From the NCBI GenBank assembly GCA_964540725.1, contig CAZINU010000001.1, positions 159,419 through 223,418 on the forward strand: 64,000 nt of DNA, read 5' to 3'. The notes beneath the pieces are model-generated. The model did no database searches. It saw nothing but the letters and a program-made list of their open reading frames with translations, and was not told the origin of the DNA. Positions 1-64,000 of this stretch are shown one piece after another; positions within the stretch are counted from its first letter, which is position 1; the number at the start of each line of letters is the position of its first letter. A program made the position numbers and the translations under genes. Source of the DNA: an uncultured Candidatus Peribacteria bacterium. Lineage in GTDB: Bacteria > Patescibacteriota > Gracilibacteria > BD1-5 > UBA2023.

Positions 1-319
1 TACGTACAACGGGTACGAAATTCCTTTGGAAGACTATCTCGTGCTTTCCCGATCCGCGTCCGGAGACTCGGTGGCCGTCCCTTTCGGGTTGGTGCGCCCC
101 GCGATTTCCCAGGCCGTCGGTCGCTCCTATCGGGAATATGCCGGAATAGCGGACGAATCGGAACGGATCTCGCGGTTTTACGAAGAATGCGTCGTACCGG
201 AATTGCCGGAATAATCCCTTCCATTTTTCGAAAAAATCCGTATCTTTCTGGCAATTTCCGCGCCGCGTGGCTCAAAAAGCCGCCGCGGCGCCCTTTATTC
301 GCCCTAACGTCCGAATTTC

Positions 320-1768
320 ATGGCTTCCAACGAAACCGTCGTCCGCTTCAATAACGTCTCGTTCAAATTCGATACGGGAAAAATCATTCTCGACGAAGTC
401 GATTTCTCTATCCGGAAAGGCTCCAAAATTACCGTCATGGGGCAAAACGGGGCGGGGAAGAGCACGATTTTCAAGATGATTACCGGCGCCATCAAGAACA
501 AATACGGAACCATCAACGTCGACAAGGACCTCTCCATCGCCACGGCCTTCCAGTCGATGCTGCCGGAAGACAAGGCGCTCGATATCCGCGCGTACTTCCG
601 AAAATATTCGAAGGACGACGCGTACAACATCGACGTCAAGATTCAGAACGTACTCGAAACGGTGAATCTGAAAGCTCCGCTCGACCGCCTCGTCGGATCG
701 TTTTCCGGCGGACAGCAGGCGCGCCTTCTTCTTGCCGCGGCGCTCATCCAAAACCCGGACATCCTCCTTTTGGACGAGCCGACCAACAACCTCGATACCG
801 CCGGCATCGAGCACTTGACCGATTTTCTCATCGCGTACCCGAAAACGGTCGTCGTCATCTCCCACGACGCCGACTTTTTGAACGCGTTTACCGACGGGGT
901 TCTGTATTTGGACGTGAATACCCACAAGGTCGAACAGTACGTCGGAAACTACCACGACGTGGTCGAACAGATTTCCGCCCGCATCGAAAAGGAAAACCGC
1001 AAGAACGCCCTTATGGCGAAGGAAGCCCAAGCCAATAAGGAACAAGCCGAAGTCTTCGCCCACAAGGGTGGAAAACTCCGACTCGTCGCGAAAAAAATGC
1101 GTGACAAGGCCGAGGAGCTCGAAGAAAACATGGTCGACGTCCGCCGGGAGGACAAGACGATCCGTTCGTTCGATATCCCCGCGCAGGAAGGTATTGGCGG
1201 GTGCATATTGCAGCTCGATTCGGTGACGGTGATGCGCGACCACGAGCCCGTCGAGACCCCCGTCGACGTCAAACTCTACCGCGGTCGGCATTTGCTTCTC
1301 TCCTGACCGAACGGCATTGGAAAAACGACGTTGCTCGAAAAGCTCGCTTCTGGCCATGCCAAGGGCGAGCACGTGGAGGACGGCGTAAAAATCGGGTACT
1401 ACCGGCAGGATTTTACGAACCTCGACTGGAACGAAACGGCGCTCGAATGCCTCTCGAAGGCCGACCCGAACATGCGCGAGCAGGATCTCCGCTCGATGGC
1501 GGCCGGCTTCCTCATTACCGGCGAAGTCATGAAGACGAAAATCGGCCACCTCTCCGACGGGCAGAAGGCCCTCGTTTCGTTCGCCCGCCTCGTCCTCGAA
1601 AAGCCGGGACTTCTCATTTTGGACGAACCGACCAACCACGTGAATTTCCGCCACATTCCGGTTATCGCCGAGGCGCTCGACCGCTACGAAGGGACCATGA
1701 TCCTCGTTTCGCACGTACAGGAATTCGTGTGGCAGATTCGCATCGACGACTATTTGGAACTCGAATAA
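320..1768 (+). CDS. ABC-F family ATPase (two tandem ABC domains, no membrane domain), one in-frame TGA
   Basis: ORFs 320-1306 and 1331-1768 share a frame. The first domain has GQNGAGKST, FSGGQQAR and LLLDEPTN. The TGA at 1304-1306 sits where the second Walker A needs Gly (LLLS-[TGA]-PNGIGKTTLL). LSDGQKAL and LILDEPTNH follow. Confidence 0.9.
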
Positions 1769-1790
1769 GGGTTCCGAACGCTTTCCGGGC

Positions 1791-2060
1791 ATGCCCTTTT
1801 TCGCCTACGTCCTCAAGTGTTCCGACGGAACCCTCTACTGCGGTTCCACGCCGGATTTGGAGCGCCGTCTTCATGAACACAACCACCTGAAAACGGGCGC
1901 GAAGTACACCCGGGGGCGCCGTCCCGTAGAACTCGCGCATTCCGAATCGTTCGAAACCCTTTCGGAGGCGAGGAAGCGGGAAAACGAAATCAAGAAAATG
2001 GACCGGGCCGCGAAAACGCGGCTTATTTCCGCCGCCAAACCGCCGGAAACGAGTTCGTAA
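1791..2060 (+). CDS. GIY-YIG nuclease superfamily small protein (UPF0213-like)
   Basis: The 89-aa ORF starts FFAYVLKCSDGTLYCGSTPDLERRLHEHN and carries ...RKRENEIKK, the typical GIY-YIG core. It ends in TAA. Confidence 0.8.
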   Translation: MPFFAYVLKCSDGTLYCGSTPDLERRLHEHNHLKTGAKYTRGRRPVELAHSESFETLSEARKRENEIKKMDRAAKTRLISAAKPPETSS

Positions 2061-3720
2061 TCCGGCTTCCGCGCACGCGTTCCAATCAGAGGAAGCGGTT
2101 TTCGAACACGACTTGGACGAGGTTCGCCCCCGAAAAAGACGGACCGGCGTTTTCGGACGGCGGCATTCCGTTCTCGGCTGGTCCTCGCCCCTCCGGGGCT
2201 GCGGAGGCCTTCGCCCGGAATCCGCCATCCGAAAACGCTTCCCCCATCGAAAGCTCGAACCCCGAAAGGTAGCGGTGGAGTTGGGCTTCGTCCGAAAGTT
2301 CGAAGGCCGGCACGTTTTCGAGCCGCCGGTTCTTTCCCAAGATCCAATTCGGCTCGAAGGTTCCGTGGTCCATGCGGCCGATCCGTTCGCCCAGACGGAG
2401 GAAGTAGAGCTTCGAAACGAGTTCGTCCAACCCCGGAACGTTCCGAACGGCGAGCACGTCGTTGCCGTACCGGAAAAACCGGTGGGCGTCGAAATCGGGG
2501 GTTCAAAGCGATCGGACGGCTTCGCGGATGCGGTCGCCTTCGCGCGGCGACCATTCGGAGAGTCCGGCGTTCGCCGCGGTCCGGAACGGTTTCGAGGGTT
2601 CCGGGCTCGGCGCGGTCTTTCGAATTTTCGCGACGAAGAATCCCCCCGCTTCTTCGACGTGGGGCCAGAACCGCTTTTGGAACGTGATTTCGAAAACGCC
2701 CGGAAGTTCTTTCGCCGCCCCTTCGAGCACCCCCTCGTTTTCGAACCGGTTCAACGTGCAGGTCGAATAGAGAAGCTCCCCGCCGGTTTTCAGGGCCGAA
2801 ATGCCCGCGACGAGGAGTTTTTGTTGGAGTCGGGCGATGGTTTTGACGTTCTTCAGATTCCAATGCTTGAGCGATTCTTCCGCCTTGAATCCGATACCCT
2901 CGCCCGAACAGGGGGCGTCGAGCAGGATTCGATCGAAGGTTTCCGGAAGCGTCCCGAAGAGCGCCGCGTTCATGTTCGTTACGCCCGTTCGGTCGAACGT
3001 TCCCATCCGTTCGACGTTTTCGATGAGCGACGAAATCCGTTCTTTCGCGAATTCGTTCGCGACGACGAACGCGTTCGGAAAGTGTTCGGAAAGTTGGGTA
3101 GTTTTGCCGCCCGGGCTCGCCGCCATATCCAGTATAAGGAACTCCGCAAAACGCGGACTTCGCGCTCAAATCTCCGCGCCTCATTCGACATACCCATACG
3201 GTACGTCTCATTCCGGTACTCGATTTTCGGGCGAATTCCATCGTTTTTCGGAGTCCTTGCCACTGTCGAAATCATCTTCGTCCGACCATGGAGCGGGAAC
3301 GTCTCGAAAACCGTCTCCCATTAAAAGGTTTTCGAGACGTTCCCCGGAACGGTCGGACGAAACGTCCTTCCAAATCCGGTATTTTCCACTTCCGCCCTCC
3401 GCCAATTTCCAAACGCTCATCGACGCCGAAAGTTCCTGCACGTAGAAATCGCCCAAGAGGTGTTCGGGCGTGCTTCAAAGCGCGACGGACGTGTCGGCTC
3501 GGTCGATTCTGAACGCGGTCGCGTTTTCGGTGGGCGAGAACGTCCATCCGGCCCTCGTTTTCTCCGCGACGAATTCGGCCGGATTGGCTCGGGAAGGGTT
3601 GATTCGGAGAGTCTTTTTGAGCGGACGGAGGAGTTGTGCGCGGAACGCTTCGAATTCCGCGGGATTCCCGGAAAAGAATTCGGATCGGAAATACTCGAGG
3701 AACGCGTTCGAAATGGCCAT
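2023..3720 (-). CDS. NOL1/NOP2/Sun-family rRNA m5C methyltransferase (RsmF-like)
   Basis: Fragments 3475-3720, 3208-3456, 2503-3126 and 2086-2457 share one frame. The joined product has FYVQELSASM, LDMAASPGGKTTQL, DAPCSGEG and YSTCTL motifs. In-frame TGAs are at 3475, 3208, 3181, 3166, 2503 and 2086. The first in-frame TAA is at 2023. Confidence 0.85.
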
Positions 3721-3779
3721 GGCGGATTTTGAAAAAAGCGAGGCGCCACTATACTCGGTCCGTCAGTAACTTCAACTCC

Positions 3780-4688
3780 ATGCAGGAATTCTTCCACGAA
3801 CTCTCGACGTCCTTCCTCGCGCTCGGCACGGCGGCGGGCATGCTCGCTCTTGCGAACATCATCTTCATCGACATCGTCATGTCCGGCGACAATGCCATTC
3901 TTATCGGTATGGCGACCAGAAAATTACAGGGTCGCGACCGGAAACGGGCAATCGCGCTCGGTATCTTCCTCGCCACCGCGCTCCGCGTCGTCTTCGCGCT
4001 CATGGCGACGCTCCTCCTTTCGATCGTCGGACTGAAACTCGCCGGAGGAATCCTGTTGCTCTACGTCGTTTGGAAGTTCTACAAGGAGCTTCGGTGAGAG
4101 CATCACGAACATGCTTCGGGTGATGCCGTAACGTTTGGTGCCGCCGTTTGGACCATCGTCATGGCCGACGTCTCCATGAGCCTCGACAACGTTCTCGCGG
4201 TCGCGGGCGCGGCCCACGGAAACCTCGCCGCTCTCGCCATCGGCCTCATCGTGTCGATCATCCTCATGGCGTTCGCGTCCAACGCTATTGCCAAGATGCT
4301 CGATACGTACCCGCAAATTCAGTGGCTCGGCCTCGCGGTCATTCTCTTCGTGGCCATGGAAATGGTACTGGCCGGTTCCGCGGAGGTGGAAAACAAGGTC
4401 TTCCACGTCAATCTCGTCCCCTTCGTCGCCTTCGTCATCGGCGCGATTTTCCTGGTATTGCAGCAGAAATACGTCAAACCGCTCGCGCGCGAAAAGATGC
4501 GTGCGTGGATATCCGACCGGTTCGCGTCGATTCTCGTCGTCAATATCGTCGCCTTCCTCCTGTTCGTCCATTTCGGAGACCTGATTGCCGGATTCTTCGC
4601 TTCGCATCCGGCCATGCTGTGGTCGGCTTCCCTCGCGCTCTTCCTCGCGCTTTTGGAGGTCGTTTCGGTGTTGAAAAGTCGCGGATAG
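3780..4688 (+). CDS. TerC-family integral membrane protein
   Basis: The two halves (DIVMSGDNAILIG and DVSMSLDNVLAVAG repeats) are in one frame and are joined by the TGA at 4095-4097. The start is ATG at 3780 (MQEFFHEL) and the stop is TAG. Confidence 0.85.
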
Positions 4689-4710
4689 GGGCAATCGGAC
4701 TGAAATTCCG

Positions 4711-5121
4711 TTATCTCGCTCCTTCCACCCGTTTCCGCATTCTCGCGGCTAATTTTCCGATTTCCGCGTAGTGCTGCACGACGTACGTTCGAATCGATCG
4801 GCTCATGGATTCATTGTACGTATGCGAAAGCTTATTCCGGGATTCCAAAAGTCGGTACCACGTTTCCGGGTTCTCTATGAGTTTCGCCGAGAAAGCCACT
4901 TGGTACGTTTCACGCGCTAACCGACCCTCCATGTTTTCGCCGAGATAGGAGAGGGTAGATTTTAGGGTTTTCCAAGAAAGTTCGAGACAGTATTCGAACC
5001 GTTGCATGGCTCCGTCCATTTCCAAATCGGAGAGGTCCTCCGATTTTTCCAAAGCCGAAGCGAGGGTGCCGTACGCTTTTTCGAACGCGGCTATGCGCGC
5101 GAGGACTTCTTTTTGGTCCAT
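4711..5121 (-). CDS. HEPN-domain protein (nucleotidyltransferase substrate-binding, HI0074-like), putative toxin
   Basis: The 136-aa product has FEKAYGTL, RFEYCLELSWKTLK and SRNKLSHTY (an RX4-6H-like HEPN motif). It overlaps the upstream MNT gene by 31 nt. Confidence 0.8.
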   Translation of the reverse strand: MDQKEVLARIAAFEKAYGTLASALEKSEDLSDLEMDGAMQRFEYCLELSWKTLKSTLSYLGENMEGRLARETYQVAFSAKLIENPETWYRLLESRNKLSHTYNESMSRSIRTYVVQHYAEIGKLAARMRKRVEGAR

Positions 5122-5390
5122 AATGGTTTCGTATTGGAAAGGGCTATTCTTTCGAACGCGGCGTCTGCTTGGGCAAAATCTACCAAATCGACGCGAACGG
5201 GAAATTCTTCCCGTAGAACAAATCCGAGTTTCAGATAGGTATCGGCATCAATCGGAGCATTTCCACGGATACCGATATCGTAATCCGAATTCGATCGCGG
5301 TCTCTTTACGCGGCTCCCAAAAAGAAAAGCCTCGTATTTATCCGGCGTTATTCCTTCGCGTTTGAGAATTTTGATGATGCGTTCGATCAT
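5091..5390 (-). CDS. Minimal nucleotidyltransferase (MNT) domain protein, putative antitoxin
   Basis: The 99-aa product has the FLFGSRVKR...SDYDIGI pattern (GS-X10-DxD). It lies immediately upstream of the HEPN gene and overlaps it. Confidence 0.8.
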   Translation of the reverse strand: MIERIIKILKREGITPDKYEAFLFGSRVKRPRSNSDYDIGIRGNAPIDADTYLKLGFVLREEFPVRVDLVDFAQADAAFERIALSNTKPLWTKKKSSRA

Positions 5391-5443
5391 GCCCGGAGTA
5401 TACGTATTTTCATCGGAATTCCAATCGCGTGATCCATGGGCGG

Positions 5444-5941
5444 CTATCTCCGCTCACTCACCATTCTCCGGGCGTCCCGGTCGAGATCGCGCTCCTTCAG
5501 GACCTGCTTTTTGTCGTAGGCCTTTCGGCCCCGGGCGAGGGCGACCTGGATTTTTGCCAAATTCCCCTTGAAGTACGCTTCGGTCGCGATGAGCGCGACG
5601 CCCTTTTCCTTCACTTTCCCTGCGAGCCGGTCGAGGTCCTTTCGTTTCAGAAAGAGTTCACGGTCACGGGTAGGGTCGACCGCGCCCTTGATGCCGGGGG
5701 CGTGGGAATATGGGGAAATCCGCATGCCCGTAACGACGGCGCGGCCTCCGGCAATGATTACGTAACTGCCTTTGAGGTTGCATCCGCCTTCGCGCAAGCT
5801 CTGTACCTCCCACCCGAAGAGCTTGACGCCCGCCTCCAGCGTTTCGAGCACTTCGAAATCGAAGAGCGCCTTCTTGTTCTGGGCGACCTGGGTGATTTTC
5901 GGGGAAGGGCGTTTGGATTCGGACATTTTGACTTTTGACAT
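5444..5941 (-). CDS. smpB: SsrA-binding protein SmpB
   Basis: The product has QNKKALFDFEVLETLEAGVKLFGWEVQSLREG, ISPY and ALIATEAYFKGNLAKIQVALARGRKAYDKK. The start is ambiguous (ATG at 5974, 5941 or 5926). The stop is TAG. Confidence 0.9.
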   Translation of the reverse strand: MSKVKMSESKRPSPKITQVAQNKKALFDFEVLETLEAGVKLFGWEVQSLREGGCNLKGSYVIIAGGRAVVTGMRISPYSHAPGIKGAVDPTRDRELFLKRKDLDRLAGKVKEKGVALIATEAYFKGNLAKIQVALARGRKAYDKKQVLKERDLDRDARRMVSERR

Positions 5942-5989
5942 TTCCAGAATACTATCCGCCCGCGGAATTTTCACAAGGGAGGATTTTCA

Positions 5990-6249
5990 TGAAGAAAGTG
6001 CTTTGGGGGCTTTTTTGGCCGCATTCCATGTCGTCATGCTCGGGTTTTTCACTCTCGTGACGCTGGTTGCCTGGTACCTGTTCGCGAGCGCCATCGGCGG
6101 ATTCCTTTCCGGATTGCTCGAGGGGTATTCGCTTCTGGCCGGAACCCTCGCGTTCGCCGTAACGCTTTTTTTGGTTGGGCAAGTTTCGAACTCTTCGTGC
6201 TCGTACGAAACATGGGTATCGAATTTCGGACCCACCTGGCTGCCCGTAA
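5990..6249 (+). CDS. Possible small membrane protein, interrupted by two frame changes at T-homopolymers
   Basis: AAGGGAGG-N6-ATG lies at 5990. The hydrophobic sequence (LAAFHVVMLGFFTLVTLVAWYLFASAIGG...) continues in another frame after the T6 run near 6013. A third frame after the T7 run (6165-6171) reaches TAA at 6247, just before a terminator. Confidence 0.3.
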
Positions 6250-6256
6250 GGGGTTC

Positions 6257-6281
6257 ACCGGTTCTTAGAACCGGTTTTTTT
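6257..6281 (+). terminator. Rho-independent terminator
   Basis: ACCGGTTC-tta-GAACCGGT forms an 8-bp stem followed by T7. Confidence 0.6.
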
Positions 6282-6304
6282 ATGCGAGGCCCGTTTTTTC
6301 CAGC

Positions 6305-7042
6305 CTACTTTCCGAAATTCCGCTTCGCCCCCTTCAAACTCGACAGGGCCGCGTCGAATTCTTCGCGCGAAAAATCGGGCCAGTACGTCTTCGTGAAAAA
6401 GTATTCCGAGTATTCGCTTTGGTAGAGGAAGAATCCGGAATGCCGAACGTCGCCCCCGGTGCGGACGATGAGATCGGGCGGGGGAAGGTCGCCCGTGTCC
6501 AAATATCTCAGGAAGCCCTTTTCGTCGAGTGCCGAAGGATCCGCGCCGTCCGCAATGGCGCGTTTCGCCGCTTCGACGATTTCGTCTTGTCCGCCGTATC
6601 CGACGGCAAGAACCAAGCATCGGCCGGAAGACGTCGCCGTTTCCCTTTCGGAGCGTTCGAGCGCCTCGCGAACGTTCGCTGGCACAATGGACCGGTTTCC
6701 GATCCATCGGAACCGCACGTCGCGTTTTTTCAATTTCGCCACGAGCGTGCCGACGCGTTCGAGAAGGAGGCGGTAGAGGTGGGAGAGTTCTTCTTCGCTC
6801 CGTTCCTCGATATTCTTTTTTGCCACGGCCCAGAAACTGACGACCGATACGCTGGAATCGAAGGACCAATCGGCAACGTCCTCCAAGACGTCGGCGCCCT
6901 TGGTGTGGCCGAGTAAGGTCTTGAGCTCGTGGGACTTCGCCCAACGGCGGTTCCCATCCATAATGAAGGCTGCATGGGGGCCGTGAAAAACGGTTTCTTC
7001 GCGAGCGGTCTCGTTTTTGGCGGACTCCGGGGTGCTGTTCAT
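6305..7042 (-). CDS. uppS: Undecaprenyl diphosphate synthase (isoprenyl transferase)
   Basis: The product has HAAFIMDGNRRWAK, GYGGQDEIV and LIVRTGGDVRHSGFFLYQSEYSEYFF. These are classic cis-prenyltransferase motifs. Confidence 0.9.
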   Translation of the reverse strand: MNSTPESAKNETAREETVFHGPHAAFIMDGNRRWAKSHELKTLLGHTKGADVLEDVADWSFDSSVSVVSFWAVAKKNIEERSEEELSHLYRLLLERVGTLVAKLKKRDVRFRWIGNRSIVPANVREALERSERETATSSGRCLVLAVGYGGQDEIVEAAKRAIADGADPSALDEKGFLRYLDTGDLPPPDLIVRTGGDVRHSGFFLYQSEYSEYFFTKTYWPDFSREEFDAALSSLKGAKRNFGK

Positions 7043-7072
7043 GGGGGAATAAGTATGGGGATGCGAAAGGTT

Positions 7073-7468
7073 TTACTTCGCCCGCTCCAAATAATTCTGC
7101 AAAATAATCGACGCGGCCATCTCGTCGACGCGCCCGGCGTCTTTTCGCGTTACGCCCGCCTGTTCGAGGCTAAAGTAGGCCGTCTCGCTCGAAAATCGTT
7201 CGTCTTCCTCGTGAATCGGGAGACTCGGAAACGCCTTCCGGAGTTCCGCCGCGAACGAGCGCATTTGGAGGGTTTCGCGGGAAACGCTTCCGTCCATATG
7301 GTTCGGAAGTCCGAGAACGAACCCCGTAACGCCGCGTTCCGCGACGATTTTTCCAATCGTCTCGACCGCTCCTTTTTTCGGAATTCCACCGATGGGAATC
7401 GCGACGCCCGCAACCTCGGCGGCAATGCCGAGACGCTTGGTTCAGAAATCGATTCAGAGAAGGGGCAT
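7073..7468 (-). CDS. ruvX: Putative pre-16S rRNA nuclease / Holliday-junction-resolvase-like YqgF
   Basis: The N-terminus is only recovered with TGA=Gly: MPLL-[TGA]-IDF-[TGA]-TKRLGIAA gives the GIDFGTKRIG motif (TGA at 7454 and 7442). The C-terminus is GFVLGLPNHMDGS...DERFSS. Confidence 0.9.
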
Positions 7469-7481
7469 GGCGGTCTCGGCG

Positions 7482-7946
7482 TTACTTGGCCACGACCTCC
7501 ACTCGCATCCGAACGTACGTATCCTCGCCCAAGTGGATCTTCACGTCGGCGGAGCCGACGCTTTTCAGATGGTGTCCGCCGGGAAGTTCGACATGCCGCC
7601 GTTCGAGGGGAACGCCGAATTCTTTTTTAATCCGCTCGATGATTTCGTGCTCGCCGACGCCGCCGAAGATTTTTCCGCCGGAACCGGCCATTTCGAACCG
7701 GAGGGTTTTGGCATGGAGGGTTTCGGCGATTTTGTGACGCTCTTCGATCAGGTGGCGCTTTTCGTCCTGCTTCTTTTTGACGCGGTTTTTTTCCGCCTCG
7801 ATCGCCCGGGCGTCCATAAGAACGGCGAGACCCTTCGGTACGAGGTAGTTTTTCGCCTGGGCGTGGCCGACCTCGACGATTTCGCCCTCTTTGCCGATTC
7901 AGGCGATGCGCTGCAAGAGTTTTACGGAAAGCTTGTCGTTGGCCAT
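7482..7946 (-). CDS. rplI: Ribosomal protein L9
   Basis: MANDKLSVKLLQRIA-[TGA 7899]-IGKEGEIVEVGHAQAKNYLVPKGLAV is the N-terminal domain. The C-terminal domain is ORF 7482-7817. Confidence 0.9.
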
Positions 7947-8170
7947 GCGAATGAAACGGTTAGGAATTTCCGGCGTCTCCGCCGAATACGAAGGATCCTC
8001 GTCAATCCGGAAGCGGCGAGTGCGGAATCTTTCCCGTCTCCAGTTTGAAGGGGGTTTGTTCCATGATGGCGAGACAACGTCGTACCCGGTCCGCTACTCA
8101 AGCGCTTTTGCGGGCGTTCGGTGCGTGGGCGTCGGGGGCGTGCGCAAGATGGTGCATGGTGTGGCGGGGT

Positions 8171-8481
8171 TATCTTCCGGTTCTCGGCATCGGGCGTCCG
8201 ATCGGGTGTTCTTCCACGAGCGCTCAGAGCCTTTCGAAATGGCCGTCGTCCGAATTTCCGCAGCGTTCGCAGAACCCTTCGGAATCCGAAATGGAAGCTC
8301 CGCATCCGTCGCAGGCGTGGATGCTGACGAGCACTCCGAGGTACCGTCCGACGGCATCGCCGGTTTCCAGCAAAACGCGCTGCGTTTCGGGGGATTCGAG
8401 CCGGTCGATTTTAGCGTAAATCCGAAGGGCTTCGGCGTAGTGTCCTTCGTTGGAAAGATGATCTGCCAAGGTGAGCGACAT
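8171..8481 (-). CDS. Hypothetical Cys-rich (zinc-ribbon-like) protein
   Basis: The 85-aa ORF has CDGCG...CERCG pairs. It ends in TGA (8224). Reading through adds 17 codons to TAA at 8171. Confidence 0.45.
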
Positions 8482-8506
8482 GGTATTGAAAGTTAGGACC
8501 GTTCGA

Positions 8507-9613
8507 TTATTCCTCGTCGGAAGGGGCGGTACCTTCCTCTTCCACTACCGGTGCCGGTTCTCCCCCGACGGTTTCGAGGATGATGCGGTACCCGAGGAGT
8601 TCGGACGCGAGGTTGATGTTCGTTCCGCCCTTTCCGAGAACCTTGGGTTTTTCTTCGGAGGTGACGGTGGCGGTGATAATCTTGTTTTCTTCGTCGATTT
8701 CGACGTCCGTAACTTCCCCCGGAACGAGCGCCTTTTTGGCGAGCTCGCGCATGTCGGGAACGTAGTTGATGATGTCGATCTTTTCTCCGGCGAGTTCGTC
8801 GACGACGGTTTTGACGCGGATGCCCTTCGGACCGATGAGGGATCCCGCCGGGTCGATTTCGTCGTATTCGGTGGCGGCGATGAGCTTGGTTTTCAGACCG
8901 GGAATGCGGGCGATGGAAACGATTTCGACCGATCCGTCCTCGACTTCCGGAACGTTGGCCTCGAAGAGTTTGATGACGAGTTCCTTGTCGCGGCGGGTAA
9001 GAACGACGCGCGGGCCGGTCATGGTATCTTCTTCGATTCGGGCGACGTAGAGGTACATGCGCTGCCCCGGAACGTAGCGGTCTTTGCTGACCTGTTCGGA
9101 TTTCGGGAGTACGACCTGGGTGCCGTTGTAATCGAAGATGACCCGGTTCTTTTCGACGAGCTCGATCTTCAGGTTCACGATCTGCCCTTCCTTGTCTTTG
9201 AAGAGGTTGAAGACCTTCTCCTTTTCGGTTTCCTGAATTTTTTGAACGATGACCTGGCGGGCGGCTTGGCTCGCGATGCGTCCGAATCCTTCCGAGGAAA
9301 GCACCTCGTCGGTGACGTCGATTTCGAGGGTGTCGCCGATCTCGAATCCGGCAGCGTCTTCGCCCAGGTCTTCGAGGCTGATCTGGGTTTCGGGATCTTC
9401 GACCGTCTCGACGACGGTCTTCAGGAGGGAGATTTCGATTGTGTTCGTATCGAAGTCGATCTTGACCTCGACGTTGGAATCCTTGTTTCCGAAATCCTTC
9501 TTGTAGGCCGTTTTAATGGCGGCTTCGATGATTTCTACGAGCTTTTCGCGGGAAATCTTCTTTTCGGTGGAGATTTGGGCGATGGCCTGTTCGATTTTCT
9601 GAAGGTCGATCAT
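8507..9613 (-). CDS. nusA: Transcription termination/antitermination factor NusA
   Basis: An uninterrupted 368-aa ORF with an N-terminal domain, an S1-like region and two KH regions (LIGPKGIRVKTV, VLGKGGTNINLA). Confidence 0.95.
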   Translation of the reverse strand: MIDLQKIEQAIAQISTEKKISREKLVEIIEAAIKTAYKKDFGNKDSNVEVKIDFDTNTIEISLLKTVVETVEDPETQISLEDLGEDAAGFEIGDTLEIDVTDEVLSSEGFGRIASQAARQVIVQKIQETEKEKVFNLFKDKEGQIVNLKIELVEKNRVIFDYNGTQVVLPKSEQVSKDRYVPGQRMYLYVARIEEDTMTGPRVVLTRRDKELVIKLFEANVPEVEDGSVEIVSIARIPGLKTKLIAATEYDEIDPAGSLIGPKGIRVKTVVDELAGEKIDIINYVPDMRELAKKALVPGEVTDVEIDEENKIITATVTSEEKPKVLGKGGTNINLASELLGYRIILETVGGEPAPVVEEEGTAPSDEE

Positions 9614-9810
9614 GGCGGGAAAGGGTAGGGGGTATTTACGAAAAAAGAATTCGTCCAGGCGAATTCCTTGCTTCGTTTCTGCCGACTATTGTACGGGTTT
9701 TCGGAATTTTGCAAGGCGTGGTCGCGAAAAAATCCCACGTTCAACGGTACCGGGCATTTTTCCGAACGTCAAGCCGTCTTTCTGGTCAGGAAGTTCGGCC
9801 ATATGGTAGG

Positions 9811-11028
9811 ATGGAAACGGACTTTCAACCCCTCAGAATGCGAATCTTCCAAAAATCCTTCCAGGCCGCGACGCTCGCGTGTCTCGTCGCTCTTCAATCC
9901 GGCCACGCCCTTTTTGCCGCGGAATCCTCTTCCGGCGCCGTTTCCGAAACCGTAAAGACCGGCAAGCGCACCTTCGTCGTCACTGCGTACTATTCGCCGC
10001 TTCCCGATCAGAAACGGTATCTCAAAGGCACGTACGAAGCCGATATTCGCCTGAACGGAAACGGTACGCACGGAGCGAGCGGAAAGCCGGTATATCCCGG
10101 CATGCTCGCCGCCCCGAAGCACTATCCGTTCGGAACCGCCATCAAGCTCGAAGGGCTCGGCGTCGGCGTCGTCGACGACCGCGGGGGCGCCATCGTCAAG
10201 GCGGGGGAGCGCGGCCAATCGCACGACCGTATCGACGTGTGGATGGGGTACGGCGACGAGGGGCTCGCCCGCGCCCTTTCGTGGGGTCGGCGGACCGTTC
10301 AGGGCGACGTAATCGCCATTGCCGATGCGAAAATTCGTCCGAACGTCGCCGTTGCGGGGCTTCCGAAGGCCGGACTTGCCGTCGTTTCCAAGCCCGCCAA
10401 GCCCGCGCCCCCCTCCGTTTCCGATCGAATATTTTCGGAGCCCGTCGGCGCTAACAGTTCGACCGGCATGGTTCGGGCGTTGTCCGAGCGCCTCATAGCG
10501 GTCGGATACCTCGAATCCGCTCCGAGCGAAGCGTTCAACGGCGACGTAAAATTCGCCCTCATCCGTTTTCAGACCGACCGGGGGTTGCTGAAGGGGAAGA
10601 ACGATTCGAACGCCGGATACTACGGTCCCGCGACCCGCAAGGCCTTGAAGGCCGCCTACGAAACCTATCTCAAAGACAAGAAGGATGCCGATTCCGACGT
10701 GGAAGGCATGCTCGCGACCGCCCTTTCGAGCGCGAAAGCCGTTTCCGCCGAGTCGGCCAATCTCCGCAAAGCGGTCGAATCTATGGGAACGCCCAAGGAC
10801 GGCGAGGTCGGGTCGCACATCCGCTCGCTCCAGGAGATGCTCGTTCGCCTCGGTTACCTCGACGCGAAACCGACCGGCACGTACGGTCCGAAAACGAAAG
10901 AGGCCGTCGCCAAATTCCAGATCGACGCCGGGCTCGTTTCCGGATTCTCCGACCCGAACGCGGGAAAATTCGGAAAACTTACGAAGAGCCGGTTCTTGTT
11001 GTCGATGTTGGAGGGGGCGAAGAAATAA
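9811..11028 (+). CDS. Secreted cell-wall protein: 3D (MltA/Rpf-type) domain plus two peptidoglycan-binding repeats
   Basis: A signal-like N-terminus is followed by TAYYSPLP...NGNGTHGASG...VVDDRGGAIV...RIDVW (3D domain). Two PG_binding_1-like repeats follow (LIAVGYL...FQTDRGL and LVRLGYL...FQIDAGL). An alternative start is at 9838. Confidence 0.75.
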   Translation: METDFQPLRMRIFQKSFQAATLACLVALQSGHALFAAESSSGAVSETVKTGKRTFVVTAYYSPLPDQKRYLKGTYEADIRLNGNGTHGASGKPVYPGMLAAPKHYPFGTAIKLEGLGVGVVDDRGGAIVKAGERGQSHDRIDVWMGYGDEGLARALSWGRRTVQGDVIAIADAKIRPNVAVAGLPKAGLAVVSKPAKPAPPSVSDRIFSEPVGANSSTGMVRALSERLIAVGYLESAPSEAFNGDVKFALIRFQTDRGLLKGKNDSNAGYYGPATRKALKAAYETYLKDKKDADSDVEGMLATALSSAKAVSAESANLRKAVESMGTPKDGEVGSHIRSLQEMLVRLGYLDAKPTGTYGPKTKEAVAKFQIDAGLVSGFSDPNAGKFGKLTKSRFLLSMLEGAKK

Positions 11029-11262
11029 GCGGATTCGAACCCGCTCGAAAGCGTCGATGCCGGGATGGATCGAGGAGGCATTCCGAATCGTTCCAACGAC
11101 CCGTTTCCACTATGAAAAAGTCCCCTTGCGTACTCCGGCGGAAAGCCGGGATTCGGAGGGGGACCATGTTACCGGAGGGTGTTTTGTGTGAGTACGTTGA
11201 CCAGTTAGCTGATAACGGTGGCGCACCGTCGCGGCCGGTACCGCGACGTCGCAAATTACAGC

Positions 11263-13197
11263 CTACTTTCCCCGCCGAGTCAACCGTTTTTTCGAATCCG
11301 CTCCGGAGTCTCCCCGATCACCTGACGCCGCCGTTTCCGGCTCGAAATCGATGCGTCCGTACGCGCGTTCGACCGAGACGAGCCGAACCCGGAGCCTCGT
11401 TCCGAAGGCGGGAAATTCGGATTCGCGAACCCGTCCCCGTCCATTTTTCGTCCCGAGATAAACCGCCCCTTCGATGCCGTTTTCGAGTCGCACGTAGTAC
11501 GCGTAACGGGACCTTCCGACGACCGTGGCATCGAACGATTCGCCGATATGGCGTTCCATGTATCGGGCGGAGTCGAACGATTCGACCGTCCGTTCGAGTT
11601 CTTCGGCCCGCCGCTCGGTTTCGGAGCACCGGTTCGCGACTTCCGGCAGCATTGCCGCGAGGCGGGTCTTTTCGGTCGAATCGAGCCGCTTCCGTATCCA
11701 ATCCTTGATAATCCGGTGGGCGACCAGGTCGGGGTACCGGCGGATGGGCGACGTGAAATGGGTGTAGTACTCGAGTGCGAGGCCGTAGTGGCCGAGCGGC
11801 TTTTCCGAATACCGGGCTTTCGAGAGTTTCGAAAGGAGAAGCCGTTCGACGGGCGGAAGGTTCGGAATCCGTTTGAGGGCGGAATACGCTTCCCGAACGT
11901 CCTTGGGCCGCGCTCCGGATTTCGGGAACCGGATGCCGTACGACGCGAACAGTTCGGAAAGTTCCAGATTCTTTTCTTCGGACGGCGGTTCGTGCACGCG
12001 GTAGATGAAGGGGGCGAATTCGGAGAGGGATTTCGAAATTTCCTCGTTCGCGATGACCATGAACGTTTCGATGAGCCGGTGCGAAGCCACGCGTTCGCGT
12101 TCGCGGATTTCCAAAGGCTCGCCGGAGGCGTCGAGTTCCACTTTCAATTCCGGCAGGTCGAAGTCGATCCGCCCCTCTTTTTCGCGGCGCCGGTCGATTT
12201 TTTCGGCGAGTTCGTAGGCCGAATCGACGAGCGCGAGAATTTCCGGGGTCGGCGCGGCGGACGAACGGTCGCGTTCGTGCCAGGCTTGGACTTCTTCGTA
12301 CGTGCAGCGCCGGTTCGACCGAATTTCGGTCTCCTCCAGCCGCTTCTTCCGAACGTTCCCGTCCGGGTCGATTTCCATGAATACCGACAGGCAGAGCTTC
12401 CTTCCTCCCGGATGGAGGGAGCAGAGGTCGTTCGAGAGCCTTTCCGGAAGCATGGGCACGACGCGGTCCGACAGGTAGCACGACGTTCCGCGTCGGAACG
12501 CCTCCCGGTCGAGCGGACTTCCGGCTCGGACGTACTCCGCCACGTCGGCGATGTGGACGCCGAGTTCGTAACGTCCGCCGCCCAGGCGCTCCACGGAGAT
12601 GGCGTCGTCCAAATCCTTCGCGTCGGCGCCGTCGATGGTAATGACGACGCGGTCCGACAAATCGCGTCGCCTCGGGGCCGAATCGGCGTCTTCGGACAAT
12701 CGGGAAGCTTCCGAAAGGACGCGCTCCGGAAAGACCGTGGGAATCCCGCTTTCGCGTACGAGGATTTCCCGCTCGGTCCGAACGTCGTCGGAACGCCCGA
12801 TGCGTTCCGTGACCGTGGCGTTCGTTTTCGCGCCGAACCCTTCGACGCGTACCGAAACCGTTTCGCCATCCCGGGCGCCGCCGATGCGTTCCATGGGAAC
12901 GAAGAGGCGGGCGCCCTCCGGAACCTTGGTCTCCACGAAGGCGTACGGCCGTCCGCGGACGGGTCTGAGGATTCCGAAAATCGGTCCTGGCCCGCGCCGG
13001 AGGATTTTTACGATCTTCGCTTCGGCATCCCGCCCTTCTTCCGCCCGGCGTACCGGTACCGCCTCAACGCCATCGCCGTCGAACGCGTCGCCGCGGTTTC
13101 GGGATCCTACGAAAAAGACCGTCCCGTCCTCGGATTCGAGTCGGCCGTATCTCGGGTCGGTTTGGCGGTAGGTTCCGCGGATGGGGCGCTTGGACAT
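11263..13197 (-). CDS. rnr: Ribonuclease R (RNB family 3'-5' exoribonuclease with C-terminal S1)
   Basis: A 644-aa ORF with ITIDGADAKDLDDAIS and HFTSPIRRYPDLVAHR RNB motifs and a C-terminal S1-like segment. Confidence 0.9.
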   Translation of the reverse strand: MSKRPIRGTYRQTDPRYGRLESEDGTVFFVGSRNRGDAFDGDGVEAVPVRRAEEGRDAEAKIVKILRRGPGPIFGILRPVRGRPYAFVETKVPEGARLFVPMERIGGARDGETVSVRVEGFGAKTNATVTERIGRSDDVRTEREILVRESGIPTVFPERVLSEASRLSEDADSAPRRRDLSDRVVITIDGADAKDLDDAISVERLGGGRYELGVHIADVAEYVRAGSPLDREAFRRGTSCYLSDRVVPMLPERLSNDLCSLHPGGRKLCLSVFMEIDPDGNVRKKRLEETEIRSNRRCTYEEVQAWHERDRSSAAPTPEILALVDSAYELAEKIDRRREKEGRIDFDLPELKVELDASGEPLEIRERERVASHRLIETFMVIANEEISKSLSEFAPFIYRVHEPPSEEKNLELSELFASYGIRFPKSGARPKDVREAYSALKRIPNLPPVERLLLSKLSKARYSEKPLGHYGLALEYYTHFTSPIRRYPDLVAHRIIKDWIRKRLDSTEKTRLAAMLPEVANRCSETERRAEELERTVESFDSARYMERHIGESFDATVVGRSRYAYYVRLENGIEGAVYLGTKNGRGRVRESEFPAFGTRLRVRLVSVERAYGRIDFEPETAASGDRGDSGADSKKRLTRRGK

Positions 13198-13286
13198 GGC
13201 TTTGGTCCCGAGAGTATACCGCGCAAATTCCCAAAAGCGAATTTCCCGCGGTTTTGATTTTTTGGGAACCGGGGTAGAATCCCCCC

Positions 13287-13784
13287 ATGGACCTCGCCAA
13301 TCTTTCCCCCGAAAAGGCCGTACTGCTCGTCGGAATCTTCCTCGGCCTTTTCTGGCTCTTTTCCGGATGGTTCCGGAAGTCCGGTTCCGACACGCTTCGA
13401 GCGCCCGGAGGATTGGAATCGGGCGTTGGCCGGATTTCCGATTCGCGCACCGATTGGGATACCGGATTCGATATTTCCGGAACCGGCGCGCCGAAATTCG
13501 GTTCCCGAAGTTCCGCCAACGCGAACGTTCCGAAGTCCGGCTTCGAACGGACGATCGACCGGTGGGTGGGGGGAATTCTAGCGGGGAGGGCGTCGGTCGA
13601 AGTTCGAAGGAAGTTCCAAGAATCGCCCGCCGCGGCCATCGTCGGAGCCGTTTTTTGTTTCGCGTTCCTTTCCGAAATCGTTATCGCCGCCGCCGTACTC
13701 TTTGCCGCCTACGCGGTCATGAAGTGGAAGGGCGGCCGATCGGACGAACTGTACGGCATCTTCAAAGGCATTCCCCCGAAATAG
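13287..13784 (+). CDS. Hypothetical membrane protein
   Basis: A 165-aa ORF with hydrophobic segments at both ends. I recognised no motif. Confidence 0.5.
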   Translation: MDLANLSPEKAVLLVGIFLGLFWLFSGWFRKSGSDTLRAPGGLESGVGRISDSRTDWDTGFDISGTGAPKFGSRSSANANVPKSGFERTIDRWVGGILAGRASVEVRRKFQESPAAAIVGAVFCFAFLSEIVIAAAVLFAAYAVMKWKGGRSDELYGIFKGIPPK

Positions 13785-13787
13785 GCC

Positions 13788-14063
13788 ATGCGAACGCTCT
13801 TCGTCTCTCTTCGCGCCGCGCTCCTCACCCTGGTTTTCCTGTTCGGCCTCCTGTACGCCGTCGTCGGATTCGGGTATTTCGGAGTGTCGCTGTATTTCTG
13901 GAATTCCGACTTTTTCGCGTCGGCGATTCCGGCCGCCTATACCTTCTTTATCGGATTCGTCGGCATCGCCGTTTCGGTAGTGTCAGCCCGGCAACTTTCC
14001 AAAGCCAACCGCGAATGGGCCCGGCCGCGGTCGGATTCCCCCGAAGCCGAACCTTCCGAATAA
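13788..14063 (+). CDS. Hypothetical small membrane protein
   Basis: A 91-aa ORF with two or three predicted TM helices. It starts 4 nt after the previous stop. Confidence 0.5.
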   Translation: MRTLFVSLRAALLTLVFLFGLLYAVVGFGYFGVSLYFWNSDFFASAIPAAYTFFIGFVGIAVSVVSARQLSKANREWARPRSDSPEAEPSE

Positions 14064-14072
14064 CCCAAGCCT

Positions 14073-14873
14073 ATGGAATCGAAATTTTCCCTTGCCCTGG
14101 GCGGCGGAGCCGCCCGAGGACTCGCGCATATCGGCGCCATCCGCGCGTTCGAGGAATCCGGTTTCCGGCCATCGGCCGTCGCCGGCACCAGCATGGGCGC
14201 TATCGTCGCGGCGTTGCTCGCGTTCGGAAAAACGTCCAGCGAAATGGTTGGAATCGCGGCGTCCGTACCGTATTTCAAACTGCTCGACTCCGATCTTCGG
14301 TCGGGACTCATCGGTGGGAAAAAGATTGAAAAATACCTTCGGACGCTTTTTGGAGACGCGAAGATCGAAGACGCGAAGATTCCGCTCGCCATCGTCGCAA
14401 CCGATATCCTCACGGGCGGGAAGCGGGTATTCCGGGAAGGCGACGCAGTATCGGCCATTCGGGCTTCCATCGGAATTCCGGGCGTTCTCAAGCCCTTCGA
14501 ATACGATGGAACGCAGTACGTCGACGGCGGGATTTCCGAAAACCTTCCGGTCGAAGAATTGCCGGACGGTCCCGTACTCGCCGTATCGGTCTTGCGCGAC
14601 GTCGGCCGGCCCATTAAAACCCGGGCGAAGGTTCTCGGATTCGAATGGAACCACGCCATCTTCGGCATGGGATACCAGATTCTCCAAAAGACCATCGATA
14701 TCATGATGGCGCAAAACGAGGCCCGATCCCTCGCGAGCCGCCCGGGCGTCACGCTCCTCCATCCCAGGTTCGAGGGCATCGATTACTACGAATTCCATCG
14801 ACATGCCGAAATCGTCCGAATCGGTTACGAAACCGCCAAGGCCGCGGCGGAAACCCTCCGTTTTCCAAAATAA
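14073..14873 (+). CDS. Patatin-like phospholipase
   Basis: The product has LALGGGAARGLAHIG (oxyanion GGGxRG), GTSMG (GxSxG nucleophile) and a later DGG motif. Confidence 0.85.
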   Translation: MESKFSLALGGGAARGLAHIGAIRAFEESGFRPSAVAGTSMGAIVAALLAFGKTSSEMVGIAASVPYFKLLDSDLRSGLIGGKKIEKYLRTLFGDAKIEDAKIPLAIVATDILTGGKRVFREGDAVSAIRASIGIPGVLKPFEYDGTQYVDGGISENLPVEELPDGPVLAVSVLRDVGRPIKTRAKVLGFEWNHAIFGMGYQILQKTIDIMMAQNEARSLASRPGVTLLHPRFEGIDYYEFHRHAEIVRIGYETAKAAAETLRFPK

Positions 14874-14954
14874 TCCCCATGATCTTCCTTCTTATCGCCG
14901 CCGCGTTCGCCGCCGCGCTGGCATTCGCCTTTTACTCGAAATAACCCGCGACCC

Positions 14955-15665
14955 ATGCAACGGTTTTATCTTCCCGACGTTCCGACGGAAACGGTTACCG
15001 CGTCCGATTCCGCGTTCGTCCACCAAATTTCGCGCGTACTCCGGTGCGCGCCCGGAGATCGCGTCGTGCTGTTTTCCGATGCCGGAGGGGGCGAATACGA
15101 AATTCGGGAAATTTCCAAAAAATCGGTTTCGTTCGTCCGGATTCGCGCGATCGCCCCTTCGTGCGACCCGGGGATTTTTATAACGCTCTACCAAGCGCTC
15201 CCCAATCGGTTCGAAAAAATCGAATACCTCCTGCAGAAGGGGGTCGAGGCCGGAATTTCGGAATTCGTATTTTTTCCGGCGGAACGTTCCCAAAAACTCG
15301 TCGTAACGCCCGCGAAAATCGAACGTTTCGAATCCATCGTCCGGGAGGCGCTCGAACAGTGCGGAGGGTTCTGCCTGCCGAAAATCCGTTTTGAAAAAGG
15401 GTTCCCCGCCATTCCGGAATGAATGTCCGCCGTATTCCTCCATACGGCCCCGGAGTGCCGGAGCATACGGGAGTTCCTCCGCGGAATTCCCCTGGAAACG
15501 CGTTCCGTCGGAATGTTCGTAGGACCGGAAGGGGGCTTCTCCGCCGACGAGCTCGCCCGGTGCCAGATTCTCTCCGCCGTTCCCGTGCGGGCGGGCAATC
15601 GGATTCTCCGAACGGAAACGGCGGGCGTCGTCATGGCGTTCTGCTTGCTCCGAATGATGGAATAG
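14955..15665 (+). CDS. rsmE: 16S rRNA m3U1498 methyltransferase RsmE
   Basis: ORFs 14955-15422 and 15423-15665 share a frame and are joined by the TGA at 15420. The product starts MQRFYL and carries EQCGG and FVGPEGGFS...RILRTETA SPOUT motifs. Confidence 0.85.
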
Positions 15666-15745
15666 GCGTTTTGACTTTTTCGTTTCCGTCCGTACGATAC
15701 GTTCGTCCGGGATTTCCGCGAAAACAGAAAAGGAAGGAGTGAACG

Positions 15746-15925
15746 ATGGAGCAAATCCTCCAGATGTTGCCCGCAAAAGTCGCCATGGTCTTCGGAGCGT
15801 TCGTCTCGACGTTCGTTTCGGCTGCGGCCATTGGCGTTCCCACTCCGATGGCCGTAACGGGAGGTTTCCTCTCCGCCCTGGTCGTCGCCGCCACCACCAA
15901 CCTCGCGCTCCTTCTCGGGGATTGA
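15746..15925 (+). CDS. Possible 59-aa hydrophobic peptide (SD-led) ending in TGA
   Basis: GGAGTGAACG-ATG has a GGAG SD. The product is MEQILQMLPAKVAMVFGAFVSTFVSAAAIGVPTPMAVTGGFLSALVVAATTNLALLLGD. It is followed by TGA and then a terminator 15 nt later. Under table 25 the frame stays open for more than 600 codons. Confidence 0.3.
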   Translation: MEQILQMLPAKVAMVFGAFVSTFVSAAAIGVPTPMAVTGGFLSALVVAATTNLALLLGD

Positions 15926-15940
15926 CCCCGGCGGACGCGA

Positions 15941-15968
15941 AAAAACCGGCGCTTAGGCGCCGGTTTTT
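15941..15968. terminator. Bidirectional rho-independent terminator
   Basis: A5-CCGGCGC-ttag-GCGCCGG-T5. The loop contains the TAA that closes the read-through form of the convergent gene. Confidence 0.6.
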
Positions 15969-17434
15969 CTTTTCTGGGAGGGGACGTTCTTTTTTCGGAT
16001 TTTTTTCTGGACCTTCGCTCCGTCCAACTTCGCTCCCGAAGGATCTTCGCTGACGTAGAGGGCTTCGTCGAACCATTTCGCCCGACGGGAGAGCGATTCG
16101 AACGGTTCGGTCAGAAGCTCGTGGCTCCGTCATTCGTAGTAGGAAACCTCGGTCAGCTTTCCGTCCGTTCCGATTTTTCCGCCGACGATGATGCCCGTAT
16201 GCTGTCCGACGTACCCGACGACGCCCCTTCCTTCCGGAGTCGTCCATTCGAGTCGGGCGAATCCGCGGTTCGGATCGTCGGTCATCGCGTACCAGAATAC
16301 GACGGGGTTTCCCTTCGCGAGACTTTTCACGATGGAGGCCGCGTCGAACGTGCCCTTGTCGATCTTCAATCCGTACCGTTTCAATTCCCTTCGGACGTAG
16401 GGGAGGGTCCCGTCGGCGTGGATTCCGTATCCGGTCAGCTTTTTCGGATTGGAACTCTGCCGACCGTCGATCCGTCCGACGAACCCCTTTTCCGGATCCG
16501 ACCATACGCGCGCTCCGCCCCGGTATTCGGGAAGTTCCGGAAACGAAGGGAGAAGGAGGACGACGGCTTCCTCCGCGATGGGGGATTCGCCCTTTCGGAG
16601 CCGATACGAATTCAGGAGGTCGCGGAGGGAGTTCGATTCGCACGAAAGGGGGTAGGCCTGCTTCGTATGCGGGATGTTTCCGGGAACGGAGAGTTTTCCG
16701 TCGAAATTCAGGAACCGTTTGCGGGCATAGGCGTACGCCGCGAAGTAGCGGGTTTGGGGGCCGACGAGCTCCCGTTCGATCGTTTTGCGCATGGCGTCGA
16801 CTTTTGCCGCGTCAAAGACCGGAATCCCGAGTTCCTCGAGAGTTCGGAGGGCGGCTTCGTCGGAGGGCGCCGAGGTCTTTCCTTCGTACGCCTTCCGAAT
16901 CGCGGCCGGCAGGGTTTTTCGACGTTTTTCCACGGATTTCGAAACGTCGCCTCCCGCTTCCCTCAGGGAAAGGAGGATATGGGCGTACGCTCCGAACAAC
17001 GCCCCGTCCTCCTTGAGGGCGGGCGCGGCAAGAATGCGTTTTTGGAGGTTCGCGAGATAGGCGGGATGGATTTCGGCCTTCGCGTCGATTTCCGAGACCA
17101 TCTCGAAGTTGGTGCGGAAGCGTTCCCTCGTCTGCGCCGGAGCGTTCCCGTACCGGGTGAGCACGTAGGCCGGAAGGCGTTTCTTCGCGAGCGCGTCGGC
17201 CAGCCGGTTGAGACTCTCCGCCGCGCGGAGCTTGCTTTCCCCGCCCGTTCCCGACATCCCGTCCGTTTTTCGTTCCGGAGCGGGAATTCTTTCGGATACG
17301 GGGGAGGGGATTCCGGTTCCGGAACCCGATTCGGATTCCGTGCCGGAAAGCGCTTCCGTCGGCCAGGCGGCGGAAGCGAGGAGGGCGGCGGAGGAAATCG
17401 TCGCGGCCGCGAAGGCCGCCGGGGCGAGGCGCAT
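15953..17434 (-). CDS. Secreted protein with C-terminal C39-like (papain-fold) peptidase domain
   Basis: A signal peptide (MRLAPAAFAAATISSAALLASAAW) begins at ATG 17434. The C-terminal region has QAYPLSCESNSLRDLL...GQHTGIIVG. A TGA at 16130 precedes 58 more codons to TAA at 15953. Confidence 0.6.
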
Positions 17435-17526
17435 GCTTTTGGATCGATTTCGGCGGAGTATAGGCACGTAAGGGCGTTTGTCGAAAAAAGGCGCCCGATT
17501 TTTCGGATTTCGGATATCATGCCGCC

Positions 17527-18360
17527 ATGGATGCCAAGATTTATGCCCACCCTTCGGTGCTGGACGGAAATTTCGGAAACAACGCGTTCGGACGTTTTTC
17601 CGACGCTCCGAACGAACTGTTCGTTCCGCACCGGACATTCGGAACCCTGGACGACGTCCGCCCCGGCTCGAAACCTGCCTTTCGGGAATTCGGAACGGGC
17701 GGTTCGCCGGTCGAATATCCGGGATTGGAGGCGTTCGTTTCCGCCCGGTGGAACGGAATTCCCCTTCACGTGTTCGATAATCACAACCACGCGCTCGCGT
17801 TCTGGTGCGAAGCGTTTTCGAACGGCGTTTTCGACCGGGGGGCGATTCTCGCGCATATCGACATGCACTCCGATCTTTGGCCGAACGAAAGCGATCTCGA
17901 TCTTTCCCGATCGGGCGACGCCGCCTACGTGGAAGCCTTCGTGAACGAAAAAACCTCCGTCGGAACCTACGTGGAGCCGGCCATGCGTTCCGGAATGTTC
18001 GCCGAATTCGTTCGCGTTGAAGGGGAGGGGGACCTGCGTCGGGAATGGGCGAACGTCGGAATCGGAAAGTACGGTCCGGAAGTCTTTCCCAATGCCGTCG
18101 AATCTCCGAACGCCCCCGTTGCCGAAGTTCGCGACAACCTTTCGGAAGGTCCGTACCGGGGTGGGAAGCCCTTTCCGGACATCGTGTTGAATCTCGATCT
18201 CGACTTCTTCGCGCCGGATCTGGAGGACGTTCCGTTCGAATTGAAGCGGGACGTCATTTTGGCCTTCGCCCGGCGTTCGAAGGCAATTACCGTCGCCACG
18301 AGCCCGTGCTTCATCGAGCCGGGTCGGGCAATTTCGGCGCTTCGGAACATTTTCGGATAG
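17527..18360 (+). CDS. Hypothetical protein, UPF0489/arginase-fold-like metal-binding motifs
   Basis: The 277-aa product has HVFDNHNHALAFW, HIDMHSD and LDLDFF. The family assignment is from memory only. Confidence 0.5.
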   Translation: MDAKIYAHPSVLDGNFGNNAFGRFSDAPNELFVPHRTFGTLDDVRPGSKPAFREFGTGGSPVEYPGLEAFVSARWNGIPLHVFDNHNHALAFWCEAFSNGVFDRGAILAHIDMHSDLWPNESDLDLSRSGDAAYVEAFVNEKTSVGTYVEPAMRSGMFAEFVRVEGEGDLRREWANVGIGKYGPEVFPNAVESPNAPVAEVRDNLSEGPYRGGKPFPDIVLNLDLDFFAPDLEDVPFELKRDVILAFARRSKAITVATSPCFIEPGRAISALRNIFG

Positions 18361-18457
18361 AAGGGTACGACCTTTCGGCGCTCCGGGGCAAGGCATGGAA
18401 AAGAACGAATTTTTTCCAATTCCGAAATTCGAAAAACGATGTCCGTGGACGAAGAAT

Positions 18458-18483
18458 GAAAAACCCCGCCCTTTCCGGGCGGG
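18458..18483 (-). terminator. Rho-independent terminator directly after the E1-like gene
   Basis: On the minus strand CCCGCCC-ggaaa-GGGCGGG is followed by GTTTTTC. It begins 10 nt after the TGA at 18494. Confidence 0.65.
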
Positions 18484-18493
18484 TGGAAACTCG

Positions 18494-19312
18494 TCACTTC
18501 GCGGCACAAACGCACTCCGGGTGCGGAGGCAGTTCGAACCGACGGCTCGAAAGGGGCGCTTCGAGAATTCCGGGGATGCCGGAAACCGAGAATACGATCC
18601 AGTTCGAACCGATGGGCGGAAGGGCGTGTTCGGTTCCTTCGAGCAGGAGATCGAGCGAAGCCCGCGAAGCGGTCTTCGCGAGAAACGACTGGTCGATACC
18701 GATGCCCGGAGCCGTTTTGGCATCGCGGGAGGAAGAACAGTCGGCCTTCCCGCCGGTTTTGCGGAACGTTTCGAGAAAATCCTTTCGGTTTTGGTATTCG
18801 AGGAAGCACGAATAACAGGCCGATTTTGGTCGGCAGACGAGAATTTCGCCTCCGCACCCGCGCTCGAACATGCTGACGAACACGGCGGCCGTTCCCGATT
18901 CCCTCGCGATTTCGCCGGAATAGGCGCGCGAAGCGTCGGTATCGGTTCCGACGACGACGAGGTCGGATTCCGCGACCGCCCGTTCGAATTCGGTACGGGC
19001 ATCGAAGACGCTTTTCGGAAACGCGAGAACGTCCGGAAGCGGCTCGAGCGAATACCGTTCGAGGAGCCGCTTGGCCGCCTCGGCTTTGTTTTGGCCGACG
19101 TACTCGGCTCCGCATGCGTGGCGGACCAGGTTGCCGGGCTCGAGGACGTCGCCGTCGAAGAGCCGGAACCGTTCGATTCCGCACCTGAAGAGGTCGAGCG
19201 CGATTTCGGCCGCCCCGCCGAGACCGACGACGGTCACGGTTTTTCCGGAGAGCGGGGCATGGAGGGGGTCCCGGCGCGCGTTGGGTTGGCGGTAGGGCGA
19301 TTCGGTACGCAT
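18494..19312 (-). CDS. E1-like ThiF/MoeB-family adenylyltransferase
   Basis: AAAGGA-N6-ATG lies at 19312. The product has GKTVTVVGLGGAAEIALDL (Rossmann GxGxxG), FDGDVLEPGNLVRH, VVVGTDTD and a CYSC motif. It ends in TGA. Strict table 25 would extend it to TAA at 18287. Confidence 0.8.
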   Translation of the reverse strand: MRTESPYRQPNARRDPLHAPLSGKTVTVVGLGGAAEIALDLFRCGIERFRLFDGDVLEPGNLVRHACGAEYVGQNKAEAAKRLLERYSLEPLPDVLAFPKSVFDARTEFERAVAESDLVVVGTDTDASRAYSGEIARESGTAAVFVSMFERGCGGEILVCRPKSACYSCFLEYQNRKDFLETFRKTGGKADCSSSRDAKTAPGIGIDQSFLAKTASRASLDLLLEGTEHALPPIGSNWIVFSVSGIPGILEAPLSSRRFELPPHPECVCAAK

Positions 19313-19418
19313 GGAAGTTCCTTTCGCGGTTCGTTCTTTCCCGTCCGGAGTTGCCGGGTTTCGGGAGGGCGTTGTGGCGTCCGAGCGAGATTCTCGCGTT
19401 CGGACGCCGGATTCCGCC

Positions 19419-19667
19419 TTATCGGCGGCATTTCGCGAAGCTTCGGAAGTTTCGGCCGATACGGGAGAAAAAATCGGCGTCTCCGCGTTCGGCGGCCTCT
19501 TTCGCTTCGGGGGTGGTATCGGCCGCCACCGCTCCGCCGGGACCGACGACGAGCGACGTCGACTCTCCCCGGGTAAAGGGGAGGATGAGCCGTTCGGTCG
19601 CCGTGACGTCGACCGTGCGGCGGTGGCCGTCGATGCCGAGGTCTTCGAGTTTGAGGGGTTGTGCCAT
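19419..19667 (-). CDS. Small 82-aa protein between the E2-like and E1-like genes
   Basis: It has AAAGGAG-N6-ATG and a TAA stop. There is no C-terminal GG and I recognised no motif. It is in frame with the upstream E2-like ORF. Confidence 0.45.
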   Translation of the reverse strand: MAQPLKLEDLGIDGHRRTVDVTATERLILPFTRGESTSLVVGPGGAVAADTTPEAKEAAERGDADFFSRIGRNFRSFAKCRR

Positions 19668-19724
19668 GGTTCGCTCCTTTCGTTTGGCATGGAAAAAGGG
19701 GTTCCGGCCGTCTGGCCGGAACGT

Positions 19725-20189
19725 TCAGGCTTCGGGGAGTATCCACTTCCCCGTCGCGAGTTTTACCTCGTAGGCGTGGAGCCAAGCGGCCGCGAGGTTC
19801 AGGACGGTGACGACCGAGAACTTCGTTTCCCAGCCTTGTCCCGAGGCTCCGTCGGGCTTCATGACGCAGAGAACGATTCCGTCGGAATCTTCGTCGTACC
19901 CGAGATGGTGGAATTCGTGCATCCCGGAGGATTCGCACGTTTCGATCACGTCGGAATCGCAGACGGCGACCCTCGGATAGGCGTAGGGATACTCCTTCGG
20001 ATACTCCGCCCGAACCCGGTACGCGTTCCCGCTATGGGTAACGAAGAACCCTTCGGCGAACAGCCGGTCGCCTTCCGTCATGAGGCGGAAGGCCGGGAAC
20101 GCATCGGCGAGCATGTCGTGCTCGTACGCGAGGCGCTTCAGGTATTTTTCGGGATTCGGTTGAACCCAGTTCGGAAGTACGGCGTTCAT
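19725..20189 (-). CDS. Prokaryotic E2-like (UBC-fold) protein
   Basis: It has AAAGGAGA-N4-ATG. The 154-aa product has EYPKEYPYAYPRVAV followed by HHLGYDEDSDGIVLCVMKP (candidate catalytic Cys) and a W...VLNLAAAWL helix. It ends in TGA. Confidence 0.65.
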   Translation of the reverse strand: MNAVLPNWVQPNPEKYLKRLAYEHDMLADAFPAFRLMTEGDRLFAEGFFVTHSGNAYRVRAEYPKEYPYAYPRVAVCDSDVIETCESSGMHEFHHLGYDEDSDGIVLCVMKPDGASGQGWETKFSVVTVLNLAAAWLHAYEVKLATGKWILPEA

Positions 20190-20219
20190 GGTTTCTCCTT
20201 TCTTTTGAGATATGGGGGC

Positions 20220-21425
20220 TTACGAGAGTCCCTCCGGAACTTCGCCGTCGCGGGGGACGGCGTTCCGGCGTACGAGTTCCGGACGGCGGGGCGGTTCGTT
20301 CCGACGGTTCGAGGTTCCTTCGCGGAGGGCGTCGGCTGAAGCCCTCGCCCTTTCCCGCCTTTGACGTATGACCTCCGAAAACCAATTCGGATCCGACGTC
20401 CGCCTACTGCGTTGGACTGGGGGTTCCGATGAGGAAGCGTCCGGCTCGGCAGTTTCCGGGGGGTTCGTCGGAAGGGGTACGGAACCGGCGATTTCCGGCG
20501 ACTCCGGGGGGTCGAAAGATTCCGGACGGCTTGGAGTTTCGCCGTTCGTTCGGAACGCCTCCCGTTCGTTTCTCGAAGGCCGGCCCGACCGTGGCGCACG
20601 CACGAGCCGGCGCCCGGAGCCGTTCGCCGCGTACGGCGGAACCGGCCAGTCGCCGTCTCCGCCTTCGCTTCTTGGTCCCTTCCACACCCGCTTCCATACG
20701 AAAACGGCTGCGGCCGCGAGCATGCCGGCAACGGCAAGGGCGGCCATTCTTCCGGGCGGTTTGGAAAAATCTTGCGGCGGACGGATGGGCGGATGGTCGA
20801 ACCCACCCCCGTTTTCAAGGGGTTCCGGGCTCGGTTCGGACTTCGGAGCGACCGAATCGCGGTAGACGGGCGCCGGGGCAAAATCCCTTTTCGCGGCGGC
20901 CGGAGAGGGGGGTGAAAATTTTTCGGCCCCTACGGCGGCCATCGACGGTTTCGGTCCGGTCTTCGGCTCCGATTTTTCGGCTGGTACGATCCATTCCGTC
21001 GCGGGTTTTGGCGCTATTGCCGCCGTGGACGGACCGTTTTCGGAGGGCTCCCGATCGACGGTTCGTTCGGCGGCATTTTTCGCCGACTGGGCGAGCCGTC
21101 CGAAGGTTCGGACGGCCGTTTCGAGCGTTTCGAGCGTCGAAATCCGTTCGTCCAGGGAAACGGATTCGTCCCGGTACGCCTGATGCGCCATCGTCGCGTA
21201 TTTGTCACGAAGGTCGGCCCCCATTCCCGAAATCTCCCGCCAACGGGCGGACGTTTGGGAATTCGGATCGGATTCGGCCAATGCGGCAAGTTTTTCGGCG
21301 CTCGCCGTTCCTTCCGCGGTCTTCTTCGGCAGTTCGAACGCGAATGCCGACGACCAGAAGAGAACGGCGAAAAGTACCGATACGAACGCGGCTGGCCGGC
21401 TGTTTCGAAAAGAAGTTTCCATCAT
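20220..21425 (-). CDS. Hypothetical membrane-anchored Pro/Ser-rich protein
   Basis: AAAGGA-N5-ATGATG. It has an N-terminal signal/TM (AAFVSVLFAVLFWSSAFA), a mid TM (MAALAVAGMLAAAAVFVW) and a TAA stop. Confidence 0.55.
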   Translation of the reverse strand: MMETSFRNSRPAAFVSVLFAVLFWSSAFAFELPKKTAEGTASAEKLAALAESDPNSQTSARWREISGMGADLRDKYATMAHQAYRDESVSLDERISTLETLETAVRTFGRLAQSAKNAAERTVDREPSENGPSTAAIAPKPATEWIVPAEKSEPKTGPKPSMAAVGAEKFSPPSPAAAKRDFAPAPVYRDSVAPKSEPSPEPLENGGGFDHPPIRPPQDFSKPPGRMAALAVAGMLAAAAVFVWKRVWKGPRSEGGDGDWPVPPYAANGSGRRLVRAPRSGRPSRNEREAFRTNGETPSRPESFDPPESPEIAGSVPLPTNPPETAEPDASSSEPPVQRSRRTSDPNWFSEVIRQRRERARASADALREGTSNRRNEPPRRPELVRRNAVPRDGEVPEGLS

Positions 21426-21679
21426 TCCCGTCCTTTCATGGCTTGGATGGATTCGAAGATCGCCCGGGCCCGTTCGCGTTTTTTCGCGGAATCGGCGATT
21501 TCCGGAGAATTTCCCCGGACGAGGGGCGGTTTTTGCGGTTCGCAGGTTTTTGCGGCGACCCGGGTTCCGTCGTATCCCCGGAGAATTCCGGACGGTTCGG
21601 ACCCGAACCCGCGAATCCCCAGGATTCCGCAGCCGGAAAGGGCTATGGCGCATACGAAGGCGCAAGCGAGCGTTTTCAT
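21422..21679 (-). CDS. Small lipoprotein
   Basis: AAGGA-N7-ATG. MKTLACAFVCAIALSGC is a textbook signal plus lipobox. Its TGA stop overlaps the next start (ATGATG). Confidence 0.6.
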   Translation of the reverse strand: MKTLACAFVCAIALSGCGILGIRGFGSEPSGILRGYDGTRVAAKTCEPQKPPLVRGNSPEIADSAKKRERARAIFESIQAMKGRE

Positions 21680-21691
21680 AACGGATTCCTT

Positions 21692-22198
21692 TCAGAGGTG
21701 GTTTCGGCGGATGGCCGAGTAGAGGGGGCGGATATCCGAAACGGATATCCCAACCTCGGGTTTCCCGAGGATTTCGGCGATTTCTTCGATGCTGATTTCT
21801 CCCGCCAATTCGGGTGACGACCGGCGTACGAATACCCGGACGGCCAACGTCGGAACGTGGCAAAGGAACGAGAATTCGAACGCTCCGGTCCTCCAACCGT
21901 TCCCGGATATCCGGGCCGCGAGCCAGGGGTTTCTCCGACCGCTTTGACCTTCGGGTTCGAAACGATCCCCGAATTCTTCGGCGGCCGCTCGGAGGTTCCG
22001 ATAGGCGTCGCCGGCGACTTTCGAATTCGTTCGGATAGCTCTTCCGAGCGGTCCGCGGATGAGGGAAAAGATTCCCAGGATCGACGATTTCATGACCCAG
22101 AAGGCGGTGGCGAAAATCGCGATTCCCCGACCGAGCGGGCCGGAGAGCAGCGCCCTGGAGAGAACCTCGGCACGGAAGTATTCGTTGAAAACGGACAT
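21692..22198 (-). CDS. Hypothetical protein with C-terminal sigma-70 region-4-like HTH
   Basis: AAAGGAGG-N5-ATG. The C-terminal ELAGEISIEEIAEILGKPEVGISVS resembles an ECF sigma region 4. It ends in a TGA that overlaps the next SD. Confidence 0.45.
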   Translation of the reverse strand: MSVFNEYFRAEVLSRALLSGPLGRGIAIFATAFWVMKSSILGIFSLIRGPLGRAIRTNSKVAGDAYRNLRAAAEEFGDRFEPEGQSGRRNPWLAARISGNGWRTGAFEFSFLCHVPTLAVRVFVRRSSPELAGEISIEEIAEILGKPEVGISVSDIRPLYSAIRRNHL

Positions 22199-22233
22199 GG
22201 CCGCCTCCTTTCTTTTCTGTGGATGTTAATGAG

Positions 22234-22301
22234 CGTCCGGCGGGGTTTCCCGCCGGACGGAGGGGCGATAGCGCGCGCCTCCCCGTCCGGCGGGAAACCC
22301 C
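22234..22301 (-). promoter_or_regulatory. Three-copy alternative-hairpin element (terminator/attenuator-like)
   Basis: CGTCCGGCGGG (22234-22244), its complement (22249-22259) and a second direct copy (22284-22294) allow two pairings. One is an 11-bp local hairpin. The other is a 19-bp long hairpin (22242-22260 with 22283-22301). Confidence 0.5.
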
Positions 22302-22302
22302 T

Positions 22303-24408
22303 TTATCCGTCTTCCGTTCTGATGGAAATCGGAACCAGATCGGGGCCGTATTCGCCACCCCCCGCTCCGACCGTCTTTTCCGAGAGGTGGACGGGAAGGT
22401 TTCCGGACGATTCCGGCAAACCAGCGCTTCTTCGTCGGACGCGTTCTTCCGGAAGAACCTTCAGGACTTTCCAGAACGTCAGGAAGTATCCGCGACCGGA
22501 TTTCGCCCTGAGGACGACCGCGTTTTTTTCGAGCGCTTCCCTGGGGAGCGGGCCCGAATACGGATTGGCGATGGCGTACAAAGTGGCGAGCGCCGTTCCC
22601 GAATACATGGAGGCCGGTTCCGCCGACGGATGGTTCAAATCGCCCTCGCTCGGGCCGAACGGGGAACCGGGATGCTTGTGCCAATTGAACGGACGGCAGA
22701 ATCCGAGGAGCGGATGTCCGCCGCTCTCCGTCCCCGCCCGCTTGAGGAATTCGAGCGCGAGGGAACGCTCGTATTCGCCGTAGTCCGCCCCCATCCGTTT
22801 CCGGTAGGCGTTCCGAAAGAACGAGAGGTCCCAGATTTCGTGCGACACGGGCGTCGCGCGTTCTTGGAAGAGGTGCGGAATTTCAAGATTCGAAAGTCGG
22901 AAAACGCCGTTCGATACCGAATACGGGCTCGCGAACCAGAATCCGCCGGTTTCGTTTCCGGAACTCCGTATTTCGGGTGAATCGAGACGTTCCGCAATCG
23001 TTTCGAGGTCGCGAGTCGAAACCGAAAGTTCCGAAATTTCGCGGAACTCCCGCTGCTTTTCCCGCTCCCTTTCCGCCATGGCCGAAATCATCAGTCGGTC
23101 CAACCGTTTCGAGAGCGCCGTTTCGAACCGTCCGTTCGAAAGTTCGGCGGTTTCGAATCCGAGCGATTTCGCATGCCGTCGAATTCCGTGGTCGTACCAT
23201 GCGAGGGAAAGCGCCGAGCCCCCGTCGCCGTGCACGAGCGTCGCGGCGAAATTTCCGCCGACCGTCTCCGTTCGCATCGTGACCGATCAGGAGAGCGAGG
23301 AATCGGAAACCACGTCGGAAGGAGCGGGGGGAGAGAATCCTTTCGAAAGGAGAAATCGCACGAACGTTCGATAGGTTTCCATCCGAAGCTTCCGTTCATG
23401 GGCGATTTCCGCGAGCGGGAGACCTTCGTCCAGCGTTCGAACCGGGAGCGCGGTTTTTTCGGTTGCCCCCGTTCGGGGCGCGGTACTTCCGTTCGGAGCG
23501 AGGACGTTTCCCGATTCGTCCGAACCGTCCGTTCGCGGGTTTTTCGGAAGCCGTTCGATGGTTTCGAATTTCGGAAGGAGTTTTCGGTATTTCCGGGGTT
23601 CGGGAGCGCCCCCGACCGTTTCGCCCGCTCTCGCCGCATCGTCCGTCCGGGCTTCCGGCTTCGGGGCGTTTTCGGCATTCCGTCCATCCGGTCCGATAGC
23701 CGTTCCGACCGCTTCGAAACCGAACCCGATCCGCGTTCGCGGCGGTTGAGACGTTCGTCCGACCGAACGGCCCAGGAGAAATCCCGCGAACGCGGCGAAC
23801 GCGGCGAAGGCGAGTCCGCCGAACGCACCGGAACCGTTCGGAAGCGCTCGTTCCGGAACGCGTTCCGCGGACGCCGTTTCGCCGTTTTCCGGCGGATCTT
23901 CGACGGCCTTCCGGGCGGATTCGGAAACGTCCGAACGGTCGGAACGGGACTTTGCCACGGATTCGGCCGGTCACTTTGGAAGACCGGTCGTTTCTTCAAT
24001 CGGTTTGGGCGTCGTGCCGAAATTTTTCCGTAGGTTAGAAGGCGGAATCGCGACGCCGCCGCCCGCCCGTTCTGAAACTTCTTCCGTCGACGCTTCGGGT
24101 CGTCCGCCCGCCGTTTCCGGAACGGCCGTGACCCTCCGATTCGGGATTTCGCCGTTCTCGACGGCGGCTGGAACCGAAAGGGGGTCCTTGGGAAATTCTT
24201 CCGCCACCGTTTTCTCCGAAACCGGCCCGATCGGAGTGGGGGCCAATTCGACCGGATCCGCCTTCGTTTTCATGGGCGAGCAGGCGGAGAGGACGGCGGC
24301 GAAGACCGCGGAGCGGAGGAAGTTCGATCGGGCGCCGACGGTTTTTCCGGGCGGATTTCCGAATGTTTTCGAAGGGGGCATGAAGGCTTTTTGAAGATGC
24401 GGGAACAT
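22303..24408 (-). CDS. Large (~700 aa) putative lipoprotein/secreted protein read through two TGAs
   Basis: Fragments 23971-24408 (lipobox AAVLSAC), 23287-23958 and 22303-23277 share a frame. No SD or convincing start follows the TGAs at 23971 and 23287. The stop is TAA at 22303. Confidence 0.55.
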
Positions 24409-24484
24409 GGGCGCGGTGGTGGTACGGCGCCGATTCTCCGTCTTCCGGAAATGAAAAAAACGGAAAAAGCCACGAAAAAGCCAC

Positions 24485-24510
24485 GAAAAAACCGGGGAAT
24501 TCCCCGGCTT
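24485..24510 (-). terminator. Rho-independent terminator after the MBL gene
   Basis: The palindrome CCGGGGAATTCCCCGG is followed on the minus strand by T6. Confidence 0.6.
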
Positions 24511-24542
24511 TTTCGATTGGAACCGCGTTGGCCAAGTTCCGA

Positions 24543-27500
24543 TTACTCTCGGCCTTCTTCCATTTCGAGCATTTGTCGCATTTCCATTTCGAGCGTTTCG
24601 AAAAGTTCCCCGTTCTTGTCCATTCGGTGGATCACGAGAAGGTTTTCGAAAGATTTGAGGGGATCGCCCCGGTTCTCTTCCGCGTCGCGGGCACAGTACC
24701 GAATTTGGTCCATCGCCGCGCGAATCGGCTTATATCCTTCGAGCGAGCGGATGGTATCGTCGACCGCCATTCGAATGCCGTATTGAACGGCGGTTTCGTC
24801 AATCGTGGGAAGTTCGGAATCCCAGTCCGATTCCGAAATGTCCAAGGTATCCGGATTCTCGAGTCGGGATCGAAGTTCGGCGACGCGCTGTTCGTACGTC
24901 TTCCGGCGTCCGCGAGCCTCGTCCAGTTCGAGCGTCCGGCGCTCCCGGTTCTTTCCGAATTCGAAAGCTCGGCTCTGGTGCCTTTGGAGATCTCTCCGCG
25001 CCCAATGCAGGGTGCTGTCGCCCCCCTTTCCCGATACGTATACCCGCTTCTGTTCGTCCGAACCGAATTCTTCCCGAAGAAGCGGCGAAAGTCCGGAGAG
25101 GAGAGCGTCCCGATCGGAGAGCAGCCGTTCCATCTCCGCGATTCCGTCCCCAAGCGGCGCCGTCGCGATCGAAATCGCGCCGTCGGACGAGCCTCGTTCG
25201 CGCAGTTCCTTTCCTATTTGGAACATCCGTTTCCGAAGGGCCGATATTTGCGATTCGAGATGTTCCGGAACGTACGAGAGGATTCGGTTCAGCGATTCGA
25301 CGGCGGAACGTTCCGCCCGCTCCCTTTCCTCGAGTCTGGCGATCGCGTTTTTAATCCGCTCGACGTCGTTCTCCGCCTTAGCCTCGAGTTGTCTTGCTTC
25401 TGCAAGGTCGCGCTCAAGCTTCTTTATGGCGTCCTGAATCCGTTCTGCCTTCCCCGGACGATCAATGCCCCGAAGCGGGCGTTGTCCGGTCTGTACGAAC
25501 CATTTTACATCGTCGGAAGTTCGGAGTCCGGCGAATATTTCGGAAACCATCCGGTTTTTTTGGATGACGGATTCCCTCATCGCATGAGCCCGCTCACGAA
25601 GCGTCGTCAGGATTCCGTCGCTTTCCTCTCCGGTCGCCATCTGCCCGCTTCTTCGTTCGTGGCGTTTAGCCCGCCTCCGGTCATGCGGGTGCCGGCGTTC
25701 GACGGAGGTTTTCCGAAGTAGCTTGGACATCCCTTCGATTTCATTCTCGAGCCTCCCTATTTCCGCCTCATCCTTCCGTATCGACCGGACCAGTTCGAGT
25801 CCGTCGAGCAGGAATTTCGCGCCCACGAGCCCGACCTTCGAATGGGCCTCCGAGAACATCGATTGCAATCGGAGCTCGTAGGCGCCCAACAGTTCCCGAG
25901 CCTTCGCCGCGATTGTCTTCGCCCGCTTGGCTTCCGAGATTGCGTCGCCCGCTTCCTTTTTCGAGCCGCTCGCTCCGGGGGCGATGGGGGCTTCTCCGTT
26001 CGAGTCCGGCGTCCGCGACGGCTTTCCGCCGCCTTGCTCGTTCGTTCTTGCCGGAACGTTCCGAGGTTTTCGCGGGACGGATTCGCGAACCGTTTCCCGT
26101 ACTTTTCTCGCAACCTTTTTCCGAACCAGTTCGCTTCCGCGGAAAATGAGCCGCTCTCCGAGTTCCGGGATGACGAGGCTTTCCGGATAATACCCGTAGT
26201 CGTAGAGGAATGCCGCGAGATCCGCCTGGGCCCCGTCGTCGCCGTGGATAAGGACGATCTTCTGATTGGGCGCGAGCTTCAGGCTTTCCAGATAGGTCAG
26301 GTTGTCTTCCGCGTCGGCGTGCCCGGAAAGGAACCGGTAGCTCTCGATCTTTGCCCGGATAAGCACGTTCGCATCCTCGATTTCGACGAAACGTTCGTGC
26401 TCCGGAACGTCCGTCCGGACGTCCGGACCGTCGTCTTCCATACGCGTTCCCGTGACATTCAAGAGTTTTCGGCCCACGGTTCCCTTCGCCATGTATCCGG
26501 GAAACAGGAACGCCGATTGCGAATCGCCCCCGAAACTTTTCAAGTACGAGACGATGGGGCCGCCGTTCGCCATTCCGGAAGCGGTGACGACGATCTTCCG
26601 CTCATTCCGGTCGTTTTTGTGGAATTCCCGATCCTCTTCCGTCGAGATGATTTCGTAGTATCCGTGGCTCGGATCCAGGTATTCGATGAAGTCTTCCAGA
26701 TTCTTCCGTTCGCGTTCGAGGTAGTCGCTTCCGAGCGCGTGGCGGATGGCATCGGCTTCGGGGAGCGAGAGTTCCGAAAGCCTTCGGCGGGCTGAGAAGA
26801 CGTAATTCCGAAGGTGCTTTACGCCCGACGGGGAATCGACGTAGATTTTCACGTTCTTGTCGATCTTTCCCTCGGCCTTCAGTTTCACCGTCCGGTAGAG
26901 GATATTTTGAAGCCGGTCGAGCGAGAAGCAGCTTTCGAAGACCCGGCGATGGGTTTTCGTCCGCTCCACGAGCCCGGTTTCGAATTCGTCGCGCCCCTTC
27001 TCGAAATCTTTGCGAACCCGGTCGCGGTAGGTGGATTCGATGACCGCCACGTCGATGGGAACGTCCGCCGGCGGAACGGGAACGCCGCAGGGGTGGATGT
27101 CCCACTTGTACGACCCGACGTCGCCCGAAAAGAGCACGTGCTTGTAGTCGCCGTGCAAATCGTCGTAAATTCGAAACAGCACGCTCGTGCTTCCGATGAT
27201 GTGGCCGGCGTCGTAGAACCGGAACGCGATCTTTCCGGGGACGACGTCCTTCCAGCCGTCCGATATTTCGTGGGTGGTGATATGGTCGAACGCCCGCTCT
27301 ACCGCCGTCAGATCGTACGGGGGAGGAGGGACCTCGAACCGCTTCTTCCAATTGGCGTCGTTTCGGTCGATTCCGTATTCTTCGAGCGTTTGGATCGCTT
27401 GCCGATACCGGGTCGCCGGCGGCGCGTCGTGGGTTCTTTCCATGCGGTTTCCCGATCCGTCGGTACTTCTGGCGACCTGGGGAACCCCGTCGCCCCGGGA

Positions 27501-27923
27501 TTCGTACTGTTCGAGCGTTTGGAGCGCGTTCGAAATCTTTCGGACTTTTTCATCCGATTGACGCCTTTTGGCCTCGTAATCTTTCATGCTGATTTTCGCG
27601 CTGTCTTCCCAGGATATGAACGCGGCATCCGCCGTATCGTCGGTGGAAAAAATCGGCGCGTCCAGTTCCCCGCCGCCGGAAAACGCCCTCGGGGTGTCGG
27701 CGATATGGTCGAAGTGGGGGTGCGTTTGATAGACGGCGATAGCCCTCCGCATAAGGTCTTCGGTCTTCCGATCCGGAACGTTCGCGCCCTGGAATCCCCC
27801 GGTGTCGACGAGTTGGCTGTAGACGGTTTTTCCGTATCGGACGATGAGTTCGTGGCACGACCCGGTCAGGTTCGGGCCATCGGGCGTTCCGATTCCTCCG
27901 TGCGATACGATTTCGAATTCCAT
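24543..27923 (-). CDS. Metallo-beta-lactamase/beta-CASP nuclease with long C-terminal coiled-coil extension
   Basis: The product has THPHFDHI (HxHxDH), FYDAGHIIGS and FLSGHAD (beta-CASP motif C). About 480 residues of heptad-like, E/R/K/L-rich sequence follow. There is no TGA in about 1127 codons. Confidence 0.75.
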   Translation of the reverse strand: MEFEIVSHGGIGTPDGPNLTGSCHELIVRYGKTVYSQLVDTGGFQGANVPDRKTEDLMRRAIAVYQTHPHFDHIADTPRAFSGGGELDAPIFSTDDTADAAFISWEDSAKISMKDYEAKRRQSDEKVRKISNALQTLEQYESRGDGVPQVARSTDGSGNRMERTHDAPPATRYRQAIQTLEEYGIDRNDANWKKRFEVPPPPYDLTAVERAFDHITTHEISDGWKDVVPGKIAFRFYDAGHIIGSTSVLFRIYDDLHGDYKHVLFSGDVGSYKWDIHPCGVPVPPADVPIDVAVIESTYRDRVRKDFEKGRDEFETGLVERTKTHRRVFESCFSLDRLQNILYRTVKLKAEGKIDKNVKIYVDSPSGVKHLRNYVFSARRRLSELSLPEADAIRHALGSDYLERERKNLEDFIEYLDPSHGYYEIISTEEDREFHKNDRNERKIVVTASGMANGGPIVSYLKSFGGDSQSAFLFPGYMAKGTVGRKLLNVTGTRMEDDGPDVRTDVPEHERFVEIEDANVLIRAKIESYRFLSGHADAEDNLTYLESLKLAPNQKIVLIHGDDGAQADLAAFLYDYGYYPESLVIPELGERLIFRGSELVRKKVARKVRETVRESVPRKPRNVPARTNEQGGGKPSRTPDSNGEAPIAPGASGSKKEAGDAISEAKRAKTIAAKARELLGAYELRLQSMFSEAHSKVGLVGAKFLLDGLELVRSIRKDEAEIGRLENEIEGMSKLLRKTSVERRHPHDRRRAKRHERRSGQMATGEESDGILTTLRERAHAMRESVIQKNRMVSEIFAGLRTSDDVKWFVQTGQRPLRGIDRPGKAERIQDAIKKLERDLAEARQLEAKAENDVERIKNAIARLEERERAERSAVESLNRILSYVPEHLESQISALRKRMFQIGKELRERGSSDGAISIATAPLGDGIAEMERLLSDRDALLSGLSPLLREEFGSDEQKRVYVSGKGGDSTLHWARRDLQRHQSRAFEFGKNRERRTLELDEARGRRKTYEQRVAELRSRLENPDTLDISESDWDSELPTIDETAVQYGIRMAVDDTIRSLEGYKPIRAAMDQIRYCARDAEENRGDPLKSFENLLVIHRMDKNGELFETLEMEMRQMLEMEEGRE

Positions 27924-28084
27924 GAAAACCCCGCGTTTATGTATAACAAGAAAATCTTTTATCCAGAAGTCAATAATACGCAAGCCTCATTTTGACAATC
28001 ATTCGTTTTTGCTTAAAAAAATCTTGATTTCCGAGCGGAACGCATATATTTCACATCGAAGGAACGCTCCTAAATTCTTCTCCC

Positions 28085-29185
28085 ATGCGAACTCTCGCCC
28101 GCATAGCGGCAGCCGTTGCCGCTTCCTCCCTAGCCGTGCCGGCATCATTTGCCGCCATCGGTTTTTCCGGCTACTTCTCGGAATCCCCCGATTTCCGAAT
28201 CGAACGGACCTTCCAGTACGACAATTCGTACACGTATTTGGTCCGCGTTTGTAACGACGGGGGAACCCCGTCCGTGGCCGGCACTTTGAAGATCGCCATC
28301 GGCCGGTCGTCTTCCAATAAGGAAGAACGTCATTATAACGGAGTCATTCCCCCGGCCGACACCTGTACGAATTACGAAATCAGGAACGTCCGCCGGTACG
28401 GAACCGCCTCCGAACGGACGTATCCCGTCAGCGTGTCCGTCTCTTGGCAAGGGCGCGAACGCGAATTCAACAGCAAGAACAATTCGAAGGTCATTCCGGC
28501 ATCGACGACCTCGACCCCGACCGGAAGTTGGACGTCGAACACGTCCGACCCTTCCGACAACGTCTATGCGGGACGGACGTGGTACTATCCCAACGGCAAT
28601 CCGTGTTACGGATACCGGTATGCGGACGGCACCTACCGGTACCAGGATGGCCGAACGTACTCGTACGATTCCTACGGCTGCTCCTATGGCGGCAACATCG
28701 TTCCGGGAACGAGCGGGTACTATTGGCAGGGATACCCCGTGTATTCCGGGTATTCCGGGTACGTGGAAATGACCCCGCAGACGCAGTATCCGTCGTGGAA
28801 TTCGTATAATGATTACTGGCCCACGCAGTATTATCAAGCCTCAAACGTTTACTCCCGTCCGAATTTCACCGTAACCCGTATCGGTCGGGACGGCAGCTAT
28901 CGGAACATTCTGGCAACCGTTTGTAACTGGGGGAACGACATGTCGGCCTTCGCGAACTTGAATCTCGATATCGAGAACGTTTCGACGGGTGGCAAGTACC
29001 GGTCGACCGACTACGTCAAACTTCTGAATGGCCAGTGCCGCGACATTTCCGTAAGCTTTTCGAGTTTTTCCTTCAATCGGAGCGGATCCTACGCTTTCCG
29101 TGCCACCGTGGACCCTGACAACCAGTTCTCCGAGCAGAACGAATCCGACAATACGTTCAATACGAACGTTTGGTACGAGAGGTAG
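28085..29185 (+). CDS. Secreted protein with two CARDB-like domains flanking a Tyr/Gly-rich linker
   Basis: It has a signal peptide. The C-terminal ATVDPDNQFSEQNESDNTF is the typical CARDB ending. The central YYPNGNPCYGYRYADGTYRYQDGRTYSYDSYG region is low complexity. Confidence 0.65.
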   Translation: MRTLARIAAAVAASSLAVPASFAAIGFSGYFSESPDFRIERTFQYDNSYTYLVRVCNDGGTPSVAGTLKIAIGRSSSNKEERHYNGVIPPADTCTNYEIRNVRRYGTASERTYPVSVSVSWQGREREFNSKNNSKVIPASTTSTPTGSWTSNTSDPSDNVYAGRTWYYPNGNPCYGYRYADGTYRYQDGRTYSYDSYGCSYGGNIVPGTSGYYWQGYPVYSGYSGYVEMTPQTQYPSWNSYNDYWPTQYYQASNVYSRPNFTVTRIGRDGSYRNILATVCNWGNDMSAFANLNLDIENVSTGGKYRSTDYVKLLNGQCRDISVSFSSFSFNRSGSYAFRATVDPDNQFSEQNESDNTFNTNVWYER

Positions 29186-29197
29186 GAAGGTCTTTTG

Positions 29198-29231
29198 AAA
29201 ACCCCGCCGATACGGTATCGGCGGGGTTTTC
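29198..29231 (+). terminator. Rho-independent terminator
   Basis: ACCCCGCCGATA-cgg-TATCGGCGGGGT is followed by T4. Confidence 0.65.
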
Positions 29232-29301
29232 GTTTGCCCGAGTCCGTTCATGGGAAGAGCGCCGCTCCGACTCCGTTTTTTTTGAAATCCGTATTTTTTT
29301 C

Positions 29302-29340
29302 TTGCATTCAAAATTAGCACATATATAATGTACGTGCTAA
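29302..29340 (+). promoter_or_regulatory. Sigma-70-like promoter overlapping a CIRCE (HrcA) operator upstream of clpB
   Basis: TTGCAT (29302)-N16-TATAAT (29324). TTAGCACAT-N9-ACGTGCTAA at 29314-29340 has the 9-N9-9 CIRCE architecture. Confidence 0.7.
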
Positions 29341-29428
29341 ATCCGAAGAAGGGAGCATGCCGAAACGGCTACGGAGACGAGTCGGATCCCTTCCGGAAGC
29401 GGCGGATACTTTCTTATCCACCCATTCC

Positions 29429-32005
29429 ATGAACTTCGAAAAATATACCCGCCAAGCCCAAAAGCGCCTCTCGGAGGCCGAGTCGCTCGCGTTCGACGCG
29501 AAACATTCCACGCTCGAAGGCGTCCATATCCTCGCCGCCATGCTCGCGTCGAACGAATCGGTCGCTCCGGAATTGCTCAAATCGGCCGGTGCGAACGTGG
29601 CCACGCTCAGCAATGCCGCGAACGCGCGACTCTCGACGCTCGCGAAAATTTCCGGACCGTCGGCGAACCCGGTCGTGTCGCCGGAATTGCGCGAGGTTTT
29701 TTCCAAGGCGGAAAAATTCGCTTCCGGCATGGGGGACGAGTACGTTACCGAAGAGCATATCGTTCTCGCCCTTGCCGAAGCGGCCTCGCTGAAACCGGCC
29801 TTCGAATCGTCCGGAACCGACGCGAAGAAATTGAAATCCGCCCTCGATACCCTGCGTGCCGGAGAGCGCGTTACGTCGCCCGATGCCGAAGAACTCCGCG
29901 GATCCCTCGCCAAATTCACGACCGACCTTATCGAACTCGCGAGAAAGGGAAAGATTGACCCGGTCATCGGACGCGAAGACGAGATTCGCCGCACCATTCA
30001 AATTCTCTCGCGTCGAACGAAGAACAATCCCGTACTCATCGGTGACCCCGGAGTGGGGAAGACGGCCATCGTCGAAGGCATCGCCCGAAAGATCGTGGAC
30101 GGCGACGTTCCCGATTCGCTCAAAGGAAAGCGCCTTCTCACGCTCGACTTGGGCGCGCTCATCGCCGGGGCCAAGTACCGCGGCGAATTCGAAGAGCGTC
30201 TGAAGGCCGTGGTGAAGGAAGTAGAAAAATCCGAAGGTTCGACCATTCTCTTCATCGACGAGCTCCACACCATCGTGGGCGCCGGAAACCAGGAGGGCGG
30301 GGCCGATGCCGGCAATCTGCTCAAACCCGCGCTCGCCCGCGGAACCGTCAAAGTCATCGGCGCGACGACCGTGGCCGAATACCGGAAGTACGTGGAAAAA
30401 GACGCGGCGCTCGAACGGCGCTTCCAACCCGTAACGGTCGACGAACCCACGCCGGAAGATACGCTCGCCATCCTTCGCGGTATTAAGGAAAAGTACGAAA
30501 CGTTCCACGGTATCTCGATTGCCGACCGCGCCCTCGAAGACGCCGTCGAACTTTCCGTCAAGTACGTAGCCGACCGCAAGCTTCCCGACAAGGCCATCGA
30601 CCTTATCGACGAGGCGGCCGCAAGCGTAAAGATGAGCTCCACGTCGAAACCGGTCGAACTCGACAAGCTCGAAAAGGAAATCCGTTCGCTCGAAATCGAA
30701 CGTGAGGCGAAGAAATCCGAAGCGTCCTTAGACGCCGGTACCGCGGCCGAACTCGAGGCCGAAATCGCGACGAAACGCGAAACCCTTCGGGCCCGCCTTG
30801 CCAAGTGGGAGACCGAGAAGAAGTGCATCGACCGCATGAAAGAAGGTCGCGCCAAGATCGACGCGCTGAAGATCCAGGCGGAAGACTTCGAACGCCGCGC
30901 CGACTTCTCGGCCGTCGCCCGCATTCGGTACGCCGAAATTCCGGCCGTCGAAAAAGATATTTCCGATGCCGAAAAAGAGCTTGCGGAAATTCGTGAGCGC
31001 GGCGAGTCCAGCCTTCGGGAGCGGGTCGATCGCGAAGACGTCGCTTCGGTCGTCGCCAAGTGGACGGGAATTCCCACCGGAAAACTCCTCGAAACCGAGA
31101 AGGAAAAATACCTGAAGCTCTTCGAACGGCTTTCCGACCGCGTCGTCGGACAAGATGCCGCCGTCAGGAAGGTAGCCGAAGCCATCCAACGCGCCAAGGC
31201 CGGGCTTTCCGACCCGAAGCGCCCCATCGGCTCGTTTCTCTTCCTCGGCCCGACCGGGGTGGGGAAGACCGAAACGGCGAAGGCTTTGGCCTCGGAGCTC
31301 TTCTCGGACCCCGGCGCGTTCATCCGCATCGACATGAGCGAGTACGGCGAAGCGCATGCGGTCGCCCGAATGATCGGATCGCCCCCGGGATACGTCGGGC
31401 ACGAAGAAGGCGGCCAACTGACCGAAGCCGTCCGCCGTAAGCCGTACTCCGTCATTCTCTTCGACGAAATTGAAAAGGCCCACCCCGACGTCTTCAATGT
31501 CTTCCTTCAGATTCTCGACGACGGACGGTTGACCGACGGGAAGGGGCGGACGGTGAATTTCCGCAATACGGTCGTCATTATGACGTCGAACCTTTTAACC
31601 GGGTATCCTACCGAAGGAAAGACCGAGGCGGAAGTCCGCAAGGGGATCGCGAGCGAACTTGCGAAGAGGCTCCGGCCCGAGTTCGTGAACCGCATCGACG
31701 ATATCGTGCTCTTCAATCCGCTCTCCGAAGGCATTCTCGAAATTATTGCCGCCATGCTGCTTTCGCAGGTAGCTGAACATTTGTCCGAGCGGAAGATCCG
31801 CGCGACGTTCTCACCTTCGATCCGCTCCGAGGTCGCGAAGCTTGGATTCGACCCCGAATTCGGCGCCCGCCCCATGCGTCGAGCCGTGACCGAATACGTG
31901 GTCAACCCGCTCGCGCTCAAGATTCTCTCGGGCGAAATCTCGGAAGGCGACGGCGTGGAGGTTTCGTTCGAGAACGGCGCCGTTACGGTGGTGAAATCGG
32001 CCTAA
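29429..32005 (+). CDS. clpB: Chaperone/disaggregase ClpB
   Basis: It has a Clp N-domain and two AAA modules ([13 protein letters not shown] and [14 protein letters not shown]) with a long middle coiled-coil. The start is MNFEKYT at 29429. Confidence 0.95.
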
Positions 32006-32043
32006 TGCGCCGGAACCGCCCACGAACGTTCCCATGTGAAAAA

Positions 32044-32067
32044 AGTCCGGAGCATCCGGGCTTTTTT
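32044..32067 (+). terminator. Rho-independent terminator after clpB
   Basis: AGTCCGGA-gca-TCCGGGCT is followed by T6. Confidence 0.55.
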
Positions 32068-32184
32068 CGGGGTTTCGGCGTCGGGGAATTTTCTATGAAT
32101 CCGCCCGGCACGCCCGTATTTTCTCTTGACAAAGCCGGTTTCGTGACATAATCGAAATAATATATGGAAATATAAGGTCAGAAT

Positions 32185-32739
32185 ATGTCCATAGGTCGTC
32201 TTTCCGGGTTTCTCGCCAGTCACGTCGGTAAACGGGGGAATCCTTCGGTTTCGCAATTACGGAACCATTTTGCCGAATTGGTTTTGGAACCCGCCTCACA
32301 GGATTCGAGAATCCCCTTCGAATGGTCTGACGCGCTTCGGGCGTGTATTTTGGAGAACGACCCAATCAACCGGGTGTACGACGCCATCGACCGGATTCTT
32401 TCCCTCGAATCCACACCCGAAGGGATTCGTGACGAGCTTCGCCGGACGACGGACGAGTACCGGAACGTTCCCATGCCGTCGCGACGCAAGAAAATATCCG
32501 ACGGAACGACGTCCCGGGCGTGTTTCCGGGTCGTTTCCTACCTTCTCGCCATGCGGCTCATCGACGACGCCGAACGGTTTTTCCGAACGACCGAGGATGA
32601 CTTTCTCTCACGGAAACCCGACGCGCTCTGGGCGGAGAACGAATTCGTCGCGCTCGCGAAAGATTTGTATACCGATCTCGTCATTCTGGGGGGCGCCGAA
32701 GAATTGCGCGAAATGTTCCGAGACTTCAAGTTGCCTTAA
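32185..32739 (+). CDS. Hypothetical protein
   Basis: A 184-aa ORF behind a TTGACA ... CATAAT promoter-like pair (32126-32152). I recognised no motif. Confidence 0.5.
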   Translation: MSIGRLSGFLASHVGKRGNPSVSQLRNHFAELVLEPASQDSRIPFEWSDALRACILENDPINRVYDAIDRILSLESTPEGIRDELRRTTDEYRNVPMPSRRKKISDGTTSRACFRVVSYLLAMRLIDDAERFFRTTEDDFLSRKPDALWAENEFVALAKDLYTDLVILGGAEELREMFRDFKLP

Positions 32740-32787
32740 ACTTCGCGGGTACCATCGAGACGTCCGAATCATTTCCATTCCCGACCC

Positions 32788-34005
32788 GTGCCCTTCTTCG
32801 AACATATTCTGAACGCGTTCAGAAGCATCCGCGCGAACAAGATGCGGACGGCTTTGTCGAGTCTCGGCATCGTTATCGGGGTAACGTCGGTCATCGTACT
32901 CATGGCGTTCGGCGAGGGCGCACAACGGAGCATCCAATCGAATATCGAATCGCTCGGAACGAACCTCCTCACCCTTCGTCCGGGAGGAAACCGACAGGGC
33001 GACGTCCGTCAGACGAACGTCCGTACTTCCAACATCTTTACGCTCGACGATACCGAGGGGATTCGAAAACTTCCGGGCATCGAGGCGGTTTCTCCGGTCG
33101 CTTCGGCGTCCCGGCAGGTTATCGTCGGAAATAAGAACGCGAACGTTTCGATTTCGGGTGTCGGTGGCGAATACTCGAAGATTCGCAACATGAAGGCCCA
33201 ATACGGATCGTTCATAACCGAAGACGACGTCCGGTCGCGGGCGAAGGTGGCGGTTCTCGGCCCTACGACCGCGTCCAATTTTTTCGGAACCGAAAACCCG
33301 CTCGGCCGCGATATCAAAGTAGGAAACGTTTTTCTTAAAATCGTCGGCATCGCCGAATCGAAAGGGTCGGGCGGCGGGCCGGTTTCGGTGAGCGACGACG
33401 CAATCTACGTTCCCATTACCACCCTGCAAGACCGTTTTCTCGGCAACAAGTACGTCTCGCAGTTCGTCATCATGGCCGAATCGTCCGATGCCATGGATTC
33501 CGCGAAACAGGCAGTGACCGACCATTTTCTCTCGAAATTCAAAATTTCCGACGCGTCGAAGGCGAATTTTTCGGTTTCGAGTTCGGCCGAAATGCTCGCG
33601 ACCGTTTCGAGCGTTACCGGAACGCTCAAAGCCTTTCTCGCGGGCATTGCGGCCATATCGCTCATCGTCGGCGGCATCGGCATTATGAATATCATGCTCG
33701 TGTCGGTTTCCGAACGTACTCGGGAAATCGGTATCCGCCGTTCCATCGGGGCATTGAATTCCGACATTGCCGCCCAGTTTCTGACCGAAGCCGTCGTTCT
33801 TACCTTCTTTGGCGGCATCGTCGGCGTGCTGTTGAGTTTCGCGCTCGTTCGCGCCGCCTCCGCGCTCTCCATTTCGGCCGTCATAACGTCGTCGTCCGTC
33901 CTACTTTCGTTCGGGTGCAGCGTTGCCATCGGCATAGTGTTTTGATTTTTGCCGGCGTTCAAGGCGACGAGACTGAAACCCATAGACGCCCTGCGTTCCG
34001 AATAA
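32788..34005 (+). CDS. MacB/FtsX-family ABC transporter permease
   Basis: The product has NKMRTALSSLGIVIGV, a periplasmic domain and an FtsX 4-TM C-terminus. The TGA at 33943 restores GIVF-[G]-FLPAFKATRLKPIDALRSE. The start is GTG. Confidence 0.9.
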
Positions 34006-34026
34006 GCGTCCATTTCCTTTTTTCCC

Positions 34027-36147
34027 ATGACTAAGAAAACCCTCGCCTCCGTCCTCGCCATCTTCATCGTTTCCTCGGGCGGATGGTACGCGTATTTCGC
34101 TTCGAAGAAAGAAAACGCCCGTCCGATTCTTCCGACCGAGACGGATGCGGTCGCCGTTTTTACCGGAACCGTCCGTTCGACCATCCAAGGGGTCGGAACC
34201 GTCACGACGTCTTCCACTCAGACCCTCCAATTCAACTCGAACGGGAAAATCGTGGCATGGAACGTCGCCCCCGGAAATCACGTCAAAAAGGGGCAGGTAT
34301 TGGCCGAAGTCGATTCGCGCGACGTCGATAATGACATCCGAAACGCGACGCTCTCGCTCAAGAACGCCGAACTTTCGTACGAGAAGCTGTTTTCGAGCGT
34401 CAAAGATTCCCAAATCGCGTCGGCCGAGGCCTCCATCGCCCAAGCCGAACGCTCCATTGCCTCCGCTCCCGCGGAAATCGAAAACCTCGAAATGGAGCGT
34501 GTTGCGAAGGTCTCGGACCAGCGTGCTTCCATCGCCCAAACCGAACGTTCCGTCGAACTTGCCCGCGAAAAACTCGCGATTCTCGAAAGCGACGTTTCCT
34601 ACGTGAAGGCGTCATCCGAAGATACGGTCGCGAAGTCCGGTACCGATCTCGCGTATATTCTTTCGAGCGCTTCGATCAGTGCCGACAACCAACTTTCCGA
34701 CGCCCGTTCGTTCGTTCGGGAAATGGAATCTTCGGTTCTGAATCTGGACGAACCGAACGCGGTACCATACGAGTTTTCGGCCAAGGACGCTTCGAAGGGG
34801 ACCGCGGCCCTCGGGTCGTTCGAAGCGTTCCGGGGAAAGATTCCCTCGTACGCGGCGTCGCTCGATTCGGCCGATTTTTCCAGCACCGGCGGCGTACTTG
34901 CCTTCCTTTCCGAACGCGAGGCCTTCGCAAGCCTGGGAATCGCTTCGGCCGACGCCCTTTCCCGGGCGCTCGAGGCGAGCTTGCCAGTGGGAAACCTTCC
35001 GCAATCCACGATCAATTCCCTCGCGAGCACCGCCGCGTCGTACCGATCGAAATTCACGTCGGTCCTCTCCGATGCCGCTTCGGTTCGGAAGCAAATCGCC
35101 GCGCTGGAAGATCCGGCCCTCGTTCGGCAGAGTGCGGACAATACGGTCGCGAACAAGAACCAGTCGATTCTCGAACAGCGCTCTTCGATTGCTTCGCTCG
35201 AATCGACCCTCGCTTCCCAGCGAGCCGCGCTCTCGAAGCTCGAAAGCGATTATGAGATAAAGATCCGGCAAAAACGCGAAAGCGTGCTTTCGCTCGAGGA
35301 AAGCCTGAAAACCGCCCGCCTGAACCTTCAAGATTTGAAGGACGGTCCCACCGATACCGAAATCGCGAGCGCGAAGAATCAGATCGAGCAGGCGAAAATA
35401 TCCCTGGAAAAAACGAGGAAGAAAAAGGAAGATTTTCAAATTATCGCCGGTTTCGACGGAATCGTGACGGCCAGCAATGGGAAAGTGGGGGAAATTTCCA
35501 CGAATTCGAATTCGTCCGACGCCGCCGCCACGAGCGTAACGGTTGAAATTCCGGGTCTCTACGAAATCAGCGTGCTGGTCGATCAGCTCGACGTCGTGAA
35601 GGTCCGGGCCGGACAAAAAACGGAGATCGCGTTCGACTCGTACCCGGGACAATCGTTTCTCGGGAAAGTTTCCGAAGTCGATCCGACCCCCGTAACGAGC
35701 CAAGGAGTCGTTTCGTACCGGGCGAAAATCCTTTTCCAATCGGACGAGCTCCGAATTTATAACAGCATGACGGCGAACGTCGCCATCGTAACCGAAGAGC
35801 GGCAAGATGCCACGCTCGTTCCGACCGTCGCCATTTCGGCGGATTCCGAGGGAAAAAAGACGGTCCGCATATGGAAAAACGGACGCTCGGTCGTCAGAGA
35901 GGTCGAGACGGGGCTTTCCGAAGGGGCGAATACCGAAATACTTTCCGGCGTTACGATTGGTGACCGCGTGGCAACGGCCGCGTTCAATCTTTCGAAAACG
36001 AATGGAAATTCCGGATTTTCCCTCTTCAATCTCGGTCGTCGGTCGTCTTCGACGTCGTCGGGATCTCGAAACGGCACGTCTTCTTCGTCTTCGTCCCAAC
36101 GGTCCGCCCCTTCGGGCGGCGAGATGGGCCCTCCGCCCGGAATGTAG
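34027..36147 (+). CDS. HlyD/MacA-type periplasmic adaptor (membrane fusion protein) with very long coiled coil
   Basis: It has an N-terminal TM, a barrel-sandwich segment (NGKIVAWNVAPGNHVKKGQVLAEVD), long coiled coils, a second lipoyl half (IIAGFDGIVT) and a beta-barrel C-terminus. Confidence 0.8.
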   Translation: MTKKTLASVLAIFIVSSGGWYAYFASKKENARPILPTETDAVAVFTGTVRSTIQGVGTVTTSSTQTLQFNSNGKIVAWNVAPGNHVKKGQVLAEVDSRDVDNDIRNATLSLKNAELSYEKLFSSVKDSQIASAEASIAQAERSIASAPAEIENLEMERVAKVSDQRASIAQTERSVELAREKLAILESDVSYVKASSEDTVAKSGTDLAYILSSASISADNQLSDARSFVREMESSVLNLDEPNAVPYEFSAKDASKGTAALGSFEAFRGKIPSYAASLDSADFSSTGGVLAFLSEREAFASLGIASADALSRALEASLPVGNLPQSTINSLASTAASYRSKFTSVLSDAASVRKQIAALEDPALVRQSADNTVANKNQSILEQRSSIASLESTLASQRAALSKLESDYEIKIRQKRESVLSLEESLKTARLNLQDLKDGPTDTEIASAKNQIEQAKISLEKTRKKKEDFQIIAGFDGIVTASNGKVGEISTNSNSSDAAATSVTVEIPGLYEISVLVDQLDVVKVRAGQKTEIAFDSYPGQSFLGKVSEVDPTPVTSQGVVSYRAKILFQSDELRIYNSMTANVAIVTEERQDATLVPTVAISADSEGKKTVRIWKNGRSVVREVETGLSEGANTEILSGVTIGDRVATAAFNLSKTNGNSGFSLFNLGRRSSSTSSGSRNGTSSSSSSQRSAPSGGEMGPPPGM

Positions 36148-36166
36148 TTTCCTTCCTTCGTACCGC

Positions 36167-36844
36167 ATGCTCGAACTTCGTGACATCGTCAAAACCTACC
36201 GCATGGGCGGGGAAGATTTGAACGTGCTGAAAAAGGTCTCCGTCAAGGTCGGCGACGGCGAATTCGTTGCCATCATGGGGCCGTCGGGGTCCGGAAAATC
36301 GACTCTTATGAACATTATCGGCCTCCTCGACGTTCCGAGTTCCGGCGAATACCGGCTCGACGGCGTTCCGGTTGAAAAGCTTTCGGGCGACGAACAATCG
36401 GAGTTCCGAGGAAAGAAGGTGGGATTCGTCTTTCAGGGGTACAACCTCATCCCAAGGCTCTCGGCCATCGAACAGGTCATGCTCCCGCTCGCGTACCAAG
36501 GGGTAGGAAGATTCGAACGCCGCAAGCGTGCCGAAGCCGCCCTCGAGCGCGTGGGGCTTTCCGATAAAAAGGACAACAAGCCAAACGAACTCTCCGGAGG
36601 ACAGCAGCAGCGCGTCGCCATTGCCCGCGCCATCGTCGGAAACCCGTCGATCATTCTGGCGGACGAACCGACGGGGGCGCTCGACTCCAAGACGGGGTCG
36701 GAAATCTTGGATATCTTCGAGAGCGTCCATAAAGAGGGGAAAACCATCGTGCTCATTACCCACGAAAGCGAAATCGCGGCCCGCGCCAAGCGCGTCATCC
36801 ACGTGAAAGACGGGAGGATCGAGTCGGACGAACGGGTTCGGTAA
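36167..36844 (+). CDS. MacB/LolD-type ABC transporter ATP-binding protein
   Basis: The product has [26 protein letters not shown] and [11 protein letters not shown]. Confidence 0.9.
   Translation: MLELRDIVKTYRMGGEDLNVLKKVSVKVGDGEFVAIMGPSGSGKSTLMNIIGLLDVPSSGEYRLDGVPVEKLSGDEQSEFRGKKVGFVFQGYNLIPRLSAIEQVMLPLAYQGVGRFERRKRAEAALERVGLSDKKDNKPNELSGGQQQRVAIARAIVGNPSIILADEPTGALDSKTGSEILDIFESVHKEGKTIVLITHESEIAARAKRVIHVKDGRIESDERVR
36581..36837 (+). repeat. 257-bp direct repeat, copy 1 (3' end of the ABC ATPase gene)
   Basis: It is identical to 40841-41097 except for 2 mismatches (36583 and 36601). The offset is 4260 bp. Confidence 0.9.
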
Positions 36845-36908
36845 AAAAAAGCGATTTTTTGTCATGGCGAAAAAAACCTGGTAGAGTGGTCGGGTTACGC
36901 ACTTAACC

Positions 36909-37565
36909 ATGCACGATATGGAAGGGGATACCAATATCAAAACGGACGTGAGGTTTTCGGAAGGGGGCCCCAAGGCTCCCGAGATGACCCGGGAACGGTT
37001 CGCGAAGGATATGATGGCGCAGTTTTTCGACGAGAAACTGATCGCTCCCGAGCGGAGCCTTGAGGTTATTCAGGGCGGTCTCGACACGAACGAAAAAGCT
37101 CGGGCCCTCGCGCCCGACGCCCTCGACGCCCTTCTTGGGAGCGACGAACAGATTCGCGAATCTTTTCAGAAATTCGCGAATGGAGAATTGCCCATTACGG
37201 GCTTGTCGCTCGATTCGAAGCGCTTGGCCTCCATGAGCACTTTCATACTTGTCTTAAGGGGTGCCATGAATCATGGAACTTCTTTTATGGGGTACATGAA
37301 CCAGCTCTACGGTACGGATGTCCGCCCCGATACTCCCGTCCTCACGTCCGACGGGGCGAAGGTTCCGTTCATCGAAGCCATTGCTCGTGAAGTCTATGAC
37401 AAAATTATCGCCAACTCGCGCGCACAATTGCGGTCGCTCTCCCAAGACGTTGCCAAGACGACGGGCAAGCCGGCACCGAAGTTCGGAGGAAGCACGACCC
37501 CGGGCTATACTCCCGGAGTCTCGGCAGGGAGCGCATTGGACTCTGAAGGAGCCGCTTCGCTCTAG
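36909..37565 (+). CDS. Hypothetical protein
   Basis: A 218-aa ORF ending before a strong terminator. I recognised no motif. Confidence 0.45.
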   Translation: MHDMEGDTNIKTDVRFSEGGPKAPEMTRERFAKDMMAQFFDEKLIAPERSLEVIQGGLDTNEKARALAPDALDALLGSDEQIRESFQKFANGELPITGLSLDSKRLASMSTFILVLRGAMNHGTSFMGYMNQLYGTDVRPDTPVLTSDGAKVPFIEAIAREVYDKIIANSRAQLRSLSQDVAKTTGKPAPKFGGSTTPGYTPGVSAGSALDSEGAASL

Positions 37566-37576
37566 AAATCTCCAAG

Positions 37577-37608
37577 AAAAAACCCCCGACCGTACGGTCG
37601 GGGGTTTT
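37577..37608. terminator. Bidirectional terminator
   Basis: A6-CCCCCGACCG-ta-CGGTCGGGGG-T4 lies between convergent genes. Confidence 0.7.
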
Positions 37609-37627
37609 CGAAGGATTCCCGTCTCGC

Positions 37628-38260
37628 CTAACACCCCGTGCTTCCGTCGGCCGCGCAGGGCGAGAAGAGGTCGGACGATCCGGAATACGTTCCGGGTTCT
37701 TTCCCGGAAACGACGTAGTCTTCCGCCTTGCTCGTCGCCCACTCGTGTTCGTGGTTCCAGCCGTTCCAATCGTAGCGCCATTCGTTCCAGCCGATGCCGA
37801 GGTGTTTGACGTAGATGCCGTGGCCGGCGAGGATTTTTCCGATTTTCCGCCCCGTCATGCACGGCTTGGAATAGCAGTAGACGACGAGCTCCTTATCCTT
37901 CGGGAGCGCTCGGAATCCCGCGACGATGCGGTCGACTTCGCCGTAGGCGGATTCGTCGGGGTTCTTGTAGGCCGGAACGTTGACCGCTCCGACGATGTGC
38001 GATTTCTCGTATTCTTCCGCGCTCCGAAGGTCGACGAGCAGGTACTTCGACGTTCCCTTGGCAATGTCCTTCCGAAGCCCGTGCGGACTCACCGTCACGG
38101 CGTTTTCCGTGGCGTAGTAGTCGGCGATCAATTCTTGGGCGTCGGGTTTCGGGGAGGGGAGAACGCCGAAATAATCGAGCGCGTATTGGACTGCGAGGGT
38201 CGTAGCTATGATCGCGAGAGCGGCAATCGATTGGGTGAGGAGGGGTTTCTGGGATGACAT
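37628..38260 (-). CDS. Membrane-anchored rhodanese-domain sulfurtransferase
   Basis: It has an N-terminal TM. The rhodanese core is LLVDLRSAEEYEKSHIVGAVNVP, with active-site loop VVYCYSKPCMTGRK. Confidence 0.8.
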   Translation of the reverse strand: MSSQKPLLTQSIAALAIIATTLAVQYALDYFGVLPSPKPDAQELIADYYATENAVTVSPHGLRKDIAKGTSKYLLVDLRSAEEYEKSHIVGAVNVPAYKNPDESAYGEVDRIVAGFRALPKDKELVVYCYSKPCMTGRKIGKILAGHGIYVKHLGIGWNEWRYDWNGWNHEHEWATSKAEDYVVSGKEPGTYSGSSDLFSPCAADGSTGC

Positions 38261-38571
38261 GGGGATAGGTGGTTACCCGGGGAGTATATTCGACTTTCGG
38301 GTTTGTCGAGGACGGCGTGGGTACCGAAAACATACCGGAAAATGCCCGAATTCCGTTCGGGGGCTATTGGAAAAGTTCGTCAATGACGTCCGACGATGCT
38401 TTCACGGGCGGATACGGGGTGGAAAAGCCCGGAATTTTCCGTTTCGTTCGCAAAACCCGGTAAGACGAGCGGCAGATTCTTTTTCGGAACAGAAGTGGAA
38501 AACTTGGTTTTTTCCGCTTCCTTGGTATACTTTTTCGGATTCCCTTTTCTTTCCGTTACATTCGCACCGTC

Positions 38572-40530
38572 ATGTTTTTTCAAACCGCGCGTGATTTTCT
38601 CAATCGGGAGTCTTTTCGGATTATCGCCAGTTCGATCAGGAAAGGAAACGGCGTATTCCTTCTCGGGCTTGGCATTTCCATTGTGAGCGCCGCAACGTCC
38701 GTCGTGCTTCCGTATCTGTCGAAGCTGGAAATCGACCAGATGGTGGCAAAGCGGGGATTCCAGGCATTCTGAACGTCTTTTGAGGCGTTCGAGGTCTTTG
38801 CCGCAATCCTTGCGGCGTATTTTATCGTCTCCTTTTTGGAGAAAATCATTACCGAAAGTCTCGGGGATTTTCTTCGGGAACGGGAGGAGATATTCCGGCA
38901 CGAAACCGACCTTTTCCTGTACGAACGAATTGCCCGAATGGAGATCGGCCTCACGCTTTCTTCGCGTTTTCAGGACGTTATGCGCTACGTTGACAGTAAA
39001 TTGGACGAAATCGTGAATACCGTGGTCGGAACTCCGAAGAAACTGTTGGAAATCACCGTACGCCTCGCCGGAATGTGAAGCATTCTCGCGATATTCGATT
39101 GGAAAACCCTCGCGGTAGTCGCCGTTGGCGGATTCGCCACTTTTCTCTTGGGCAGACTGGAATTTCGGAACAATCACCGAATGGGGTACGATCAGGAGCT
39201 CCGAGATCTGGAACATCTCGTTTTTTCCGTCCCGTGGGAACTTCGGAAGAATCTCGCGGCACTTTCCCAGAACGGGGCGGTGCATTCCGTTCTCGCCACC
39301 CTCACGCGGAGCATTCACGAAAAACAGAGACTTGCGCGCCCGTATCAGAGAAAAAAAGTATTTATCGGTTCCGGAATTTTTCTCGTCGATTCGGCGGTTT
39401 CGATCCTCATTAAGGCGGGAGTCGGGTATTTCGTTTTTCAAGGAACGCTCTCGGTAGGGATGGTCACGATGTCGGTATTGTACGCAGACCGTCTTGCGTC
39501 CGCGATACGGCAGGCCACGGAGGCGTATTTCGACATTCGGAAAACGCGATTCGACTTTTCTTTTTTCGAGGAGTTCCTGAAAATATCGGCTCCCGTTGGT
39601 TCGAAGAGGGGTTTTGGAAGTATCGGATCGGGAATATCGTTTCGGAACGTATCCTTTTCTTATCCGGATTCGCGCGAACTTGAGCGACCCTTCTTCGAGC
39701 TGATCGAGAGACAGCTTAAAATCATGAAAGCCATGGGGGATTATCCGTGGCAAATCAATCGATTGCAGGACGAATTGCTTAAATTCGAAAACGGAAAAGG
39801 CGAATCGGAGGGTTCCAACATGCCGGTGTTCGAAAATTTCCATTTCGAATTCGTTCCCGGGAACGTGTACGGAATCGTCGGAAAGAACGGAGCCGGAAAA
39901 ACGACTCTCGTGAATCTCATCTCGGGATTTTTTCACTCCTACGGCGGTGAAATCCTGTTCGACGGGAAAAATATCCGCGACTGGACGAACGAAGGTTTTT
40001 CGAACGTCATTTCCGTCATATCGCAAATACCCTATACGTACGGCGTGTACGGGGATTCTACGGTTCGGAACAACCTGCTTCTCGGAGTGGACCGAAAGGT
40101 TTCGGACGAAGAGCTTTTCTTGCTGTTGCACGACTTTCGGTTGGATCGGAAAATTCGGAAGTCACCCAAGGGAATTGATTCCGAAATCGAAAAGGATATA
40201 CATTTTTCCTGAGGGGAACGCCAGATTCTTTCCATAATTCGCACGCTTCTTCAAAATCGTCCGATCGTCGTGTTGGACGAGGGAACGAATCAACTCGATG
40301 CCGAAAACGAAGCCGTCGTCATGGAACGCCTCCTTGCGGAGCGTAAGGGAAAGATCATTCTTTTCGTCACGCACCGCATGAATACGATATCGCGCGCGGA
40401 CGAGGTGCTCTGCGTCGAAAACGGGCGAATCGTGGCTCATGGGAAACCGAAGGATCTTCTCGAGGCGGACGATAATCCGTACGCGAAATTCTACCGGGCG
40501 CAAATCCTGCACGAGAAAACGGGCGATTAA
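38572..40530 (+). CDS. Fused permease-ATPase ABC exporter (MsbA-like), three in-frame TGAs
   Basis: Four fragments share one frame, with TGAs at 38770, 39076 and 40210. Walker A is GKNGAGKTT. The signature is restored as HFS-[G]-GERQ. Walker B is [11 protein letters not shown]. Confidence 0.85.
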
Positions 40531-40567
40531 CGTGGGGCCCGTACGTCCGCAAGAACGAAGCCGTCAC

Positions 40568-40736
40568 GGGGGGAATCGATTATCGTTCCTCGGAACCCCT
40601 TGCGACGGCGAGCGCCATTCAAAGCACTCGCAACCCGGACGCCCGCTTCGCGGGTCGCCGGGGTCGCCGCGGCTTCGATTCTCCTCGGATCCTCCTAAGA
40701 ACAAAAAAACGCCCCGCTTCCGCGGAGCATTTTTTG
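40568..40736 (+). ncRNA. Structured element A (candidate ncRNA) with terminator; paralogue of element B
   Basis: A 12-bp closing helix pairs GGGGGGAATCGA (40568) with TCGATTCTCCTC (40675). The 20-nt core CGTTCCTCGGAACCCCTTGC is identical to element B. Internal GC hairpins are present. A hairpin plus T6 lies at 40711-40736. Confidence 0.35.
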
Positions 40737-40840
40737 TGTTCTTTTGGTACCACCAGAGTGGTACTATGCGAACTTTCGGTAGAGTTGTCAATATATGCGT
40801 ACGGGGAAATGATCCCAATAATCAAAGTTTTACTTTAATA

Positions 40841-41101
40841 CCGAACGAACTCTCCGGAGGGCAGCAGCAGCGCGTCGCCATTGCCCGCGCCATCGTCGGA
40901 AACCCGTCGATCATTCTGGCGGACGAACCGACGGGGGCGCTCGACTCCAAGACGGGGTCGGAAATCTTGGATATCTTCGAGAGCGTCCATAAAGAGGGGA
41001 AAACCATCGTGCTCATTACCCACGAAAGCGAAATCGCGGCCCGCGCCAAGCGCGTCATCCACGTGAAAGACGGGAGGATCGAGTCGGACGAACGGGTGTA
41101 G
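40841..41101 (+). pseudogene. 3' fragment (copy 2) of the MacB-type ABC ATPase gene
   Basis: It encodes only [16 protein letters not shown]...[10 protein letters not shown] without a Walker A. It is near-identical to 36581-36837 and ends in TAG. Confidence 0.85.
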
Positions 41102-41115
41102 GTTCGCGTTCCCGG

Positions 41116-41550
41116 TTAGTCCGGAAAGTGGATTCACGGCATCGGAACGCCCATCATGGTCAAACTCCCGCACAGCTCCGAGTAGTCTTCAGCCATTCCT
41201 TCCAAAATCCGGAGCTGTTCGGGTGAGAGTTCTTCGGGGTTTACCATTCGAAAAATGACGCGGGCAGCCTCCATGCAACTCTTGATGGTGTCGAACCCCC
41301 GGTCGTCTCCGAGCAAATCGTTTCCGAGCGTAAGGACCGATCGAAAACGGTACGCCTTTTCTTCGAAGGACAATTCGGACTGCATTTCGACGATATCGAG
41401 CGCGGACGACGCAACGGAGTCGGAAAAATTGGGAGTTCTAGATTCCTGGTCCAATCCGGGGCCGATGGCCGATGTTTGGAGTACTTCGAAAATATCGTCG
41501 CGCGCGTTCATGGGCGTTCGGTTTTTAAGGAAACTGCTTTCCGTACGCAT
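41116..41550 (-). CDS. Hypothetical protein
   Basis: The 138-aa ORF ends in TGA (41134). Five more codons lead to TAA at 41116. Confidence 0.45.
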
Positions 41551-41823
41551 CGGGGGAAAAAACGGTGCGGTTCGGAGGGTGGGGAATTTTTAAGAACTTG
41601 GGCGAACGGGTCGGTTCGGAAAGAATGTCATCGACGTCCTTCGGGCGATAATAGGCGATTTTCGAAAAAATCCAGTCGTGACGGGTTTTTTTCGAAAATC
41701 GCCATCGTGAACCTTCGGAATTTCGATTGTTGGCACTTTTCGTGCTCCTTTCTACGATTTTCCGCAACAGAAAAAGCCTCCCAAGGGAATTGAGAGGCCT
41801 TTTCCAGTACTGATGATAATGTT

Positions 41824-41898
41824 TGGTACCCCCAAGGAGAATCGAACTCCTGTTACCACCGTGAGAGGGTGGTGTCCTAGCCGCTAGACGATGAGGGC
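41824..41898 (-). tRNA. tRNA-Glu (anticodon CUC), CCA encoded
   Basis: Hand-folded cloverleaf: acceptor GCCCTCA/TGGGGGT, the D-arm TCGTCTAGCGGCTAGGACA typical of tRNA-Glu, anticodon stem CCACC/GGTGG with loop CTCTCAC, and T-arm AGGAG-TTCGATT-CTCCT. Confidence 0.88.
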
Positions 41899-42077
41899 GT
41901 ACGGAAGGGGATTGGGTTACCCCTTCTCGGACTCTTCTTTGCGTACGATCGCGAGAATCAGTTCGTTCAGATACCCGTACGTCCCCGCTTCCGCATTTTT
42001 CGGTTTTCCGACCGGTTCGACGCTTCCGTTTGGAAGTACGGTCGGGGGCCGGTCGGCCTCCTTTTTCCGATCCATGC

Positions 42078-42515
42078 TTACTTCTTGATGTCGGAGGTGA
42101 TACCCATCGAGCGGGCGGAACCGGCGACGATGCTCATCGCGTGGTCCATGTCGTTCGCGTTGAGGTCGGGCATCTTAAGCTCGGCGATTTTCTTGAGTTG
42201 GTCCATGGAGAGGTGGCCGACCTTGTCCTTGTGCGGAAGCTTGGAACCGGACTGGAGCTTGAGCTCGGTCTTGATGAGGTAGGTCATCGGCGGCTGCTTC
42301 GTGTAGAAGTCGAAGGTGCGGTCTTCGTAGATGTTGATGACGGTCGGAAGAACCATCCCCATGCGGTCTTTGGTCGCGTCGTTGAACTGCTTGCAGAATT
42401 CGGCGATTTGGATACCTGTGGGACCGAGGGCGGTACCTACCGGAGGTGCCGGGTTTGCCTGTCCGGCCTTCAGCTGAAGCTTGACGACCTTGGACGGAGT
42501 GCGTTTCTTTGCCAT
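42078..42515 (-). CDS. rplK: Ribosomal protein L11
   Basis: MAKKRTPSKVVKLQLKAGQANPAPPVGTALGPTGIQIAEFCKQFN... The upstream part of the long ORF 42078-43784 is antisense to ruvB. Confidence 0.95.
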   Translation of the reverse strand: MAKKRTPSKVVKLQLKAGQANPAPPVGTALGPTGIQIAEFCKQFNDATKDRMGMVLPTVINIYEDRTFDFYTKQPPMTYLIKTELKLQSGSKLPHKDKVGHLSMDQLKKIAELKMPDLNANDMDHAMSIVAGSARSMGITSDIKK

Positions 42516-42716
42516 GGTGGAAAAAACGGAATCGGAAAATAGAAGTGGTACGGCCGGGTAGAGGAGAAGTGTCCGGACGGTTTTTTTAGAAGCGGGGGAA
42601 TTATACGGAAGTTCCCAATATTGCAATACCAAACGCCCCTTTTCCTTTCGGAAGAAAAGTTTCTCCCTTTCGACAACTTTGCATATAGTACGAAAAACCC
42701 CTTCAGGAAGCTTCCC

Positions 42717-43745
42717 ATGGCCATCGAATCCAAGAAAACCGCCCCGAAACCCGACCGTATCGTCGCGAGCGTCGAGGAAGCCGTCGACGTTCCCGTCGAG
42801 GCGGCGCTTCGACCCGCGCGCTTGTCCGAGTACGTGGGACAAGAAGCGATCAAGCGGCATTTGTCGGTTGCCGTCGGTTCGGCGAAAGCGCGGAAAGCGC
42901 CCCTCGAACACGTGCTTCTCTACGGTCCGCCGGGGCTCGGAAAAACCACGCTCGCTTCCATCTTGGCACACGAAATGGGTTCGTCGCTCAAAACGACCTC
43001 CGGCCCCGCCGTCGAGAAGCCGGCCGACCTCCTCTCGCTTCTGACCGGCCTCACCGAGGGCGACGTGCTCTTCATCGACGAAATCCACCGATTGAAACCC
43101 CAGGCCGAAGAGATTCTCTACAGCGCCATGGAAGACTACGCCGTCGATATCATGGTCGGCTCCGGAACCGGCGCCTCCTCCGTTCGGATGGACCTGCCCA
43201 AATTCACCCTCGTGGGCGCCACGACCAAGCTTTCGAAGCTCACGGGCCCGCTTCGCGACCGTTTCGGCAACGTGCTCAAGCTCGACTTCTACGAACTCTC
43301 CGAACTCGTGTCCATCGTGCTTCGGTCCATGCGCATTCTCGGGCTCGAACCCGTTCCGGCCGTCGCCGAATCGGTCGCCCGGCGAAGCCGCGGAACTCCG
43401 CGCATCGCGAACCGGTTCGTCAAAATCCTGCGCGACTACGATGCGGTCGGCACTTCCGCGACGACAGCGGAACAAGCCGACGAAATCTTTTCGTTCCTCT
43501 GAGTGGACGAAGTGGGGCTCGACGCGCTCGACCGCAAACTCCTCTCCACCCTCGCGTTCAAATTCGCGGGCGGCCCGGTGGGGCTCTCCACCCTCGCGTC
43601 CATCGTGGGCGAAGAAGAGGAGACCGTCGAAGACGTGGTCGAGCCGTTCCTGCTCAAGGCCGGCTACCTCGAACGCACGCCCCGCGGTCGCCGCCTGACC
43701 GCCGCCGGGGAAGACCGCATTCGGCTTTCCGGAATCATCGGGTAG
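42717..43745 (+). CDS. ruvB: Holliday junction branch-migration ATPase RuvB
   Basis: The product has [22 protein letters not shown] and RGTPRIANR. The TGA at 43500 restores L-[G]-VDEVGLD before the winged-helix C-terminus. Confidence 0.95.
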
Positions 43746-43813
43746 TTGCCCGCCCTTCGGATGCCCGTGAAAAAACCGCCCCACGCAGGGGCGGTCTCGG
43801 AACGCCGGCGCCG

Positions 43814-43993
43814 TTACGTTTTTTCGGCGCGCAGCGAGCGGAGTTGCGCCAAGTTAACCAGGAGTTGGAGTTCTTGGTACCTCGGACGTCCGGACTCCTG
43901 AAGGACTCGGCGAACGATGACGGGAAGCTCGTCTTCGCCAATCGGAATTTTCTCCGATGGCGGTCGGCTGGCCGAAAAGAGCTGGTGAATCAT
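43814..43993 (-). CDS. Possible 59-aa protein
   Basis: AAAGGA lies about 8 nt upstream of the ATG, inside an 18-bp palindrome GAACGTC-cttt-GACGTTC (43996-44013). The stop is TAA. I recognised no motif. Confidence 0.3.
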   Translation of the reverse strand: MIHQLFSASRPPSEKIPIGEDELPVIVRRVLQESGRPRYQELQLLVNLAQLRSLRAEKT

Positions 43994-44189
43994 ATGAACG
44001 TCCTTTGACGTTCGACAAGACGCTACGGGGCCCATTTTGAAAACTCTCCTTTCTGATTGTGCCTTTGTTTGTGCGGAGTGTATGGTAATTAAAATAGGAA
44101 AAGAGTCAAAATAACTGAGAAACCTTGATTTTTCAGGGAGTTCCGTATGATTTTCCGCGCAATCGTTCCAAACAAAGGAGGAAAAAACG

Positions 44190-44486
44190 ATGCGCATCAT
44201 TTTTCTCGTCGTCGCGGGGGTCCGCCATTTGTTCCCCCCGATTCCGGCATATCCGGTCGGCGTAATCGACCGCCTTGCGGCCGTTCCGTATCCGATGCCC
44301 GCCTTTCCGCTTCCGCGGACGGCGCGTTCCATGCCGTATCCGGACAATCCGCGGAAGGATTCCGTTCCGGTCCGTCGTCACCTTCCCCGCGGCATCTACC
44401 GCGACGGAATGGCGGCTCGCTCGGAATCGCCGCCCGCCCGCGCTTCGGGCTCCCGTTCCGGCCGTCGTAACGGCAGTCGGAAGTAG
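44190..44486 (+). CDS. Possible small Pro/Arg-rich secreted protein
   Basis: AAAGGAGG-N8-ATG. The N-terminus is hydrophobic (MRIIFLVVAG). The stop is TAG, and a terminator follows. Confidence 0.4.
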   Translation: MRIIFLVVAGVRHLFPPIPAYPVGVIDRLAAVPYPMPAFPLPRTARSMPYPDNPRKDSVPVRRHLPRGIYRDGMAARSESPPARASGSRSGRRNGSRK

Positions 44487-44513
44487 CGTCGCCACGAAGG
44501 TTCCGGCAGTACG

Positions 44514-44538
44514 AAAAAGCCCCCGTCCGGGGGCTTTT
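44514..44538 (+). terminator. Rho-independent terminator
   Basis: GCCCCC-gtcc-GGGGGC is followed by T4. Confidence 0.6.
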
Positions 44539-44573
44539 CCTTTGGCGCTCGGGTTCTTTCTTTCGAATGGTCG

Positions 44574-44951
44574 CTATTCCTTGCTGACGCTTTCGAACAT
44601 GAGCTCCATGAGCAGCGCGATGAATATGAGGAGGAGCCCCGTCCGTATCGTCAAAAGCGCGAACGCGTTGAAGATGAGCACGGCCATGAGCCCTCCCGAG
44701 AGGATGGCCCCCTGTCGGACGGACGCCCGGAGCGTGCCGGCATGGGGTTCGCCCCGGTAGTAGATCTTCTTGAACAGGTAGAGCGTGAGGGCGAGGAACG
44801 ACGCGGCGGCGAGAAATGCCGAGGTGCCCATGGCGATGAACGCCACCCGCAGGTTCGATTCGGGGTCGAGGTACGAAAAAAGCAGGATGCCCGAAAGGGC
44901 GCTCGTAACCAGAATGATCCAGAGAATGAAGAGGGAAGTGTTCGTTTTCAT
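44574..44951 (-). CDS. Hypothetical 4-TM membrane protein
   Basis: A 125-aa ORF with four hydrophobic helices and a TAG stop. Confidence 0.55.
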   Translation of the reverse strand: MKTNTSLFILWIILVTSALSGILLFSYLDPESNLRVAFIAMGTSAFLAAASFLALTLYLFKKIYYRGEPHAGTLRASVRQGAILSGGLMAVLIFNAFALLTIRTGLLLIFIALLMELMFESVSKE

Positions 44952-44954
44952 CGG

Positions 44955-45458
44955 CTAATCGAGGCGTTTGTCGGAAAGGTAGTCGTCTTTTTCGAACCGC
45001 ACGGCCGCCTCGCCTTTTCGGTATTCGAGCCCCAATTTTATCGCGGCTTCGGCGCCGTTGTGGAGTTCGCCCCAAGTGGCGTAATCCAACATCCCGGATC
45101 TTCCGGAGAGTTGCGCGACGCGCCGTTCGAACCTTCGCAAGTCGGCCGCCCCGAGGGACCGGAGTTTTTCCGTGAGTTCCACGAACTCCTGTCTCGTCAG
45201 GGATTTGATGCCGCGTCCGGAGAATCGGGATTCGGTCCATCTTCGGAACGCTTCCATGAGTTCCGAAGATTGGTCGGACTCCAATTTCGCGTGCACCAAA
45301 CCGCCGATTTTTCGAATTCGGTTTTGAACGCTTTCGGGAACGAAGAAGAAGCCGTCCCGGAGTTCCGCTCCGGCTTTGATGAGGTTGGATTCGGACAAAA
45401 GTCTGGATTCGCCCAATCGGTCGGCGTCAGTACGTTCGGGGAGCGGAACGTTCGGCAT
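44955..45458 (-). CDS. Hypothetical protein
   Basis: A 167-aa ORF whose stop lies 4 nt upstream of the next gene's start. I recognised no motif. Confidence 0.5.
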   Translation of the reverse strand: MPNVPLPERTDADRLGESRLLSESNLIKAGAELRDGFFFVPESVQNRIRKIGGLVHAKLESDQSSELMEAFRRWTESRFSGRGIKSLTRQEFVELTEKLRSLGAADLRRFERRVAQLSGRSGMLDYATWGELHNGAEAAIKLGLEYRKGEAAVRFEKDDYLSDKRLD

Positions 45459-45647
45459 GTGTTGGAGGGGGTGACGAAGGTAATTGACAAGTTCGATAAT
45501 ATTCGTTTCCAGTGAAAATCAAGGAGATCGTTCCGTGATTTTGGTAAAAATTCCAGCCTCAATTTCTTTTCGAATCCGAAGGTCGTATCTTTACCAAGGC
45601 GGACTCTCGGGGTTTACGAACTATCCGGATGCAGGCGGATGGCTCAA

Positions 45648-46559
45648 TTACGTTCCGCCGGCCGGATTCGAGGCGCTCCCGTCCGCCACCGCCCCATAGC
45701 CGGAGGGTGCGGAAAAATTCGGCATCCCCGCATACCGCGCGTTCCACGTCGTTTGCCGCTTGGCGTAGTTCCGGGTGTTTTTCCGTACGAGTTCCCGGCA
45801 CTCGTCGAGCGTCAGCTCGCCCTTCAAGTACCGTATGACCTCGGCATACCCGATCGTTTTCAGTCCGAAGGCGTTTTCTCCGGAGCGTTCGGCCAATTTC
45901 CGCGCCTCCCCGACGAGCCCGTCGTCGAACATGCCCGCCACCCGCGCGTCGATTTTTTCGTAGAGCGCTTCGCGGTCGCCGTCGTACGGCGTGACGAACC
46001 GGGCGTCCGGGTACCGGAGTTTCCGCTCTGAACGCGAAGCGGCTTTCGACTTGCCGGTTTTTTCGAACACCTCGAGCGCCCGGACAACGTAGCGGAAATT
46101 GTTCGGATGGAGTTCGTCCGCGTAGGTCGGGTCGACCGACTTCAGCCGGTTCCAAAGGGCCTCGTTTCCGTTTTCGAGCCGGAACGCTTCGAGCTTCGCC
46201 CGGTAATCCCAGTCGGGCGGAACTTCCGGAACGTCGAATTCGAAAAGGAGCACGTCGAGGTAGAGCCCGGTTCCCCCGCAAACGACGGGAACGTTTCCGC
46301 GCGATCGGATGCCGGCGATCGCCTCTTCGGCCGCCGCGCGCCATTCCACGGCCGAAAAATCGCGGTCCGGTTCGCAGAGGTCGAGGCAGTGATGGGGAAT
46401 GCCGCGCATTTCCTCCGGACGGACCTTGCCCGTTCCGATGTCCATTCCTCGGAAAATCTGGCGCGAGTCCGCCGAAACGACCTCGCCGCCGTACCGTTCG
46501 GCGAGGTCGATCGAGAGCGCGGTCTTTCAGCAGGCCGTCGGGCCGTAGACGACGATCAT
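45648..46559 (-). CDS. miaA: tRNA dimethylallyltransferase MiaA
   Basis: The N-terminus is recovered with table 25: MIVVYGPTAC-[TGA 46527]-KTALSIDLA gives the P-loop GPTAxGKT. SADSRQIFRGMDIGTGK and the rest of the MiaA core follow. Confidence 0.9.
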
Positions 46560-46566
46560 CCGTGCC

Positions 46567-46854
46567 TTAGTACTTCGCCGGGTAGTCCCCGAACGGAGCC
46601 TCCCCCTCCGCTTCGGCGTCTTCGTCCTCGTCGTAGCTGTTCATTATGTCCTGCGTCCAGCGGGCGAGGGCGTGGAGGTTTTCGTTCAAGCTCATGTTCC
46701 GCCAGTCGATGGAATAGTCGATCGGTTCGGTTTCGGTGCCTTCGATGTAGAACGCGGTAATTACCGAATAGCCGTGTTGGTCGGCGATTTCGTTCAACTT
46801 TCGGATGTATTCTTCGGCCACGTCGGCGAATTCTTTTCGGGAAAGGTGTTTCAT
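46567..46854 (-). CDS. Hypothetical acidic protein
   Basis: A 95-aa ORF with a TAA stop and an Asp/Glu-rich C-terminus. Confidence 0.5.
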   Translation of the reverse strand: MKHLSRKEFADVAEEYIRKLNEIADQHGYSVITAFYIEGTETEPIDYSIDWRNMSLNENLHALARWTQDIMNSYDEDEDAEAEGEAPFGDYPAKY

Positions 46855-46915
46855 GGTATCGGGTTTCGGAACGCGCCGATAGTATCGGTTTTTCGCGTTC
46901 CGGCAAGTCGGAAGC

Positions 46916-48205
46916 CTAGTCGACCGGGCAACTTTCGATTCCTTCGAATTTTCTCGGTAAGGCCGAACCGTCGGGAACCTTGTCGAGCAAATCCGGCCAA
47001 TCTTTGCGGATGTCGGCCAGAATGCTCCGGATGTCGTCGAAATTTTCGACCGATACGAGCCGCGTCCGGTACCCCTTCACGCCGGGGAATCCGTGCAGGT
47101 ATTCCACCAGGTGCTTGCGGGCCTCCAAGGCGCCCTTCCGCCCTTTGCGTTCGACGAGCAATTGCCCGTGCGATTCCATGACCGAAAGAATTTCCGACAG
47201 GGTGGGGGAGTATTTGCCCGGCAAAAAGCACCAGGGGTTGCCGAAGCTGCTCCTGCCAATCATGAAACCGTCCAAGTCCTCGAATAAACGGCGAACTCCG
47301 CTTTCATTCCTGTGCGCCTCGCTCATCGTACCGGGTAAGTACGCTTCGCTCCGGTGCTCGGATTTCAAGCGGATTTCATCCGTTTCTTCGAGGACGGGCA
47401 TCGTTCCGTTTCGACTACCTTCGTCCGCTGAATTCCTCAGCTCGTCGTCCCCCGGAAAGATCGTTTCCTCCCGGTTCGCCGGATGCCGCGTTTTTAAAAT
47501 TCCGTCGTCGTAATCCGTAATGTCGCCGTTCGCGATGACGGGAATGGAAAGTTCCTGCTTCAGCCGGTAAATGCCCGTGAAATCGGCTTTGCCGGCAAAG
47601 GCTTGCTGGTACGTTCGGCCGTGGACGGTAATAAGGTCGGCTCCGGCGTTCTCGAGCCCCTTGCAGAATTCGACGAGGAGCGAGTCGTCCGCCCAACCGA
47701 GCCGGGTTTTGACCGAAACGGGAATCGAAACGGCCTTCGCCATTTCCTCCACGATATTGAACGCGGTGTCGCGGTTGATCATGAGGCTCGACCCGTGCCC
47801 GCTTTTGACGACCTTCTTTGCCGGGCATCCCATGTTGATATCCACGCCCGACGCGCCGTACGATTCGATAATTTTCGCCGCCTCCCGGAAGGTTTCGGGG
47901 TCTTTTCCGAATATTTGGAATACGATGGGACGCTCCCCGATATCGTGGGGGAGCACTTCTTTCGCGAGGTGCTTCGAACGCACCAACCCGTCGGCGCTGT
48001 AGAACTCCGAAAACGCCACTACGTGGGGGGCGACGCGCTTTACGGTGAGGCGGTACGGACCGTCGGTATACCCGTCCATCGGCGCGAGGGCGACGATGGG
48101 GCCCCTGGCCGCCAAGTCTTTCCAAAATCCTTTGGAGCCCTGAAAGACGTCCTTCTCGTGAATTTGCCCGTTTTTGAGGGCCCCTATGGATTGATGATTC
48201 GTCAA
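46916..48205 (-). CDS. tRNA-dihydrouridine synthase (Dus family) with an internal insertion
   Basis: The product has LAPMDGYTDGPYR, DINMGCPAKKV and HGRTYQQ. The probable start is TTG at 48205 (uncertain). About 70 extra residues lie before the FMIGRSSFGNPW segment. Confidence 0.8.
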   Translation of the reverse strand: MTNHQSIGALKNGQIHEKDVFQGSKGFWKDLAARGPIVALAPMDGYTDGPYRLTVKRVAPHVVAFSEFYSADGLVRSKHLAKEVLPHDIGERPIVFQIFGKDPETFREAAKIIESYGASGVDINMGCPAKKVVKSGHGSSLMINRDTAFNIVEEMAKAVSIPVSVKTRLGWADDSLLVEFCKGLENAGADLITVHGRTYQQAFAGKADFTGIYRLKQELSIPVIANGDITDYDDGILKTRHPANREETIFPGDDELRNSADEGSRNGTMPVLEETDEIRLKSEHRSEAYLPGTMSEAHRNESGVRRLFEDLDGFMIGRSSFGNPWCFLPGKYSPTLSEILSVMESHGQLLVERKGRKGALEARKHLVEYLHGFPGVKGYRTRLVSVENFDDIRSILADIRKDWPDLLDKVPDGSALPRKFEGIESCPVD

Positions 48206-48232
48206 GCGCAATTCGTGGAATAAGAAAAAAAC

Positions 48233-48817
48233 ATGCGGTACTATATCCGTGTCGCTTCCAAACCAAAACGAAAAACACACGGTATGAACGTTCCCCAGGC
48301 AAACCCGGCCCTCGCCGAAATCCGCTCCCTGAAAGAATCCGCCAAGGCGCAGATTCGCGAAAATTTCGCCATTCCCAAGTCCATCCCTTCGCTCGCGCTC
48401 GTTTCGATCGAAGACGAAGCGCAGCGGAACTTCCTTTTGGAAGGACTCTCCGCTATCGGCATCGCCGCCGTCGCGCTCCACGTCGATTCGGTGCCCGAAC
48501 TCAAGCACGTCGGCGCCATGAAACGCCTTCATCCGAACGAACTCTACGCGTTCGATTTCGTCGTGTTCGACGGAAAGGACGAGAACGTCGACCTCGTAAA
48601 GTGCATGAAATCGGGCATCGTTCCCATCGTATCGCAGAAGAACGTGTTCGCCGGAATCCTGAAAGAATTCAATCCCATGAAGTTCGAAGGCAACGCCTTC
48701 CTCTTCAAGGACGACAACCCCTTCTGCATGTTCGCCCAATCCGTTTCCTACCTTGAGAACGTGAAATTTCCGGAAGACCGCCGCGTCCTCATGAAGAACG
48801 TCCTCTCGACCTTCTAA
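48233..48817 (+). CDS. Small protein resembling the C-terminal half of a GT-B glycosyltransferase (GlgA-like)
   Basis: The product has FDFVVF...CMKSGIVPIVSQKNVFAGILKEFNPMKFEGNAFLF. The similarity is judged by eye. An alternative start is at 48284. Confidence 0.4.
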   Translation: MRYYIRVASKPKRKTHGMNVPQANPALAEIRSLKESAKAQIRENFAIPKSIPSLALVSIEDEAQRNFLLEGLSAIGIAAVALHVDSVPELKHVGAMKRLHPNELYAFDFVVFDGKDENVDLVKCMKSGIVPIVSQKNVFAGILKEFNPMKFEGNAFLFKDDNPFCMFAQSVSYLENVKFPEDRRVLMKNVLSTF

Positions 48818-48957
48818 AACGCCTCTGCCAACCCTCCCGATCGAAAAGGCGGTCCGTATGCACCCGCCTTTTTTCGTTTTGGGAAATGTTTCGGGTCGGA
48901 CGGAATTTTCCGCTCCGTACCCGCTCCTGGCTCTTTTTAAGAGGTAATCTCCATATT

Positions 48958-49020
48958 TTAGCACACTCATATAAAACGTGCTAAAAAGCATTTGACAGGA
49001 GGGGTTGGCACGCATATACT
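48958..49020 (+). promoter_or_regulatory. CIRCE (HrcA) operator followed by a sigma-70-like promoter upstream of dnaK
   Basis: TTAGCACAC-N9-ACGTGCTAA lies at 48958-48984. It is followed by TTGACA (48992)-N17-TATACT (49015). Confidence 0.7.
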
Positions 49021-49052
49021 TGGGTGCGAATTATCCATTGTCTTTTTTCCGT

Positions 49053-50939
49053 ATGTCTAAAATCATCGGCATCGACCTCGGTACCACCAACTCCTGCGTC
49101 GCCTTCATGGAAGGCGGACAAGCCAAAGTGATTCCCAATGCCGAGGGCGGCCGCACCACGCCGTCGGTCGTCGCGTCGAAGGGCGGCGATACGCTCGTCG
49201 GCATGCCGGCCAAGCGCCAGGCCGTCATGAACCCGGCCCAGACCATCTATTCCGCCAAGCGCTTCATCGGCCGGAAGTTCAGCGAAGTCGGCAGCGAACT
49301 CAAGACCGTTCCGTTCAAAGTGACCGAAGGTCCGGACGGGGGATGCCTTATCGAGTTCAACGGCCAAGCCGTCCGCCCCGAGGAGATTTCGGCCAAGGTT
49401 CTCGAAAAGCTCAAGGAAGACGCCGAGAAGTTCTTGAATGAGAAGGTAACCGAAGCCGTCATCACCGTTCCGGCCTACTTCAACGACTCCCAGCGGCAAG
49501 CGACCATCAACGCCGGAAAAATCGCCGGCCTCGACGTCAAGCGCATCGTCAACGAACCCACCGCCGCCGCCCTCGCGTACGGCATCGAGAAGAAGAAGGA
49601 CGAAAGGGTCGCCGTCTACGACTTCGGAGGCGGAACCTTCGACATCTCCATTCTCGAAATCGGGGCGGAGGGAACCTTCGAGGTGCTCGCTACCAACGGC
49701 GACACCCACCTCGGAGGCGACGACTTCGACCAGAAGATCTTCGAATGGATCGTCGAAGAATTCAAGAAGGACCAGGGCGTCGACCTTACGAAGGACCCCA
49801 TGGCCGTCCAGCGCGTCAAGGACGAAGCCGAAAAGGCGAAGAAGGAGCTCTCGTCCGCATCCGAAACCGATATCAACCTGCCGTACATCACGGTCGACGC
49901 TTCCGGGCCGAAGAACCTCTTCATGAAGCTCTCTCGCGCCAAGTTCGAAGAACTCGTCTACGACCTCGTGCAACGCTCGGTCGAACCGTGCCGCAAGGCC
50001 CTTTCCGACGCGGGACTCCAAGCTTCGCAGATCGACGAAGTCATCCTCGTCGGAGGCTCCACCCGCGTTCCGCTCGTCATTAAAAAGGTCGAAGAAATCT
50101 TCGGAAAGAAGCCCAACGCGTCCGTCAATCCCGACGAAGCCGTCGCCGTGGGCGCGGCCGTCCAGGCGGGTATCATCCGCGGCGACGTCACCGACGTCCT
50201 CCTCTTGGACGTTACGCCGCTTTCCCTCGGTATCGAAACCTTGGGCGGCGTCATGACCCGAATGATCGAGCGCAATACGACCATCCCGACGAGCAAATCG
50301 CAGGTCTACTCCACCGCCGCCGACAATCAGGATTCGGTCGAAATCCACGTCCTCCAAGGTGAGCGCGAAATGGCGGGCGACAACAAATCGCTCGGACGCT
50401 TCATTCTTTCGGGCATCGCCCCGGCACCCCGCGGCATGCCGCAGATCGAAGTCACCTTCGATATCGACGCTTCCGGCGTCCTCCACGTAACCGCCAAGGA
50501 CAAGGGAACCGGAAAAGAACAGAAGGTCTCCATCCAGGGTTCCACCGGAATGGACGACAAGGAAGTCGAAAAGCTCGTCAAAGAAGCCGAAGCCAACCGC
50601 GAAGCCGACAAGAAGCGCAAGGAAGGCATCGAAGCCCGCAACCATGCCGATTCGGCCCTCTATCAGGCCGAAAAGACGATGAAAGATAACGAAGGCAAAT
50701 TCGACGACGCCCTGAAGGCCGAAGCCGAAGGCAAGGTGGCCGATTTAAAGAAGGTGCTCGAAGATTCGAACGCTTCGAAGGAATCTATCGAAGAGGCTAC
50801 CAAATCGCTCACCGAGGTAATGATGAAGATCGGTCAGGAAATCTATTCCAAGGCCCAGAATTCGACCGACGCCGGCAATGCCGGACAGGGCGGGGAAGGG
50901 GAGGCTTCCTCCGAGTCGGAGGGAAGCAAGGCGGAATAA
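49053..50939 (+). CDS. dnaK: Molecular chaperone DnaK (Hsp70)
   Basis: The product starts [14 protein letters not shown] and carries [17 protein letters not shown] and a C-terminal lid. Confidence 0.97.
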
Positions 50940-50959
50940 CCGCCTCTCCGCGACGACGA

Positions 50960-50998
50960 GAATTCCCCGGTTCCGGCCGGGGAATTCTTGATTTTTTT
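50960..50998 (+). terminator. Rho-independent terminator after dnaK
   Basis: GAATTCCCCGG-ttccgg-CCGGGGAATTC is followed by a T-rich tract. Confidence 0.65.
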
Positions 50999-51372
50999 CG
51001 ACAGTATGATGCAATACGCCTTATTTCCTAACCCCTCCCGCCATGAAACTGAAACCGGATCCGAACGCGTCTCCCGAGTACCCGGCCGTCCCTCCTTCCG
51101 TCCCTGCCAACGCCCAAGTTTCGCGCTTTCGCTCCGTATCGGCCCGTATGCGCGTATGCGAGGGGGTGGTCGATCCGGGGGAATGCGTCGGAAGAACGAC
51201 CGGTTGCACGCCGGAGAAATGCGAAATCTTCGCCTCCCGAGTGGCCCGCCTTCTCGTCTGTACGAGAATGGCATGGAATTTGCCCAAACGGAAGTAGGGG
51301 GTTCGGAGCGATTTGACACCCGCAAAACCTTCCATAGAATGCGCCCGCTTCGGTTCTCCGAGGTTCCCATGT

Positions 51373-51447
51373 TGGGGTATCGCCAAGCGGTAAGGCAGCG
51401 GATTTTGACTCCGCCACGCGGGGGTTCGAATCCCTCTACCCCAGCCA
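51373..51447 (+). tRNA. tRNA-Gln (anticodon UUG), CCA encoded
   Basis: TGGGGTATCGCCAAGCGGTAAGGCA matches the tRNA-Gln 5' half, including the U1-A72 pair. The anticodon stem is GCGGA/TCCGC with loop TTTTGAC. The T-arm is GGGGG-TTCGAAT-CCCTC. The acceptor 3' strand is TACCCCA, followed by G-CCA. Confidence 0.9.
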
Positions 51448-51462
51448 TAAGGGTCATAAACG

Positions 51463-51492
51463 CAAAGGGAAGCCGAAAACGGCTTCCCTTTG
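51463..51492. terminator. 13-bp hairpin between tRNA-Gln and the recombinase gene
   Basis: CAAAGGGAAGCCG-aaaa-CGGCTTCCCTTTG. It lies inside the still-open recombinase reading frame. Confidence 0.5.
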
Positions 51493-51555
51493 CCGTTATC
51501 GGAGTTCGAACTTTTTTTCCCGCCCCCCTTCTTCTTTTTGGACCTCGTTAGAACT

Positions 51556-53216
51556 TCACGATGGAAAATGCCTTGGAATAGCGGTTTCAGGCGGAAGTTC
51601 ACTATGCGCCCCCGATGAACGATGACGTAGTCGAAAATCGCTTTCGCCACTCATCGTTTTTTTCGTGGCGGGAAGTTTTTGAAATTGGTAGCGAGCTCTC
51701 TCGCGTAGGATAATGGTTCGTTTATCATCTCCGCGTTCCTTTCGGATACCGCGGGAAGGTTGGCGAGACGGTTCTTCGTCTCTTCGATTTCGACTTCCAG
51801 CTTGGATAACTGGTCGCGGATTTTTTCCTTCAGGAAAGGAAGCGTTTCCTCTACGTAGACCTTTAAGTTCCGTTGGCTTTCCCCTTCGAGCCTTCCGAGT
51901 TTTTTCCGAAGCAGGTTTCCGACGTCTTCTTGGAGTTTCCCTTCGGATTCGAGTCGAATCTCGATTGCCGTTTTGAGAAGTTTCATTTCTTCTTCGTCGA
52001 AGACCAGTTTCGATATGATTTCCTCGTTCAGAAGATTTTCCAGTGTGATGCCCGATATGAACTCGTTGTCGCAAGCCCCCTTTTTATTACAGGAGCAACG
52101 GTAGTATTGGTAGGATTTCTCCTTCTTTTTCTTGGTTTCCGCGGTAAACGGACGGAGCGATCAATTTTTCACGGCCGTTTCGTAATCCGTTCCGTCTCCC
52201 ATTTGGCACGGACAACGGACGATTCCTTTCCAAAGATACACTTCGTTTCATTCCCCCCATCCGCCTTTCGGTCAGCATTTCTTGCCTTCTCGAACGGCCC
52301 GGCATTGGTCGAACAGCCGTTTCGATATCAGGGGTACGAACGTTCCGAGTTCCCGTATCCGTTCGGTATAATCGACGACGACGCTTCATTCGCCGATTTC
52401 CATGAACGGGTATTTTTCTCGCAAGTACTCCCTTGCTTCGTTGTCGGGCATCTTATATTCGATTGCCACCCGACCCCAGTACAATTCCTGCGACAACATC
52501 TTTTCCACGTCCTTTTTCGTGAATTCCTCGATAATCTCGGGTTTTTCTCCGGAACGGTATTTCCGAAATCCGAGGCCGTTCAGTTTTTCTGCCAAGCTTT
52601 CGAAGCTGTACTCCCCCGTGGAATACAGTTCGAAACAGTTTATGACGGCCTCGTTTATCCGATGGTTCGTGTCGATTTCTACGCGCGTATATTTTCCTCT
52701 TCCATTCCGTACGTATCATCTCGGCACTTGTCAGGAAATCGTTCCTTTCTCACGAATGGCACTATCGAGGTTCATGACGCCACCGCGGGATTTCTCCATG
52801 CTTTCGAAGACCGCTTCGTTTATGGCGTCCGCAAGTGCTTTCTTTCCCGACAGCACGGAACAATCGAAGCCTTCCCGTATCGAATATACCTTAACGACGT
52901 TCCCGACCACGTACCTTTTCAGAACGTCTCATTCTTCGAAGTTTCTCGCCAAACGCGAAGCCATGTAGACGAAAACCCCGTCGATTCTTTCGCCTTCGCC
53001 GAGAACGTTCCTTTTCCGTATCTCTTCCAGCATTTCCGTAAACTCGTCCCGACATCCAGCGACGAAGCTCGATTTGTTGTCCTTGAAAACTTTCACGATT
53101 TCGAATCAGCGCTTTCGGCATTCCGTGGTCAGCGCGTCGATTTGAAAGTCGATCGAAACCGAACGGTCCTTGTGTTTCAGACTGCTCCTTCTGGCGTAAA
53201 TGAAGACTTTTTCCAT
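51556..53216 (-). CDS. Large serine recombinase (integrase), 9 in-frame TGAs, 3' end undefined
   Basis: MEKVFIYARRSS...SIDFQ (catalytic Ser) and YMASRLARN mark the resolvase domain. The recombinase domain has PLISKRLFDQCRAV. The zinc ribbon is VRCPCQMGDG...YQYYRCSC. A coiled coil follows, then the C-terminal AIFDYVIVHRGRIVNFRL. There is no in-frame TAA or TAG until 51021, so the frame crosses tRNA-Gln antisense. Confidence 0.85.
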
Positions 53217-53735
53217 TGCGGGCGTGGGTTATGGAACCGTCGGCTTATTACCGTCTCCGAATCTTGAAATCGACGATGGTTCCGCTCGAATCCGTCACCG
53301 TTTCGAGTTCGTCCGTCGGACCGAAATTCATGAAGTACCGGAAAAGGTCTTTTCGGTACTTCCACAGGTAGAGCGCGAGGAGTCCGAAGGCTTGGTTCGG
53401 AAAGTGGTCTTTCGCTTCGGATATTGTCGGTTCGGTCCAATTCCTTTTCGAAGCGTGTTTTCATAAGGAATCGAGAGCGTGCTTGGAAGCTCTCGGAAGG
53501 TTCGGCAGGTTGGCCATGAACCCCCTTACGGCTTCGGAAAGGTTTTCGGCGATGCCGATGGCTTCGGCGGTCGAAATCTCGTTTCAGCGGTACCGGTAGC
53601 CCTTTCCGTCGGGAGAAAGGAGTTTTTTCAAAATCTGCTCGATTTCGCGTTCTTTCCTCGCGTCGTACGGTTGGTTCGCCATAGGATTTCGGGTTAACCC
53701 GTAAAAGATACCGAAAAAATCCGAAACCGAAAATC

Positions 53736-54497
53736 CTACAGCCATTCTGCGACTTTTTTGAAAGAACGATTCAAGGCTTCCTTGCGTTCTTCGTCGCTCC
53801 TTCCGTCGTCTTCCACGAATCACGGAACGAACAGCACGGCGATTATCGGGAAAACGAAGAATCAGGCGGAGAAGGCTTCGAACCATTCGGGCGTGGTACC
53901 GATTCCGTCGAATATCTTTACGGGAACCATAAAAAGAGCGAAAAACGCGAACCAGTGCTTCTTCAAAAGCGTGGTGATGACGAGTATCGCGTAAAGGAAT
54001 CCGAGACCGCTCAAAAGCGATGCCATCGCCACGAAGAAGAGAACGAATCATCGGACGTTCGACGGAATCTTCGAAAGGATTGCGTCGGCGGTTTTGATCG
54101 CTTCGCAAATCCAAGCGAGAACTTCTATCCAAAGGGGGTATCGCGTTTCCTTCGGTCGCGGTTTTTCCACGGTCGGTTTCGGTTCCGACGTCCGCCGAAC
54201 CGAAAGGTTCGATTTGAGGCTTTCGTATTCTTCCATCATCGCAACGAAATCGGCCCCCTTTCATCAGCGGTCTGGGTGGTATTTCATCGCGAGTTTGCGT
54301 TTTTGCCCTTCGAGCAAGGCTTCTTCGCCGACGAAGTACCGGTCTTTGGGGAAGTGTTTCATACGCGCGGTCGGGTAATGGAAAAACCTTTCCGCGATTG
54401 TATCTGGGAAAAATGTCTTGTCCGGTGCTTTAGTGCGGAGATTGCGCGGTACCCGAGTCGATACGCGGAAAACGCCCAGACACGCTCGAACACGCAT
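53736..54497 (-). CDS. J-domain (DnaJ-like) membrane protein
   Basis: KRKLAMKYHPDR-[TGA][TGA]-KGADFVAMMEEYESL restores HPD-x-GG (54261-54266). Hydrophobic helices follow. There are 5 in-frame TGAs in total. The stop is TAG at 53736. Confidence 0.75.
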
Positions 54498-54515
54498 CGG
54501 CTTTTTTCGTCATTT

Positions 54516-55211
54516 TTACGACCTTTCCGATTCCAAAACCCCTCGAACGGTTTCCAAGGTGAGGAGTCCGAAGTTTTCGGGAAAGTACGTTTTCCGATTC
54601 TGGTCTTCGGGGTCTATTCGGAACAGTCCGAGGTTTTCCGTTTTGGAATACAGGATTCGCGATTGCCACTGCTTCATTCATAGGGCGAAAACCTTTCGGA
54701 CGGAGAAGTCTTTCCTTTCCAAGAGTTCCAGCATTCAGGCGAAAACCCTTTCCGATTCGTCCGCATACCCTTTTCCGACGGTTTCGGAACTCCCGGTTTC
54801 GAGCGAAAGGCAAGGAGCCGAGAGCGTTCGGTATCAGGGTTTCACGGCTCCGTCGGACGACTTGCCCGTAAAAAGGAGCACGCACGCGGGAATCTTCGTT
54901 CCGTTCACGCTCGCGGACGTGAAGGAAACGTTCGGATACCCGTCTCACGGAAGGAGGCGGTTCGCCATTTTCCTGAAATGTTCGAGAACGGTTTTCAATA
55001 TCGGCAGTGCCAAGAGCGCGGAAGAAACGGTTTTCGGATCCACTTTCAGTTCGAAGACGACGAAAGATTGCGAACGTACTATCCGTCCGACCATCCGGTC
55101 GGGAGCGAGCGTTTCGTGGAAAGAGAAGAACGCGGGAATTTTCGAAGATTCCACGGCCCTTTCCAACGCGTCGCGGAGCGTCGTCCTATCTTCCATCGCC
55201 GATTTCGACAA
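54516..55211 (-). CDS. Hypothetical island protein (4 in-frame TGAs)
   Basis: ORF 54945-55211 continues in frame through TGAs at 54945, 54834, 54735 and 54678 to TAA at 54516. The composition looks protein-like, but I recognised no motif. Confidence 0.5.
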
Positions 55212-55671
55212 GCCTCGCCATCTCCGCGCGTATCTGTTCCAATTCCTCCGTTTTCTTTTCTTCGCTCATCCCGAGCTCTTCGAGCTTCATTCGGAGCTTG
55301 TCGGATTTCAAATCGGAATCGAAAGGGTTGGAAGAATCCGAAGAGAACGAATCGAGTTCGGCTTTGCGTATTTCGTTTTCGAGTTCGCGTTGGCGGATGG
55401 CGATGGTTTTCAACGCGTGGACGGTAGCCCGTTCCTTTTCGGCGAGTTTCCTGTATTCGGTTTCGGCCTTGGAAAGCGGTTTGCCTTGTCGTGATTCCGA
55501 CCGTTCCGAAGTTTTGGAAGAAGACGGCGTGTGCCAGAATGCGAAGAACGCGACGAGCGCGAGAACCGCTATGAGTCCGAAAGAGTCGCCGTCCGTCGGA
55601 CTTTCCTTCTTGGGTATCGGCTTCGGAGATTCCGTCGCCGTGGCGTACGCCGTTCGGTAAAGTGCGTCCAT
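55186..55671 (-). CDS. Hypothetical TM plus coiled-coil island protein
   Basis: It starts MDALYRT, has a TM helix (FGLIAVLALVAFFAFW) and then an E/K/L-rich coiled coil. The stop is TAG. Confidence 0.5.
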   Translation of the reverse strand: MDALYRTAYATATESPKPIPKKESPTDGDSFGLIAVLALVAFFAFWHTPSSSKTSERSESRQGKPLSKAETEYRKLAEKERATVHALKTIAIRQRELENEIRKAELDSFSSDSSNPFDSDLKSDKLRMKLEELGMSEEKKTEELEQIRAEMARLVEIGDGR

Positions 55672-55740
55672 AGTAAGGGAAAAATGAAGGTGTAATCGGC
55701 GTTTTCTGCGCCTCGTTATCTCCAATGGATGCCACGGACG

Positions 55741-55835
55741 TTTTCTCAAATCTTTTTCCGACTTTTTTCGCGTTTCGACACGCGACCGCACGCCGAAGCG
55801 GAAAAGTCGGATTTTTGAAAAAAGATTTGAGAAAA
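55741..55835. repeat. Long imperfect inverted repeat inside the island
   Basis: TTTTCTCAAATCTTTTT..CCGACTTTT (55741-55766) matches AAAAGTCGG..AAAAAGATTTGAGAAAA (55802-55835). The two arms flank a GC-rich 35-nt spacer. Confidence 0.5.
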
Positions 55836-56357
55836 CGGATCGCTTTTCGAATTGGATGGAAGTTCGGCTCCGTCCGACGGCTTACCAATTCATTTTTTTC
55901 GACATGAAGAAAACTACCGAAGAAACCACGTGAGGATTCTATTTCCACTCCGACGATTTCGAACCGTCGAGAAAGCTCGAAGACGGCGATTCCTTCGCGC
56001 ACTACCGTTTTCATTTCCTTTGCCGGTACGCGCTCGACGTGCGGGGAATCGAGGATTTTTCCTTCACGGTTTGAGAATTCGTGGAAAACGCCAAGGCGAA
56101 GAAGATTTGAAATCCCGAAAAACTCTCGGCGTCGCTTCTCGACGGTTGCGTACCCGAAAACCCGTACCTTTCCTTCTCTATGGAAAACGGGGTTCCGAAG
56201 ATTTCCGTTTCACAGCCGAACTGAAGGGGAAGCATAGGCGAAAACCTCGTCGTGCTCGATTCGGCGACTTGCTCCGCGGTTTCGAAAGACGCCGAAGCGT
56301 TCAAGTTCCTTTGTTCGGTCGTGAAGAACTGCCGAGGTTAGCGAACCGATTCGAAAA

Positions 56358-56396
56358 GAAAAATCCCGAACCGTAGTCAACGGTTCGGGATTTTTT
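56358..56396. terminator. Bidirectional terminator inside the island
   Basis: ATCCCGAACCG-tagtcaa-CGGTTCGGGAT has A-runs and T-runs on both sides. Confidence 0.6.
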
Positions 56397-56743
56397 GAAA
56401 AAGTCGGTTTTTTTCTTGAGAAAACGCGGAACCCATCCATTTCGCAAGACAACGGCTGACCGAGTACAAACGGTCGTCCCAGAGCGGTGAGTCCCCGAGG
56501 ATATAAAACCGCGCAAATGGGTCGCGATGAGCCGAAACGCGAGGCATTCCTTGGCGAACGCAGTCCGATATACGGAACGGGTTCGAACTTCTCCGTTTTG
56601 GCGAAAGCCAAACGAGTGATAAGTCCCTAACGGGATGAGTGGTAGCGACGAGCGTTTTTTCGTGCTCGCTCTTCTTTTTGTCGGTTTTGAAAGAGCGGGC
56701 ACGCCCCACGAATCGAATCCTCAATCGGAACAGGCTACAAAAA

Positions 56744-57982
56744 CTACCGCTCTCTATCTTTCAATAAGACTATGAAATCTTCAAGATTCATGAGCCAGCC
56801 CTTCTGCCTGTCCGTATAGGTTTCATGAAGTTTCTTCGGGAGGATGAGTTGAAGATTTTCACTTCGCATCTCGTCCGTTTGAGATTCGCTGATTGCTGTT
56901 TGAAGAGTGATGAGATGTTTTTTCTCGATTCGTTTCGCTTCGGCTAAAACCTGTCTCCATCTGTCTTTACAGGTTGTCTTCGCGCCCAGCATTGTCAGTT
57001 TACTTATTGGAAAAGCGGGATTTCTGTATTCGTCGATTCATGGAAAGAGGAAATCCGGTTTGGAGCGGTTTTCCGTTATTTCAGTTCTTGAATGCCTGAT
57101 GGATCTGCTTTTGAAAAGATGTTCTATATGGTTTTCCAAACTTGCTCAAGCGCGACTTTTCCTTCTGTTTTGAACATGGAGCGAGAAACCTATGAATCCT
57201 TCAACGTCGGCAATGCCCCGACCATCCATGAATCATTGGGAAAGCCTGTCAGCCAGATGATAACGCTCCAAGGTTCTAAAAAGTACCTCCTCACGTTCCA
57301 TCCACGCCATAAGGACGGAATCTGAATCATCCAAGGCATCGACGCCTTTCAAAGTTTGCCGAGCGTATTCGGAAAAGATTTTCGTACTTGGAAACGAGTC
57401 TTTTCAAAAACGAGAAAGCATATCTTCCAAGAATGTCTCGTCTTCCGTCTCCACCTGAAATCCTATCGCTTCCAAAATTGTTTTTGCTGCGAACTCGATT
57501 CGAACCTGTCAGGTTTCAATTTCGCTCCTGACTGAAAATCAAGGATGGGCTGACGTCGTTAGGCCAAAGAGCCATTCTAATTGGCTGGCGATAGTCGAAT
57601 CGTTTTCGGCAATAATGATCAACAGCCGTCAGTTCGGTAATTTGCCGATGATTAGTAAGTCGCCTTCATTGGCGCATTCAGAGACGCTGGTTGTCGGAAA
57701 ATAGAGCCTATATTCAGAACGTCAGGTTTTCTCGAAACTTTTAGCCCTTGGGTCATACCAAGTCACCGTTCATTCATCCGAGACGGCTTCGTCGTCAAAA
57801 TCGTTGAGGTACAGAAAATGCGCTTCGAAATACTTCTTTTCTTGCTCCTCTCACAACATCGTTTTAAGTCCTTTTACCCCATTGAACTCGTGCTGATTCG
57901 AATTCGCGGGATTCGCTTCGACTGCGCTCAATCGCTTTGCAGCGATGCTCTCAAAATATTTGGAAAGATACCCGTTTTCCAT
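56744..57982 (-). CDS. Type II restriction endonuclease, EcoRII-like (10 in-frame TGAs)
   Basis: Hand-joined 412-aa product. The N-terminus is MENGYLSKYFESIAAKRLSAVEANPANSNQHEFNG. The C-terminus is PDFLFP...GAKTTCKDRWRQVLAEAKRIEKKHLITLQTAISESQTDEM. The family call is from memory of EcoRII-type sequences. The ATG directly follows the methylase TAA. Confidence 0.75.
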
Positions 57983-59263
57983 TTATGCCGTAGTTATCAA
58001 AGAAGGAGCGTCCTCTTTCATTTTAGCCAACAAGGGCGAATAAAGCGATAGCTGTTGATTTTTTATACCCATGATATGGGGTTTCATTGCTCGCGCTGCT
58101 TCGCTCATAACTGGAACGACGACGGAGTTTCCGAATTGCCTATAAGCTTGGGTGTCGGAGACCGGGATTTTGAAAGAATCGGGAAATCACATCAGACGCG
58201 CGCATTCACGGGGTGTAAGTCGCCTTGGATTCTTATTTTTACCCCTTGAGACGAGTATTTCCGAACCATCTTTGTAATATCGGGCGGAGAGAGTTCGACT
58301 TGTGTCATTCGGCGTCACCAATCCGAATCAGAACCCATTTCACTTCGCCTTGTGCTTCTCGGCGTATCATTGTAAGTATGCCCACAGCTTGTCTGATAGG
58401 GTGAACTTCGATTGAACTTTTCATTTGGAACCGTGAATGTACCTATTTCCATCATGTTCAATTGGCAATTCCGTTCCGTCCTCTGGATGAAGGATGAAGT
58501 TCATCTTCGGTGCCGATAATGGAATGTTGAAGGAGTCCCATGAAAAATCAGTCTTCTCCCTGAATCCAACTATCAGTATTCGTTCCCGATGTTGTGGAAC
58601 CCAAGATTTTCCATCTACGACCTTCCAATGTACGTCATAACCCAATTCATCTCGTAATGTTTGTAAGATTACGCGGAACGTATTGCCTTTATCATGGGAA
58701 ACAAGATTTTTTACGTTTTCCAGCAAGAAAGCCGAAGGGCGTTTTTCTGCGATAATTCTTGCGACATCAAAAAAAAGAGTTCATTGGGTGGTACATTCGA
58801 AACCATGAGGACGACCAAGGGAGTTCTTTTTACTTACCCCAGCGATAGAGAATGGCTGACAAGGGAAACCTGCCAGCAATACATCATGATTCGGTATATC
58901 TTTCGCTTCAACTTTGGTAATATCTCACTCCACCTTGTGATCCTCCCCGAAGTTCTCGACGTAAGTTTTTACTGACCAAGGACTCCATTCGCTCGTAAAC
59001 ACGCACTTTCCGCCTGCTTGTTCGAAACCAAGGCGAATGCCACCGATTCAGGCGAAGAGGTCTATGAACGTGAAATCTTGTCCGCCATTTGTTCAGTTCT
59101 TGGAGGAAAGGGCTTCTTTAAGGGCTGGGATTATCAAGGATGGGGTGGGGATTTCACCTTTTTCCCAACGTCGAATGGTACGAGAGTTCCTTCATAAAAT
59201 GTTCGCGATTTCTCATTGAGAAAAGCGTAATCGGGCCTTTGCGAGCATTTCTTGCGGACTCAT
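57983..59263 (-). CDS. DNA cytosine-5 methyltransferase with N-terminal HTH (11 in-frame TGAs)
   Basis: An Xre-like HTH (SQ-[G]-EIANIL-[G][13 protein letters not shown]) precedes the methylase motifs. These are motif I FIDLFA-[G]-IGG, motif [10 protein letters not shown], motif VI ENV, motif [24 protein letters not shown]-[G]-FPD and QFGNSV. Confidence 0.9.
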
Positions 59264-59308
59264 ATTTTCGTTTTACTGGGTAAGATTTCGGACAAAATAT
59301 CCGGATTC

Positions 59309-59345
59309 TGACACATGTCAAAAGGCATTTTATGTATTTTTACAT
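59309..59345. promoter_or_regulatory. Palindromes in the AT-rich region upstream of the methylase (candidate operators)
   Basis: TGACA-ca-TGTCA lies at 59309-59320 and ATGTA-tttt-TACAT at 59332-59345. Confidence 0.35.
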
Positions 59346-59501
59346 AAAACCATATGTAATTTATAAGCGAAACACAATTTATTTGTGGATTTACTCGTCT
59401 CAAAGAAGAAAAGCCTCCGTTAATCTCGCTAAATCGTCAGGCTTACAGCCTTTCATAAAGAGTTCTAACACTGCCTCCTCGGGTCAGCCATTCTCGAATC
59501 A

Positions 59502-59706
59502 AAAATCCCCCGAAAGGGGGATTTGTTGTTCGAGAAGGCGGGGTAGAGGGATTCGAAGCCGCCGCCTTCCGTCTCGTCCGCCGGAGGCGGCGAGGCGGTA
59601 CGGAGCCACTATTCGTGGCTCCGTAGGCAAGGGGTTCCGAGGAACGAGCGTCCGGCGCCGCATCGCGGCCCGGCGCGACATTCCGAGGAAAGAATCCCTC
59701 TACCCC
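59502..59706 (-). ncRNA. Structured element B (candidate ncRNA) with terminator; paralogue of element A
   Basis: On the minus strand the 5' arm GGGGTAGAGGGATTC (59706-59692) pairs with the 3' arm GAATCCCTCTACCCC inside 59540-59557. Internal hairpins are present, for example ACGGAGCCAC-gaata-GTGGCTCCGT. The shared 20-nt core is at 59627-59646. An AAATCCCCC-tttc-GGGGGATTTTT terminator lies at 59503-59524. Confidence 0.35.
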
Positions 59707-59936
59707 TCCGCAAGTTTCCAACGAACGGGGGCGTATCGTTCCAACATTCCTCTATCCCCAGTACGCGGAGGGGTTTCTTCCCGAAAGCCACCGTATCGAA
59801 TCCTTCCAAATTTCGATTTGCTTTTTCTTTCGGAATCCATAGAGTCTTCGGGCTCAAAAAGGCGGGAAGGGTTTTTCGCCTGTTGATTCGGAGTGATTTT
59901 TCCATATACTCCCCACCGTCATTTTTCATTCGTACC

Positions 59937-60248
59937 ATGCTCGCAGTCGTAGAAATCGGAGGAAAGCAATACACCGTCAAAGCCGGTGACGTCATCGAAG
60001 TCGACAATCAGAACGCCGAAGTCGGCGCGAAGATTACGGCCGTTCCCCTTCTCGTCGCGAAGGAAGACGGTTCTGACGTCAAGGTCGGCACCCCGTCCGT
60101 TGAAGGATCCGAAGTTACCCTCAAGGTTCTCGAGAACTTCCAGGGCGACAAGATTCGCGTATTCAAGATGAAGTCCAAAAAGCGCTATTCCCGAACCCGG
60201 GGTTTCCGCGCGAGCCTCACGAAGCTTGAAGTCGTAAAAATCGCGTAA
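59937..60248 (+). CDS. rplU: Ribosomal protein L21
   Basis: MLAVVEIGGKQYTVKAGDVIEVD...KIRVFKMKSKKRYSRTRGFRASLTKLEV. Confidence 0.95.
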   Translation: MLAVVEIGGKQYTVKAGDVIEVDNQNAEVGAKITAVPLLVAKEDGSDVKVGTPSVEGSEVTLKVLENFQGDKIRVFKMKSKKRYSRTRGFRASLTKLEVVKIA

Positions 60249-60326
60249 AGGAGGGGGCCCGTCCGCCGCTTTCGCGATTTTCCAAAATCGTTCGCGGCCG
60301 ACGGATTTATTCCTAAACGGCAGTGA

Positions 60327-61388
60327 ATGCGTTTCAAGGTCAACGTTCGGGCCCGTCTCGAACGTCACGTACGCAATAGCCACGCCCTTCAAAAGAGCGG
60401 CGTCTACCAAATCGTTCGCAGGTTCCGGCTCCTTACGGTACTGGTTACCATCCTGCTTCCCGTATATCCGTCCTTCGGCGCGTTCGTCCTTCCCGACGAA
60501 ACGACCGTCGGCGATTATGACGAATCCACCATTATCGCCGCTTACCAGGAAGACACTTCCGAGACGATGTTCTCGCAGGATTCCGGGTTCGTAAAGCCTT
60601 CGATAGCCATTCGAAACGGTCGCGATACCGAAGGGGTCAACCGGCTTTTACCGTACGAGGTCGAACCCGGCGACAGCCTTTCCGCCATCGCCGCGAAGTT
60701 CGGCGTGAGCGTCAATTCGGTCATATGGGCGAACGATTTCTCGAAGAATCCCGTTTTGAAACCCGGGCAGGTCGTCATGATTCCTCCGGTCACGGGTGTC
60801 GTCCATACCGTCGCATCCGGCGAAACCGTCGACGCGCTGGCGTCCAAGTACAAAATCGACGCTTCCAAAATCCGCAAGCAGAACGGAATCTCCGCGACGG
60901 GCGGGCTCGTTGCTGGGCAAACCGTCATCATTCCCGGGGGCGTCCGGGTCGTTCCTGTCATAAAAAGGGAAGAGAAACCCAAGCTCGTTGCCAAGACTCT
61001 TCCGAAAAGCATCGCGCCGGCCAAGACTCCGGGGAAGAAGAGTTATTCCGTAAAATATAACGGAAACGGCAAGGGGTTCGTGTGGGGAAATTGTACCTAC
61101 TACGTCGCGACCCATAAGAACGTCACGTGGCGCGGAAACGCGAACCAGTGGCTCCGGAACGCCGCTGCGGCTGGGGTTCCAACCGGAAAGGTTCCGGCAG
61201 CGGGGGCAATCGTGTCCTTTTCCGGACGGGGATACAATCCGTACTACGGGCACGTCGGCATCGTCAGCGGCGTCGACGGGAACGATATCATCGTGAAGGA
61301 TATGAACTACCGCCGTCTCGGCGAAGTGACGATCCGTCGAGTATCGAAGAGCGATCCCACCATTCGGGGATACATCTACGCCGATTAG
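60327..61388 (+). CDS. Peptidoglycan hydrolase: two LysM repeats plus C-terminal CHAP domain
   Basis: The LysM repeats are YEVEPGDSLSAIAAKFGVSVNSVIWAN and HTVASGETVDALASKYKIDASKIRKQN. The CHAP motifs are GNCTYYVA...WRGNANQW...GHVGIV. Confidence 0.85.
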   Translation: MRFKVNVRARLERHVRNSHALQKSGVYQIVRRFRLLTVLVTILLPVYPSFGAFVLPDETTVGDYDESTIIAAYQEDTSETMFSQDSGFVKPSIAIRNGRDTEGVNRLLPYEVEPGDSLSAIAAKFGVSVNSVIWANDFSKNPVLKPGQVVMIPPVTGVVHTVASGETVDALASKYKIDASKIRKQNGISATGGLVAGQTVIIPGGVRVVPVIKREEKPKLVAKTLPKSIAPAKTPGKKSYSVKYNGNGKGFVWGNCTYYVATHKNVTWRGNANQWLRNAAAAGVPTGKVPAAGAIVSFSGRGYNPYYGHVGIVSGVDGNDIIVKDMNYRRLGEVTIRRVSKSDPTIRGYIYAD

Positions 61389-61401
61389 TTCGGGAATTCT
61401 G

Positions 61402-61435
61402 AAAAATGCCCCACGGGAACGACGGGGCATTTTTC
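61402..61435 (+). terminator. Rho-independent terminator
   Basis: ATGCCCC-acgggaacgac-GGGGCAT is followed by T5. Confidence 0.55.
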
Positions 61436-61499
61436 AGTCTCGTCTGCCCATTCCCGTGGGCGGACGTTTCGGGATATTTCGCTTCAAGAAGGGTGCGAC

Positions 61500-62339
61500 C
61501 TATTTTCCCGACTGCCACAGGAACGCCTCGAACGTGTTTTCGAGAAGCATCGCGACGGTCATCGGGCCGACTCCGCCGGGAACGGGGGTAATGTCGGCGA
61601 TTCGGACGATTCCGTCGAAATCGGCATCGCCTACGAGTTTTCCATCCGAGGTCCGGTTAATGCCGACGTCGATGACGGTCGCCCCCGGTCGGACCATGTC
61701 GGGCTTCAGAAGCCCGGGGCTTCCCGCCGCCATGATCACGACGTCGGCGTTTTTCGTGTGTTCCGACAGATCGCGCGTTTTCGAGTGGCAGACAGTGACC
61801 GTCGCTCCGGCATTCGCCAGAAGGAGCGCGAGAGGCTTGCCGACGATGTTTCCGTTTCCCACGACCGTTACGTCCTTTCATTCTAGAAGGATTCCGTAAT
61901 GGGAAAGGAGCCGGAGGATTCCCTTCGGGGTACAGGGAACGAAACCGCTTTGACGGTTAAGGAAAATTCCGGACACGCTCGCCTGAGTGAATCCGTCGAC
62001 GTCCTTTTCGGGCGAAATCGCGTCGACGACGGCATTTCGGTCCACGTGGGCGGGAAGGGGGAGTTGGACGATGATCGCATGGGTCCCCGAGTCGTTGTTC
62101 CGATCCCGAACGACATCGAGCACGTTTTTCGTCGACGCGTTTTCGGAAAGTTCGACGAGTTCGAATTCCATGCCGACTTCCTCGCAAGCCCGACGTTTTT
62201 GTCGCACGTACGCCAGGCTTGCCGGATTCTCGCCCACGAGGACTACCGAGAGTTTCGGGCGTCCGTCGCAACGCGAAACGCGCTCCGAAAGCGAATTTCG
62301 AATTTCGGTCGCGAGGGTACGTCCTTCCAATATGGCCAT
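61500..62339 (-). CDS. folD: Bifunctional methylenetetrahydrofolate dehydrogenase/cyclohydrolase FolD
   Basis: Two fragments share a frame. The TGA at 61878 restores ILLE-[G][17 protein letters not shown]. The product also has VQLPLP and [14 protein letters not shown]. Confidence 0.9.
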
Positions 62340-62482
62340 AGGTTCGGTCGGGGTTCGGAAACGGAAAAACGGATGCGTGAGTATATCGAATCGGCCCGAT
62401 CGCGCAATTCTCGGGTCGACGTCGAGGCTTCGCGGGCAGCCGAAACATCGGAAAAGAATTGCTCCGGGATCGCGAAAAAAGC

Positions 62483-63196
62483 TTATGGAACCGTCGGATT
62501 CCGAACGTTCAGGCTTCCCGTTCGGAGATCGAGGAAAACGTCCTGGCTCCGGTATTTTTCACGAATGCCCAGCTCTTGCTTGTATCCAAGATTGAGTTTG
62601 AGCCGTACGACGTTCGCGAATTGCGGATCGATACAGCCCGGAATGGTCGGACACGACATCGTTCGGGCCCACATTTCGGTTCCGCGGACGAAGATGCCGA
62701 CGGTCGAACCGGTATATCCGATCGGATACCGCTCAAAGTTCGTTCCCGTCTCGTCCGACAATCGGAAAACCAACGCGTCGTTTTTGTCGTACCCCGAAAT
62801 CGACGCGATTCGGAAACGGGAATTCGGTTCTCCGAACATGGGCGCGGGAACGCTCGTTTCGTCGACGGTTCCGCAAACGTTCGATATCCGCCCCTGATCG
62901 TCGAAGGAAACGGAAGAGCCGGTAATGGCAAGGGGCGATACGGCGATAACGAAATCGGGACATCCTCCGGTAATGGTCGTACGTCCCGTAACGGCATTCG
63001 ATTTCGCGAAACGGATAATTGATTCGAATTTTTGCACGAACCCCCGAAGTTTCTCGATTTCGGTCTGCCGCTCGAAGTCGAAATTCCCCACCGTGACCGC
63101 CAGGATGCCGATAATCGCGATTACGACCATGAGTTCCGTGAGGGTGAAGGCGCGGCTTGAAACCATCCGGATGCGGTCGGAAAGGATTTTTTTCAT
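62483..63196 (-). CDS. Type IV pilin-like protein (prepilin N-terminal methylation motif)
   Basis: MKKILSDRIRMVSSRAFTLTELMVVIAIIGILAV carries the class III signal (G/A-FTLxE) plus a hydrophobic helix. Confidence 0.8.
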   Translation of the reverse strand: MKKILSDRIRMVSSRAFTLTELMVVIAIIGILAVTVGNFDFERQTEIEKLRGFVQKFESIIRFAKSNAVTGRTTITGGCPDFVIAVSPLAITGSSVSFDDQGRISNVCGTVDETSVPAPMFGEPNSRFRIASISGYDKNDALVFRLSDETGTNFERYPIGYTGSTVGIFVRGTEMWARTMSCPTIPGCIDPQFANVVRLKLNLGYKQELGIREKYRSQDVFLDLRTGSLNVRNPTVP

Positions 63197-63306
63197 GCGG
63201 AACGTTTGCAAATATGCCGATGGTATGGTATATTCGAGGGCAAGTCTTACGAAGTATACCGCTTCGGGGCCCCTCCGCAATATTATTTTCTTTCATTCCT
63301 TTTCGT

Positions 63307-64000
63307 ATGAAGCTTGCAAAAACGCTCGCAGCCTTCGCGATTGCCACCGCGTCCGTAGGATCGGCCCTCGCAGCAGAAGAAGCCGCTCCGGCCGCCGTCA
63401 CCGGCGCCACCGCCGCCACCACGATGGAAGCTCCGGCCGCCGACGCCGCCTCGGGAACCTCGGTTTCCCTGAACGTCGAAGGCGCCCCCGCCGTCGTCTC
63501 GACGACCGCCAACTCGGTTACCCTCCAGTGGAACAAGGTCGAAGCCGCCGTTTCTTACATCGTGAAGTATTCCGAGAAATCCGTCGCCACCTCCGCCGAA
63601 CCGAATCCGGTCTACGATAACGAAACCGCTCCGGTTACCGAAACCGGCGCTACCGTCGAAGGTCTCACCGAAGGAAAGACGTACTACTTCGCGGTCGTCG
63701 CCCTCGATAAGGACGGAAACGAATCCGATTCCCTCTCCGAGGAACTCGCCGTTATCCTCTCGGCCCCGGTTACCGCCTCCGGAACCTCCGCAGGTTTCGC
63801 TCTCGTTGCGGTAACCGTAAAGAACACCCGTTCCATGACGGTCGAATTCTCGGCCCCCCTCGGAACCGATCCGATCGAAGTGAAGCTCCAGAAGACCGCC
63901 AATAGCGCCACCATTCCGGTAGAATCCATCGTCGCCGATCCGATGAATCCGACGACCGCCACCGTCACCCTCGCCGCCGACCTCGAAGGCGATTCCACCT
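63307..64000 (+). CDS. Secreted protein with fibronectin type III-like domain(s), 3' partial at window end
   Basis: It is absent from the ORF track because no stop falls within the window. The signal is MKLAKTLAAFAIATASVGSALA. The FN3 pattern is SVTLQWNKVEAAVSYIVKYS...GLTEGKTYYFAVVALDKDGNES. Confidence 0.7.
   Translation, partial: MKLAKTLAAFAIATASVGSALAAEEAAPAAVTGATAATTMEAPAADAASGTSVSLNVEGAPAVVSTTANSVTLQWNKVEAAVSYIVKYSEKSVATSAEPNPVYDNETAPVTETGATVEGLTEGKTYYFAVVALDKDGNESDSLSEELAVILSAPVTASGTSAGFALVAVTVKNTRSMTVEFSAPLGTDPIEVKLQKTANSATIPVESIVADPMNPTTATVTLAADLEGDST

Follow-up and report, generated by a model that had tools for sequence, protein, structure and literature searches.

Genes and in-frame TGA codons in the window

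The window, by which we mean the whole analyzed stretch of 64 000 nt, is chromosomal DNA with a GC content of 56.7%. An initial annotation had proposed that TGA encodes glycine throughout this DNA and that the standard code fragments about 20 genes. All 14 coordinates cited there carry TGA on the plus strand or TCA, i.e. a TGA on the minus strand, and we counted 20 fragmented genes, 13 in the core and 7 in a mobile island. In-frame TGA codons are present in 13 of 39 core genes (21 TGA versus 1050 GGN codons) and in 7 of the 8 genes of the low-GC island (45 versus 138), and the island holds 45 of the 73 TGAs of the window. For a check of continuity, open reading frames bounded by TAA or TAG were translated with TGA as X and compared with Pfam. 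The domains of the ABC-F ATPase, RsmB/F, TerC, RuvX, L9, RsmE, the FtsX/MacB permease, the ABC exporter, RuvB, MiaA, the serine recombinase, the EcoRII-like enzyme, Dcm and FolD were continuous across X. Since these single domains are unbroken, the fragments flanking the TGAs lie in one frame, as had been stated before.

The claim that the TGAs fall on invariant glycines stood for the MiaA P-loop, the ABC-F Walker A motif, FolD and most Dcm sites, where alignments with solved structures give Gly. In the ABC-F ATPase (320..1768, plus strand) TGA 1304 takes the place of the first Gly in the second Walker A motif and is spanned by Pfam ABC_tran; ABC-F proteins in the PDB have G at this column, within GeNGvGKsT or GPNGvGKST. 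TGA 46527 of MiaA (45648..46559, minus strand) supplies the Gly in the P-loop GxxxxGKT, which reads GPTAvGKT or GPTAsGKT in PDB MiaA proteins, and TGA 61878 of FolD (61500..62339, minus strand) corresponds to the Gly in ..i.GKD.. of PDB FolD. The N-terminal table-11 fragment of FolD is found as a separate ‘protein’ entry in a public collection.

The same wording was too strong for RuvB, L9, RsmE, position 7454 of RuvX and a J-like motif of the island. RsmE 15420, L9 7899 and RuvX 7454 are variable columns at which the closest relatives carry GGN. In RsmE (14955..15665, plus strand) TGA 15420 is spanned by Pfam Methyltrans_RNA and is GGC in the related loci L001 and L002, while Leu or Pro is found in more distant ones. 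TGA 7899 of ribosomal protein L9 (7482..7946, minus strand) is spanned by Pfam L9_N, and its relatives show 9 Gly, 6 Asn, 3 His, 1 Ser and 3 TGA. RuvX/YqgF (7073..7468, minus strand) contains TGAs 7454 and 7442, at the motif where Pfam RuvX begins; relatives have 15 GGN and 8 TGA at 7442, and 9 Gly, 12 Ala and 2 Ser at 7454. TGA 43500 of RuvB (42717..43745, plus strand) also lies in a variable column, which is Asp in Pseudomonas aeruginosa RuvB, and AAA_lid_4 and RuvB_C are contiguous across it.

The RsmB/F-type rRNA methyltransferase recognized by Pfam (2023..3720, minus strand) has six TGAs (3475, 3208, 3181, 3166, 2503 and 2086); relatives carry GGN in 7 of 10 cases at 3475 and in 7 of 9 at 2503, and GGG at 2086 in L001 and L002. 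In the membrane protein TerC (3780..4688, plus strand) TGA 4095 is located in a variable loop, where relatives have TGA, His or Ala, and the TerC domain is unbroken. A secreted protein without assigned function (15953..17434, minus strand) contains TGA 16130, with 4 GGN and 1 TGA in relatives and a positive coding score on both sides. The FtsX domain of the MacB/FtsX permease (32842..34005, plus strand) reaches the C-terminus across TGA 33943, which is GGG in L028 and TGA in L010. Among TGAs 38770, 39076 and 40210 of the ABC exporter (38572..40530, plus strand), the last is spanned by Pfam ABC_tran and corresponds to the first Gly in the LSGGQ signature, with GGC in L010. In a hypothetical protein (41116..41550, minus strand) TGA 41134 lies five codons upstream of TAA and may be either sense or stop.

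A TGA-rich mobile island at tRNA-Gln

The integrated island of 8.3 kb (51443..59706) has a lower GC content of 0.47–0.51, and TGA makes up 25% of its Gly codons. It is inserted at tRNA-Gln(UUG) (51373..51447, plus strand; ARAGORN and Rfam). An exact direct repeat of 15 nt, GAATCCCTCTACCCC, is found at 51428–51442, inside the tRNA 3′ end, and at 59692–59706. The only other RNA gene of the window is tRNA-Glu(CUC) (41824..41898, minus strand; ARAGORN and Rfam). The cargo consists of a serine recombinase, a J-like membrane protein, hypothetical genes, an EcoRII-like endonuclease and a Dcm methyltransferase. The large serine recombinase (51021..53216, minus strand; Pfam Resolvase, Recombinase and Zn_ribbon_recom) has nine TGAs, and its reading frame extends through tRNA-Gln, which is encoded on the other strand. 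The J-like membrane protein with an HPD motif (53736..54362, minus strand) has five, including the tandem TGAs at 54261–54266; it has no Pfam match at E ≤ 0.001, and its DnaJ matches are weak (E 0.03–0.2) and show Asn/Asn opposite the tandem. Pfam EcoRII-C covers the EcoRII-like restriction endonuclease (56744..57982, minus strand) at full length across its ten TGAs, opposite which EcoRII structures have one Gly and one Ser. The Dcm-type C5 cytosine methyltransferase (57983..59263, minus strand) contains eleven TGAs, including 59048 in motif I and 58187. Compared with Dcm (3lx6) and M.HhaI, Gly is found at 6–7 of 8 aligned TGAs and Arg at one; one TGA aligns with Glu in Dcm and Gly in HhaI. 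The island donor was probably a lower-GC organism that also used code 25.

Residues aligned with TGA and stop codon usage

The residues of relatives opposite the TGAs were tabulated, as the initial annotation had suggested. In the 111 columns opposite a window TGA we observed Gly in 52%, a TGA of the relative in 15%, Ala in 10% and Trp in none. Columns of GGN codons gave Gly in 60–68% and TGA in 8–10%, and TGG columns gave Trp in 63%. Of the 661 TGAs of relatives in the reciprocal count, 439 lie opposite a window Gly and one opposite Trp. In-frame UGA is thus a sense codon with a residue profile equal to that of GGN codons, although distant homologues have another residue in several of these columns (Asp in RuvB, Arg in Dcm, Ser in EcoRII, His in TerC). 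Reading UGA as Trp (table 4), known from Mycoplasmatales and several insect endosymbionts, would likewise make UGA a sense codon and mend the broken reading frames equally well. However, the aligned residue is Gly and not Trp, and the P-loop, Walker A, LSGGQ and Dcm motif positions demand Gly, so that table 4 has virtually no chance of being correct.

The 38 complete core genes end with 22 TAA, 16 TAG and no TGA, and in relatives, among them the GC-rich L001, L002 and L010, the matching C-termini are likewise followed by TAA or TAG. With the standard code, a genome of 57% GC would be expected to use TGA for about half of its stops or more. A standard code combined with pseudogenes, sequencing or assembly errors, selenocysteine or a chimeric contig would agree with the public gene calls for the contig, which are table-11 fragments. 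This explanation is refuted: besides the absence of terminal TGA from core genes, the 66 TGAs of the 20 fragmented genes concentrate on Gly columns, independent assemblies carry TGA or GGN at these positions, and the synteny is common to several independent metagenome-assembled genomes (MAGs). As for selenocysteine, the TGA columns are not Cys, and no SECIS-type RNA element was found in the window by Rfam, which reported only the two tRNAs.

Taken together, three independent lines, namely the residue profiles against relatives, the alignments with solved structures and the exclusive use of TAA and TAG at core gene ends here and in GC-rich relatives, support the assignment of UGA to glycine (translation table 25), and the lineage is one already known for this code. 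The decoding tRNA would be a tRNA-Gly(UCA), with release factor 2 absent from the cell, like in described members of the lineage; no tRNA-Gly(UCA) was detected in the window (ARAGORN, Rfam) or in related loci totalling 0.76 Mb.

Relationship to known code-25 lineages

Table 25 was described for Gracilibacteria/BD1-5 and Absconditabacteria/SR1 (Campbell et al. 2013; Rinke et al. 2013), with JAEDAM01 as the GTDB class (gTranslate preprint). A search with NusA returned 38 closest relatives with 53–89% identity and GC contents of 22–56%, all of them Gracilibacteria-type MAGs. The nearest, including CG2_30_37_12, are labelled ‘Candidatus Gracilibacteria’ at NCBI, in agreement with the earlier view of UGA as Gly as a Gracilibacteria trait, and all 38 have TGA at Gly columns. 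We infer that the lineage is a BD1-5-type group of GTDB class JAEDAM01. It shares with table 25 organisms UGA at Gly columns, core stops restricted to UAA and UAG, and a TGA-rich resident mobile element, as seen for prophages of such hosts (Liu et al., PMC10746230). It differs in its GC content, in the low share of UGA among core Gly codons (about 2%) and in one operon with UGA at gene ends.

The initial annotation had stressed that the genome is GC-rich, yet still uses UGA. This is true, but the paradox is milder than it appears, because the 2% of TGA among core Gly codons agrees with the gradual decrease seen in the relatives as GC rises, most TGAs of the window sit in the lower-GC island, and code-25 clades of up to 53% GC have been published. 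The GC content of the relatives ranges from 22% to 59%, and their TGA share of Gly codons falls from 0.6–0.9 at low GC to 0–0.05 at GC 0.53–0.56. The published clades, with table 25 defined for the Gracilibacteria lineage, span GC 0.21–0.53, and the window lies above this range. The window very probably represents chromosomal DNA of a GC-rich member of the UGA-glycine lineage, with one operon as the exception.

An operon with TGA at gene ends

The exception is a defence-type beta-CASP/E2/E1 operon of seven genes at 18.4–27.9 kb, four of which end at in-frame TGAs that the initial annotation had not listed (18494, 19725, 21422 and 21692). The word ‘throughout’ is therefore not strictly correct, since this operon has TGA at four conserved gene ends and none inside its genes. 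The Beta-CASP/MBL-fold protein (24543..27923, minus strand; Pfam Beta-Casp and RMMBL) at the operon head has no TGA among its 84 Gly codons; it has 1126 aa here versus about 568 aa in relatives, where it ends with TGA or TAA at ...IYL. A 168-aa protein (21692..22198, minus strand) ends in ...IRRNHL followed by TGA 21692–21694, and the start codon and signal peptide of a lipoprotein follow five codons later. At the same aligned end its homologues have TAG (L081, L097, L098), TGA (L083, L086, L099) or, in low-GC relatives, TAA. The 85-aa lipoprotein (21422..21679, minus strand) ends with TGA 21422–21424, which overlaps the next start as ATGA; this overlap is likewise called in L081, L086 and L098, and the in-frame extension scores -87 bits. 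The CBASS-type E2-like protein (19725..20189, minus strand; PADLOC E2) ends in ...WILPEA and TGA 19725–19727, and the homologous end is TGA in all seven GC-rich genomes and TAA in low-GC relatives. Finally, the ThiF/E1-like adenylyltransferase (18494..19312, minus strand) ends in ...CVCAAK and TGA 18494–18496. The next TAA or TAG lies 69 codons beyond, the coding score drops past the TGA, and 37 of 37 homologues end 2–8 residues past the CxC motif.

With 6A-MBL or type II CBASS Cap2-like modules the operon shares PADLOC E2 and E1-E2 matches, the latter to the ThiF-like protein together with NCBIfam 6A-MBL system cap2_3, and an MBL-fold gene at its head. It differs in that E1 and E2 are separate small proteins and in a score of 56 versus a curated cut-off of 320 bits, and no cyclase or JAB protein was recognized in the operon. 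Judged from these matches, membership in either system is not established.

Across the seven GC-rich genomes, the 46 operon gene ends comprise 30 TGA, 11 TAA and 5 TAG, whereas TGA is absent from the ends of about 76 core or flanking genes; these genomes are related, so that the counts are not independent, and the ends of the relatives were taken from table-11 gene calls. The terminal TGAs lie at position-conserved C-termini and interchange with TAA and TAG. Inside the operon genes no TGA occurs among 888 Gly codons, with about 17 expected at the core rate. Plain code 25 does not account for the UGA at these gene ends.

A plausible reading, to which we would give somewhat less than an even chance, is that code 25 applies everywhere and that the operon-end TGAs are read as Gly, the resulting C-terminal tails or fusions being tolerated. 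Such TGAs could have arisen from TAA under GC pressure in weakly selected genes, or they could be relics of a standard-code donor; defence cassettes commonly swap between genomes. The pattern is indeed limited to accessory, defence-type genes, a small neighbouring gene and a radical SAM gene in relatives are also TGA-ended, and in the window gene p82 the ancestral end was replaced by a sense codon and five residues. However, TGA is retained at 30 of the 46 ends, no end has drifted far past the conserved C-terminus, and the predicted tails, often longer than 100–300 codons, would cross the following genes in another frame. With regard to a donor, the synteny ClpB-CARDB-betaCASP...ThiF-UPF0489-Gmk is kept on the chromosome in the GC-rich clade, which argues for vertical descent, and no close homologue was found outside Gracilibacteria-type genomes (next best match 32% identical) or on viral contigs. 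Code-11-compatible phages of Gracilibacteria and Absconditabacteria (Liu et al., mBio 2023, PMC10746230) provide a precedent, as they share with the operon the lack of in-frame TGA within a code-25 host. In contrast to these phages, the operon is chromosomal and syntenic, and its genes often end with a lone TGA that has no TAA or TAG nearby instead of several clustered stops.

Alternatively, and in our view rather less probably, UGA may have a dual outcome in the GC-rich clade, being read as Gly inside most reading frames and as stop at the 3′ ends of genes in the beta-CASP/E2/E1 operon. Termination could be constitutive and context-dependent or conditional; for example, a phage-supplied release factor or the loss of tRNA-Gly(UCA) would yield defence proteins of correct length only in infected cells. 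The conserved C-termini with their mixture of stops fit such a dual outcome. Close relatives differ at the same codon only by TAA versus TGA (ThiF in L081 versus L098; p18x and p8x in L097 versus L081), while replacement by a sense codon, expected if TGA were merely sense before a neutral tail, is absent. Reading through would add tails of 12 to >300 codons, the spacer after E2 contains a Shine-Dalgarno sequence and indels with lengths that are not multiples of 3, and the ATGA overlap of the lipoprotein is present in at least four genomes. In low-GC relatives the E2/E1 genes are nearly TGA-free at equal GC3, with neighbours of up to 80% TGA (in L085, 1 of 44 Gly codons versus 148 of 186 in neighbouring genes). 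Against termination at UGA, release factor genes were not found in the related loci examined, core genes never end with TGA, although this would be expected of a competent stop under GC pressure, and the island genes with 9–11 sense TGAs each need efficient Gly decoding. Moreover, the base after the terminal TGA is often C (12 of 30), which is a weak context for release factor 2 in E. coli. We know of no bacterial counterpart of context-dependent stops. If UGA is read in two ways here, the operon would share with Condylostoma and Blastocrithidia a codon that is sense inside genes and a terminator at their ends; these are eukaryotes, however, in which closeness to poly(A) and the 3′ end is thought to be decisive.

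TGA codons inside genes

The initial annotation had read TGA as glycine throughout (translation table 25) and had listed 14 in-frame TGA coordinates; all 14 were found to be TGA on the forward strand, or TCA and hence TGA on the minus strand. The window has a GC content of 56.7%, with a lower-GC stretch at about 52–60 kb. We translated ORFs bounded by TAA or TAG, writing X for TGA, and compared the translations with Pfam. Single Pfam domains were continuous over X in ABC-F, RsmB/F, TerC, RuvX, L9, RsmE, the FtsX/MacB permease, an ABC exporter, RuvB, MiaA and FolD, as well as in the large serine recombinase, the EcoRII-like endonuclease and the Dcm methyltransferase. Because these domains span X, the sequences flanking each TGA belong to one gene in one frame, which is what had been claimed from the sequence alone. 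For the gene models we relied on Pfam matches and relatives, since in DNA this rich in GC a codon-usage gene finder chose antisense shadow ORFs, such as that of RuvB. We set no store by the raw comparison of ORF lengths between tables, which spurious long ORFs had inflated.

In the resulting curated gene table, 13 of the 39 core genes (those apart from a lower-GC mobile island) contain in-frame TGA, with 21 TGA and 1050 GGN codons, so that TGA makes up 2.0% of the glycine codons. The island holds 45 TGA and 138 GGN codons in 8 genes, 7 of them with in-frame TGA (25% of glycine codons). Altogether 20 genes are truly split under table 11, in agreement with the earlier estimate of about 20. The public protein collection holds the genes of this contig as table-11 fragments: FolD is on record as a 153-aa N-terminal piece ending at a TGA, and full-length FolD and MiaA are absent. 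Table 25 is needed to annotate the contig, and the public table-11 calls misrepresent these 20 genes.

The meaning of UGA

At the level of sequence comparison, three independent lines, namely relatives, solved structures and stop usage, agree that UGA means glycine. For the first line we compared the window with relatives codon by codon. In the 111 columns with a TGA in the window, the relatives have Gly in 52%, their own TGA in 15% and Ala in 10%. Trp, which the initial annotation had named as the residue that would speak against its reading, occurred in none of the 111 columns. This profile matches that of the four GGN codons (Gly 60–68%, relatives' TGA 8–10%), while in the same comparison TGG columns contain Trp in 63% and CGG and CGA behave as Arg. 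Counted reciprocally, the relatives' TGA codons stand opposite Gly in the window in 439 of 661 cases and opposite Trp in one. On these two Trp counts (0/111 and 1/661) we rejected table 4, in which UGA would be Trp.

In alignments to solved structures, the TGA of MiaA is the P-loop Gly, that of FolD is a conserved Gly and that of ABC-F, in the second domain, is the first Gly of Walker A. For Dcm, Gly was found at 6–7 of 8 aligned TGA sites, motif I and the CARLMGFP motif among them, and of two sites in the EcoRII-like endonuclease aligned to EcoRII structures, one fell on Gly and one on Ser. The view that the TGAs occupy invariant glycines therefore stands for the MiaA P-loop, the ABC-F Walker A motif, FolD and most of Dcm, but not for RuvB, the J-like protein, RsmE, L9 and RuvX at 7454. 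At the RuvB site (43500) Pseudomonas aeruginosa RuvB has Asp. In the J-like protein, weak DnaJ matches have Asn/Asn opposite the tandem TGA, and no J domain was called by Pfam. The sites in RsmE (15420), L9 (7899) and RuvX (7454) are variable columns, each with GGN in the two closest relatives.

A standard-code genome at about 57% GC would end about half or more of its genes with TGA. Here, all 38 complete core genes end with TAA (22) or TAG (16), all 8 island genes end without TGA, and the homologous core C-termini in relatives, including three GC-rich loci (L001, L002 and L010), end with TAA or TAG. Together, residue profiles, solved structures and these core stops bear out the assignment of TGA to glycine, and because of the same evidence we rejected pseudogenes and a chimeric contig. 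Selenocysteine was rejected as well, as the TGA columns are Gly-like and not Cys-like; Rfam finds only two tRNAs in the window. Code-25 organisms are marked by a tRNA-Gly(UCA) and by the loss of release factor 2 (prfB), the two genomic hallmarks to which the initial annotation had pointed. No tRNA-Gly(UCA) was found in the window, nor in related loci amounting to 0.76 Mb. Likewise, no class-I release factor GGQ motif was found in the window or any fetched locus, at a coverage of any one genome that is too small to show absence.

Lineage and GC content

A NusA search with one genome per species gave about 38 close relatives with 53–89% identity and a GC content of 22–56%, all of them metagenome-assembled genomes labelled by NCBI as Candidatus Gracilibacteria or Candidatus Peribacteria. 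These 38 nearest relatives themselves carry TGA at Gly columns, and by its nearest NusA matches the contig is placed in the Gracilibacteria(BD1-5)/Absconditabacteria clade. GTDB assigns table 25 to the class JAEDAM01 (orders BD1-5 and Absconditabacterales) and warns that some genomes labelled Gracilibacteria by NCBI are table 11 (gTranslate preprint).

Among the relatives, the TGA share at conserved Gly columns falls as GC rises, from 0.6–0.9 of glycine codons at a GC content up to 0.36, to a few percent at 0.37–0.48 and to 0–0.05 at 0.53–0.56. The 2% share in the window core fits this trend. Low genomic GC, a common but not defining accompaniment of code 25, is not found in the window (56.7%, against a published GC range of 0.21–0.53 for code-25 clades). 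Public relatives of 53–59% GC exist; the window therefore lies at the high end of the known range and not outside the known kind. We conclude that the genome uses table 25 and lies at the GC-rich end of a lineage already known, and that the initial interpretation was right. UGA = Gly survives here at 57% GC in about 2% of the core glycine codons, yet none of the core genes has returned to a UGA stop.

A mobile island in tRNA-Gln

An exact 15-nt direct repeat (GAATCCCTCTACCCC) occurs at 51428–51442, inside the 3' end of tRNA-Gln(UUG), and again at 59692–59706. It brackets 8.3 kb of lower-GC DNA (51443–59706) integrated in the tRNA 3' end. Besides the large serine recombinase and an EcoRII/Dcm restriction-modification pair, this DNA contains five small genes. 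The frame of the serine recombinase runs without a stop of any kind until 51021 and crosses tRNA-Gln on the opposite strand (51021–51650). With 9–11 sense TGAs per gene, the island could not function in a standard-code host. Its TGA share is at the level of much lower-GC relatives, and most likely it was acquired from another code-25 organism of lower GC. A TGA-rich element carrying restriction-modification from such a donor would fit gene exchange confined to organisms that share the code. Apart from the island, the window contains a direct repeat of 257 nt (36581–36837 and 40841–41097; 99% identity), through which the 3' end of the MacB-type ABC ATPase gene recurs downstream of the ABC exporter gene.

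An operon with TGA at its gene ends

The reading of UGA as glycine is already known; the unexpected result, and the one part that would surprise a specialist, is an operon with UGA at its gene ends. Seven genes on the minus strand, running from 27.9 to 18.4 kb, encode in order a beta-CASP/MBL-fold protein, a 168-aa protein (p168), an 85-aa lipoprotein, a protein of about 400 aa, an E2-like protein, an 82-aa protein (p82) and a ThiF/E1-like protein (Pfam, PADLOC and NCBIfam). The operon is of a defence type and a candidate for a 6A-MBL / CBASS Cap2-type E1–E2 module. Pfam matched ThiF and Beta-Casp, PADLOC matched an E2 model (CBASS-type E2-like, E = 3e-12) and an E1–E2 model (E = 2e-25), and the NCBIfam 6A-MBL cap2_3 model scored 56 bits, far below its cut-off of 320. 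The beta-CASP protein has 1126 aa here and about 568 aa in relatives. Here it runs on for 532 coiled-coil-like residues (24543–26141) beyond ...ERLIF, the point at which the relatives' proteins end with TGA or TAA and the window has CGC. Within the operon, at 22303–24408 on the minus strand, three consecutive table-11 ORFs (145, 223 and 324 aa) share one frame, with TGA codons at 23971 and 23287 between them. The relatives' operons lack these ORFs, and a homologue search of the protein collection found none, not even the ORFs themselves.

The claim that TGA encodes glycine throughout holds for core and island genes; four TGAs, all on the minus strand, which stand at operon gene ends and not inside genes, are an apparent exception. 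In p168, ...IRRNHL is followed by TGA (21692), and a start codon with a lipoprotein signal peptide comes five codons on. The lipoprotein ends with ...MKGRE and a TGA (21422) overlapping the next ATG as ATGA, the E2-like protein with ...WILPEA (TGA at 19725) and the ThiF/E1-like protein with ...CVCAAK (TGA at 18494). The next in-frame TAA or TAG lies 69–136 codons further, and the coding score collapses past these TGAs where the extension is not another gene. All 37 ThiF-like homologues end 2–8 residues past the CxC motif, and low-GC relatives have a TAA or TAG stop at the matching alignment positions of E2, p168 and ThiF. Past the E2 TGA, the spacer contains a Shine-Dalgarno sequence and varies by indels of lengths not divisible by three; it evolves as non-coding DNA.

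We extended the comparison to seven GC-rich genomes, the window and six more of 56–59% GC (L081, L083, L086, L097, L098 and L099). In five of the six added genomes the operon lies in the same neighbourhood (ClpB-CARDB-betaCASP...ThiF-UPF0489-Gmk), L083 being the one that differs. The 46 operon genes end with TGA in 30 cases, TAA in 11 and TAG in 5; none of about 76 core or flanking genes ends with TGA (Fisher P ~3e-17, which is generous as the genomes are related). Internal TGA is absent among 888 operon glycine codons, for which the core rate would predict about 17 (P ~2e-8, again generous for related genomes). Between close relatives, TAA versus TGA at the same codon can be the sole difference, as for ThiF in L081 and L098 and for two further operon proteins (p18x and p8x) in L097 and L081. 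In a low-GC relative (L085), TGA makes up 148 of 186 glycine codons in the neighbouring genes versus 1 of 44 in E2, ThiF and adjacent operon genes, at the same GC3. The operon has no internal UGA in the GC-rich genomes and next to none in low-GC relatives, whose neighbouring genes use TGA for most glycine codons; UGA, UAA and UAG interchange freely at position-conserved ends in its GC-rich members.

One candidate explanation is that the operon TGAs are read as glycine and that the resulting tails are tolerated under GC pressure. The proteins would then be extended out of frame by as much as several hundred residues, and a neutral TGA should often mutate to other sense codons. However, only TGA, TAA and TAG were observed at these positions, the window's p82, longer by five residues, being the one partial exception; this restriction speaks for TGA being retained as a terminator-like signal. 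The core genes, which never end with TGA, speak against UGA as a fully competent stop, as does the island, which needs efficient glycine decoding. Further candidates are dual decoding of UGA at the operon ends dependent on context and dual decoding dependent on a condition. The base after TGA is more often C at terminal than at sense TGAs, a difference confounded by coding versus intergenic composition.

Recent import of the operon from a standard-code donor fits poorly with the conserved synteny. It also fits poorly with the homologue search, which found no close homologue outside Gracilibacteria-type genomes, and with the scan of viral contigs, in which the ThiF-like protein had no match. 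With the ThiF-like protein alone as query, a metagenome scan gave no match, and when repeated with an alignment it gave only 10 loci, distant and low-GC.

Tentatively, and with considerable doubt, we consider that the operon may in effect be written in the standard code inside UGA = Gly genomes, with UGA ending translation there by context or under a particular condition. No bacterium is known in which one codon is both sense and stop, and if UGA truly terminates at these ends, this would be the first such case. As a speculation, phage infection might restore UGA termination or remove tRNA-Gly(UCA), and the operon genes would be correctly terminated only then; the operon would in that case sense a shift in the genetic code. 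Code-11-compatible phages of these hosts have been described (Liu et al., mBio 2023, PMC10746230).

A small conserved gene beside the operon in relatives (L081 9750–10052, L097 8273–8662, L099 8414–8707 and L086 8460–8747) ends with ...EHAY. In L081 and L097 this is followed by TGA, whereas the L086 homologue ends with TAG, and from this interchange TGA at gene ends may reach other accessory genes.

Follow-up and report, generated by a model that had tools for sequence, protein, structure and literature searches.

A conserved operon with standard-code punctuation inside bacteria that read UGA as glycine

Can a single operon follow a different genetic-code rule from the genome around it? The question arises in a 64,000-nucleotide stretch (the window) of contig CAZINU010000001.1 (GCA_964540725.1, positions 159,419 to 223,418, forward strand) from an uncultured Candidatus Peribacteria bacterium of the BD1-5 lineage. 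An earlier note, based on the sequence alone, pointed to six minus-strand cistrons with strong Shine-Dalgarno (SD) sites and TGA used as stop within a UGA=Gly genome. That observation is correct and proved stronger than the window alone could show. Homologous cassettes in related genomes use UGA as an ordinary stop and contain almost no sense UGA: none in the high-GC copies and one codon in a single low-GC copy. This holds in every relative examined, so one conserved operon follows a different genetic-code rule from the genome around it.

Host code and cassette punctuation

The window uses UGA as glycine. In-frame TGA sits at the Walker-A glycine of ABC-F (LLLSxPNGIGKTT) and MiaA (GPTACxKT), in the ABC signature (FSxGERQ), and in FolD, L9, RuvB and FtsX, with invariant glycines occupied in ABC-F, MiaA, FolD and the ABC signature motifs. 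In relatives, TGA aligns with G in A2M and UPF0489, and a sense TGA lies in Ddl of locus L023 (L numbers denote homologous loci from related genomes). The literature reports that prfB, encoding RF2, was not detected in any BD1-5 genome (PMC6851277). The window itself holds only tRNA-Glu and tRNA-Gln, and whole genomes were not scanned here for prfB or tRNA-Gly(UCA). Both genes flanking the cassette are host-style, and gene 22303-24408 has two in-frame TGAs and no SD site.

The cassette comprises the following features, all on the minus strand.

22242-22301: conserved long hairpin directly upstream of the operon, beginning one base after the TAA of the flanking gene.
22223-22229: conserved TTAACAT motif (context CGTTAACATCC / CATTAACATCC), a candidate -10-like promoter element.
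21692-22210: c1, SD site AAGGAGG (22210-22204) and a 168-aa membrane protein (22198-21692, ATG at 22198), ending in TGA (21694-21692).
21422-21691: c2, SD site AAGGA and an 85-aa lipoprotein (21679-21422, lipobox LSGC), ending in TGA, which overlaps the c3 start as ATGA.
20220-21435: c3, SD site AAAGGA and a 401-aa protein (21425-20220) with an N-terminal signal or TM segment, a coiled region, a C-proximal TM segment and a disordered tail, ending in TAA.
19725-20200: E2-like protein of the ubiquitin-conjugating fold (154 aa, 20189-19725), SD site AAAGGAG, ending in TGA.
19701-19722: terminator-like hairpin (9-bp stem plus T-run), starting 3 nt after the E2 TGA.
19419-19679: c5, SD site AAAGGAG and an 82-aa small protein (19667-19419), ending in TAA.
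18494-19323: E1-like ThiF adenylyltransferase (272 aa, 19312-18494), SD site AAAGGA, ending in TGA just after a C-terminal CxC motif.
18458-18483: hairpin of the intrinsic terminator type (CCCGCCC-GGAAA-GGGCGGG plus T-run; hairpin at 18483-18465), 10 nt after the E1 TGA.

These coordinates confirm the earlier note; c3 starts at 21425, not at 21424. Each ATG lies 5-7 nt after AAGGA or AAAGGAG(G). The pattern AAGGA-N4-8-ATG occurs 20 times in the window against 5.8 expected, and 0 of 100 shuffles reached 20; seven of the 20 matches lie in the cassette. None of about 30 other gene starts has an SD site. Read-through under table 25 would give exactly the products that the earlier note described. 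The c1 and c2 products would fuse, c2 would run 135 codons out of frame over c3, E2 and c5 would fuse in frame, and E1 would gain 68 residues. The absence of internal TGA in the six cistrons is not significant for this window alone (1.5 expected) and becomes decisive only when the homologous cassettes are included.

The upstream hairpin shares an 18-bp consensus stem with L002, L007, L020, L021 and L022, and four pairs show compensatory changes. No role was assigned to it, and it could be an insulator, terminator or operator. The TTAACAT motif lies 14-45 nt upstream of the c1 ATG in the window, L002, L007, L019, L020, L021, L022 and L023, whereas host genes carry TAtACT about 20 nt upstream of the ATG. 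Its promoter function is inferred and was not assayed. Hairpins equivalent to that after E1 follow E1 in L002, L020, L021, L022 and L023.

Homologous cassettes and their glycine codons

The same cassette occupies the same chromosomal neighborhood in related high-GC genomes, and its parts also occur in low-GC Gracilibacteria. The earlier note had stated in advance that GGN at the four terminal TGA positions of other UGA=Gly genomes, together with fused ORFs, would count against its reading. Instead, the homologous positions carry TAA, TAG or TGA. Across nine high-GC cassettes, the terminal codons are TGA 29, TAA 16 and TAG 4, interchanging at identical aligned nucleotide positions. At c1, the codon after ctc is TGA, TAG or TAA in different genomes; at E2, gaa gcc TGA contrasts with gaa gcg TAA, the terminal codon being TGA in the window and TAA in L025 and L019 at the same position; and at c5, tcg ttc TGA contrasts with tcg ttt TAA. 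For c5, TGA is terminal in five of the eight high-GC genomes that carry the gene. By comparison, the 36 non-cassette genes of the window end only in TAA or TAG. The ATGA overlap recurs at the c2/c3 junction in L002, L019 and L020 and at the c1/c2 junction in L024.

Sense TGA is absent from the high-GC cassettes, with 0 in 8,431 codons against 11.4 expected (P about 1e-5). In low-GC relatives, neighboring genes use TGA for 18-80% of glycine codons and cassette genes for 0-2%. The TGA:GGN counts are as follows.

L005: cassette 1:50, neighboring genes 148:38, Fisher P 7e-26.
L016: cassette 0:52, neighboring genes 47:18, Fisher P 6e-18.
L010: cassette 0:74, neighboring genes 28:97, Fisher P 8e-7.
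L009: cassette 0:67, neighboring genes 8:36, Fisher P 4e-4.

The single L005 cassette TGA is the penultimate codon of E1. On the same contig as L005, dnaK uses TGA for 39 of 53 glycine codons (74%); high expression therefore does not explain the avoidance. The avoidance is also frame-specific, as out-of-frame TGA trinucleotides occur at normal rates in cassette genes. Read-through products are not selected. The next cistron is in frame after a terminal TGA in 8 of 25 cases, which is chance, and extensions run 7-746 codons, with a median above 100, with no backup stops.

The interpretation in the earlier note was only partly supported. Its core reading, standard-code punctuation embedded in a UGA=Gly genome, is fully supported and extends to every homologous cassette found. 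Of its three proposed explanations, assembly chimera is refuted, recent transfer from a table-11 donor is largely refuted, and context-dependent UGA termination was not ruled out, although no local sequence context separates terminal from sense TGAs. Several results argue against recent transfer. The synteny clpB - CARDB - Beta-CASP - cassette - UPF0489 is kept in several UGA=Gly genomes. Synonymous divergence is saturated (dS at least 0.87), and dN/dS of 0.12-0.40 indicates purifying selection. The RSCU correlation with host genes is 0.940, against 0.945 +/- 0.021 for random host subsets, and the tetranucleotide correlation is 0.953; both lie within the host range, whereas the real island at 51-59 kb scores 0.755 and 0.797. 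Cassette GC tracks host GC from 0.38 to 0.64. No table-11 relatives appear among 5.8 billion proteins, and E1 relatives above 43% identity are found only on contigs of this lineage, the next hits being 32% identical actinobacterial proteins of 427 aa.

Affinities of the encoded proteins

The E1 and E2 are most closely related to Cap2, the fused E2-E1 of type II CBASS anti-phage systems. E1 matches Pfam ThiF (3.7e-19) and PADLOC CBASS E1-E2 (1.9e-25), and its best solved relatives are the Cap2 structures 7TSQ, 7TSX and 7TO3. Thirty-seven homologs of 246-289 aa all end within 0-5 residues of the CxC motif. E2 matches PADLOC E2 (PDLC00877, 3.2e-12), carries a precomputed PF26395 E2-CBASS assignment, and conserves the motif HHLG...G-I-V-L-C-V and the C-terminus WILPE(A). 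Despite these similarities, E2 and E1 are separate genes here, with an 80-aa gene between them and three envelope proteins upstream, and the family is restricted to Gracilibacteria-type genomes. No cistron shows a CD-NTase (cyclase) domain; c1, c2, c3 and c5 match no Pfam or PADLOC family, and the one PADLOC cyclase-model hit covers only the C-terminal E2-like part of that model, matched by the E2 cistron. No Cap3/JAB peptidase or known effector family matches in Pfam, PADLOC or PHROGs. The envelope proteins c1-c3 could be effectors, but this was not examined.

Homologs of c1, which has no PHROGs match either, occur in high- and low-GC relatives. A lipoprotein homologous to c2 occurs in L010. 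The length of c3 varies from 179 to 401 aa between genomes, and analogs occur in L005, L010 and L016. The c5 family is conserved from 34% to 61% GC genomes and usually ends in RSF or SF, or has short extensions, never GG; this window has 5 extra residues. Bil and Bub ubiquitination-like defense operons likewise have separate E1 and E2 genes together with a small protein. The c5 protein usually ends in Phe, not Gly, and its single-sequence AlphaFold model has low confidence (pLDDT 53), so that no beta-grasp fold could be shown and the data do not settle whether c5 is a ubiquitin-like protein of that kind. No deubiquitinase-like peptidase is present.

Other systems offer partial parallels. Code-11-compatible phages predicted to infect Gracilibacteria and Absconditabacteria (Liu et al. 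2023, PMC10746230) are associated with UGA=Gly hosts, and most predicted Gracilibacteria phages are also free of in-frame TGA. Those phages have several different stop codons close together at gene ends. In the cassette, TGA is often the only stop for tens to hundreds of codons, and only E1 of L005 has TGA-CAA-TAA. The cassette is, moreover, chromosomal, syntenic in the high-GC clade and host-like in composition, and searches of PHROGs and viral contigs gave nothing beyond one weak viral hit. Alternatively coded phages that switch decoding with their own suppressor tRNAs and release factors (Borges et al., 10.1101/2021.08.26.457843) also bring two codon meanings into one cell, separate gene classes by stop-codon usage, and carry RF2 or RF1. 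There the host is standard and the phage is recoded; here the host is recoded and a host operon is standard, with no switching factor identified. In the ciliate Condylostoma and the trypanosomatid Blastocrithidia, UGA serves both as a sense codon and as a terminator within one genome. In those eukaryotes, proximity to the mRNA 3' end decides the meaning and a release factor recognizing UGA is present, whereas here the split is by gene class and RF2 is reported absent from the lineage.

Candidate explanations and their meaning

The cassette is best described as a native, vertically inherited operon of the Gracilibacteria/BD1-5 radiation, encoding three envelope proteins (c1, membrane; c2, lipoprotein; c3, signal/TM), a split Cap2-related E2 and E1, and a small protein between them. 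Selection keeps it written in the standard code inside UGA=Gly genomes. It evolves as if UGA were not glycine when it is translated, and no reason for this was identified. The hypothesis we consider most likely, held tentatively, is that the fitness of the operon is decided in a cell whose UGA-to-glycine decoding has been switched off or overridden, for example by phage-encoded RF2 or loss of tRNA-Gly(UCA) during infection or stress. Only UGA-free, SD-led messages would then stay correctly translatable. In the normal state, host ribosomes would read through the terminal UGAs, and the products would be fused, out-of-frame or non-stop, and probably inactive. The code signature, its frame specificity, and the nativeness and conservation of the operon rest on direct evidence from the sequences, whereas the existence and nature of an alternative translation regime, as well as the defense role, are inferences. 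The Cap2 affinity, the reported absence of prfB from BD1-5 genomes, the lack of in-frame TGA in most predicted Gracilibacteria phages and the existence of phage-encoded RF2 in other systems support this view. Several points weigh against it. No RF2, anticodon nuclease or other code-switching factor was found near the cassette, whole genomes not having been searched for one, and no phage of this lineage is known to carry RF2. The operon lacks the CD-NTase, JAB peptidase and recognized effector of known E1/E2 defense systems, so the defense role rests on analogy only, and nothing shows that the operon is silent or harmless in the uninfected state. If it were made only during infection, the terminal UGAs would still need an external release activity. 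Furthermore, a few other SD-led genes in related genomes also end in TGA (Beta-CASP, a 95-100-aa ORF and a radical-SAM gene), and these are not obviously defense genes.

A less likely alternative is that an unidentified mechanism in the normal cell makes UGA a terminator on these SD-led mRNAs while it is glycine elsewhere. Candidates are a cryptic RF2-like or ArfB-like release activity, a specialized ribosome population linked to SD-dependent initiation, or a life-stage switch in tRNA-Gly(UCA) supply. SD-led initiation and TGA termini do go together, both in the cassette and in the three other genes of relatives, while SD-less flank genes never end in TGA. Terminator-like hairpins directly after terminal TGAs and conserved ATGA overlaps fit as well. 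However, the +4 base and nearby context are the same for sense and terminal TGAs, prfB is reported absent, and no precedent links the mode of initiation to stop-codon meaning in bacteria.

It is also unlikely that UGA is always read as glycine here, with extended products tolerated and TGA missing for some other reason. Without RF2, read-through is the default biochemical expectation, and some extensions are short (7-27 codons in L002 and L023); the lack of significance in the window alone also fits. This view cannot explain the frame-specific absence of TGA, nor why 59% of cassette termini are TGA while none of the SD-less flank-gene termini are. Many extensions run hundreds of codons out of frame through downstream cistrons, and E1 read-through would run into a terminator and give a non-stop message. 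The gene smpB, part of the system that rescues ribosomes stalled on such messages, is present.

More doubtful still is translation in a standard-code, SD-using partner cell, the host or prey of this epibiotic lineage, after transfer of DNA or RNA, resembling T-DNA genes, which carry eukaryotic expression signals. This one idea would explain the SD sites, the lack of sense UGA and the mixed stops together, and the operon encodes a classical lipobox lipoprotein and membrane proteins. Nevertheless, no transfer machinery, oriT or relaxase was seen in the gene lists of the fetched loci, without a specific search; the operon is fixed in a syntenic chromosomal site; other SD-led, TGA-ended genes are scattered; and no precedent exists for such delivery between bacteria. 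A foreign origin, by recent transfer or by repeated exchange with a standard-code reservoir, is very unlikely: the standard-code punctuation, the SD sites and the predicted code-11-compatible phages (PMC10746230) favor it, but the synteny, saturated dS, purifying selection, narrow homolog distribution, host-like composition in both 34% and 58% GC genomes and the finding of only one weak viral hit contradict it. An assembly artifact has nothing in its favor beyond the oddity itself and is refuted, since a Logan assembly of SRR5011273 is 100% identical over window positions 12494-25312, spanning both junctions, and the architecture recurs in independent NCBI, JGI and Logan contigs.

At its most far-reaching, and still doubtful, the evidence would allow UGA to have two meanings within one bacterial cell, separated by cell state or mRNA class. 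The Cap2-like operon would be written in the code of the invader, staying translatable, and perhaps becoming correctly terminated and active, only when UGA-to-glycine decoding is abolished or RF2 is supplied by a phage. The genetic code itself would then act as an infection sensor. A bolder variant places expression in a standard-code prey cell.

These observations also have consequences for annotation. Table-25 gene calling will fuse or extend these genes and table-11 calling will fragment their neighbors, and automated annotation of these genomes is therefore systematically wrong at such loci. The pattern provides a concrete, conserved locus for proteomics or ribosome profiling. Stop-codon reassignment in bacteria is treated as genome-wide and absolute, such that once RF2 is lost, UGA is a sense codon everywhere. 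Here, a conserved chromosomal operon has resisted that rule through the whole Gracilibacteria radiation, from 34% to 61% GC genomes. It points to a condition in which these cells, or cells they interact with, do not read UGA as glycine, which bears on how recoded organisms fight standard-code phages, whether recoding really works as a genetic firewall, and how codon reassignments evolve.

The cassette and the code of its host

Reading of the minus strand of 17400-24500, together with an ORF listing, confirmed six consecutive cistrons, so the cassette described in the earlier note is real.

Cistrons of the cassette in the window (minus strand), with product and terminal codon
22198-21692, minus strand: c1, a 168-aa membrane protein, ending in TGA
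21679-21422, minus strand: c2, an 85-aa lipobox lipoprotein, ending in TGA, which overlaps the c3 start as ATGA
21425-20220, minus strand: c3, 401 aa, ending in TAA
20189-19725, minus strand: E2, 154 aa, ending in TGA
19667-19419, minus strand: c5, 82 aa, ending in TAA
19312-18494, minus strand: E1, 272 aa, ending in TGA

Each ATG lies 5-7 nt after AAGGA or AAAGGAG(G). The pattern AAGGA-N4-8-ATG occurs 20 times in the window against 5.8 expected, and 0 of 100 shuffles reached 20; seven of the matches fall in this 3.8-kb stretch. In contrast, none of about 30 other gene starts in the window has a Shine-Dalgarno (SD) site. Many of them carry a TAtACT-like box about 20-25 nt before the ATG, for example upstream of 3780, 13197, 17434, 38260 and 29429, which suggests very short leaders and SD-independent initiation. 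Terminator-like hairpins follow the TGA of E1 and the TGA of E2. Read with table 25, the products fuse or extend exactly as the earlier note had stated. An Rfam search identified only two tRNAs in the window.

Upstream of c1, a hairpin with an 18-bp stem and four compensatory pairs (22242-22301) is followed by a conserved CGTTAACATCC motif (22223-22229). Both are found across the high-GC clade (3803-3870 in L002, one of the homologous loci examined here and designated by L numbers). The 3' arm contains CCTCC, and the function is unknown.

In-frame TGA sits at invariant glycines of Walker A in ABC-F and MiaA, at the ABC signature, and in FolD, L9, RuvB and FtsX. Thirty-six non-cassette genes (13,075 codons) contain 18 sense TGAs, which is 1.66% of glycine codons, and all end in TAA (21) or TAG (15). 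The closest DnaK relatives are Gracilibacteria/BD1-5 proteins, with 92% identity to the genome of L008 and 83% to the low-GC genome of L005. The organism is therefore a high-GC member (about 58% GC) of the known code-25 radiation; prfB and tRNA-Gly(UCA) were not examined in the high-GC clade. The L008 genome (GCA_964482035.1) is UGA=Gly, with TGA aligned to glycine in its A2M, yet its record labels it an uncultured Candidatus Peribacteria bacterium, a group generally treated as standard-code. The label or the assumed translation table is probably wrong.

Native origin of the cassette

The earlier note had asked whether the junctions might be chimeric and whether composition, codon usage and homologous cassettes would betray a table-11 donor, and these points were examined in turn. 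A Logan assembly is 100% identical over 12494-25312 of the window. E1 has 37 relatives of 246-289 aa, all on contigs of this lineage, and the next hits are only 32% identical. The loci of these relatives show the same cassette. In L002/L008, L007, L020, L021 and L022 it sits in the same neighbourhood, clpB - CARDB protein - Beta-CASP - cassette - UPF0489 - gmk - A2M. All of these genomes are UGA=Gly: TGA aligns with G in A2M and UPF0489, a sense TGA lies in the EVNTIPGMT motif region of Ddl in locus L023, and PAS and HisKA gene calls are split at a TGA in locus L019. A metagenome scan returned only 10 loci, all low-GC.

Synonymous divergence between cassettes is saturated (dS at least 0.87), with dN/dS of 0.12-0.40. 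Codon usage correlates 0.940 with host genes, against 0.945 +/- 0.021 for random host subsets, and tetranucleotide usage correlates 0.953, within the 0.90-0.98 range of other chunks. A phage origin was also considered and rejected, since a PHROGs search gave nothing and an IMG/VR scan gave one weak hit. The interpretation in the earlier note is thus supported in part: standard-code punctuation within a UGA=Gly genome holds, whereas recent import and chimerism, two of the explanations it offered, do not.

Three other features of the window were noted. A low-GC island at 51021-59272 (0.44-0.53 GC against about 0.58), next to tRNA-Gln at 51373-51447, carries a large serine recombinase, an EcoRII-C-type restriction enzyme and a C-5 DNA methylase, each with 9-11 in-frame TGAs. 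It looks like an integrated restriction-modification mobile element from a low-GC UGA=Gly donor, and is the opposite of the cassette, being foreign in composition but host-style in code. A 257-nt direct repeat (36581-36837 and 40841-41097), 99% identical, duplicates the 3' end of the MacB-like ABC ATPase gene and brackets about 4 kb of lower-GC sequence holding a rhodanese protein and an ABC transporter, probably an insertion with a target duplication. Finally, the gene at 22303-24408 encodes a 701-aa host-style product with two sense TGAs, no SD site and no family match. It lies between Beta-CASP and the cassette only in this lineage; in L002, L020, L021 and L022, Beta-CASP is directly followed by the cassette. 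Beta-CASP is 1126 aa here against about 568 aa in those genomes.

Avoidance of sense UGA and use of terminal UGA across relatives

In nine high-GC cassettes the terminal codons are TGA 29, TAA 16 and TAG 4. A comparison of what aligns with the terminal TGAs in homologous cassettes, a check proposed at the outset, showed that the three codons interchange at identical aligned positions.

Terminal codon variants seen at the same site
c1: ...ctc TGA / TAG / TAA
E2: ccc gaa gcc TGA (window) versus gaa gcg TAA (loci L025 and L019)
c5: tcg ttc TGA versus tcg ttt TAA

Protein C-termini are conserved from 34% to 61% GC genomes: E2 ends ...WILPE(A), c5 ends ...RSF, and E1 ends within 0-5 residues after CxC. 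These are therefore the true gene ends. The nine cassettes have no sense TGA in 8,431 codons, against 11.4 expected (P about 1e-5), although for the window alone the expectation is only 1.5.

The low-GC relatives settle the matter. The same components, namely a c1-like membrane protein, a lipoprotein, a c3-like protein, E2, c5 and E1, occur in loci L005, L009, L010, L016 and L017, and are again SD-led.

TGA:GGN counts in cassette genes and in neighbouring SD-less genes of low-GC loci, with Fisher P
L005: cassette 1:50; neighbours 148:38; P 7e-26
L016: cassette 0:52; neighbours 47:18; P 6e-18
L010: cassette 0:74; neighbours 28:97; P 8e-7
L009: cassette 0:67; neighbours 8:36; P 4e-4

The single cassette TGA in L005 is the penultimate codon of E1 (TGA-CAA-TAA). 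Terminal TGAs occur in low-GC genomes too: E1 of L016 ends ...CSLCGS-TGA where low-GC locus L015 has ...CSLCNP-TAA, E2 of L009 has TGA at codon 151, and c5 of L005 has TGA at codon 83. High expression does not explain the avoidance, because dnaK on the same contig as L005 uses TGA for 39 of 53 glycine codons. Avoidance of the trinucleotide at the DNA level is likewise refuted, as out-of-frame TGAs are normal in cassette genes; the avoidance is frame-specific and so translational. An SD-less gene of 806-906 aa with 43-51 in-frame TGAs, more than 5% of its codons, sits next to the SD-led cassette genes in low-GC relatives (L005 3136-5856; L015 60-2480; L016 1971-4403). In L005 and L016, with 47-51 TGAs, it lies in the middle of the cassette, between c5 and E1, whereas in L015 it is upstream of E1. 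The two "dialects" are interleaved.

Selected polyproteins were considered and rejected. After a terminal TGA the next cistron is in frame in 8 of 25 cases by our count, which is chance. Extensions are 7-746 codons, and no backup stops are enriched. No rule separating terminal from sense TGAs was found in the +4 base or the flanking 12 nt. Read-through of E1 would run into its terminator and give a non-stop message; smpB, part of the system that rescues stalled ribosomes on such messages, is present at 5444-5926. There is therefore no sign that fused or extended products are the selected products.

Predicted function and interpretation

E1 is a ThiF-family protein, and E1 and E2 match CBASS Cap2 models and the Cap2 structures 7TSQ, 7TSX and 7TO3. 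No CD-NTase, JAB peptidase or known effector was found in Pfam, PADLOC and PHROGs searches. A homology search with c5 returned only 2 proteins, so no deep alignment could be built; its single-sequence fold had too low a confidence to say whether it is ubiquitin-like, and c5 has no assigned fold. The operon is a split Cap2-like E2/E1 pair with a small partner protein and three envelope proteins. It is not a member of CBASS, Bil or Bub as those systems are defined.

The data show that selection treats UGA in this operon as "not glycine" (never sense, apart from the penultimate codon of E1 in L005) and as an acceptable terminator, and that this has held throughout a radiation of UGA=Gly bacteria. 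The regime under which this matters is inferred. Since prfB has not been detected in any BD1-5 genome (PMC6851277), that regime is unlikely to be ordinary growth. Two published parallels exist: most predicted Gracilibacteria phages also lack in-frame TGA (PMC10746230), and some phages carry RF2 or RF1 to change decoding (10.1101/2021.08.26.457843). A metaproteomics paper on groundwater Gracilibacteria has no mention of ThiF, ubiquitin or TGA. Our preferred model, held only tentatively, is that the operon must be translated when UGA-to-glycine decoding is disabled or overridden, as in infection or stress.

Among the alternatives, an unknown in-cell termination mode tied to SD-led mRNAs survives best, although it is unlikely on present evidence. 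Tolerated read-through is less likely still, as it does not explain the sense-TGA avoidance. Expression in a standard-code partner cell is doubtful. A foreign reservoir is largely refuted, and an artefact is refuted.

A few other genes in related genomes share the combination of an SD site and a terminal TGA, often followed by a terminator.
L002 1902-3608, L021 1815-3521 and L022 2004-3707: Beta-CASP
L002 9750-10052 and L022 8414-8707: a 95-100-aa ORF between gmk and A2M
L023 7163-8368: a radical-SAM/SPASM gene

In L020, Beta-CASP has no SD site and ends in TAA. Just downstream of Beta-CASP in L002 (about 3640-3665), and also in L020, L021 and L022, a conserved small hairpin (CGTCCG...CGGACG) has the loop ACTAGAAAGGAG and so displays an SD-like sequence; a terminator follows it. 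SD-less flank genes (CARDB, UPF0489, gmk, A2M, ArgRS) never end in TGA. The "standard-code dialect" may define a small gene class rather than one operon.

Follow-up and report, generated by a model that had tools for sequence, protein, structure and literature searches.

The window, a stretch of 64,000 nucleotides from a Candidatus Peribacteria contig, carries on its minus strand a cassette that, judging from sequence comparisons, is probably an operon for membrane-associated, ubiquitination-like protein conjugation, in which the activating and conjugating enzymes form a split pair of the Cap2 type. Most likely, the cassette is a protein-conjugation system that uses a tag other than ubiquitin. 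The operon extends from the terminator after a beta-CASP gene (around 24480) to the terminator after the E1 gene (around 18465), and encodes a JAMM/JAB peptidase, three membrane proteins or lipoproteins, an E2 whose Cys108 is invariant, a small protein of about 80 aa and a minimal ThiF-type E1; no effector, E3 or target is recognisable in it. Genomic context was taken from homologous loci; an exact look-up of the window E2 in the contig index gave no match. The features are as follows.

24484-24515, minus strand: strong terminator-like hairpin with a 14-bp stem, 3' of the beta-CASP gene; upstream boundary of the cassette
23971-24408, minus strand: 145-aa ORF with a lipoprotein-like signal (LSAC), again in the JAB frame; split off by a TGA (23971-23973) and four codons
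23287-23958, minus strand: ORF with a TM helix (GLAFAAFAAFAGFLLG) in the JAB frame; split from the JAB ORF only by a TGA (23287-23289) and three codons
22303-23277, minus strand: ORF of 324 aa with a JAB/JAMM metallopeptidase domain (motif, own HMM, hhalign, orthologues)
21692-22198, minus strand: 168-aa protein with a conserved C-terminal domain, membrane-protein-like (orthologues; no family match)
21422-21679, minus strand: lipoprotein of 85 aa with lipobox LSGC (positional orthologues)
20220-21425, minus strand: signal-anchored protein of 401 aa with coiled-coil, TM and Pro-rich parts (TM-Pro; orthologues in all close loci)
19725-20189, minus strand: 154-aa E2 of the E2-CBASS type, a conjugating enzyme with a UBC fold (PADLOC, PF26395, alignment, PDB match)
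19701-19722, minus strand: 9-bp GC-rich hairpin with a T-run immediately 3' of the E2 stop; possibly an internal attenuator
19419-19667, minus strand: small protein of 82 aa, candidate modifier (conserved RBS/ATG, alignments, third-position substitutions)
18494-19312, minus strand: E1, single-domain ThiF-type adenylating enzyme, 272 aa (Pfam ThiF, PADLOC Cap2, PDB relatives)
18465-18483, minus strand: terminator-like hairpin 3' of the E1 gene, the probable end of the operon

The E1 and E2 enzymes

A preliminary description of this DNA proposed that a UBC-fold-like protein, a small protein and a ThiF-type adenylyltransferase follow the gene logic of bacterial ubiquitin-like conjugation modules, and suggested profile searches of the three proteins. 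These searches give matches for both enzymes (Pfam ThiF, PADLOC and PF26395), and the proposed logic holds. For E2, the UBC-fold assignment comes from the PADLOC CBASS E2 model PDLC00877 (E 3.2e-12) and from PF26395 (E2-CBASS), a precomputed assignment carried by the identical protein P0001 as well as by all 12 homologues. The local copy of Pfam gives only a weak Prok-E2_B match (15.5 bits, under its cut-off), and the NCBIfam models give no matches at all. In the PDB, the protein matches 8hsb_B best, which is the E2 from E2-CBASS, and its Cys108 aligns with C101 of SmE2. Cys108, His94 and Gly97 are invariant in the E2 alignment, and the protein carries the C-terminal motif AAWLHAYE. A scan of viral contigs found no relatives of the E2 family.

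The length of E1, 272 aa, is counted from a Met that is also used by the orthologues. The 398-aa ORF predicted with table 11 was rejected, its N-terminal extension being artefactual: the orthologues start at the later Met. The adenylyltransferase assignment is confirmed by Pfam ThiF (PF00899; 3.7e-19, 69.3 bits against a cut-off of 28.1) and by the PADLOC Cap2 E1-E2 models (down to 1.9e-25). The nucleotide-binding, Arg-finger and Asp motifs are conserved, namely GLGGAAE at residues 30-36 (the nucleotide-binding Gly loop), NLVRH at 61-65 and DTDASR at 124-129, as is the Zn motif (C166/C169/C267/C269); Cys67 and Cys192 are kept in four lineages. Its closest solved relatives are the Cap2 structures 7tsq, 7tsx and 7to3 (E about 1e-6), and PaaA is also among its PDB sequence matches. 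In NCBIfam the best match is NF058523 (6A-MBL), with 56 bits against a cut-off of 320, and the ThiF/MoeB models match weakly, all far under their curated cut-offs. By these comparisons, CBASS Cap2 and E2-CBASS are the closest relatives of the two enzymes.

The sub-threshold ThiF/MoeB matches would suit a role in sulfur-carrier or cofactor biosynthesis of the MoaD/ThiS type, in which E1 thiocarboxylates a small carrier. However, besides the low scores, the small protein has no GG C-terminus, an E2 and a JAB are part of the cassette, and no sulfurtransferase, MoaE, ThiG or rhodanese is present in any of more than 15 loci. This reading is effectively refuted by the context, and we regard it as the most improbable of those considered here.

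The small protein and the membrane partners

The 82-aa ORF is confirmed as a real gene. Its RBS (AAGGAG) and ATG start are conserved in 9 loci, its substitutions relative to locus L030 fall mostly at third codon positions (18/30 and 12/15), and it lies between E2 and E1 in every locus examined. The gene is conserved, and purifying selection acts on it. The family alignment has 12 members. It shows PL.L..LG near the N-terminus, then the hairpin motif L.VGP.G.V and an acidic linker that varies; ..FRSF, which comes next, is invariant, and in the window it is followed by a tail AKCRR. Members differ in the length and composition of the central region, and the sole invariant C-terminal element is R-[ST]-F. 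This element is the exact C-terminus in 9/15 listed members; the remaining ones have non-conserved tails of 1, 1, 2, 5, 5 and 7 aa after it, and the P0025 protein continues for 32 aa (YSS... to the end).

The preliminary description had remarked on the lack of a Gly-Gly end in the small protein. This is borne out, the end being the R-S/T-F motif with or without a tail. The alignment indicates that the non-GG end is no defect and that the family has an invariant R-S/T-F end followed by clade-specific, disposable tails. Note that a C-terminal Phe instead of Gly would be unusual as a substrate for a conjugating E1.

Neither Pfam, NCBIfam nor PADLOC gives a match to the small protein. An AF2 model from a 2-sequence MSA has a pLDDT of 48.8 and contains only a hairpin and a C-terminal helix. 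On this model, the tag does not look like a beta-grasp Ubl; it looks like a mostly disordered peptide that has a docking motif at its N-terminus, a single beta-hairpin and, at the C-terminus, a tail of basic and aromatic residues. The evidence against a beta-grasp is weak, because the AF2 monomer models are of low confidence. The family is rare, since a word-indexed search found 2 sequences and an exhaustive HMMER search 7 real representatives. Pup is likewise a small, largely disordered tag that is defined by its C-terminal residues and not by a beta-grasp fold. However, it is ligated through a side-chain carboxylate by the glutamine-synthetase-like PafA, with no E1, E2 or JAB, and the resemblance is one of functional analogy only.

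By homology with Cap2, Bil and the eukaryotic E1/E2 enzymes, conjugation would proceed in four steps. E1 would bind the small protein and adenylate its C-terminal carboxylate, the adenylated end being ...F-R-S-F once the short variable tail is removed. The acyl group would then pass to Cys108 of E2, possibly through Cys192 in the crossover-loop region of E1, and from E2 to an amino group of the target. Finally, the JAB would trim the precursor tail, reverse the conjugation, or both.

Upstream of E2, the preliminary description listed an HTH protein, a lipoprotein and a Pro-rich membrane protein. The last two stand, the lipoprotein with its LSGC lipobox, but the first does not: the 168-aa protein has no HTH match and looks like a membrane protein. 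Orthologues of it are present in all loci, L035 and the rearranged L033 among them. For the lipoprotein, orthologues by position, 72-102 aa long, are found in L003, L005 and L030, and the stop of its gene is overlapped by 4 nt by the start of the TM-Pro gene. The TM-Pro protein occurs in versions that contain MORN repeats in L035 and L033, and its extreme C-terminus, ..PRDGxVPxxL[RS], is conserved in most lineages and absent in L035. None of the membrane proteins has a match in Pfam, NCBIfam or PADLOC. The set of JAB, tm17x, lipoprotein/MORN, TM-Pro, E2, small protein and E1 recurs in L035, and L033/L034, a code-25 organism, has it too, with the genes arranged differently. Since the set is retained in rearranged form in this code-25 relative, the membrane proteins belong to the module. 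We may speculate that these co-conserved proteins are a sensor, a scaffold or the targets.

The AAWLHAYE motif is also found in a more distant E2 family, in which E2 is likewise paired with a JAB, an E1 and a small upstream protein. The latter ends in an invariant ...W-G followed by two variable residues, or in ...W-Y, and one E1 of this family bears two tandem copies of the small module. In an hhalign comparison of the two small-protein families, the hairpin motif alone is aligned, with a probability of 8-9%, a value too low to establish that the two are homologous.

These data bear on an alternative in which there is no free tag and the C-terminus of a larger operon protein is activated by E1/E2, as Cap2 does with the CD-NTase. 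The candidates would be TM-Pro, with its ..PRDGxVPxxLR end, or the 168-aa protein, with the small protein acting as adaptor, inhibitor or chaperone. Such priming in the CBASS style is in keeping with the nearest relatives, Cap2 and E2-CBASS, for which a full-size enzyme and not a Ubl is the substrate, with the conserved C-terminus of TM-Pro and with the small protein having no detected beta-grasp fold. However, the invariant element of the small protein is located at the very C-terminus with only disposable tails after it, which is the signature of an activated C-terminus; its gene invariably separates E2 from E1; the TM-Pro motif is missing in L035; and the tandem small modules fused to E1 in the distant family are reminiscent of polyubiquitin. 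We consider this alternative unlikely.

The PaaA match of E1 brings up another alternative, a peptide-modifying pathway of the RiPP, MccB or PaaA kind. Here, E1 would adenylate the C-terminus of a precursor peptide to yield a modified, secreted peptide, with the JAB removing a leader or follower and the membrane proteins serving in export or immunity. The short and probably disordered substrate with a non-Gly end and a cleavable tail would fit this scheme, as would the many membrane proteins of the operon. On the other hand, a catalytically intact UBC-fold E2 with an invariant Cys is foreign to known RiPP pathways, E1 has no N-terminal peptide-clamp/RRE domain (the ThiF alignment begins at residue 22 of 272), and the operon encodes no transporter ATPase or peptidase-containing exporter. 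This alternative is accordingly quite improbable, and conjugation of the small protein is preferred.

The JAB peptidase and the TGA codons of its frame

The absence of a JAB/Otu peptidase, one of the points on which the cassette had been described as differing from known modules, has to be revised. The ORF at 22303-23277, which belongs to the same transcription unit, has a complete JAMM signature (NETGG ... WHKHPGSPFGPSEGDL). In the motif E..HxHx7Sx2D, Glu109 lies in NETGG and the remaining positions are H200-x-H202-x7-S210-x2-D213. The ORF was detected with our own HMM, which was built from the JAB domains of distant loci. An hhalign comparison of its family with bona fide Prok-JAB domains (A4 versus A6) gives a probability of 82% and an E of 1e-5 over 105 columns that cover both motifs. 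Orthologues (P0017 and P0018) occupy the equivalent position in L030 and L031. Pfam gives no match at E<=0.1, NCBIfam and PADLOC likewise give none, and searching the PDB sequences with the profile of the JAB family brought up no meaningful match; the AF2 model (3-sequence MSA, pLDDT 38.7) is unusable. The motif and the profile comparison argue that a divergent JAB/JAMM peptidase is encoded that Pfam overlooks.

The JAB gene is missing from one subclade, and its presence can be compared with the tails of the small protein. In the three intact JAB-containing Peribacteria loci (the window, L030 and L031), the tails are 5, 2 and 7 aa, whereas in eight loci without a JAB the small protein ends at RSF, in one of these with an additional R. 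An exception is L033, which has a JAB and yet a tail-less small protein ending in FRSF-TAG. Loci with a JAB thus mostly have variable tails of 1-7 aa after FRSF, in a correlation that is imperfect and comprises few independent evolutionary events.

Upstream of the JAB ORF, the same frame continues. About 30 aa at the C-terminus of the ORF at 23287-23958 can be aligned to the N-terminal portion of P0017, a homologue without interruption, and the TGA at 23287-23289 aligns with a Gly codon (GGC) of L030. This ORF probably encodes the N-terminal portion of a JAB protein that is anchored in the membrane. The next ORF, at 23971-24408, has a low coding score that is still the best in this frame; it may be a gene of its own or may form the opening segment of a 2-TM JAB protein of about 700 aa. 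In L030 and L031, an analogous 2-TM region precedes the JAB, in one frame with TGAs. Altogether, the JAB frame is broken by TGA in the window, L030, L031 and L035; the interrupting codons are exclusively TGA, and the frame and its motifs are retained downstream of them. Since these codons interrupt the frame in the window, the protease may be poorly expressed or unexpressed.

The genomes with an in-frame TGA in the JAB frame otherwise use TGA as a stop. Code 25 was rejected for the window because TAA, TAG and TGA are used interchangeably at the same positions at the ends of orthologous genes. A suppressor tRNA-Gly(UCA) was not found: the window contains only a tRNA-Glu and a tRNA-Gln, and the related loci contain no tRNAs. 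For other TGA-joined segments in the window, the codon-usage score gives the same signal as adjacent genes in the same frame, in a genome that is GC-rich. If the TGAs of the JAB frame are truly translated, they would provide a rare window on ambiguous UGA decoding in a sister lineage of code-25 bacteria.

The broken frame could also mean that the cassette is a decaying, non-functional defence relic that is held by synteny alone, as might the subclade without a JAB and the lack of a recognisable effector. However, E2, the small protein and E1 are under strong purifying selection, and their catalytic residues are invariant in lineages at 26-70% identity; moreover, the gene set survives rearrangement, and only TGA, with frame and motifs persisting beyond it, interrupts the JAB. 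We therefore regard decay as very unlikely.

Comparison with known systems and possible role

To our knowledge, every E1/E2 conjugation system so far characterised in bacteria (CBASS Cap2, Bil and Bub) attaches either a beta-grasp Ubl or the C-terminus of a signalling enzyme, and all are antiphage systems of free-living bacteria. Judged by their defining features, the cassette fits none of CBASS, Bil, Bub, 6A-MBL and PRTRC, in agreement with the earlier suggestion of an undescribed variant.

Type II CBASS with Cap2/Cap3, together with E2-CBASS (PF26395; 8hsb; 7tsq/7to3), resembles the cassette in having a JAB peptidase partner and a substrate C-terminus that is not the canonical GG of ubiquitin. 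However, Cap2 is a fused E2-E1 polypeptide, whereas the E2 and E1 of the cassette are encoded by separate genes with the small gene between them in every one of at least 15 loci. No CD-NTase or cyclic-nucleotide effector was found among the cassette proteins (PADLOC, Pfam) or in related loci, and PADLOC detects no CBASS component in the cassette besides the E1/E2 matches. A dedicated protein of about 80 aa, membrane and lipoprotein partners, a CPR host and fixed synteny further distinguish the cassette from CBASS.

The Bil antiphage system consists of the Ubl BilA, the E2 BilB, the JAB BilC and the E1 BilD, without an E3 (10.1101/2024.11.21.623953). As in the cassette, the four roles are on separate genes and there is no E3. 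In contrast, BilA is a beta-grasp, ISG15-like Ubl with a C-terminal Gly, whereas the small protein ends in R-S/T-F and has no beta-grasp detected in its low-confidence AF2 model; BilD is a multi-domain IAD-AAD-CYS E1, whereas the cassette E1 has a single ThiF domain in 272 aa; and both cassette enzymes belong to the Cap2/E2-CBASS lineage.

Type I Bub (6E.1) has a Ubl-E2 fusion, a JAB-E1 fusion and a DUF6527 protease. The same architecture, in which the small protein precedes E2 or is fused to it and a JAB-E1 fusion follows, is found in distant E2 relatives (L012, L013, L015 and others). However, the Bub E1 and E2 have no catalytic Cys and use an oxyester mechanism, whereas Cys108 of the cassette E2 is invariant; the Bub Ubls are much longer than the small protein, and the cassette has no match to the DUF6527/PF20137 serine protease.

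The 6A-MBL system (Iyer et al. 2006, row 6a; NF058523) combines an E2-E1-JAB triple-module protein with a specialised metallo-beta-lactamase, and in Peribacteria an MBL-fold beta-CASP gene indeed adjoins the cassette. In the cassette, however, E2, E1 and JAB are three unfused genes, and the beta-CASP protein is of the generic RNase J/CPSF type, matching only RNase J/aCPSF/Cas14-type models. The beta-CASP gene (24543-27983) has its own terminator, as previously described, and the 14-bp-stem hairpin was found at 24484-24515. Because of this terminator and the absence of the gene from L033 and L035, a functional tie to the cassette was rejected. A PRTRC cassette is defined by its own ThiF protein (TIGR03736), the PRTRC proteins A-F and ParB; no PRTRC model is among the NCBIfam matches of E1 at E<=1.

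Taken further, the data allow the tentative proposal of a new class of prokaryotic tag in Peribacteria and Gracilibacteria (CPR). Its modifier would be a mostly disordered, non-beta-grasp protein of about 75-85 aa with the activated end Arg-Ser/Thr-Phe, charged by a split Cap2-type E1/E2 pair, trimmed or removed by a membrane-anchored JAMM protease and accompanied by dedicated membrane proteins. The JAMM gene would be gated in translation by in-frame UGA codons that are read as Gly at low efficiency or only with a UGA suppressor, in a lineage sister to the UGA=Gly (code 25) bacteria. If a Cap2-lineage pair does charge a short Phe-ended peptide, the known chemistry and substrate range of E1/E2 enzymes would be widened. 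The cassette would then be a minimal tagging system of natural origin (E1 of 272 aa, E2 of 154 aa and a tag of about 80 aa) and the first E1/E2 pathway linked to the envelope of ultra-small CPR symbionts, the cell biology of which is almost unknown.

What the modification would serve is a matter of speculation: defence against viruses or other invaders, as in all characterised relatives, or a lineage-specific modification in envelope signalling. Homologues had been expected in conflict or mobile contexts rather than in MoaD/ThiS sulfur-carrier operons. They are indeed never found in the latter, but the former setting is seen weakly, the Peribacteria cassette being in fixed chromosomal synteny next to housekeeping genes, unlike typical defence islands. 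More distant E2 relatives adjoin Cas1, Cas2 and RT genes.

Gene content and boundaries of the cassette

The cassette lies on the minus strand of the window, where genes for an E2, a small protein and an E1 follow those for membrane proteins and a predicted JAB peptidase. The relevant features are as follows.

28085-29185, plus: CARDB-like secreted protein, divergent from beta-CASP
24543-27983, minus: beta-CASP/RMMBL nuclease, long form, 1146 aa
24484-24515: terminator-like hairpin, 14-bp stem, after the beta-CASP gene
23971-24408, minus: possible lipoprotein ORF, first in gene order
23287-23958, minus: TM-helix ORF, between the lipoprotein ORF and JAB
22303-23277, minus: predicted JAB/JAMM ORF (match to our own HMM, JAMM signature)
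21692-22198, minus: 168-aa membrane protein, after JAB
21422-21679, minus: 85-aa lipoprotein
20220-21425, minus: 401-aa signal-anchored, TM, Pro-rich protein (TM-Pro); its start overlaps the stop of the lipoprotein gene
19725-20189, minus: E2, 154 aa (PADLOC CBASS E2 models, PF26395)
19701-19722, minus: hairpin, 9-bp GC-rich stem plus T-run, between the small gene and the E2 stop, which it directly follows
19419-19667, minus: small protein, 82 aa, between E2 and E1
18494-19312, minus: ThiF-type E1, 272 aa, true start at the ATG at 19312
18465-18483: terminator-like hairpin, 7-bp GC stem, after E1
17527-18360, plus: UPF0489 gene, convergent with E1

The E2 matches the PADLOC CBASS E2 models (top match PDLC00877, E 3.2e-12), and the precomputed Pfam annotation of an identical database protein and of 12 homologues is PF26395, "E2-CBASS"; the local Pfam copy gives a sub-threshold Prok-E2_B match only. 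The closest solved structure to the E2 profile is 8hsb_B, the E2 of Serratia E2-CBASS, whose conserved C101 is paired in the alignment with the invariant Cys108. The E1 scores above the Pfam ThiF cut-off (69 bits vs 28) and aligns with the E1 half of the PADLOC Cap2 "E1-E2" models (E down to 1.9e-25); its closest solved structures are the Cap2 chains 7tsq, 7tsx and 7to3. In NCBIfam every match to the E1 is far under its cut-off, the top one being the 6A-MBL cap2-like model. The E1 contains a Gly loop (GLGGAAE), an Arg-finger (NLVRH), a Mg-binding Asp motif (DTDASR) and a four-Cys zinc site, and two further residues, Cys67 and Cys192, are kept in four divergent lineages. A 398-aa table-11 ORF was rejected as the ThiF gene, since its N-terminal extension is not conserved and overlaps the small gene. 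The E2/small/E1 arrangement is real and far beyond chance: the profile and PADLOC searches that the preliminary description had proposed, together with the structure matches, bear out the UBC-fold-like E2 and ThiF-type E1 that it recognized.

The two terminator-like hairpins (24484-24515 and 18465-18483) bracket the transcription unit, and the former agrees with the preliminary assignment of a separate terminator to the beta-CASP gene. The lipoprotein and the Pro-rich membrane protein described upstream are also present, but the HTH label given to the 168-aa membrane protein is unsupported; the membrane proteins of the cassette match no family in Pfam, NCBIfam or PADLOC. The hairpin at 19701-19722 may serve as an internal attenuator, setting the ratio of E2 to tag and E1.

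Homologous loci were gathered in two ways, from contigs encoding E2 homologues and by a scan of GTDB species genomes (L007-L011); the sources are Candidatus Peribacteria, "Gracilibacteria" and Patescibacteria MAGs. More divergent members, L035 and L033/L034, were reached through the small protein. L035 contains JAB, a 171-aa counterpart of the 168-aa membrane protein, a MORN-TM-Pro protein, E2, small protein and E1, without beta-CASP and with different flanks. L033/L034, from an organism with 36% GC and UGA=Gly, contain JAB, E2, small gene, E1, a second E2-like gene, a MORN lipoprotein, a TM-Pro protein (C-terminus ..NGEIPPELL) and a 174-aa membrane-protein counterpart, that is, the gene set of the window in a different order. 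The second E2-like gene (L033 9326-9772; L034 4119-4565) follows E1 and is divergent, with a weak PF26395 match and the Cys retained. Because of the gene sets in these loci, the membrane proteins and JAB are taken as belonging to the module and beta-CASP as a neighbour.

The small protein and the putative JAB peptidase

In all homologous loci recovered, an ORF of 73-84 aa lies between E2 and E1, in each case preceded by an AAGGAG-type ribosome-binding site and beginning with ATG. Between the window and L030, a Peribacteria locus, third codon positions account for 18 of 30 substitutions in the first block of the gene and for 12 of 15 in the block after it. The small ORF represents a genuine, conserved gene. 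Its family is rare, because only seven true relatives emerged when 1.84 billion representatives were searched exhaustively with HMMER; the protein has no match in the profile libraries searched (Pfam, NCBIfam, PADLOC).

Alignments reveal a conserved N-terminal M-A-x-P-L-x-L..LG motif, a conserved hairpin motif (L-x-V-G-P-x-G-x-V), a linker variable in length and composition, and an invariant C-terminal motif, ...[F/M]-R-[S/T]-F. The AF2 model (2-sequence alignment; pLDDT 48.8) contains one hairpin and a C-terminal helix only; this low-confidence model and the variable linker argue, though weakly, against a canonical beta-grasp. The preliminary description was correct that the protein does not end in Gly-Gly. 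In nine of the 15 members listed, ...RSF is the exact C-terminal end; the remaining members have non-conserved tails after RSF/RTF, namely AKCRR in the window and QSHAG, TK, AAGSASI, R and G in one other member each. The tail of P0025, a family member, has 32 residues. An invariant motif followed by disposable residues resembles the pattern seen in ubiquitin-like precursors, although the residue exposed would be Phe and not Gly.

The preliminary description had found no JAB or Otu peptidase, a point that has to be revised. An HMM made from JAB domains adjoining distant relatives of the window E2 matches ORF 22303-23277, which contains both JAMM halves: ...SGNETGGFWF, including the catalytic Glu, and FNWHKHPGSPFGPSEGDL, which fits HxHx7Sx2D. 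When this ORF and two database homologues are compared as a profile with nine bona fide Prok-JAB domains, the probability is 82% (E 1e-5) over 105 columns covering both motifs. Pfam reports no JAB domain at E<=0.1, a PDB sequence search returns nothing, and the AF2 model (pLDDT 38.7) is too low to use. On these sequence grounds the cassette is predicted to encode a JAB peptidase. Its homologues P0017 (L030) and P0018 (L031) occupy the same site, between the long-form beta-CASP gene and a 177-aa membrane-protein gene; the other Peribacteria loci (L001, L003, L005, L007-L011) have no JAB gene within +-10 kb.

State of JAB and residues after the terminal FRSF
Intact (window, L030, L031): 5, 2 and 7 aa
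Absent (eight loci): none in 7/8, +R in 1/8
Heavily TGA-interrupted (L035): +G
Present, code 25 (L033): none; end is FRSF-TAG

The correlation between JAB presence and a tail, imperfect and based on few independent events, suggests that JAB trims the tail. Alternatively, JAB may act mainly as a deconjugase.

In-frame TGA codons

Window ORFs 23971-24408, 23287-23958 and 22303-23277 form one reading frame with two TGA codons as sole separators; readthrough would yield a protein of ~700 aa that has two hydrophobic stretches and ends in the JAB. At the position of the second TGA, L030 has a Gly codon (GGC) in the alignment. The JAB frames of L030 (~9400-11263) and L031 (~9400-11200) each contain four in-frame TGAs. 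One of those in L030 is the annotated "stop", whose counterpart in the alignment is Gly in the window and TGA in L035, and beyond which the conserved motif P-D-[LM]-[LV]-P-V continues. L035 (3620-5399) has five, one of them within ETGG and another within the JAMM spacer; its frame is free of TAA, TAG and frameshifts over 593 codons.

Several of these TGAs align with Gly, and conserved sequence goes on downstream. Elsewhere, TGA ends E2, E1 and the 168-aa protein gene in the window, L007-L011, L030 and L035 where orthologues have TAA or TAG, and the long housekeeping genes of L035 contain no in-frame TGA; both observations indicate that outside the JAB frame TGA is a stop codon in these genomes. 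The sister group of Peregrinibacteria/Peribacteria consists of Gracilibacteria and Absconditabacteria with UGA=Gly (PMC8080830). The in-frame TGAs may reflect low-level or conditional UGA-to-Gly readthrough that gates JAB expression, remnants of past exchange with relatives using code 25, or decay of an unusually orderly kind.

Single TGAs also occur at gene junctions. E2 and the small gene share a frame in the window (19668-19727, minus) and L010 (~10450-10500), separated only by the E2 TGA and 14-18 sense codons, and in L035 (8018-8070) one TGA joins the small gene and E1. Readthrough would give fusion proteins, but the match may be chance (1 in 3).

Proposed mechanism, relatives and genomic setting

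Gene content, catalytic motifs, conservation patterns and operon boundaries are documented directly in these loci; the steps that follow are drawn from established E1/E2 chemistry and work on Cap2, Bil and Bub. The E1 would adenylate the C-terminal carboxylate of the small protein, the acyl group would be relayed to E2 Cys108, possibly via E1 Cys192, and then be passed to a target amine, and JAB would trim the precursor tail and/or reverse conjugation. The membrane proteins might, speculatively, be sensors, scaffolds or targets.

Known systems do not accommodate the cassette. Type II CBASS is rejected since E2 and E1 are unfused and both a CD-NTase and an effector are lacking; Bil, since the E1 is minimal and neither beta-grasp nor terminal Gly is demonstrable in the small protein; Bub, since the catalytic Cys is present and DUF6527 absent; 6A-MBL, since the NCBIfam model scores far under its cut-off and a triple-module protein is lacking; and PRTRC, since no model matches. 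In its four-component conjugation the cassette would work most like Bil, but with Cap2-lineage enzymes and an apparently non-Ubl tag. A literature search found no paper describing it.

The E2 alignment also drew in E2s at 26-31% identity that have the AAWLHAYE motif of the window E2 (L012-L029), from Planctomycetota, UBP16, Neomarinimicrobiota, Jordarchaeia and (marine) metagenomes. Examples are L012 219-2999, L013 8041-11455, L014 6343-9755 and L015 5700-9082. Every such locus with enough sequence has a Prok-JAB, fused to the E1 N-terminus or as a separate gene, and an ORF of 45-73 aa is directly upstream of E2 or fused to it; L014 has two tandem copies of the small module fused to E1. At the C-terminus of the small protein of these loci stands either an invariant ...K-Q-R-x-W-G, with two variable residues after it, or ...R-W-Y / ...V-W-Y directly before the stop. 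These loci are apparently a separate, undescribed small protein/E2(Cys)/JAB/E1 operon family, parallel in architecture to Type I Bub (Ubl-E2 and JAB-E1 fusions) except that the E2 has Cys. Homology of the two small-protein families is a hypothesis, because they have only the hairpin motif in common, at an hhalign probability of 8-9%. Some distant loci adjoin Cas1/Cas2/reverse-transcriptase genes and S1-domain proteins; NYN/RNase H-like genes also adjoin some.

Such defence-like contexts, with the CBASS lineage of the enzymes, favour a defence-type role, which is speculative. Equally speculative is a lineage-specific envelope function, in keeping with fixed synteny, housekeeping flanks, the lack of a recognizable effector, and the absence of the E2 family from the viral contigs scanned. 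In Peribacteria the whole stretch from the CARDB-like gene through beta-CASP to the UPF0489 gene is syntenic (protein identities ~40-65%); gene order there is therefore no proof of functional linkage. Every Peribacteria locus has the UPF0489 and CARDB-like genes on either side of the cassette, which shows that this part of the chromosome is stable. The preliminary description would have been refuted by homologues consistently located in sulfur-carrier (MoaD/ThiS) operons instead of conflict or mobile contexts: none of the loci compared is in such an operon, nor is the cassette itself, but a conflict or mobile context is borne out only weakly, given the fixed synteny in Peribacteria.

The long-form beta-CASP protein is extended at its C-terminus by ~500 aa of SMC/LmuB-like coiled coil (PADLOC LmuB 4.9e-5); this form co-occurs with the JAB gene (window, L030, L031), and JAB-less loci have a short form of 567-602 aa. 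Further away, window positions 52000-60000 have a G+C content of 0.47-0.52 (0.56-0.62 elsewhere); Pfam matches none of the ORFs in 51873-56014, 56-60 kb contains no ORF of at least 200 aa, and a DNA cytosine-5 methyltransferase fragment (motifs ENV..QxRxR) lies at 58421-58726. The segment has likely been acquired horizontally and degraded. Other genes in the window are the following.

60327-61388, plus: LysM-LysM-CHAP cell-wall hydrolase
16130-17638, minus: 502-aa protein, weak peptidase C39-like match
14073-14873, plus: patatin-like phospholipase

Follow-up and report, generated by a model that had tools for sequence, protein, structure and literature searches.

An unclassified structured element at the attachment site of a tRNA-integrated serine recombinase island, and its paralogue, in a bacterium that reads UGA as glycine

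Introduction

Two structured elements, A and B, lie within the 64,000-nucleotide stretch of DNA that was analysed here as a whole (hereafter, the window). The long helix that closes each element differs in sequence between the two, and in each case one strand of this helix resembles the 3' half of the nearest tRNA gene. The question raised by this locus is how a closing helix comes to follow a nearby tRNA. The initial annotation of this DNA answered that the helix strands are specificity arms that track an integration target with the logic of a guide or bridge RNA. Here, we compare the two elements with one another, with the tRNA genes and the mobile DNA next to them, and with related loci. 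The account that we favour, to which we give not quite an even chance, is that A and B are diverged copies of one structured element at the attachment (att) end of tRNA-linked inserts, and that their arms follow the target by position.

Results

A and B are related structured elements

The GC content of the window averages ~57% (range roughly 0.54-0.64), and ARAGORN finds two tRNA genes only, for tRNA-Glu and tRNA-Gln. TGA must be a sense codon for long ORFs to appear in the window, and the ABC signature of the exporter encoded by the gene ending at 40530 (FS-TGA-GERQ) shows that UGA is read as glycine, in keeping with the genetic code 25 known from Gracilibacteria and Absconditabacteria. The elements and the features around them are listed in Table 1.

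Table 1. Positions of elements A and B, their parts and the neighbouring genes and repeats in the window
Feature	Position	Strand	Description
Intact ABC ATPase ORF	35807-36844	+	MacB/LolD-type
257-nt direct repeat, copy 1	36581-36837	+	3' end of the intact MacB/LolD-type ABC ATPase gene
ABC exporter gene	38572-40530	+	three in-frame TGA (Gly); ends 36 nt before P1 of A
Element A	40563-40690	+	structured element
A, P1	40567-40579 / 40675-40687; outer pairs 40563-65 / 40688-90	+	
A, 20-nt core	40584-40603	+	
A, P2 hairpin	40585-40596	+	GUUC-CUCG-GAAC (GUUC/GAAC stem closed by CUCG)
A, P3	40602-06 / 40663-67	+	GCGAC/GUCGC
A, P4	40608-40631	+	5+2 bp
A, P5	40634-40662	+	5+2+5 bp, triloop, 3' bulged U
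A, GCGGCTTCGA	40669-40678	+	
Terminator after A	40704-40735	both	A-run, GC hairpin, T-run
257-nt direct repeat, copy 2	40841-41097	+	99%; orphan 3' ATPase fragment between A and tRNA
tRNA-Glu(CUC)	41824-41898	-	segment TCGATTCTCCTTG resembles both arms of A
tRNA-Gln(UUG)	51373-51447	+	attL; att core 51428-51442
Large serine recombinase gene	51448-53216	-	S11 in YARRSS
Island interior	53248-59263	-	backbone genes, restriction-modification system
Backbone genes of unknown function	53.3-56.5 kb	-	conserved; common to loci of recombinase relatives
EcoRII-type endonuclease	56744-57982	-	
C5 cytosine methyltransferase	57983-59263	-	
Terminator after B	59500-59524	both	bidirectional intrinsic
Element B	59711-59537	-	structured element
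B, P1	59706-59692 / 59554-59540	-	15 perfect bp + 2 (outer GG/CC)
B, GCGGCTTCGA	59562-59553	-	
B, P5	59598-59569	-	3+4+5 bp, triloop, 3' bulged A
B, P4	59624-59600	-	10 bp
B, P3	59630-25 / 59567-62	-	UUGCCU/AGGCGG
B, 20-nt core	59646-59627	-	
B, extended hairpin	59690-59635	-	holds 45-nt insert relative to A
attR core	59692-59706	+	GAATCCCTCTACCCC; complement of the 5' arm of B

As the initial annotation had stated, A and B share an identical 20-nt core, CGTTCCTCGGAACCCCTTGC, which matches exactly at these two sites only in the window; in a fuzzy search of the window, the chance expectation was ~0.03 matches even with up to three mismatches. They also share GCGGCTTCGAWTC just before the 3' arm, at a distance from the core of 65 nt in A and 64 nt in B. 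Moreover, both have the helix order P1, P2, P3, P4, P5: the closing helix P1 leads into an invariant P2 hairpin followed by CCCCUUGC, the short helix P3 encloses the two GC-rich hairpins P4 and P5, and the invariant GCGGCUUCGA leads back into P1. The closing helices differ in sequence and both pair: P1 of A (CGGGGGGAAUCGA/UCGAUUCUCCUCG) has 13 bp, including two G-U, plus three outer bp, and P1 of B has 15 perfect bp. In A, a 2-bp CC/GG contact joins the core to the GCGGC motif. In B, an insert flanked by a direct repeat of TTCCTCGGAA makes P2 a long hairpin, the top of which has the same geometry as P5, i.e. the 5-bp top, triloop and 3' single-base bulge that P5 has in both elements.

In a two-sequence alignment, all 14 aligned column pairs of P1 are paired in both copies, while nine of the 14 differ between the copies, six of them on both sides and three on one. 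When the partner strand was slid by one column, pairing in P1 fell from 100% to 51-61%; the observed covariation was reached in 6/500 shuffles, with two sequences only. MAFFT with two sequences places the interior helices out of register, so these column counts refer to P1 only. P3 also covaries between the copies, and the P4 and P5 sequences are unrelated between A and B at equivalent positions. The 100% identity of the core, alongside helices saturated with change, argues for constraint in both copies. In total, these sequence comparisons indicate true paralogy: A and B are copies of a single, unclassified structured element. In a gathering scan of the whole window and in scans of both loci at E<=10, Rfam returned tRNAs and terminator-like noise only; the best Rfam 15 scores, 12-25 bits against cut-offs of 40-100, fell on terminators. 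Accordingly, the proposal that A and B form one paralogous family outside the known RNA families stands.

Both elements fold much better than their shuffles, with z of -4.7 (A) and -10.2 (B) when the terminators are included and -3.9 (A) and -7.9 (B) when they are left out. The folding energy is about equal on the two strands, and slightly better on the opposite strand for B. An intrinsic terminator with a GC-rich stem, a T-run and an upstream A-run follows each 3' arm at ~14-24 nt, and both terminators score on the two strands; the predicted rho-independent terminators are thus present, and are bidirectional. Promoter prediction gave none upstream of A or B. Each element is convergent with its nearest tRNA gene, in the same order and orientation, as the initial annotation had described. 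The element is probably an RNA, most likely read on the strand chosen by the initial annotation.

B lies at the edge of an island integrated in tRNA-Gln

The sequence GAATCCCTCTACCCC is present at three sites: in tRNA-Gln (51428-51442, +), in the 3' arm of B (59554-59540, -) and at 59692-59706 (+), opposite the 5' arm of B. The third site is a 15-bp direct repeat of the 3' half of tRNA-Gln, 8.26 kb downstream. The DNA in between has a GC content of 0.49 and, among the ORFs tested with Pfam, encodes a large serine recombinase (LSR), an EcoRII endonuclease and a C5 methylase, the other tested ORFs being without a match. Around B, we therefore find an LSR, a direct tRNA repeat and, as described below, relatives at equivalent sites, as expected of an LSR-mediated tRNA island. 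These observations show that the T-loop of tRNA-Gln is the integration site of an 8.26-kb island with the LSR and an EcoRII-type restriction-modification system, and that B sits exactly at the far (attR) edge of this island. The 5' arm of B is thus the att core of ordinary site-specific integration. The initial annotation had missed this direct repeat, which matches the simple att-site duplication that it had itself set against its proposal. Since the att repeat forms one strand of P1, the 3' arm paired to it must read like the tRNA.

The 3' arm of B shares 18 nt with tRNA-Gln, in agreement with the earlier count, of which 3 nt lie beyond the helix; if two indels are allowed, 27/30 positions agree between the variable loop and C75. 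The attR copy ends at tRNA position 71 and lacks A72-G73-CCA, i.e. the discriminator and CCA. The GCGGC upstream of TTCGA is also present in A and is absent from tRNA-Glu, and is therefore a family feature with a chance resemblance to GGGGG. Altogether, the 27/30 match and an attR lacking CCA keep open a DNA-level origin of the inverted copy.

In the window, the block of identity begins at the GA of TTC-GA-ATCC. We reconstructed the attP junction as ...CCGAGGAAA-GAATCCCTCTACCCC-AGCCATAAGG... and the attB junction as ...GGGGGTTC-GAATCCCTCTACCCC-TCCGCAAG.... Serine recombinases use a dyad at the att site. The dyad symmetry of the reconstructed attP about GA (CCGAGGAAA-GA-ATCCCTC) is modest, with 5/10 arm positions, so that the edge of the identity block is the main basis for placing the crossover.

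In the LSR gene, nine TGA (Gly) codons are in frame and neither TAA nor TAG occurs ahead of the tRNA; the product of the gene has the domains Resolvase and Recombinase (PF00239 and PF07508 in homologues). In the integrated island, the ORF runs antisense through tRNA-Gln to 51021 and has 731 aa. In the reconstructed circular form it has 623 aa and ends at a TAG (59611-59609) in the P4 loop of B; the LSR relatives, with 594-628 aa, are near this length.

As in other islands and prophages at tRNA 3' halves, the recombinase gene lies by the tRNA, the 3' part of the tRNA is repeated at the far end, the island is of lower GC and carries cargo (here restriction-modification), and relatives are found at other tRNAs. 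Unlike in those islands, the enzyme here is an LSR; tRNA targeting is more usual for tyrosine integrases. Moreover, the repeat on the side of B makes up one strand of a 15-bp helix within a large structured element, its second copy lies inverted at a distance of 137 bp, and this far-end repeat lacks the discriminator and CCA.

Relatives of the recombinase are found at tRNA genes

We detected eight homologous recombinases in a 5.8-billion-protein collection, and none in IMG/VR. In 7/7 fetched loci, the 3' end of the LSR gene is at or inside a convergent tRNA gene, for Gln-UUG (two loci), Gln-CUG (two), Ser-GCU (two) and Trp-CCA (one). A query with a backbone protein added one locus, L026, in which neither a tRNA nor a far end is present. 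The case shows that LSRs can form a clade dedicated to tRNA T-loops.

Both island ends are visible in one relative locus only, L011, the LSR of which is 43% identical to that of the window over 98% of its length. The att repeat of L011 has 19 nt, AATCCCCGACCCACCGCCA, starts at the equivalent T-loop position and includes the CCA. Beyond this repeat, the far end of L011 lacks the core motif and shows no significant structure apart from a weak 6+4-bp inverted copy; ~60 nt farther, in a direct comparison, L011 is homologous to the window sequence after the terminator of B. Because L011 is integrated and has no B-like element, B is an optional module that is dispensable for integration and stands outside the recombination machinery that the family has in common.

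These data bear on the guide or bridge-like RNA of the initial annotation, in which the 5' arm would program the recombinase or another factor to its target. The arms are like the nearby tRNA in both copies, and B is at the island end near the recombinase gene; moreover, GAACCCC in the core complements GGGGTTC of the tRNA-Gln T-arm, which, with the 5' arm included, brings the split complementarity to 22 nt. However, the att repeat fully accounts for the 5' arm, the arms are paired to each other instead of being displayed in loops, and an LSR is not an IS110-type enzyme and has DNA-recognition domains of its own. In addition, Pfam revealed neither an IS110-, IscB- or TnpB-type protein nor a reverse transcriptase among the tested island ORFs, the 43%-identical LSR of L011 has the same architecture and integrates at the same T-loop position without the element, and A has no recombinase. 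We consider a guide function very improbable. IS110 bridge RNAs and IS1111 seekRNAs are similar to B in being structured non-coding elements of ~150-200 nt at an element end by a recombinase gene, with a target-related sequence and a transcript context that partly changes on circularisation. They differ in that here there is no DEDD/IS110 recombinase and no donor-binding loop, the target-related segments are paired together instead of lying in internal loops, and a recombinase of this family works in a relative that lacks the element. Retron, OMEGA and IS110 readings were rejected, as their cognate proteins are absent among the tested island ORFs.

Alternatively, A and B could be DNA recombination sites and not RNAs, i.e. 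the relic of a nested or inverted recombination, a pseudo-att pair or an invertible segment. On the antisense reading, the interior is flanked on both sides by a conserved end, GA and a tRNA 3' half, and the ends GCGGCTTC-GA-... and ...TTCCGAGGAA(N)-GA-... would be two inverted attR-like junctions. The T-loop GA, at the left edge of att identity, is the simplest place for the LSR crossover; the core GGTTCC-GA-GGAAC would be a half-site palindrome of a serine recombinase around the crossover dinucleotide, and the P arm TTTCCTC next to the crossover is similar to P' (ATCCCTC) as well as to the first bases of the core (GTTCCTC). The two copies of TTCCTCGGAA in B, the likeness of the 3' arm region of B to a whole attB/attL site (27/30), the equal folding on two strands and the bidirectional terminators fit this account as well. 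By contrast, P3, P4 and P5 keep their structure with differing sequences, which is not required of protein-binding DNA, and all mismatches in P1 of A are G-U on one strand. Moreover, the inverted copies are 95-137 bp apart, whereas the att sites known for LSRs are compact and measure about 40-50 bp; in L011, integration uses a simple site, and A has no recombinase in cis. We regard such DNA sites as unlikely, although a genuine possibility. The elements are like integron attC sites, REP/BIME sequences and invertible segments in that inverted repeats flank a short interior in mobile DNA, imperfect GC-rich hairpins carry conserved bulges and both strands fold. They are unlike these sites in that no integron integrase or RAYT is present among the tested ORFs, the interior helices covary, and the inverted repeats differ per copy, following the local tRNA.

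The resemblance to tRNA could also mark RNAs with a tRNA-like cap that are recognised or trimmed by RNase P, RNase Z or the CCA-adding enzyme. P1 of B equals the coaxial acceptor/T-stem minihelix of tRNA-Gln, with GGGGUA as positions 2-7 and the 3' strand as positions 57-71, and is followed by a GCC as in G73-C74-C75 of the tRNA. However, ARAGORN and the Rfam tRNA and tmRNA models find nothing at A or B, there is no T-arm, GCGGC being unable to pair with CCCUC or CUCCU, the equivalent of pair 1-72 is an A-G mismatch, and A no longer matches the acceptor strand. A tRNA-like cap is in our judgement highly improbable. The tRNA-like domains of tmRNA (TLD), viral RNAs (TLS), mascRNA and YrlA Y RNA are similar in having a helix that stacks acceptor and T-stem and a T-loop-like GGCUUCGAAUC. 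Here, unlike in those domains, equivalents of the T-arm and D-arm are absent, the T-loop bases are partly inside the helix, and neither Rfam nor ARAGORN gives a match.

The link between A and tRNA-Glu is weaker

The 3' arm of A is identical to tRNA-Glu at 12/12 positions, and at 14/15 when extended. The count of 12 in the initial annotation is correct; eight of these bases make up the generic T-loop motif TTCGAWTC, found in B and most tRNAs too. The same annotation had the 3' arms reproduce the T-loop and acceptor strand of the tRNA, which is true of B; A has no match to the tRNA-Glu acceptor strand. The complement of the 5' arm of A matches tRNA-Glu at 10/13 positions, and there is no clean direct repeat. 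The geometry of A is like that of B, i.e. the terminator and the 3' arm face the tRNA and the 5' arm is distal. The arms of A differ from the tRNA-Glu segment by four transitions, none of which disrupts pairing on the + strand: one A-U pair has become G-C and two have become G-U. For a P1 that started out as a perfect duplex derived from the tRNA, neutral change would give this outcome with a probability of 0.024, which gives mild support to tRNA-Glu ancestry and selection for pairing on the + strand.

Neither tblastx nor an LSR profile run against six-frame translations revealed an LSR remnant near A (36.8-41.9 kb). With no LSR signal and a repeat of 10/13, A is not demonstrably tRNA-linked, and its link to tRNA-Glu is weaker than that of B to tRNA-Gln. 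The placement of both elements at the far edge of tRNA-linked accessory DNA thus holds for B at its island edge and is weaker for A.

The DNA around A is bounded by the two copies of the 257-nt direct repeat, which is unrelated to tRNA. The copies bracket 4.26 kb that contain an unknown ORF, a rhodanese, the ABC exporter, A and its terminator; copy 2 starts 105 nt past this terminator. Either the 4.26-kb segment was inserted in the ATPase gene together with A, or the orphan fragment lies inside an old tRNA-Glu island. The ABC exporter gene is the probable source of transcription into A. We also considered A as a companion of the ABC exporter, and rejected this because three homologous loci have no such element downstream.

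These observations also bear on a generic structured 3' RNA module, i.e. a 3'-UTR or terminator-associated element or a small RNA, that travels on accessory DNA and is unrelated to recombination. B would then merely abut the att site, and the likeness of A to the tRNA would combine a T-loop-like motif with chance. In line with this, A directly follows the stop codon of the ABC exporter and precedes a terminator, its 12-nt match is largely the generic 8-mer, and its surroundings are bounded by the 257-nt repeat and not by a tRNA repeat. However, A and B are placed alike, in order and orientation, with respect to the nearest tRNA, the att repeat is exactly the 5' strand of P1 of B, and ABC exporter homologues are without such an element downstream. 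Moreover, within the 14/15 match of A, the 6/7 positions beyond the 8-mer have a chance of ~0.001 per tRNA (hand calculation). We judge a generic module to be unlikely.

The family has two members

No further copies were found by exact-motif scans of viral (IMG/VR), species-representative genome (one genome per GTDB species) and metagenome (JGI) collections; these scans require exact motifs, so that diverged relatives would escape, and the source genome itself is absent from both large collections scanned. A two-block pattern gave three chance matches in viral contigs, the genome contigs gave five chance matches in coding DNA of unrelated phyla, and the metagenome contigs with a 19-mer were one coding gene, found five times, and L015. 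BLAST against plasmids and phages and a fuzzy search of all fetched loci gave no copy either. The further copies that the initial annotation had expected in related genomes thus did not appear in the public collections scanned. In the literature, we found nothing relevant on RNA-guided serine recombinases, Gracilibacteria ncRNAs or LSR T-loop att sites. In total, we conclude that the family is real, has two members and is known from this window alone.

Discussion

How, then, does a closing helix come to follow a tRNA? On the account set out at the start, the recombination core of B lies inside P1 and the helix is kept paired; its 3' strand would consequently read like the 3' half of the tRNA. 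The arms would track the target through the location of the element, and the target would not be chosen by the arms. A would be an older copy of a B-like arrangement beside tRNA-Glu that has lost its recombinase, and its helix would then have drifted solely through pairing-preserving transitions. In the circular form of the island, B would lie directly downstream of the recombinase ORF and would provide it with a stop codon, a stable 3' structure and a terminator; a proper end of the recombinase message would be obtained from B only in this form. In the integrated island, the element and its two-way terminator may insulate the island edge. A may form the 3' end of the ABC exporter transcript, ending in its terminator.

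Several observations weigh against placing diverged copies of one element at the att ends of tRNA-linked inserts. The family has two members only, no promoter was predicted and the strands fold about equally, the L011 island lacks the element, and A has neither a recombinase remnant nor a direct repeat of tRNA-Glu better than 10/13. Moreover, the 257-nt duplication offers an alternative account of the DNA near A. Finally, the match of the 3' arm of B beyond the helix (3 nt; 27/30) fits a DNA-level inverted copy as well as, or better than, selection for pairing, and the attR lacks the discriminator and CCA that are expected of a displaced intact tRNA end.

A more far-reaching reading is that the element is a functional RNA of tRNA-integrating LSR islands, the closing helix of which is rewritten for each new tRNA target, and which acts in recombination control; we think this improbable. 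It is similarly doubtful that the rewritten helix is a double-stranded copy of the target half-site. One example, for which we see a small chance, would be a mimic of the att site or tRNA minihelix that sets recombinase expression or directionality according to the integrated or circular state. At its extreme, the rewritten-helix reading would have the element contribute to target choice.

Should the element prove to be a functional RNA, it would represent a new RNA class in a little-studied lineage with UGA as a glycine codon, and one that is physically fused to an LSR attachment site; such a fusion could make recombinase expression depend on whether the island is integrated or excised. For genome scanning, B carries a caution: a helix that seems to copy a tRNA can come from an att repeat lying in a paired helix, with no RNA guidance required. 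What we describe is an unclassified structured element that is fused to the att site of an LSR, in a clade of islands that integrate at tRNA T-loops, in a code-25 bacterium.

The public sequence recovered for this region is a single Logan contig (L022, run SRR5011273), which is identical to positions 59668-63648 of the window and ends inside B.

The recombinase reading frame runs across the att site

In the island inserted in the T-loop of tRNA-Gln, the ORF of the large serine recombinase (LSR) has no stop codon ahead of the att site. In the integrated state, the ORF comprises 731 aa and continues antisense through tRNA-Gln; in the reconstructed circle, it comprises 623 aa and ends at a stop codon in the P4 hairpin loop of B, the copy of the unclassified structured element at the far end of the island.

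Nine in-frame TGA codons are present in the recombinase gene. Moreover, in-frame TGA is seen window-wide, and the ABC signature motif outside the island reads FS-TGA-GERQ with TGA at the conserved glycine position. On sequence evidence, UGA is a glycine codon (code 25) in the organism and the island alike and, because of this, table-11 ORF lists of the window are broken up and misleading.

Island backbone, cargo and far end

The island backbone consists of conserved small genes without a Pfam match, and is common to the loci of homologous LSRs (L009, L010, L011 and L012); one of these genes encodes an HPD J-domain-like motif together with membrane segments. By contrast, the cargo varies by island: the window has an EcoRII-type restriction-modification system, L012 a type I methylase and L009 an ISL3 transposase.

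The far end is visible in only one relative, L011. Here, the att core with a weak inverted partner (GGTG..GGGGAT / ATCCCC..CACC, 6+4 bp) is followed by a T-run, and this arrangement may be a minimal counterpart of the closing helix P1 plus terminator; taken alone, it is not significant (z -0.5 to -1.3). Separately, a short sequence or ORF (VLELFMKG...), possibly a small regulator or a directionality factor, is located directly after the terminator of B and is conserved at the far end of L011.

The 10-nt direct repeat TTCCTCGGAA flanks a 45-nt insert that B contains relative to the other copy, A. The inserted hairpin (3+4+5 bp, a triloop and 3' bulges) has the geometry of P5 of A and of B. A contig from an independent Logan assembly (L022; run SRR5011273) matches the host flank with 100% identity and breaks off within this hairpin. 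The break may be due to assembly halting at a palindrome, or to a heterogeneous population at the island edge.

In the metagenome scan, the sole non-coding-looking match to the 19-mer of the core shared by A and B was in L015 (JACLAC010005086.1; 41% GC). Here, CTGCAAGGG...CCCTTGCAG flanks the core and GGTTCGAAAAT follows ~62 nt downstream, and the P4 and P5 hairpins are absent from this contig. This match is probably due to chance.

Sequences around A and beside the tRNA genes

A lies between the two copies of a direct repeat of 257 nt (99%), in which a MacB/LolD-type ABC ATPase gene has its 3' end duplicated. The two copies enclose 4.26 kb of lower-GC DNA, in which there is no recombinase gene, and differ in their stop contexts (ERVR-TAA vs ERV-TAG). 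Finally, strong hairpins are present just 3' of tRNA-Glu (24-nt arms, 92%) and of tRNA-Gln (20-nt arms, 90%), and are probably terminators; the latter sits within the island at its tRNA-proximal end.

Coordinates of the features described, in the window or in the contig named
Feature	Sequence	Position	Strand
257-nt repeat, copy 1	window	36581-36837	
ABC signature motif	window	~40300	
257-nt repeat, copy 2	window	40841-41097	
Hairpin 3' of tRNA-Glu	window	41654-41703	
Hairpin 3' of tRNA-Gln	window	51456-51499	
Recombinase gene	window	53216-51448	
Recombinase ORF	window	53216-51021	-
Island backbone	window	53300-56500	
VLELFMKG... sequence or ORF	window	59471-59391	-
Stop codon in P4 loop of B	window	59611-59609	
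Insert in B	window	59690-59635	-
Host flank matched by L022	window	59668-63648	
Att core, inverted partner and T-run	L011	564-637	
VLELFMKG... counterpart	L011	660-742	
Match to 19-mer of core	L015	147-165
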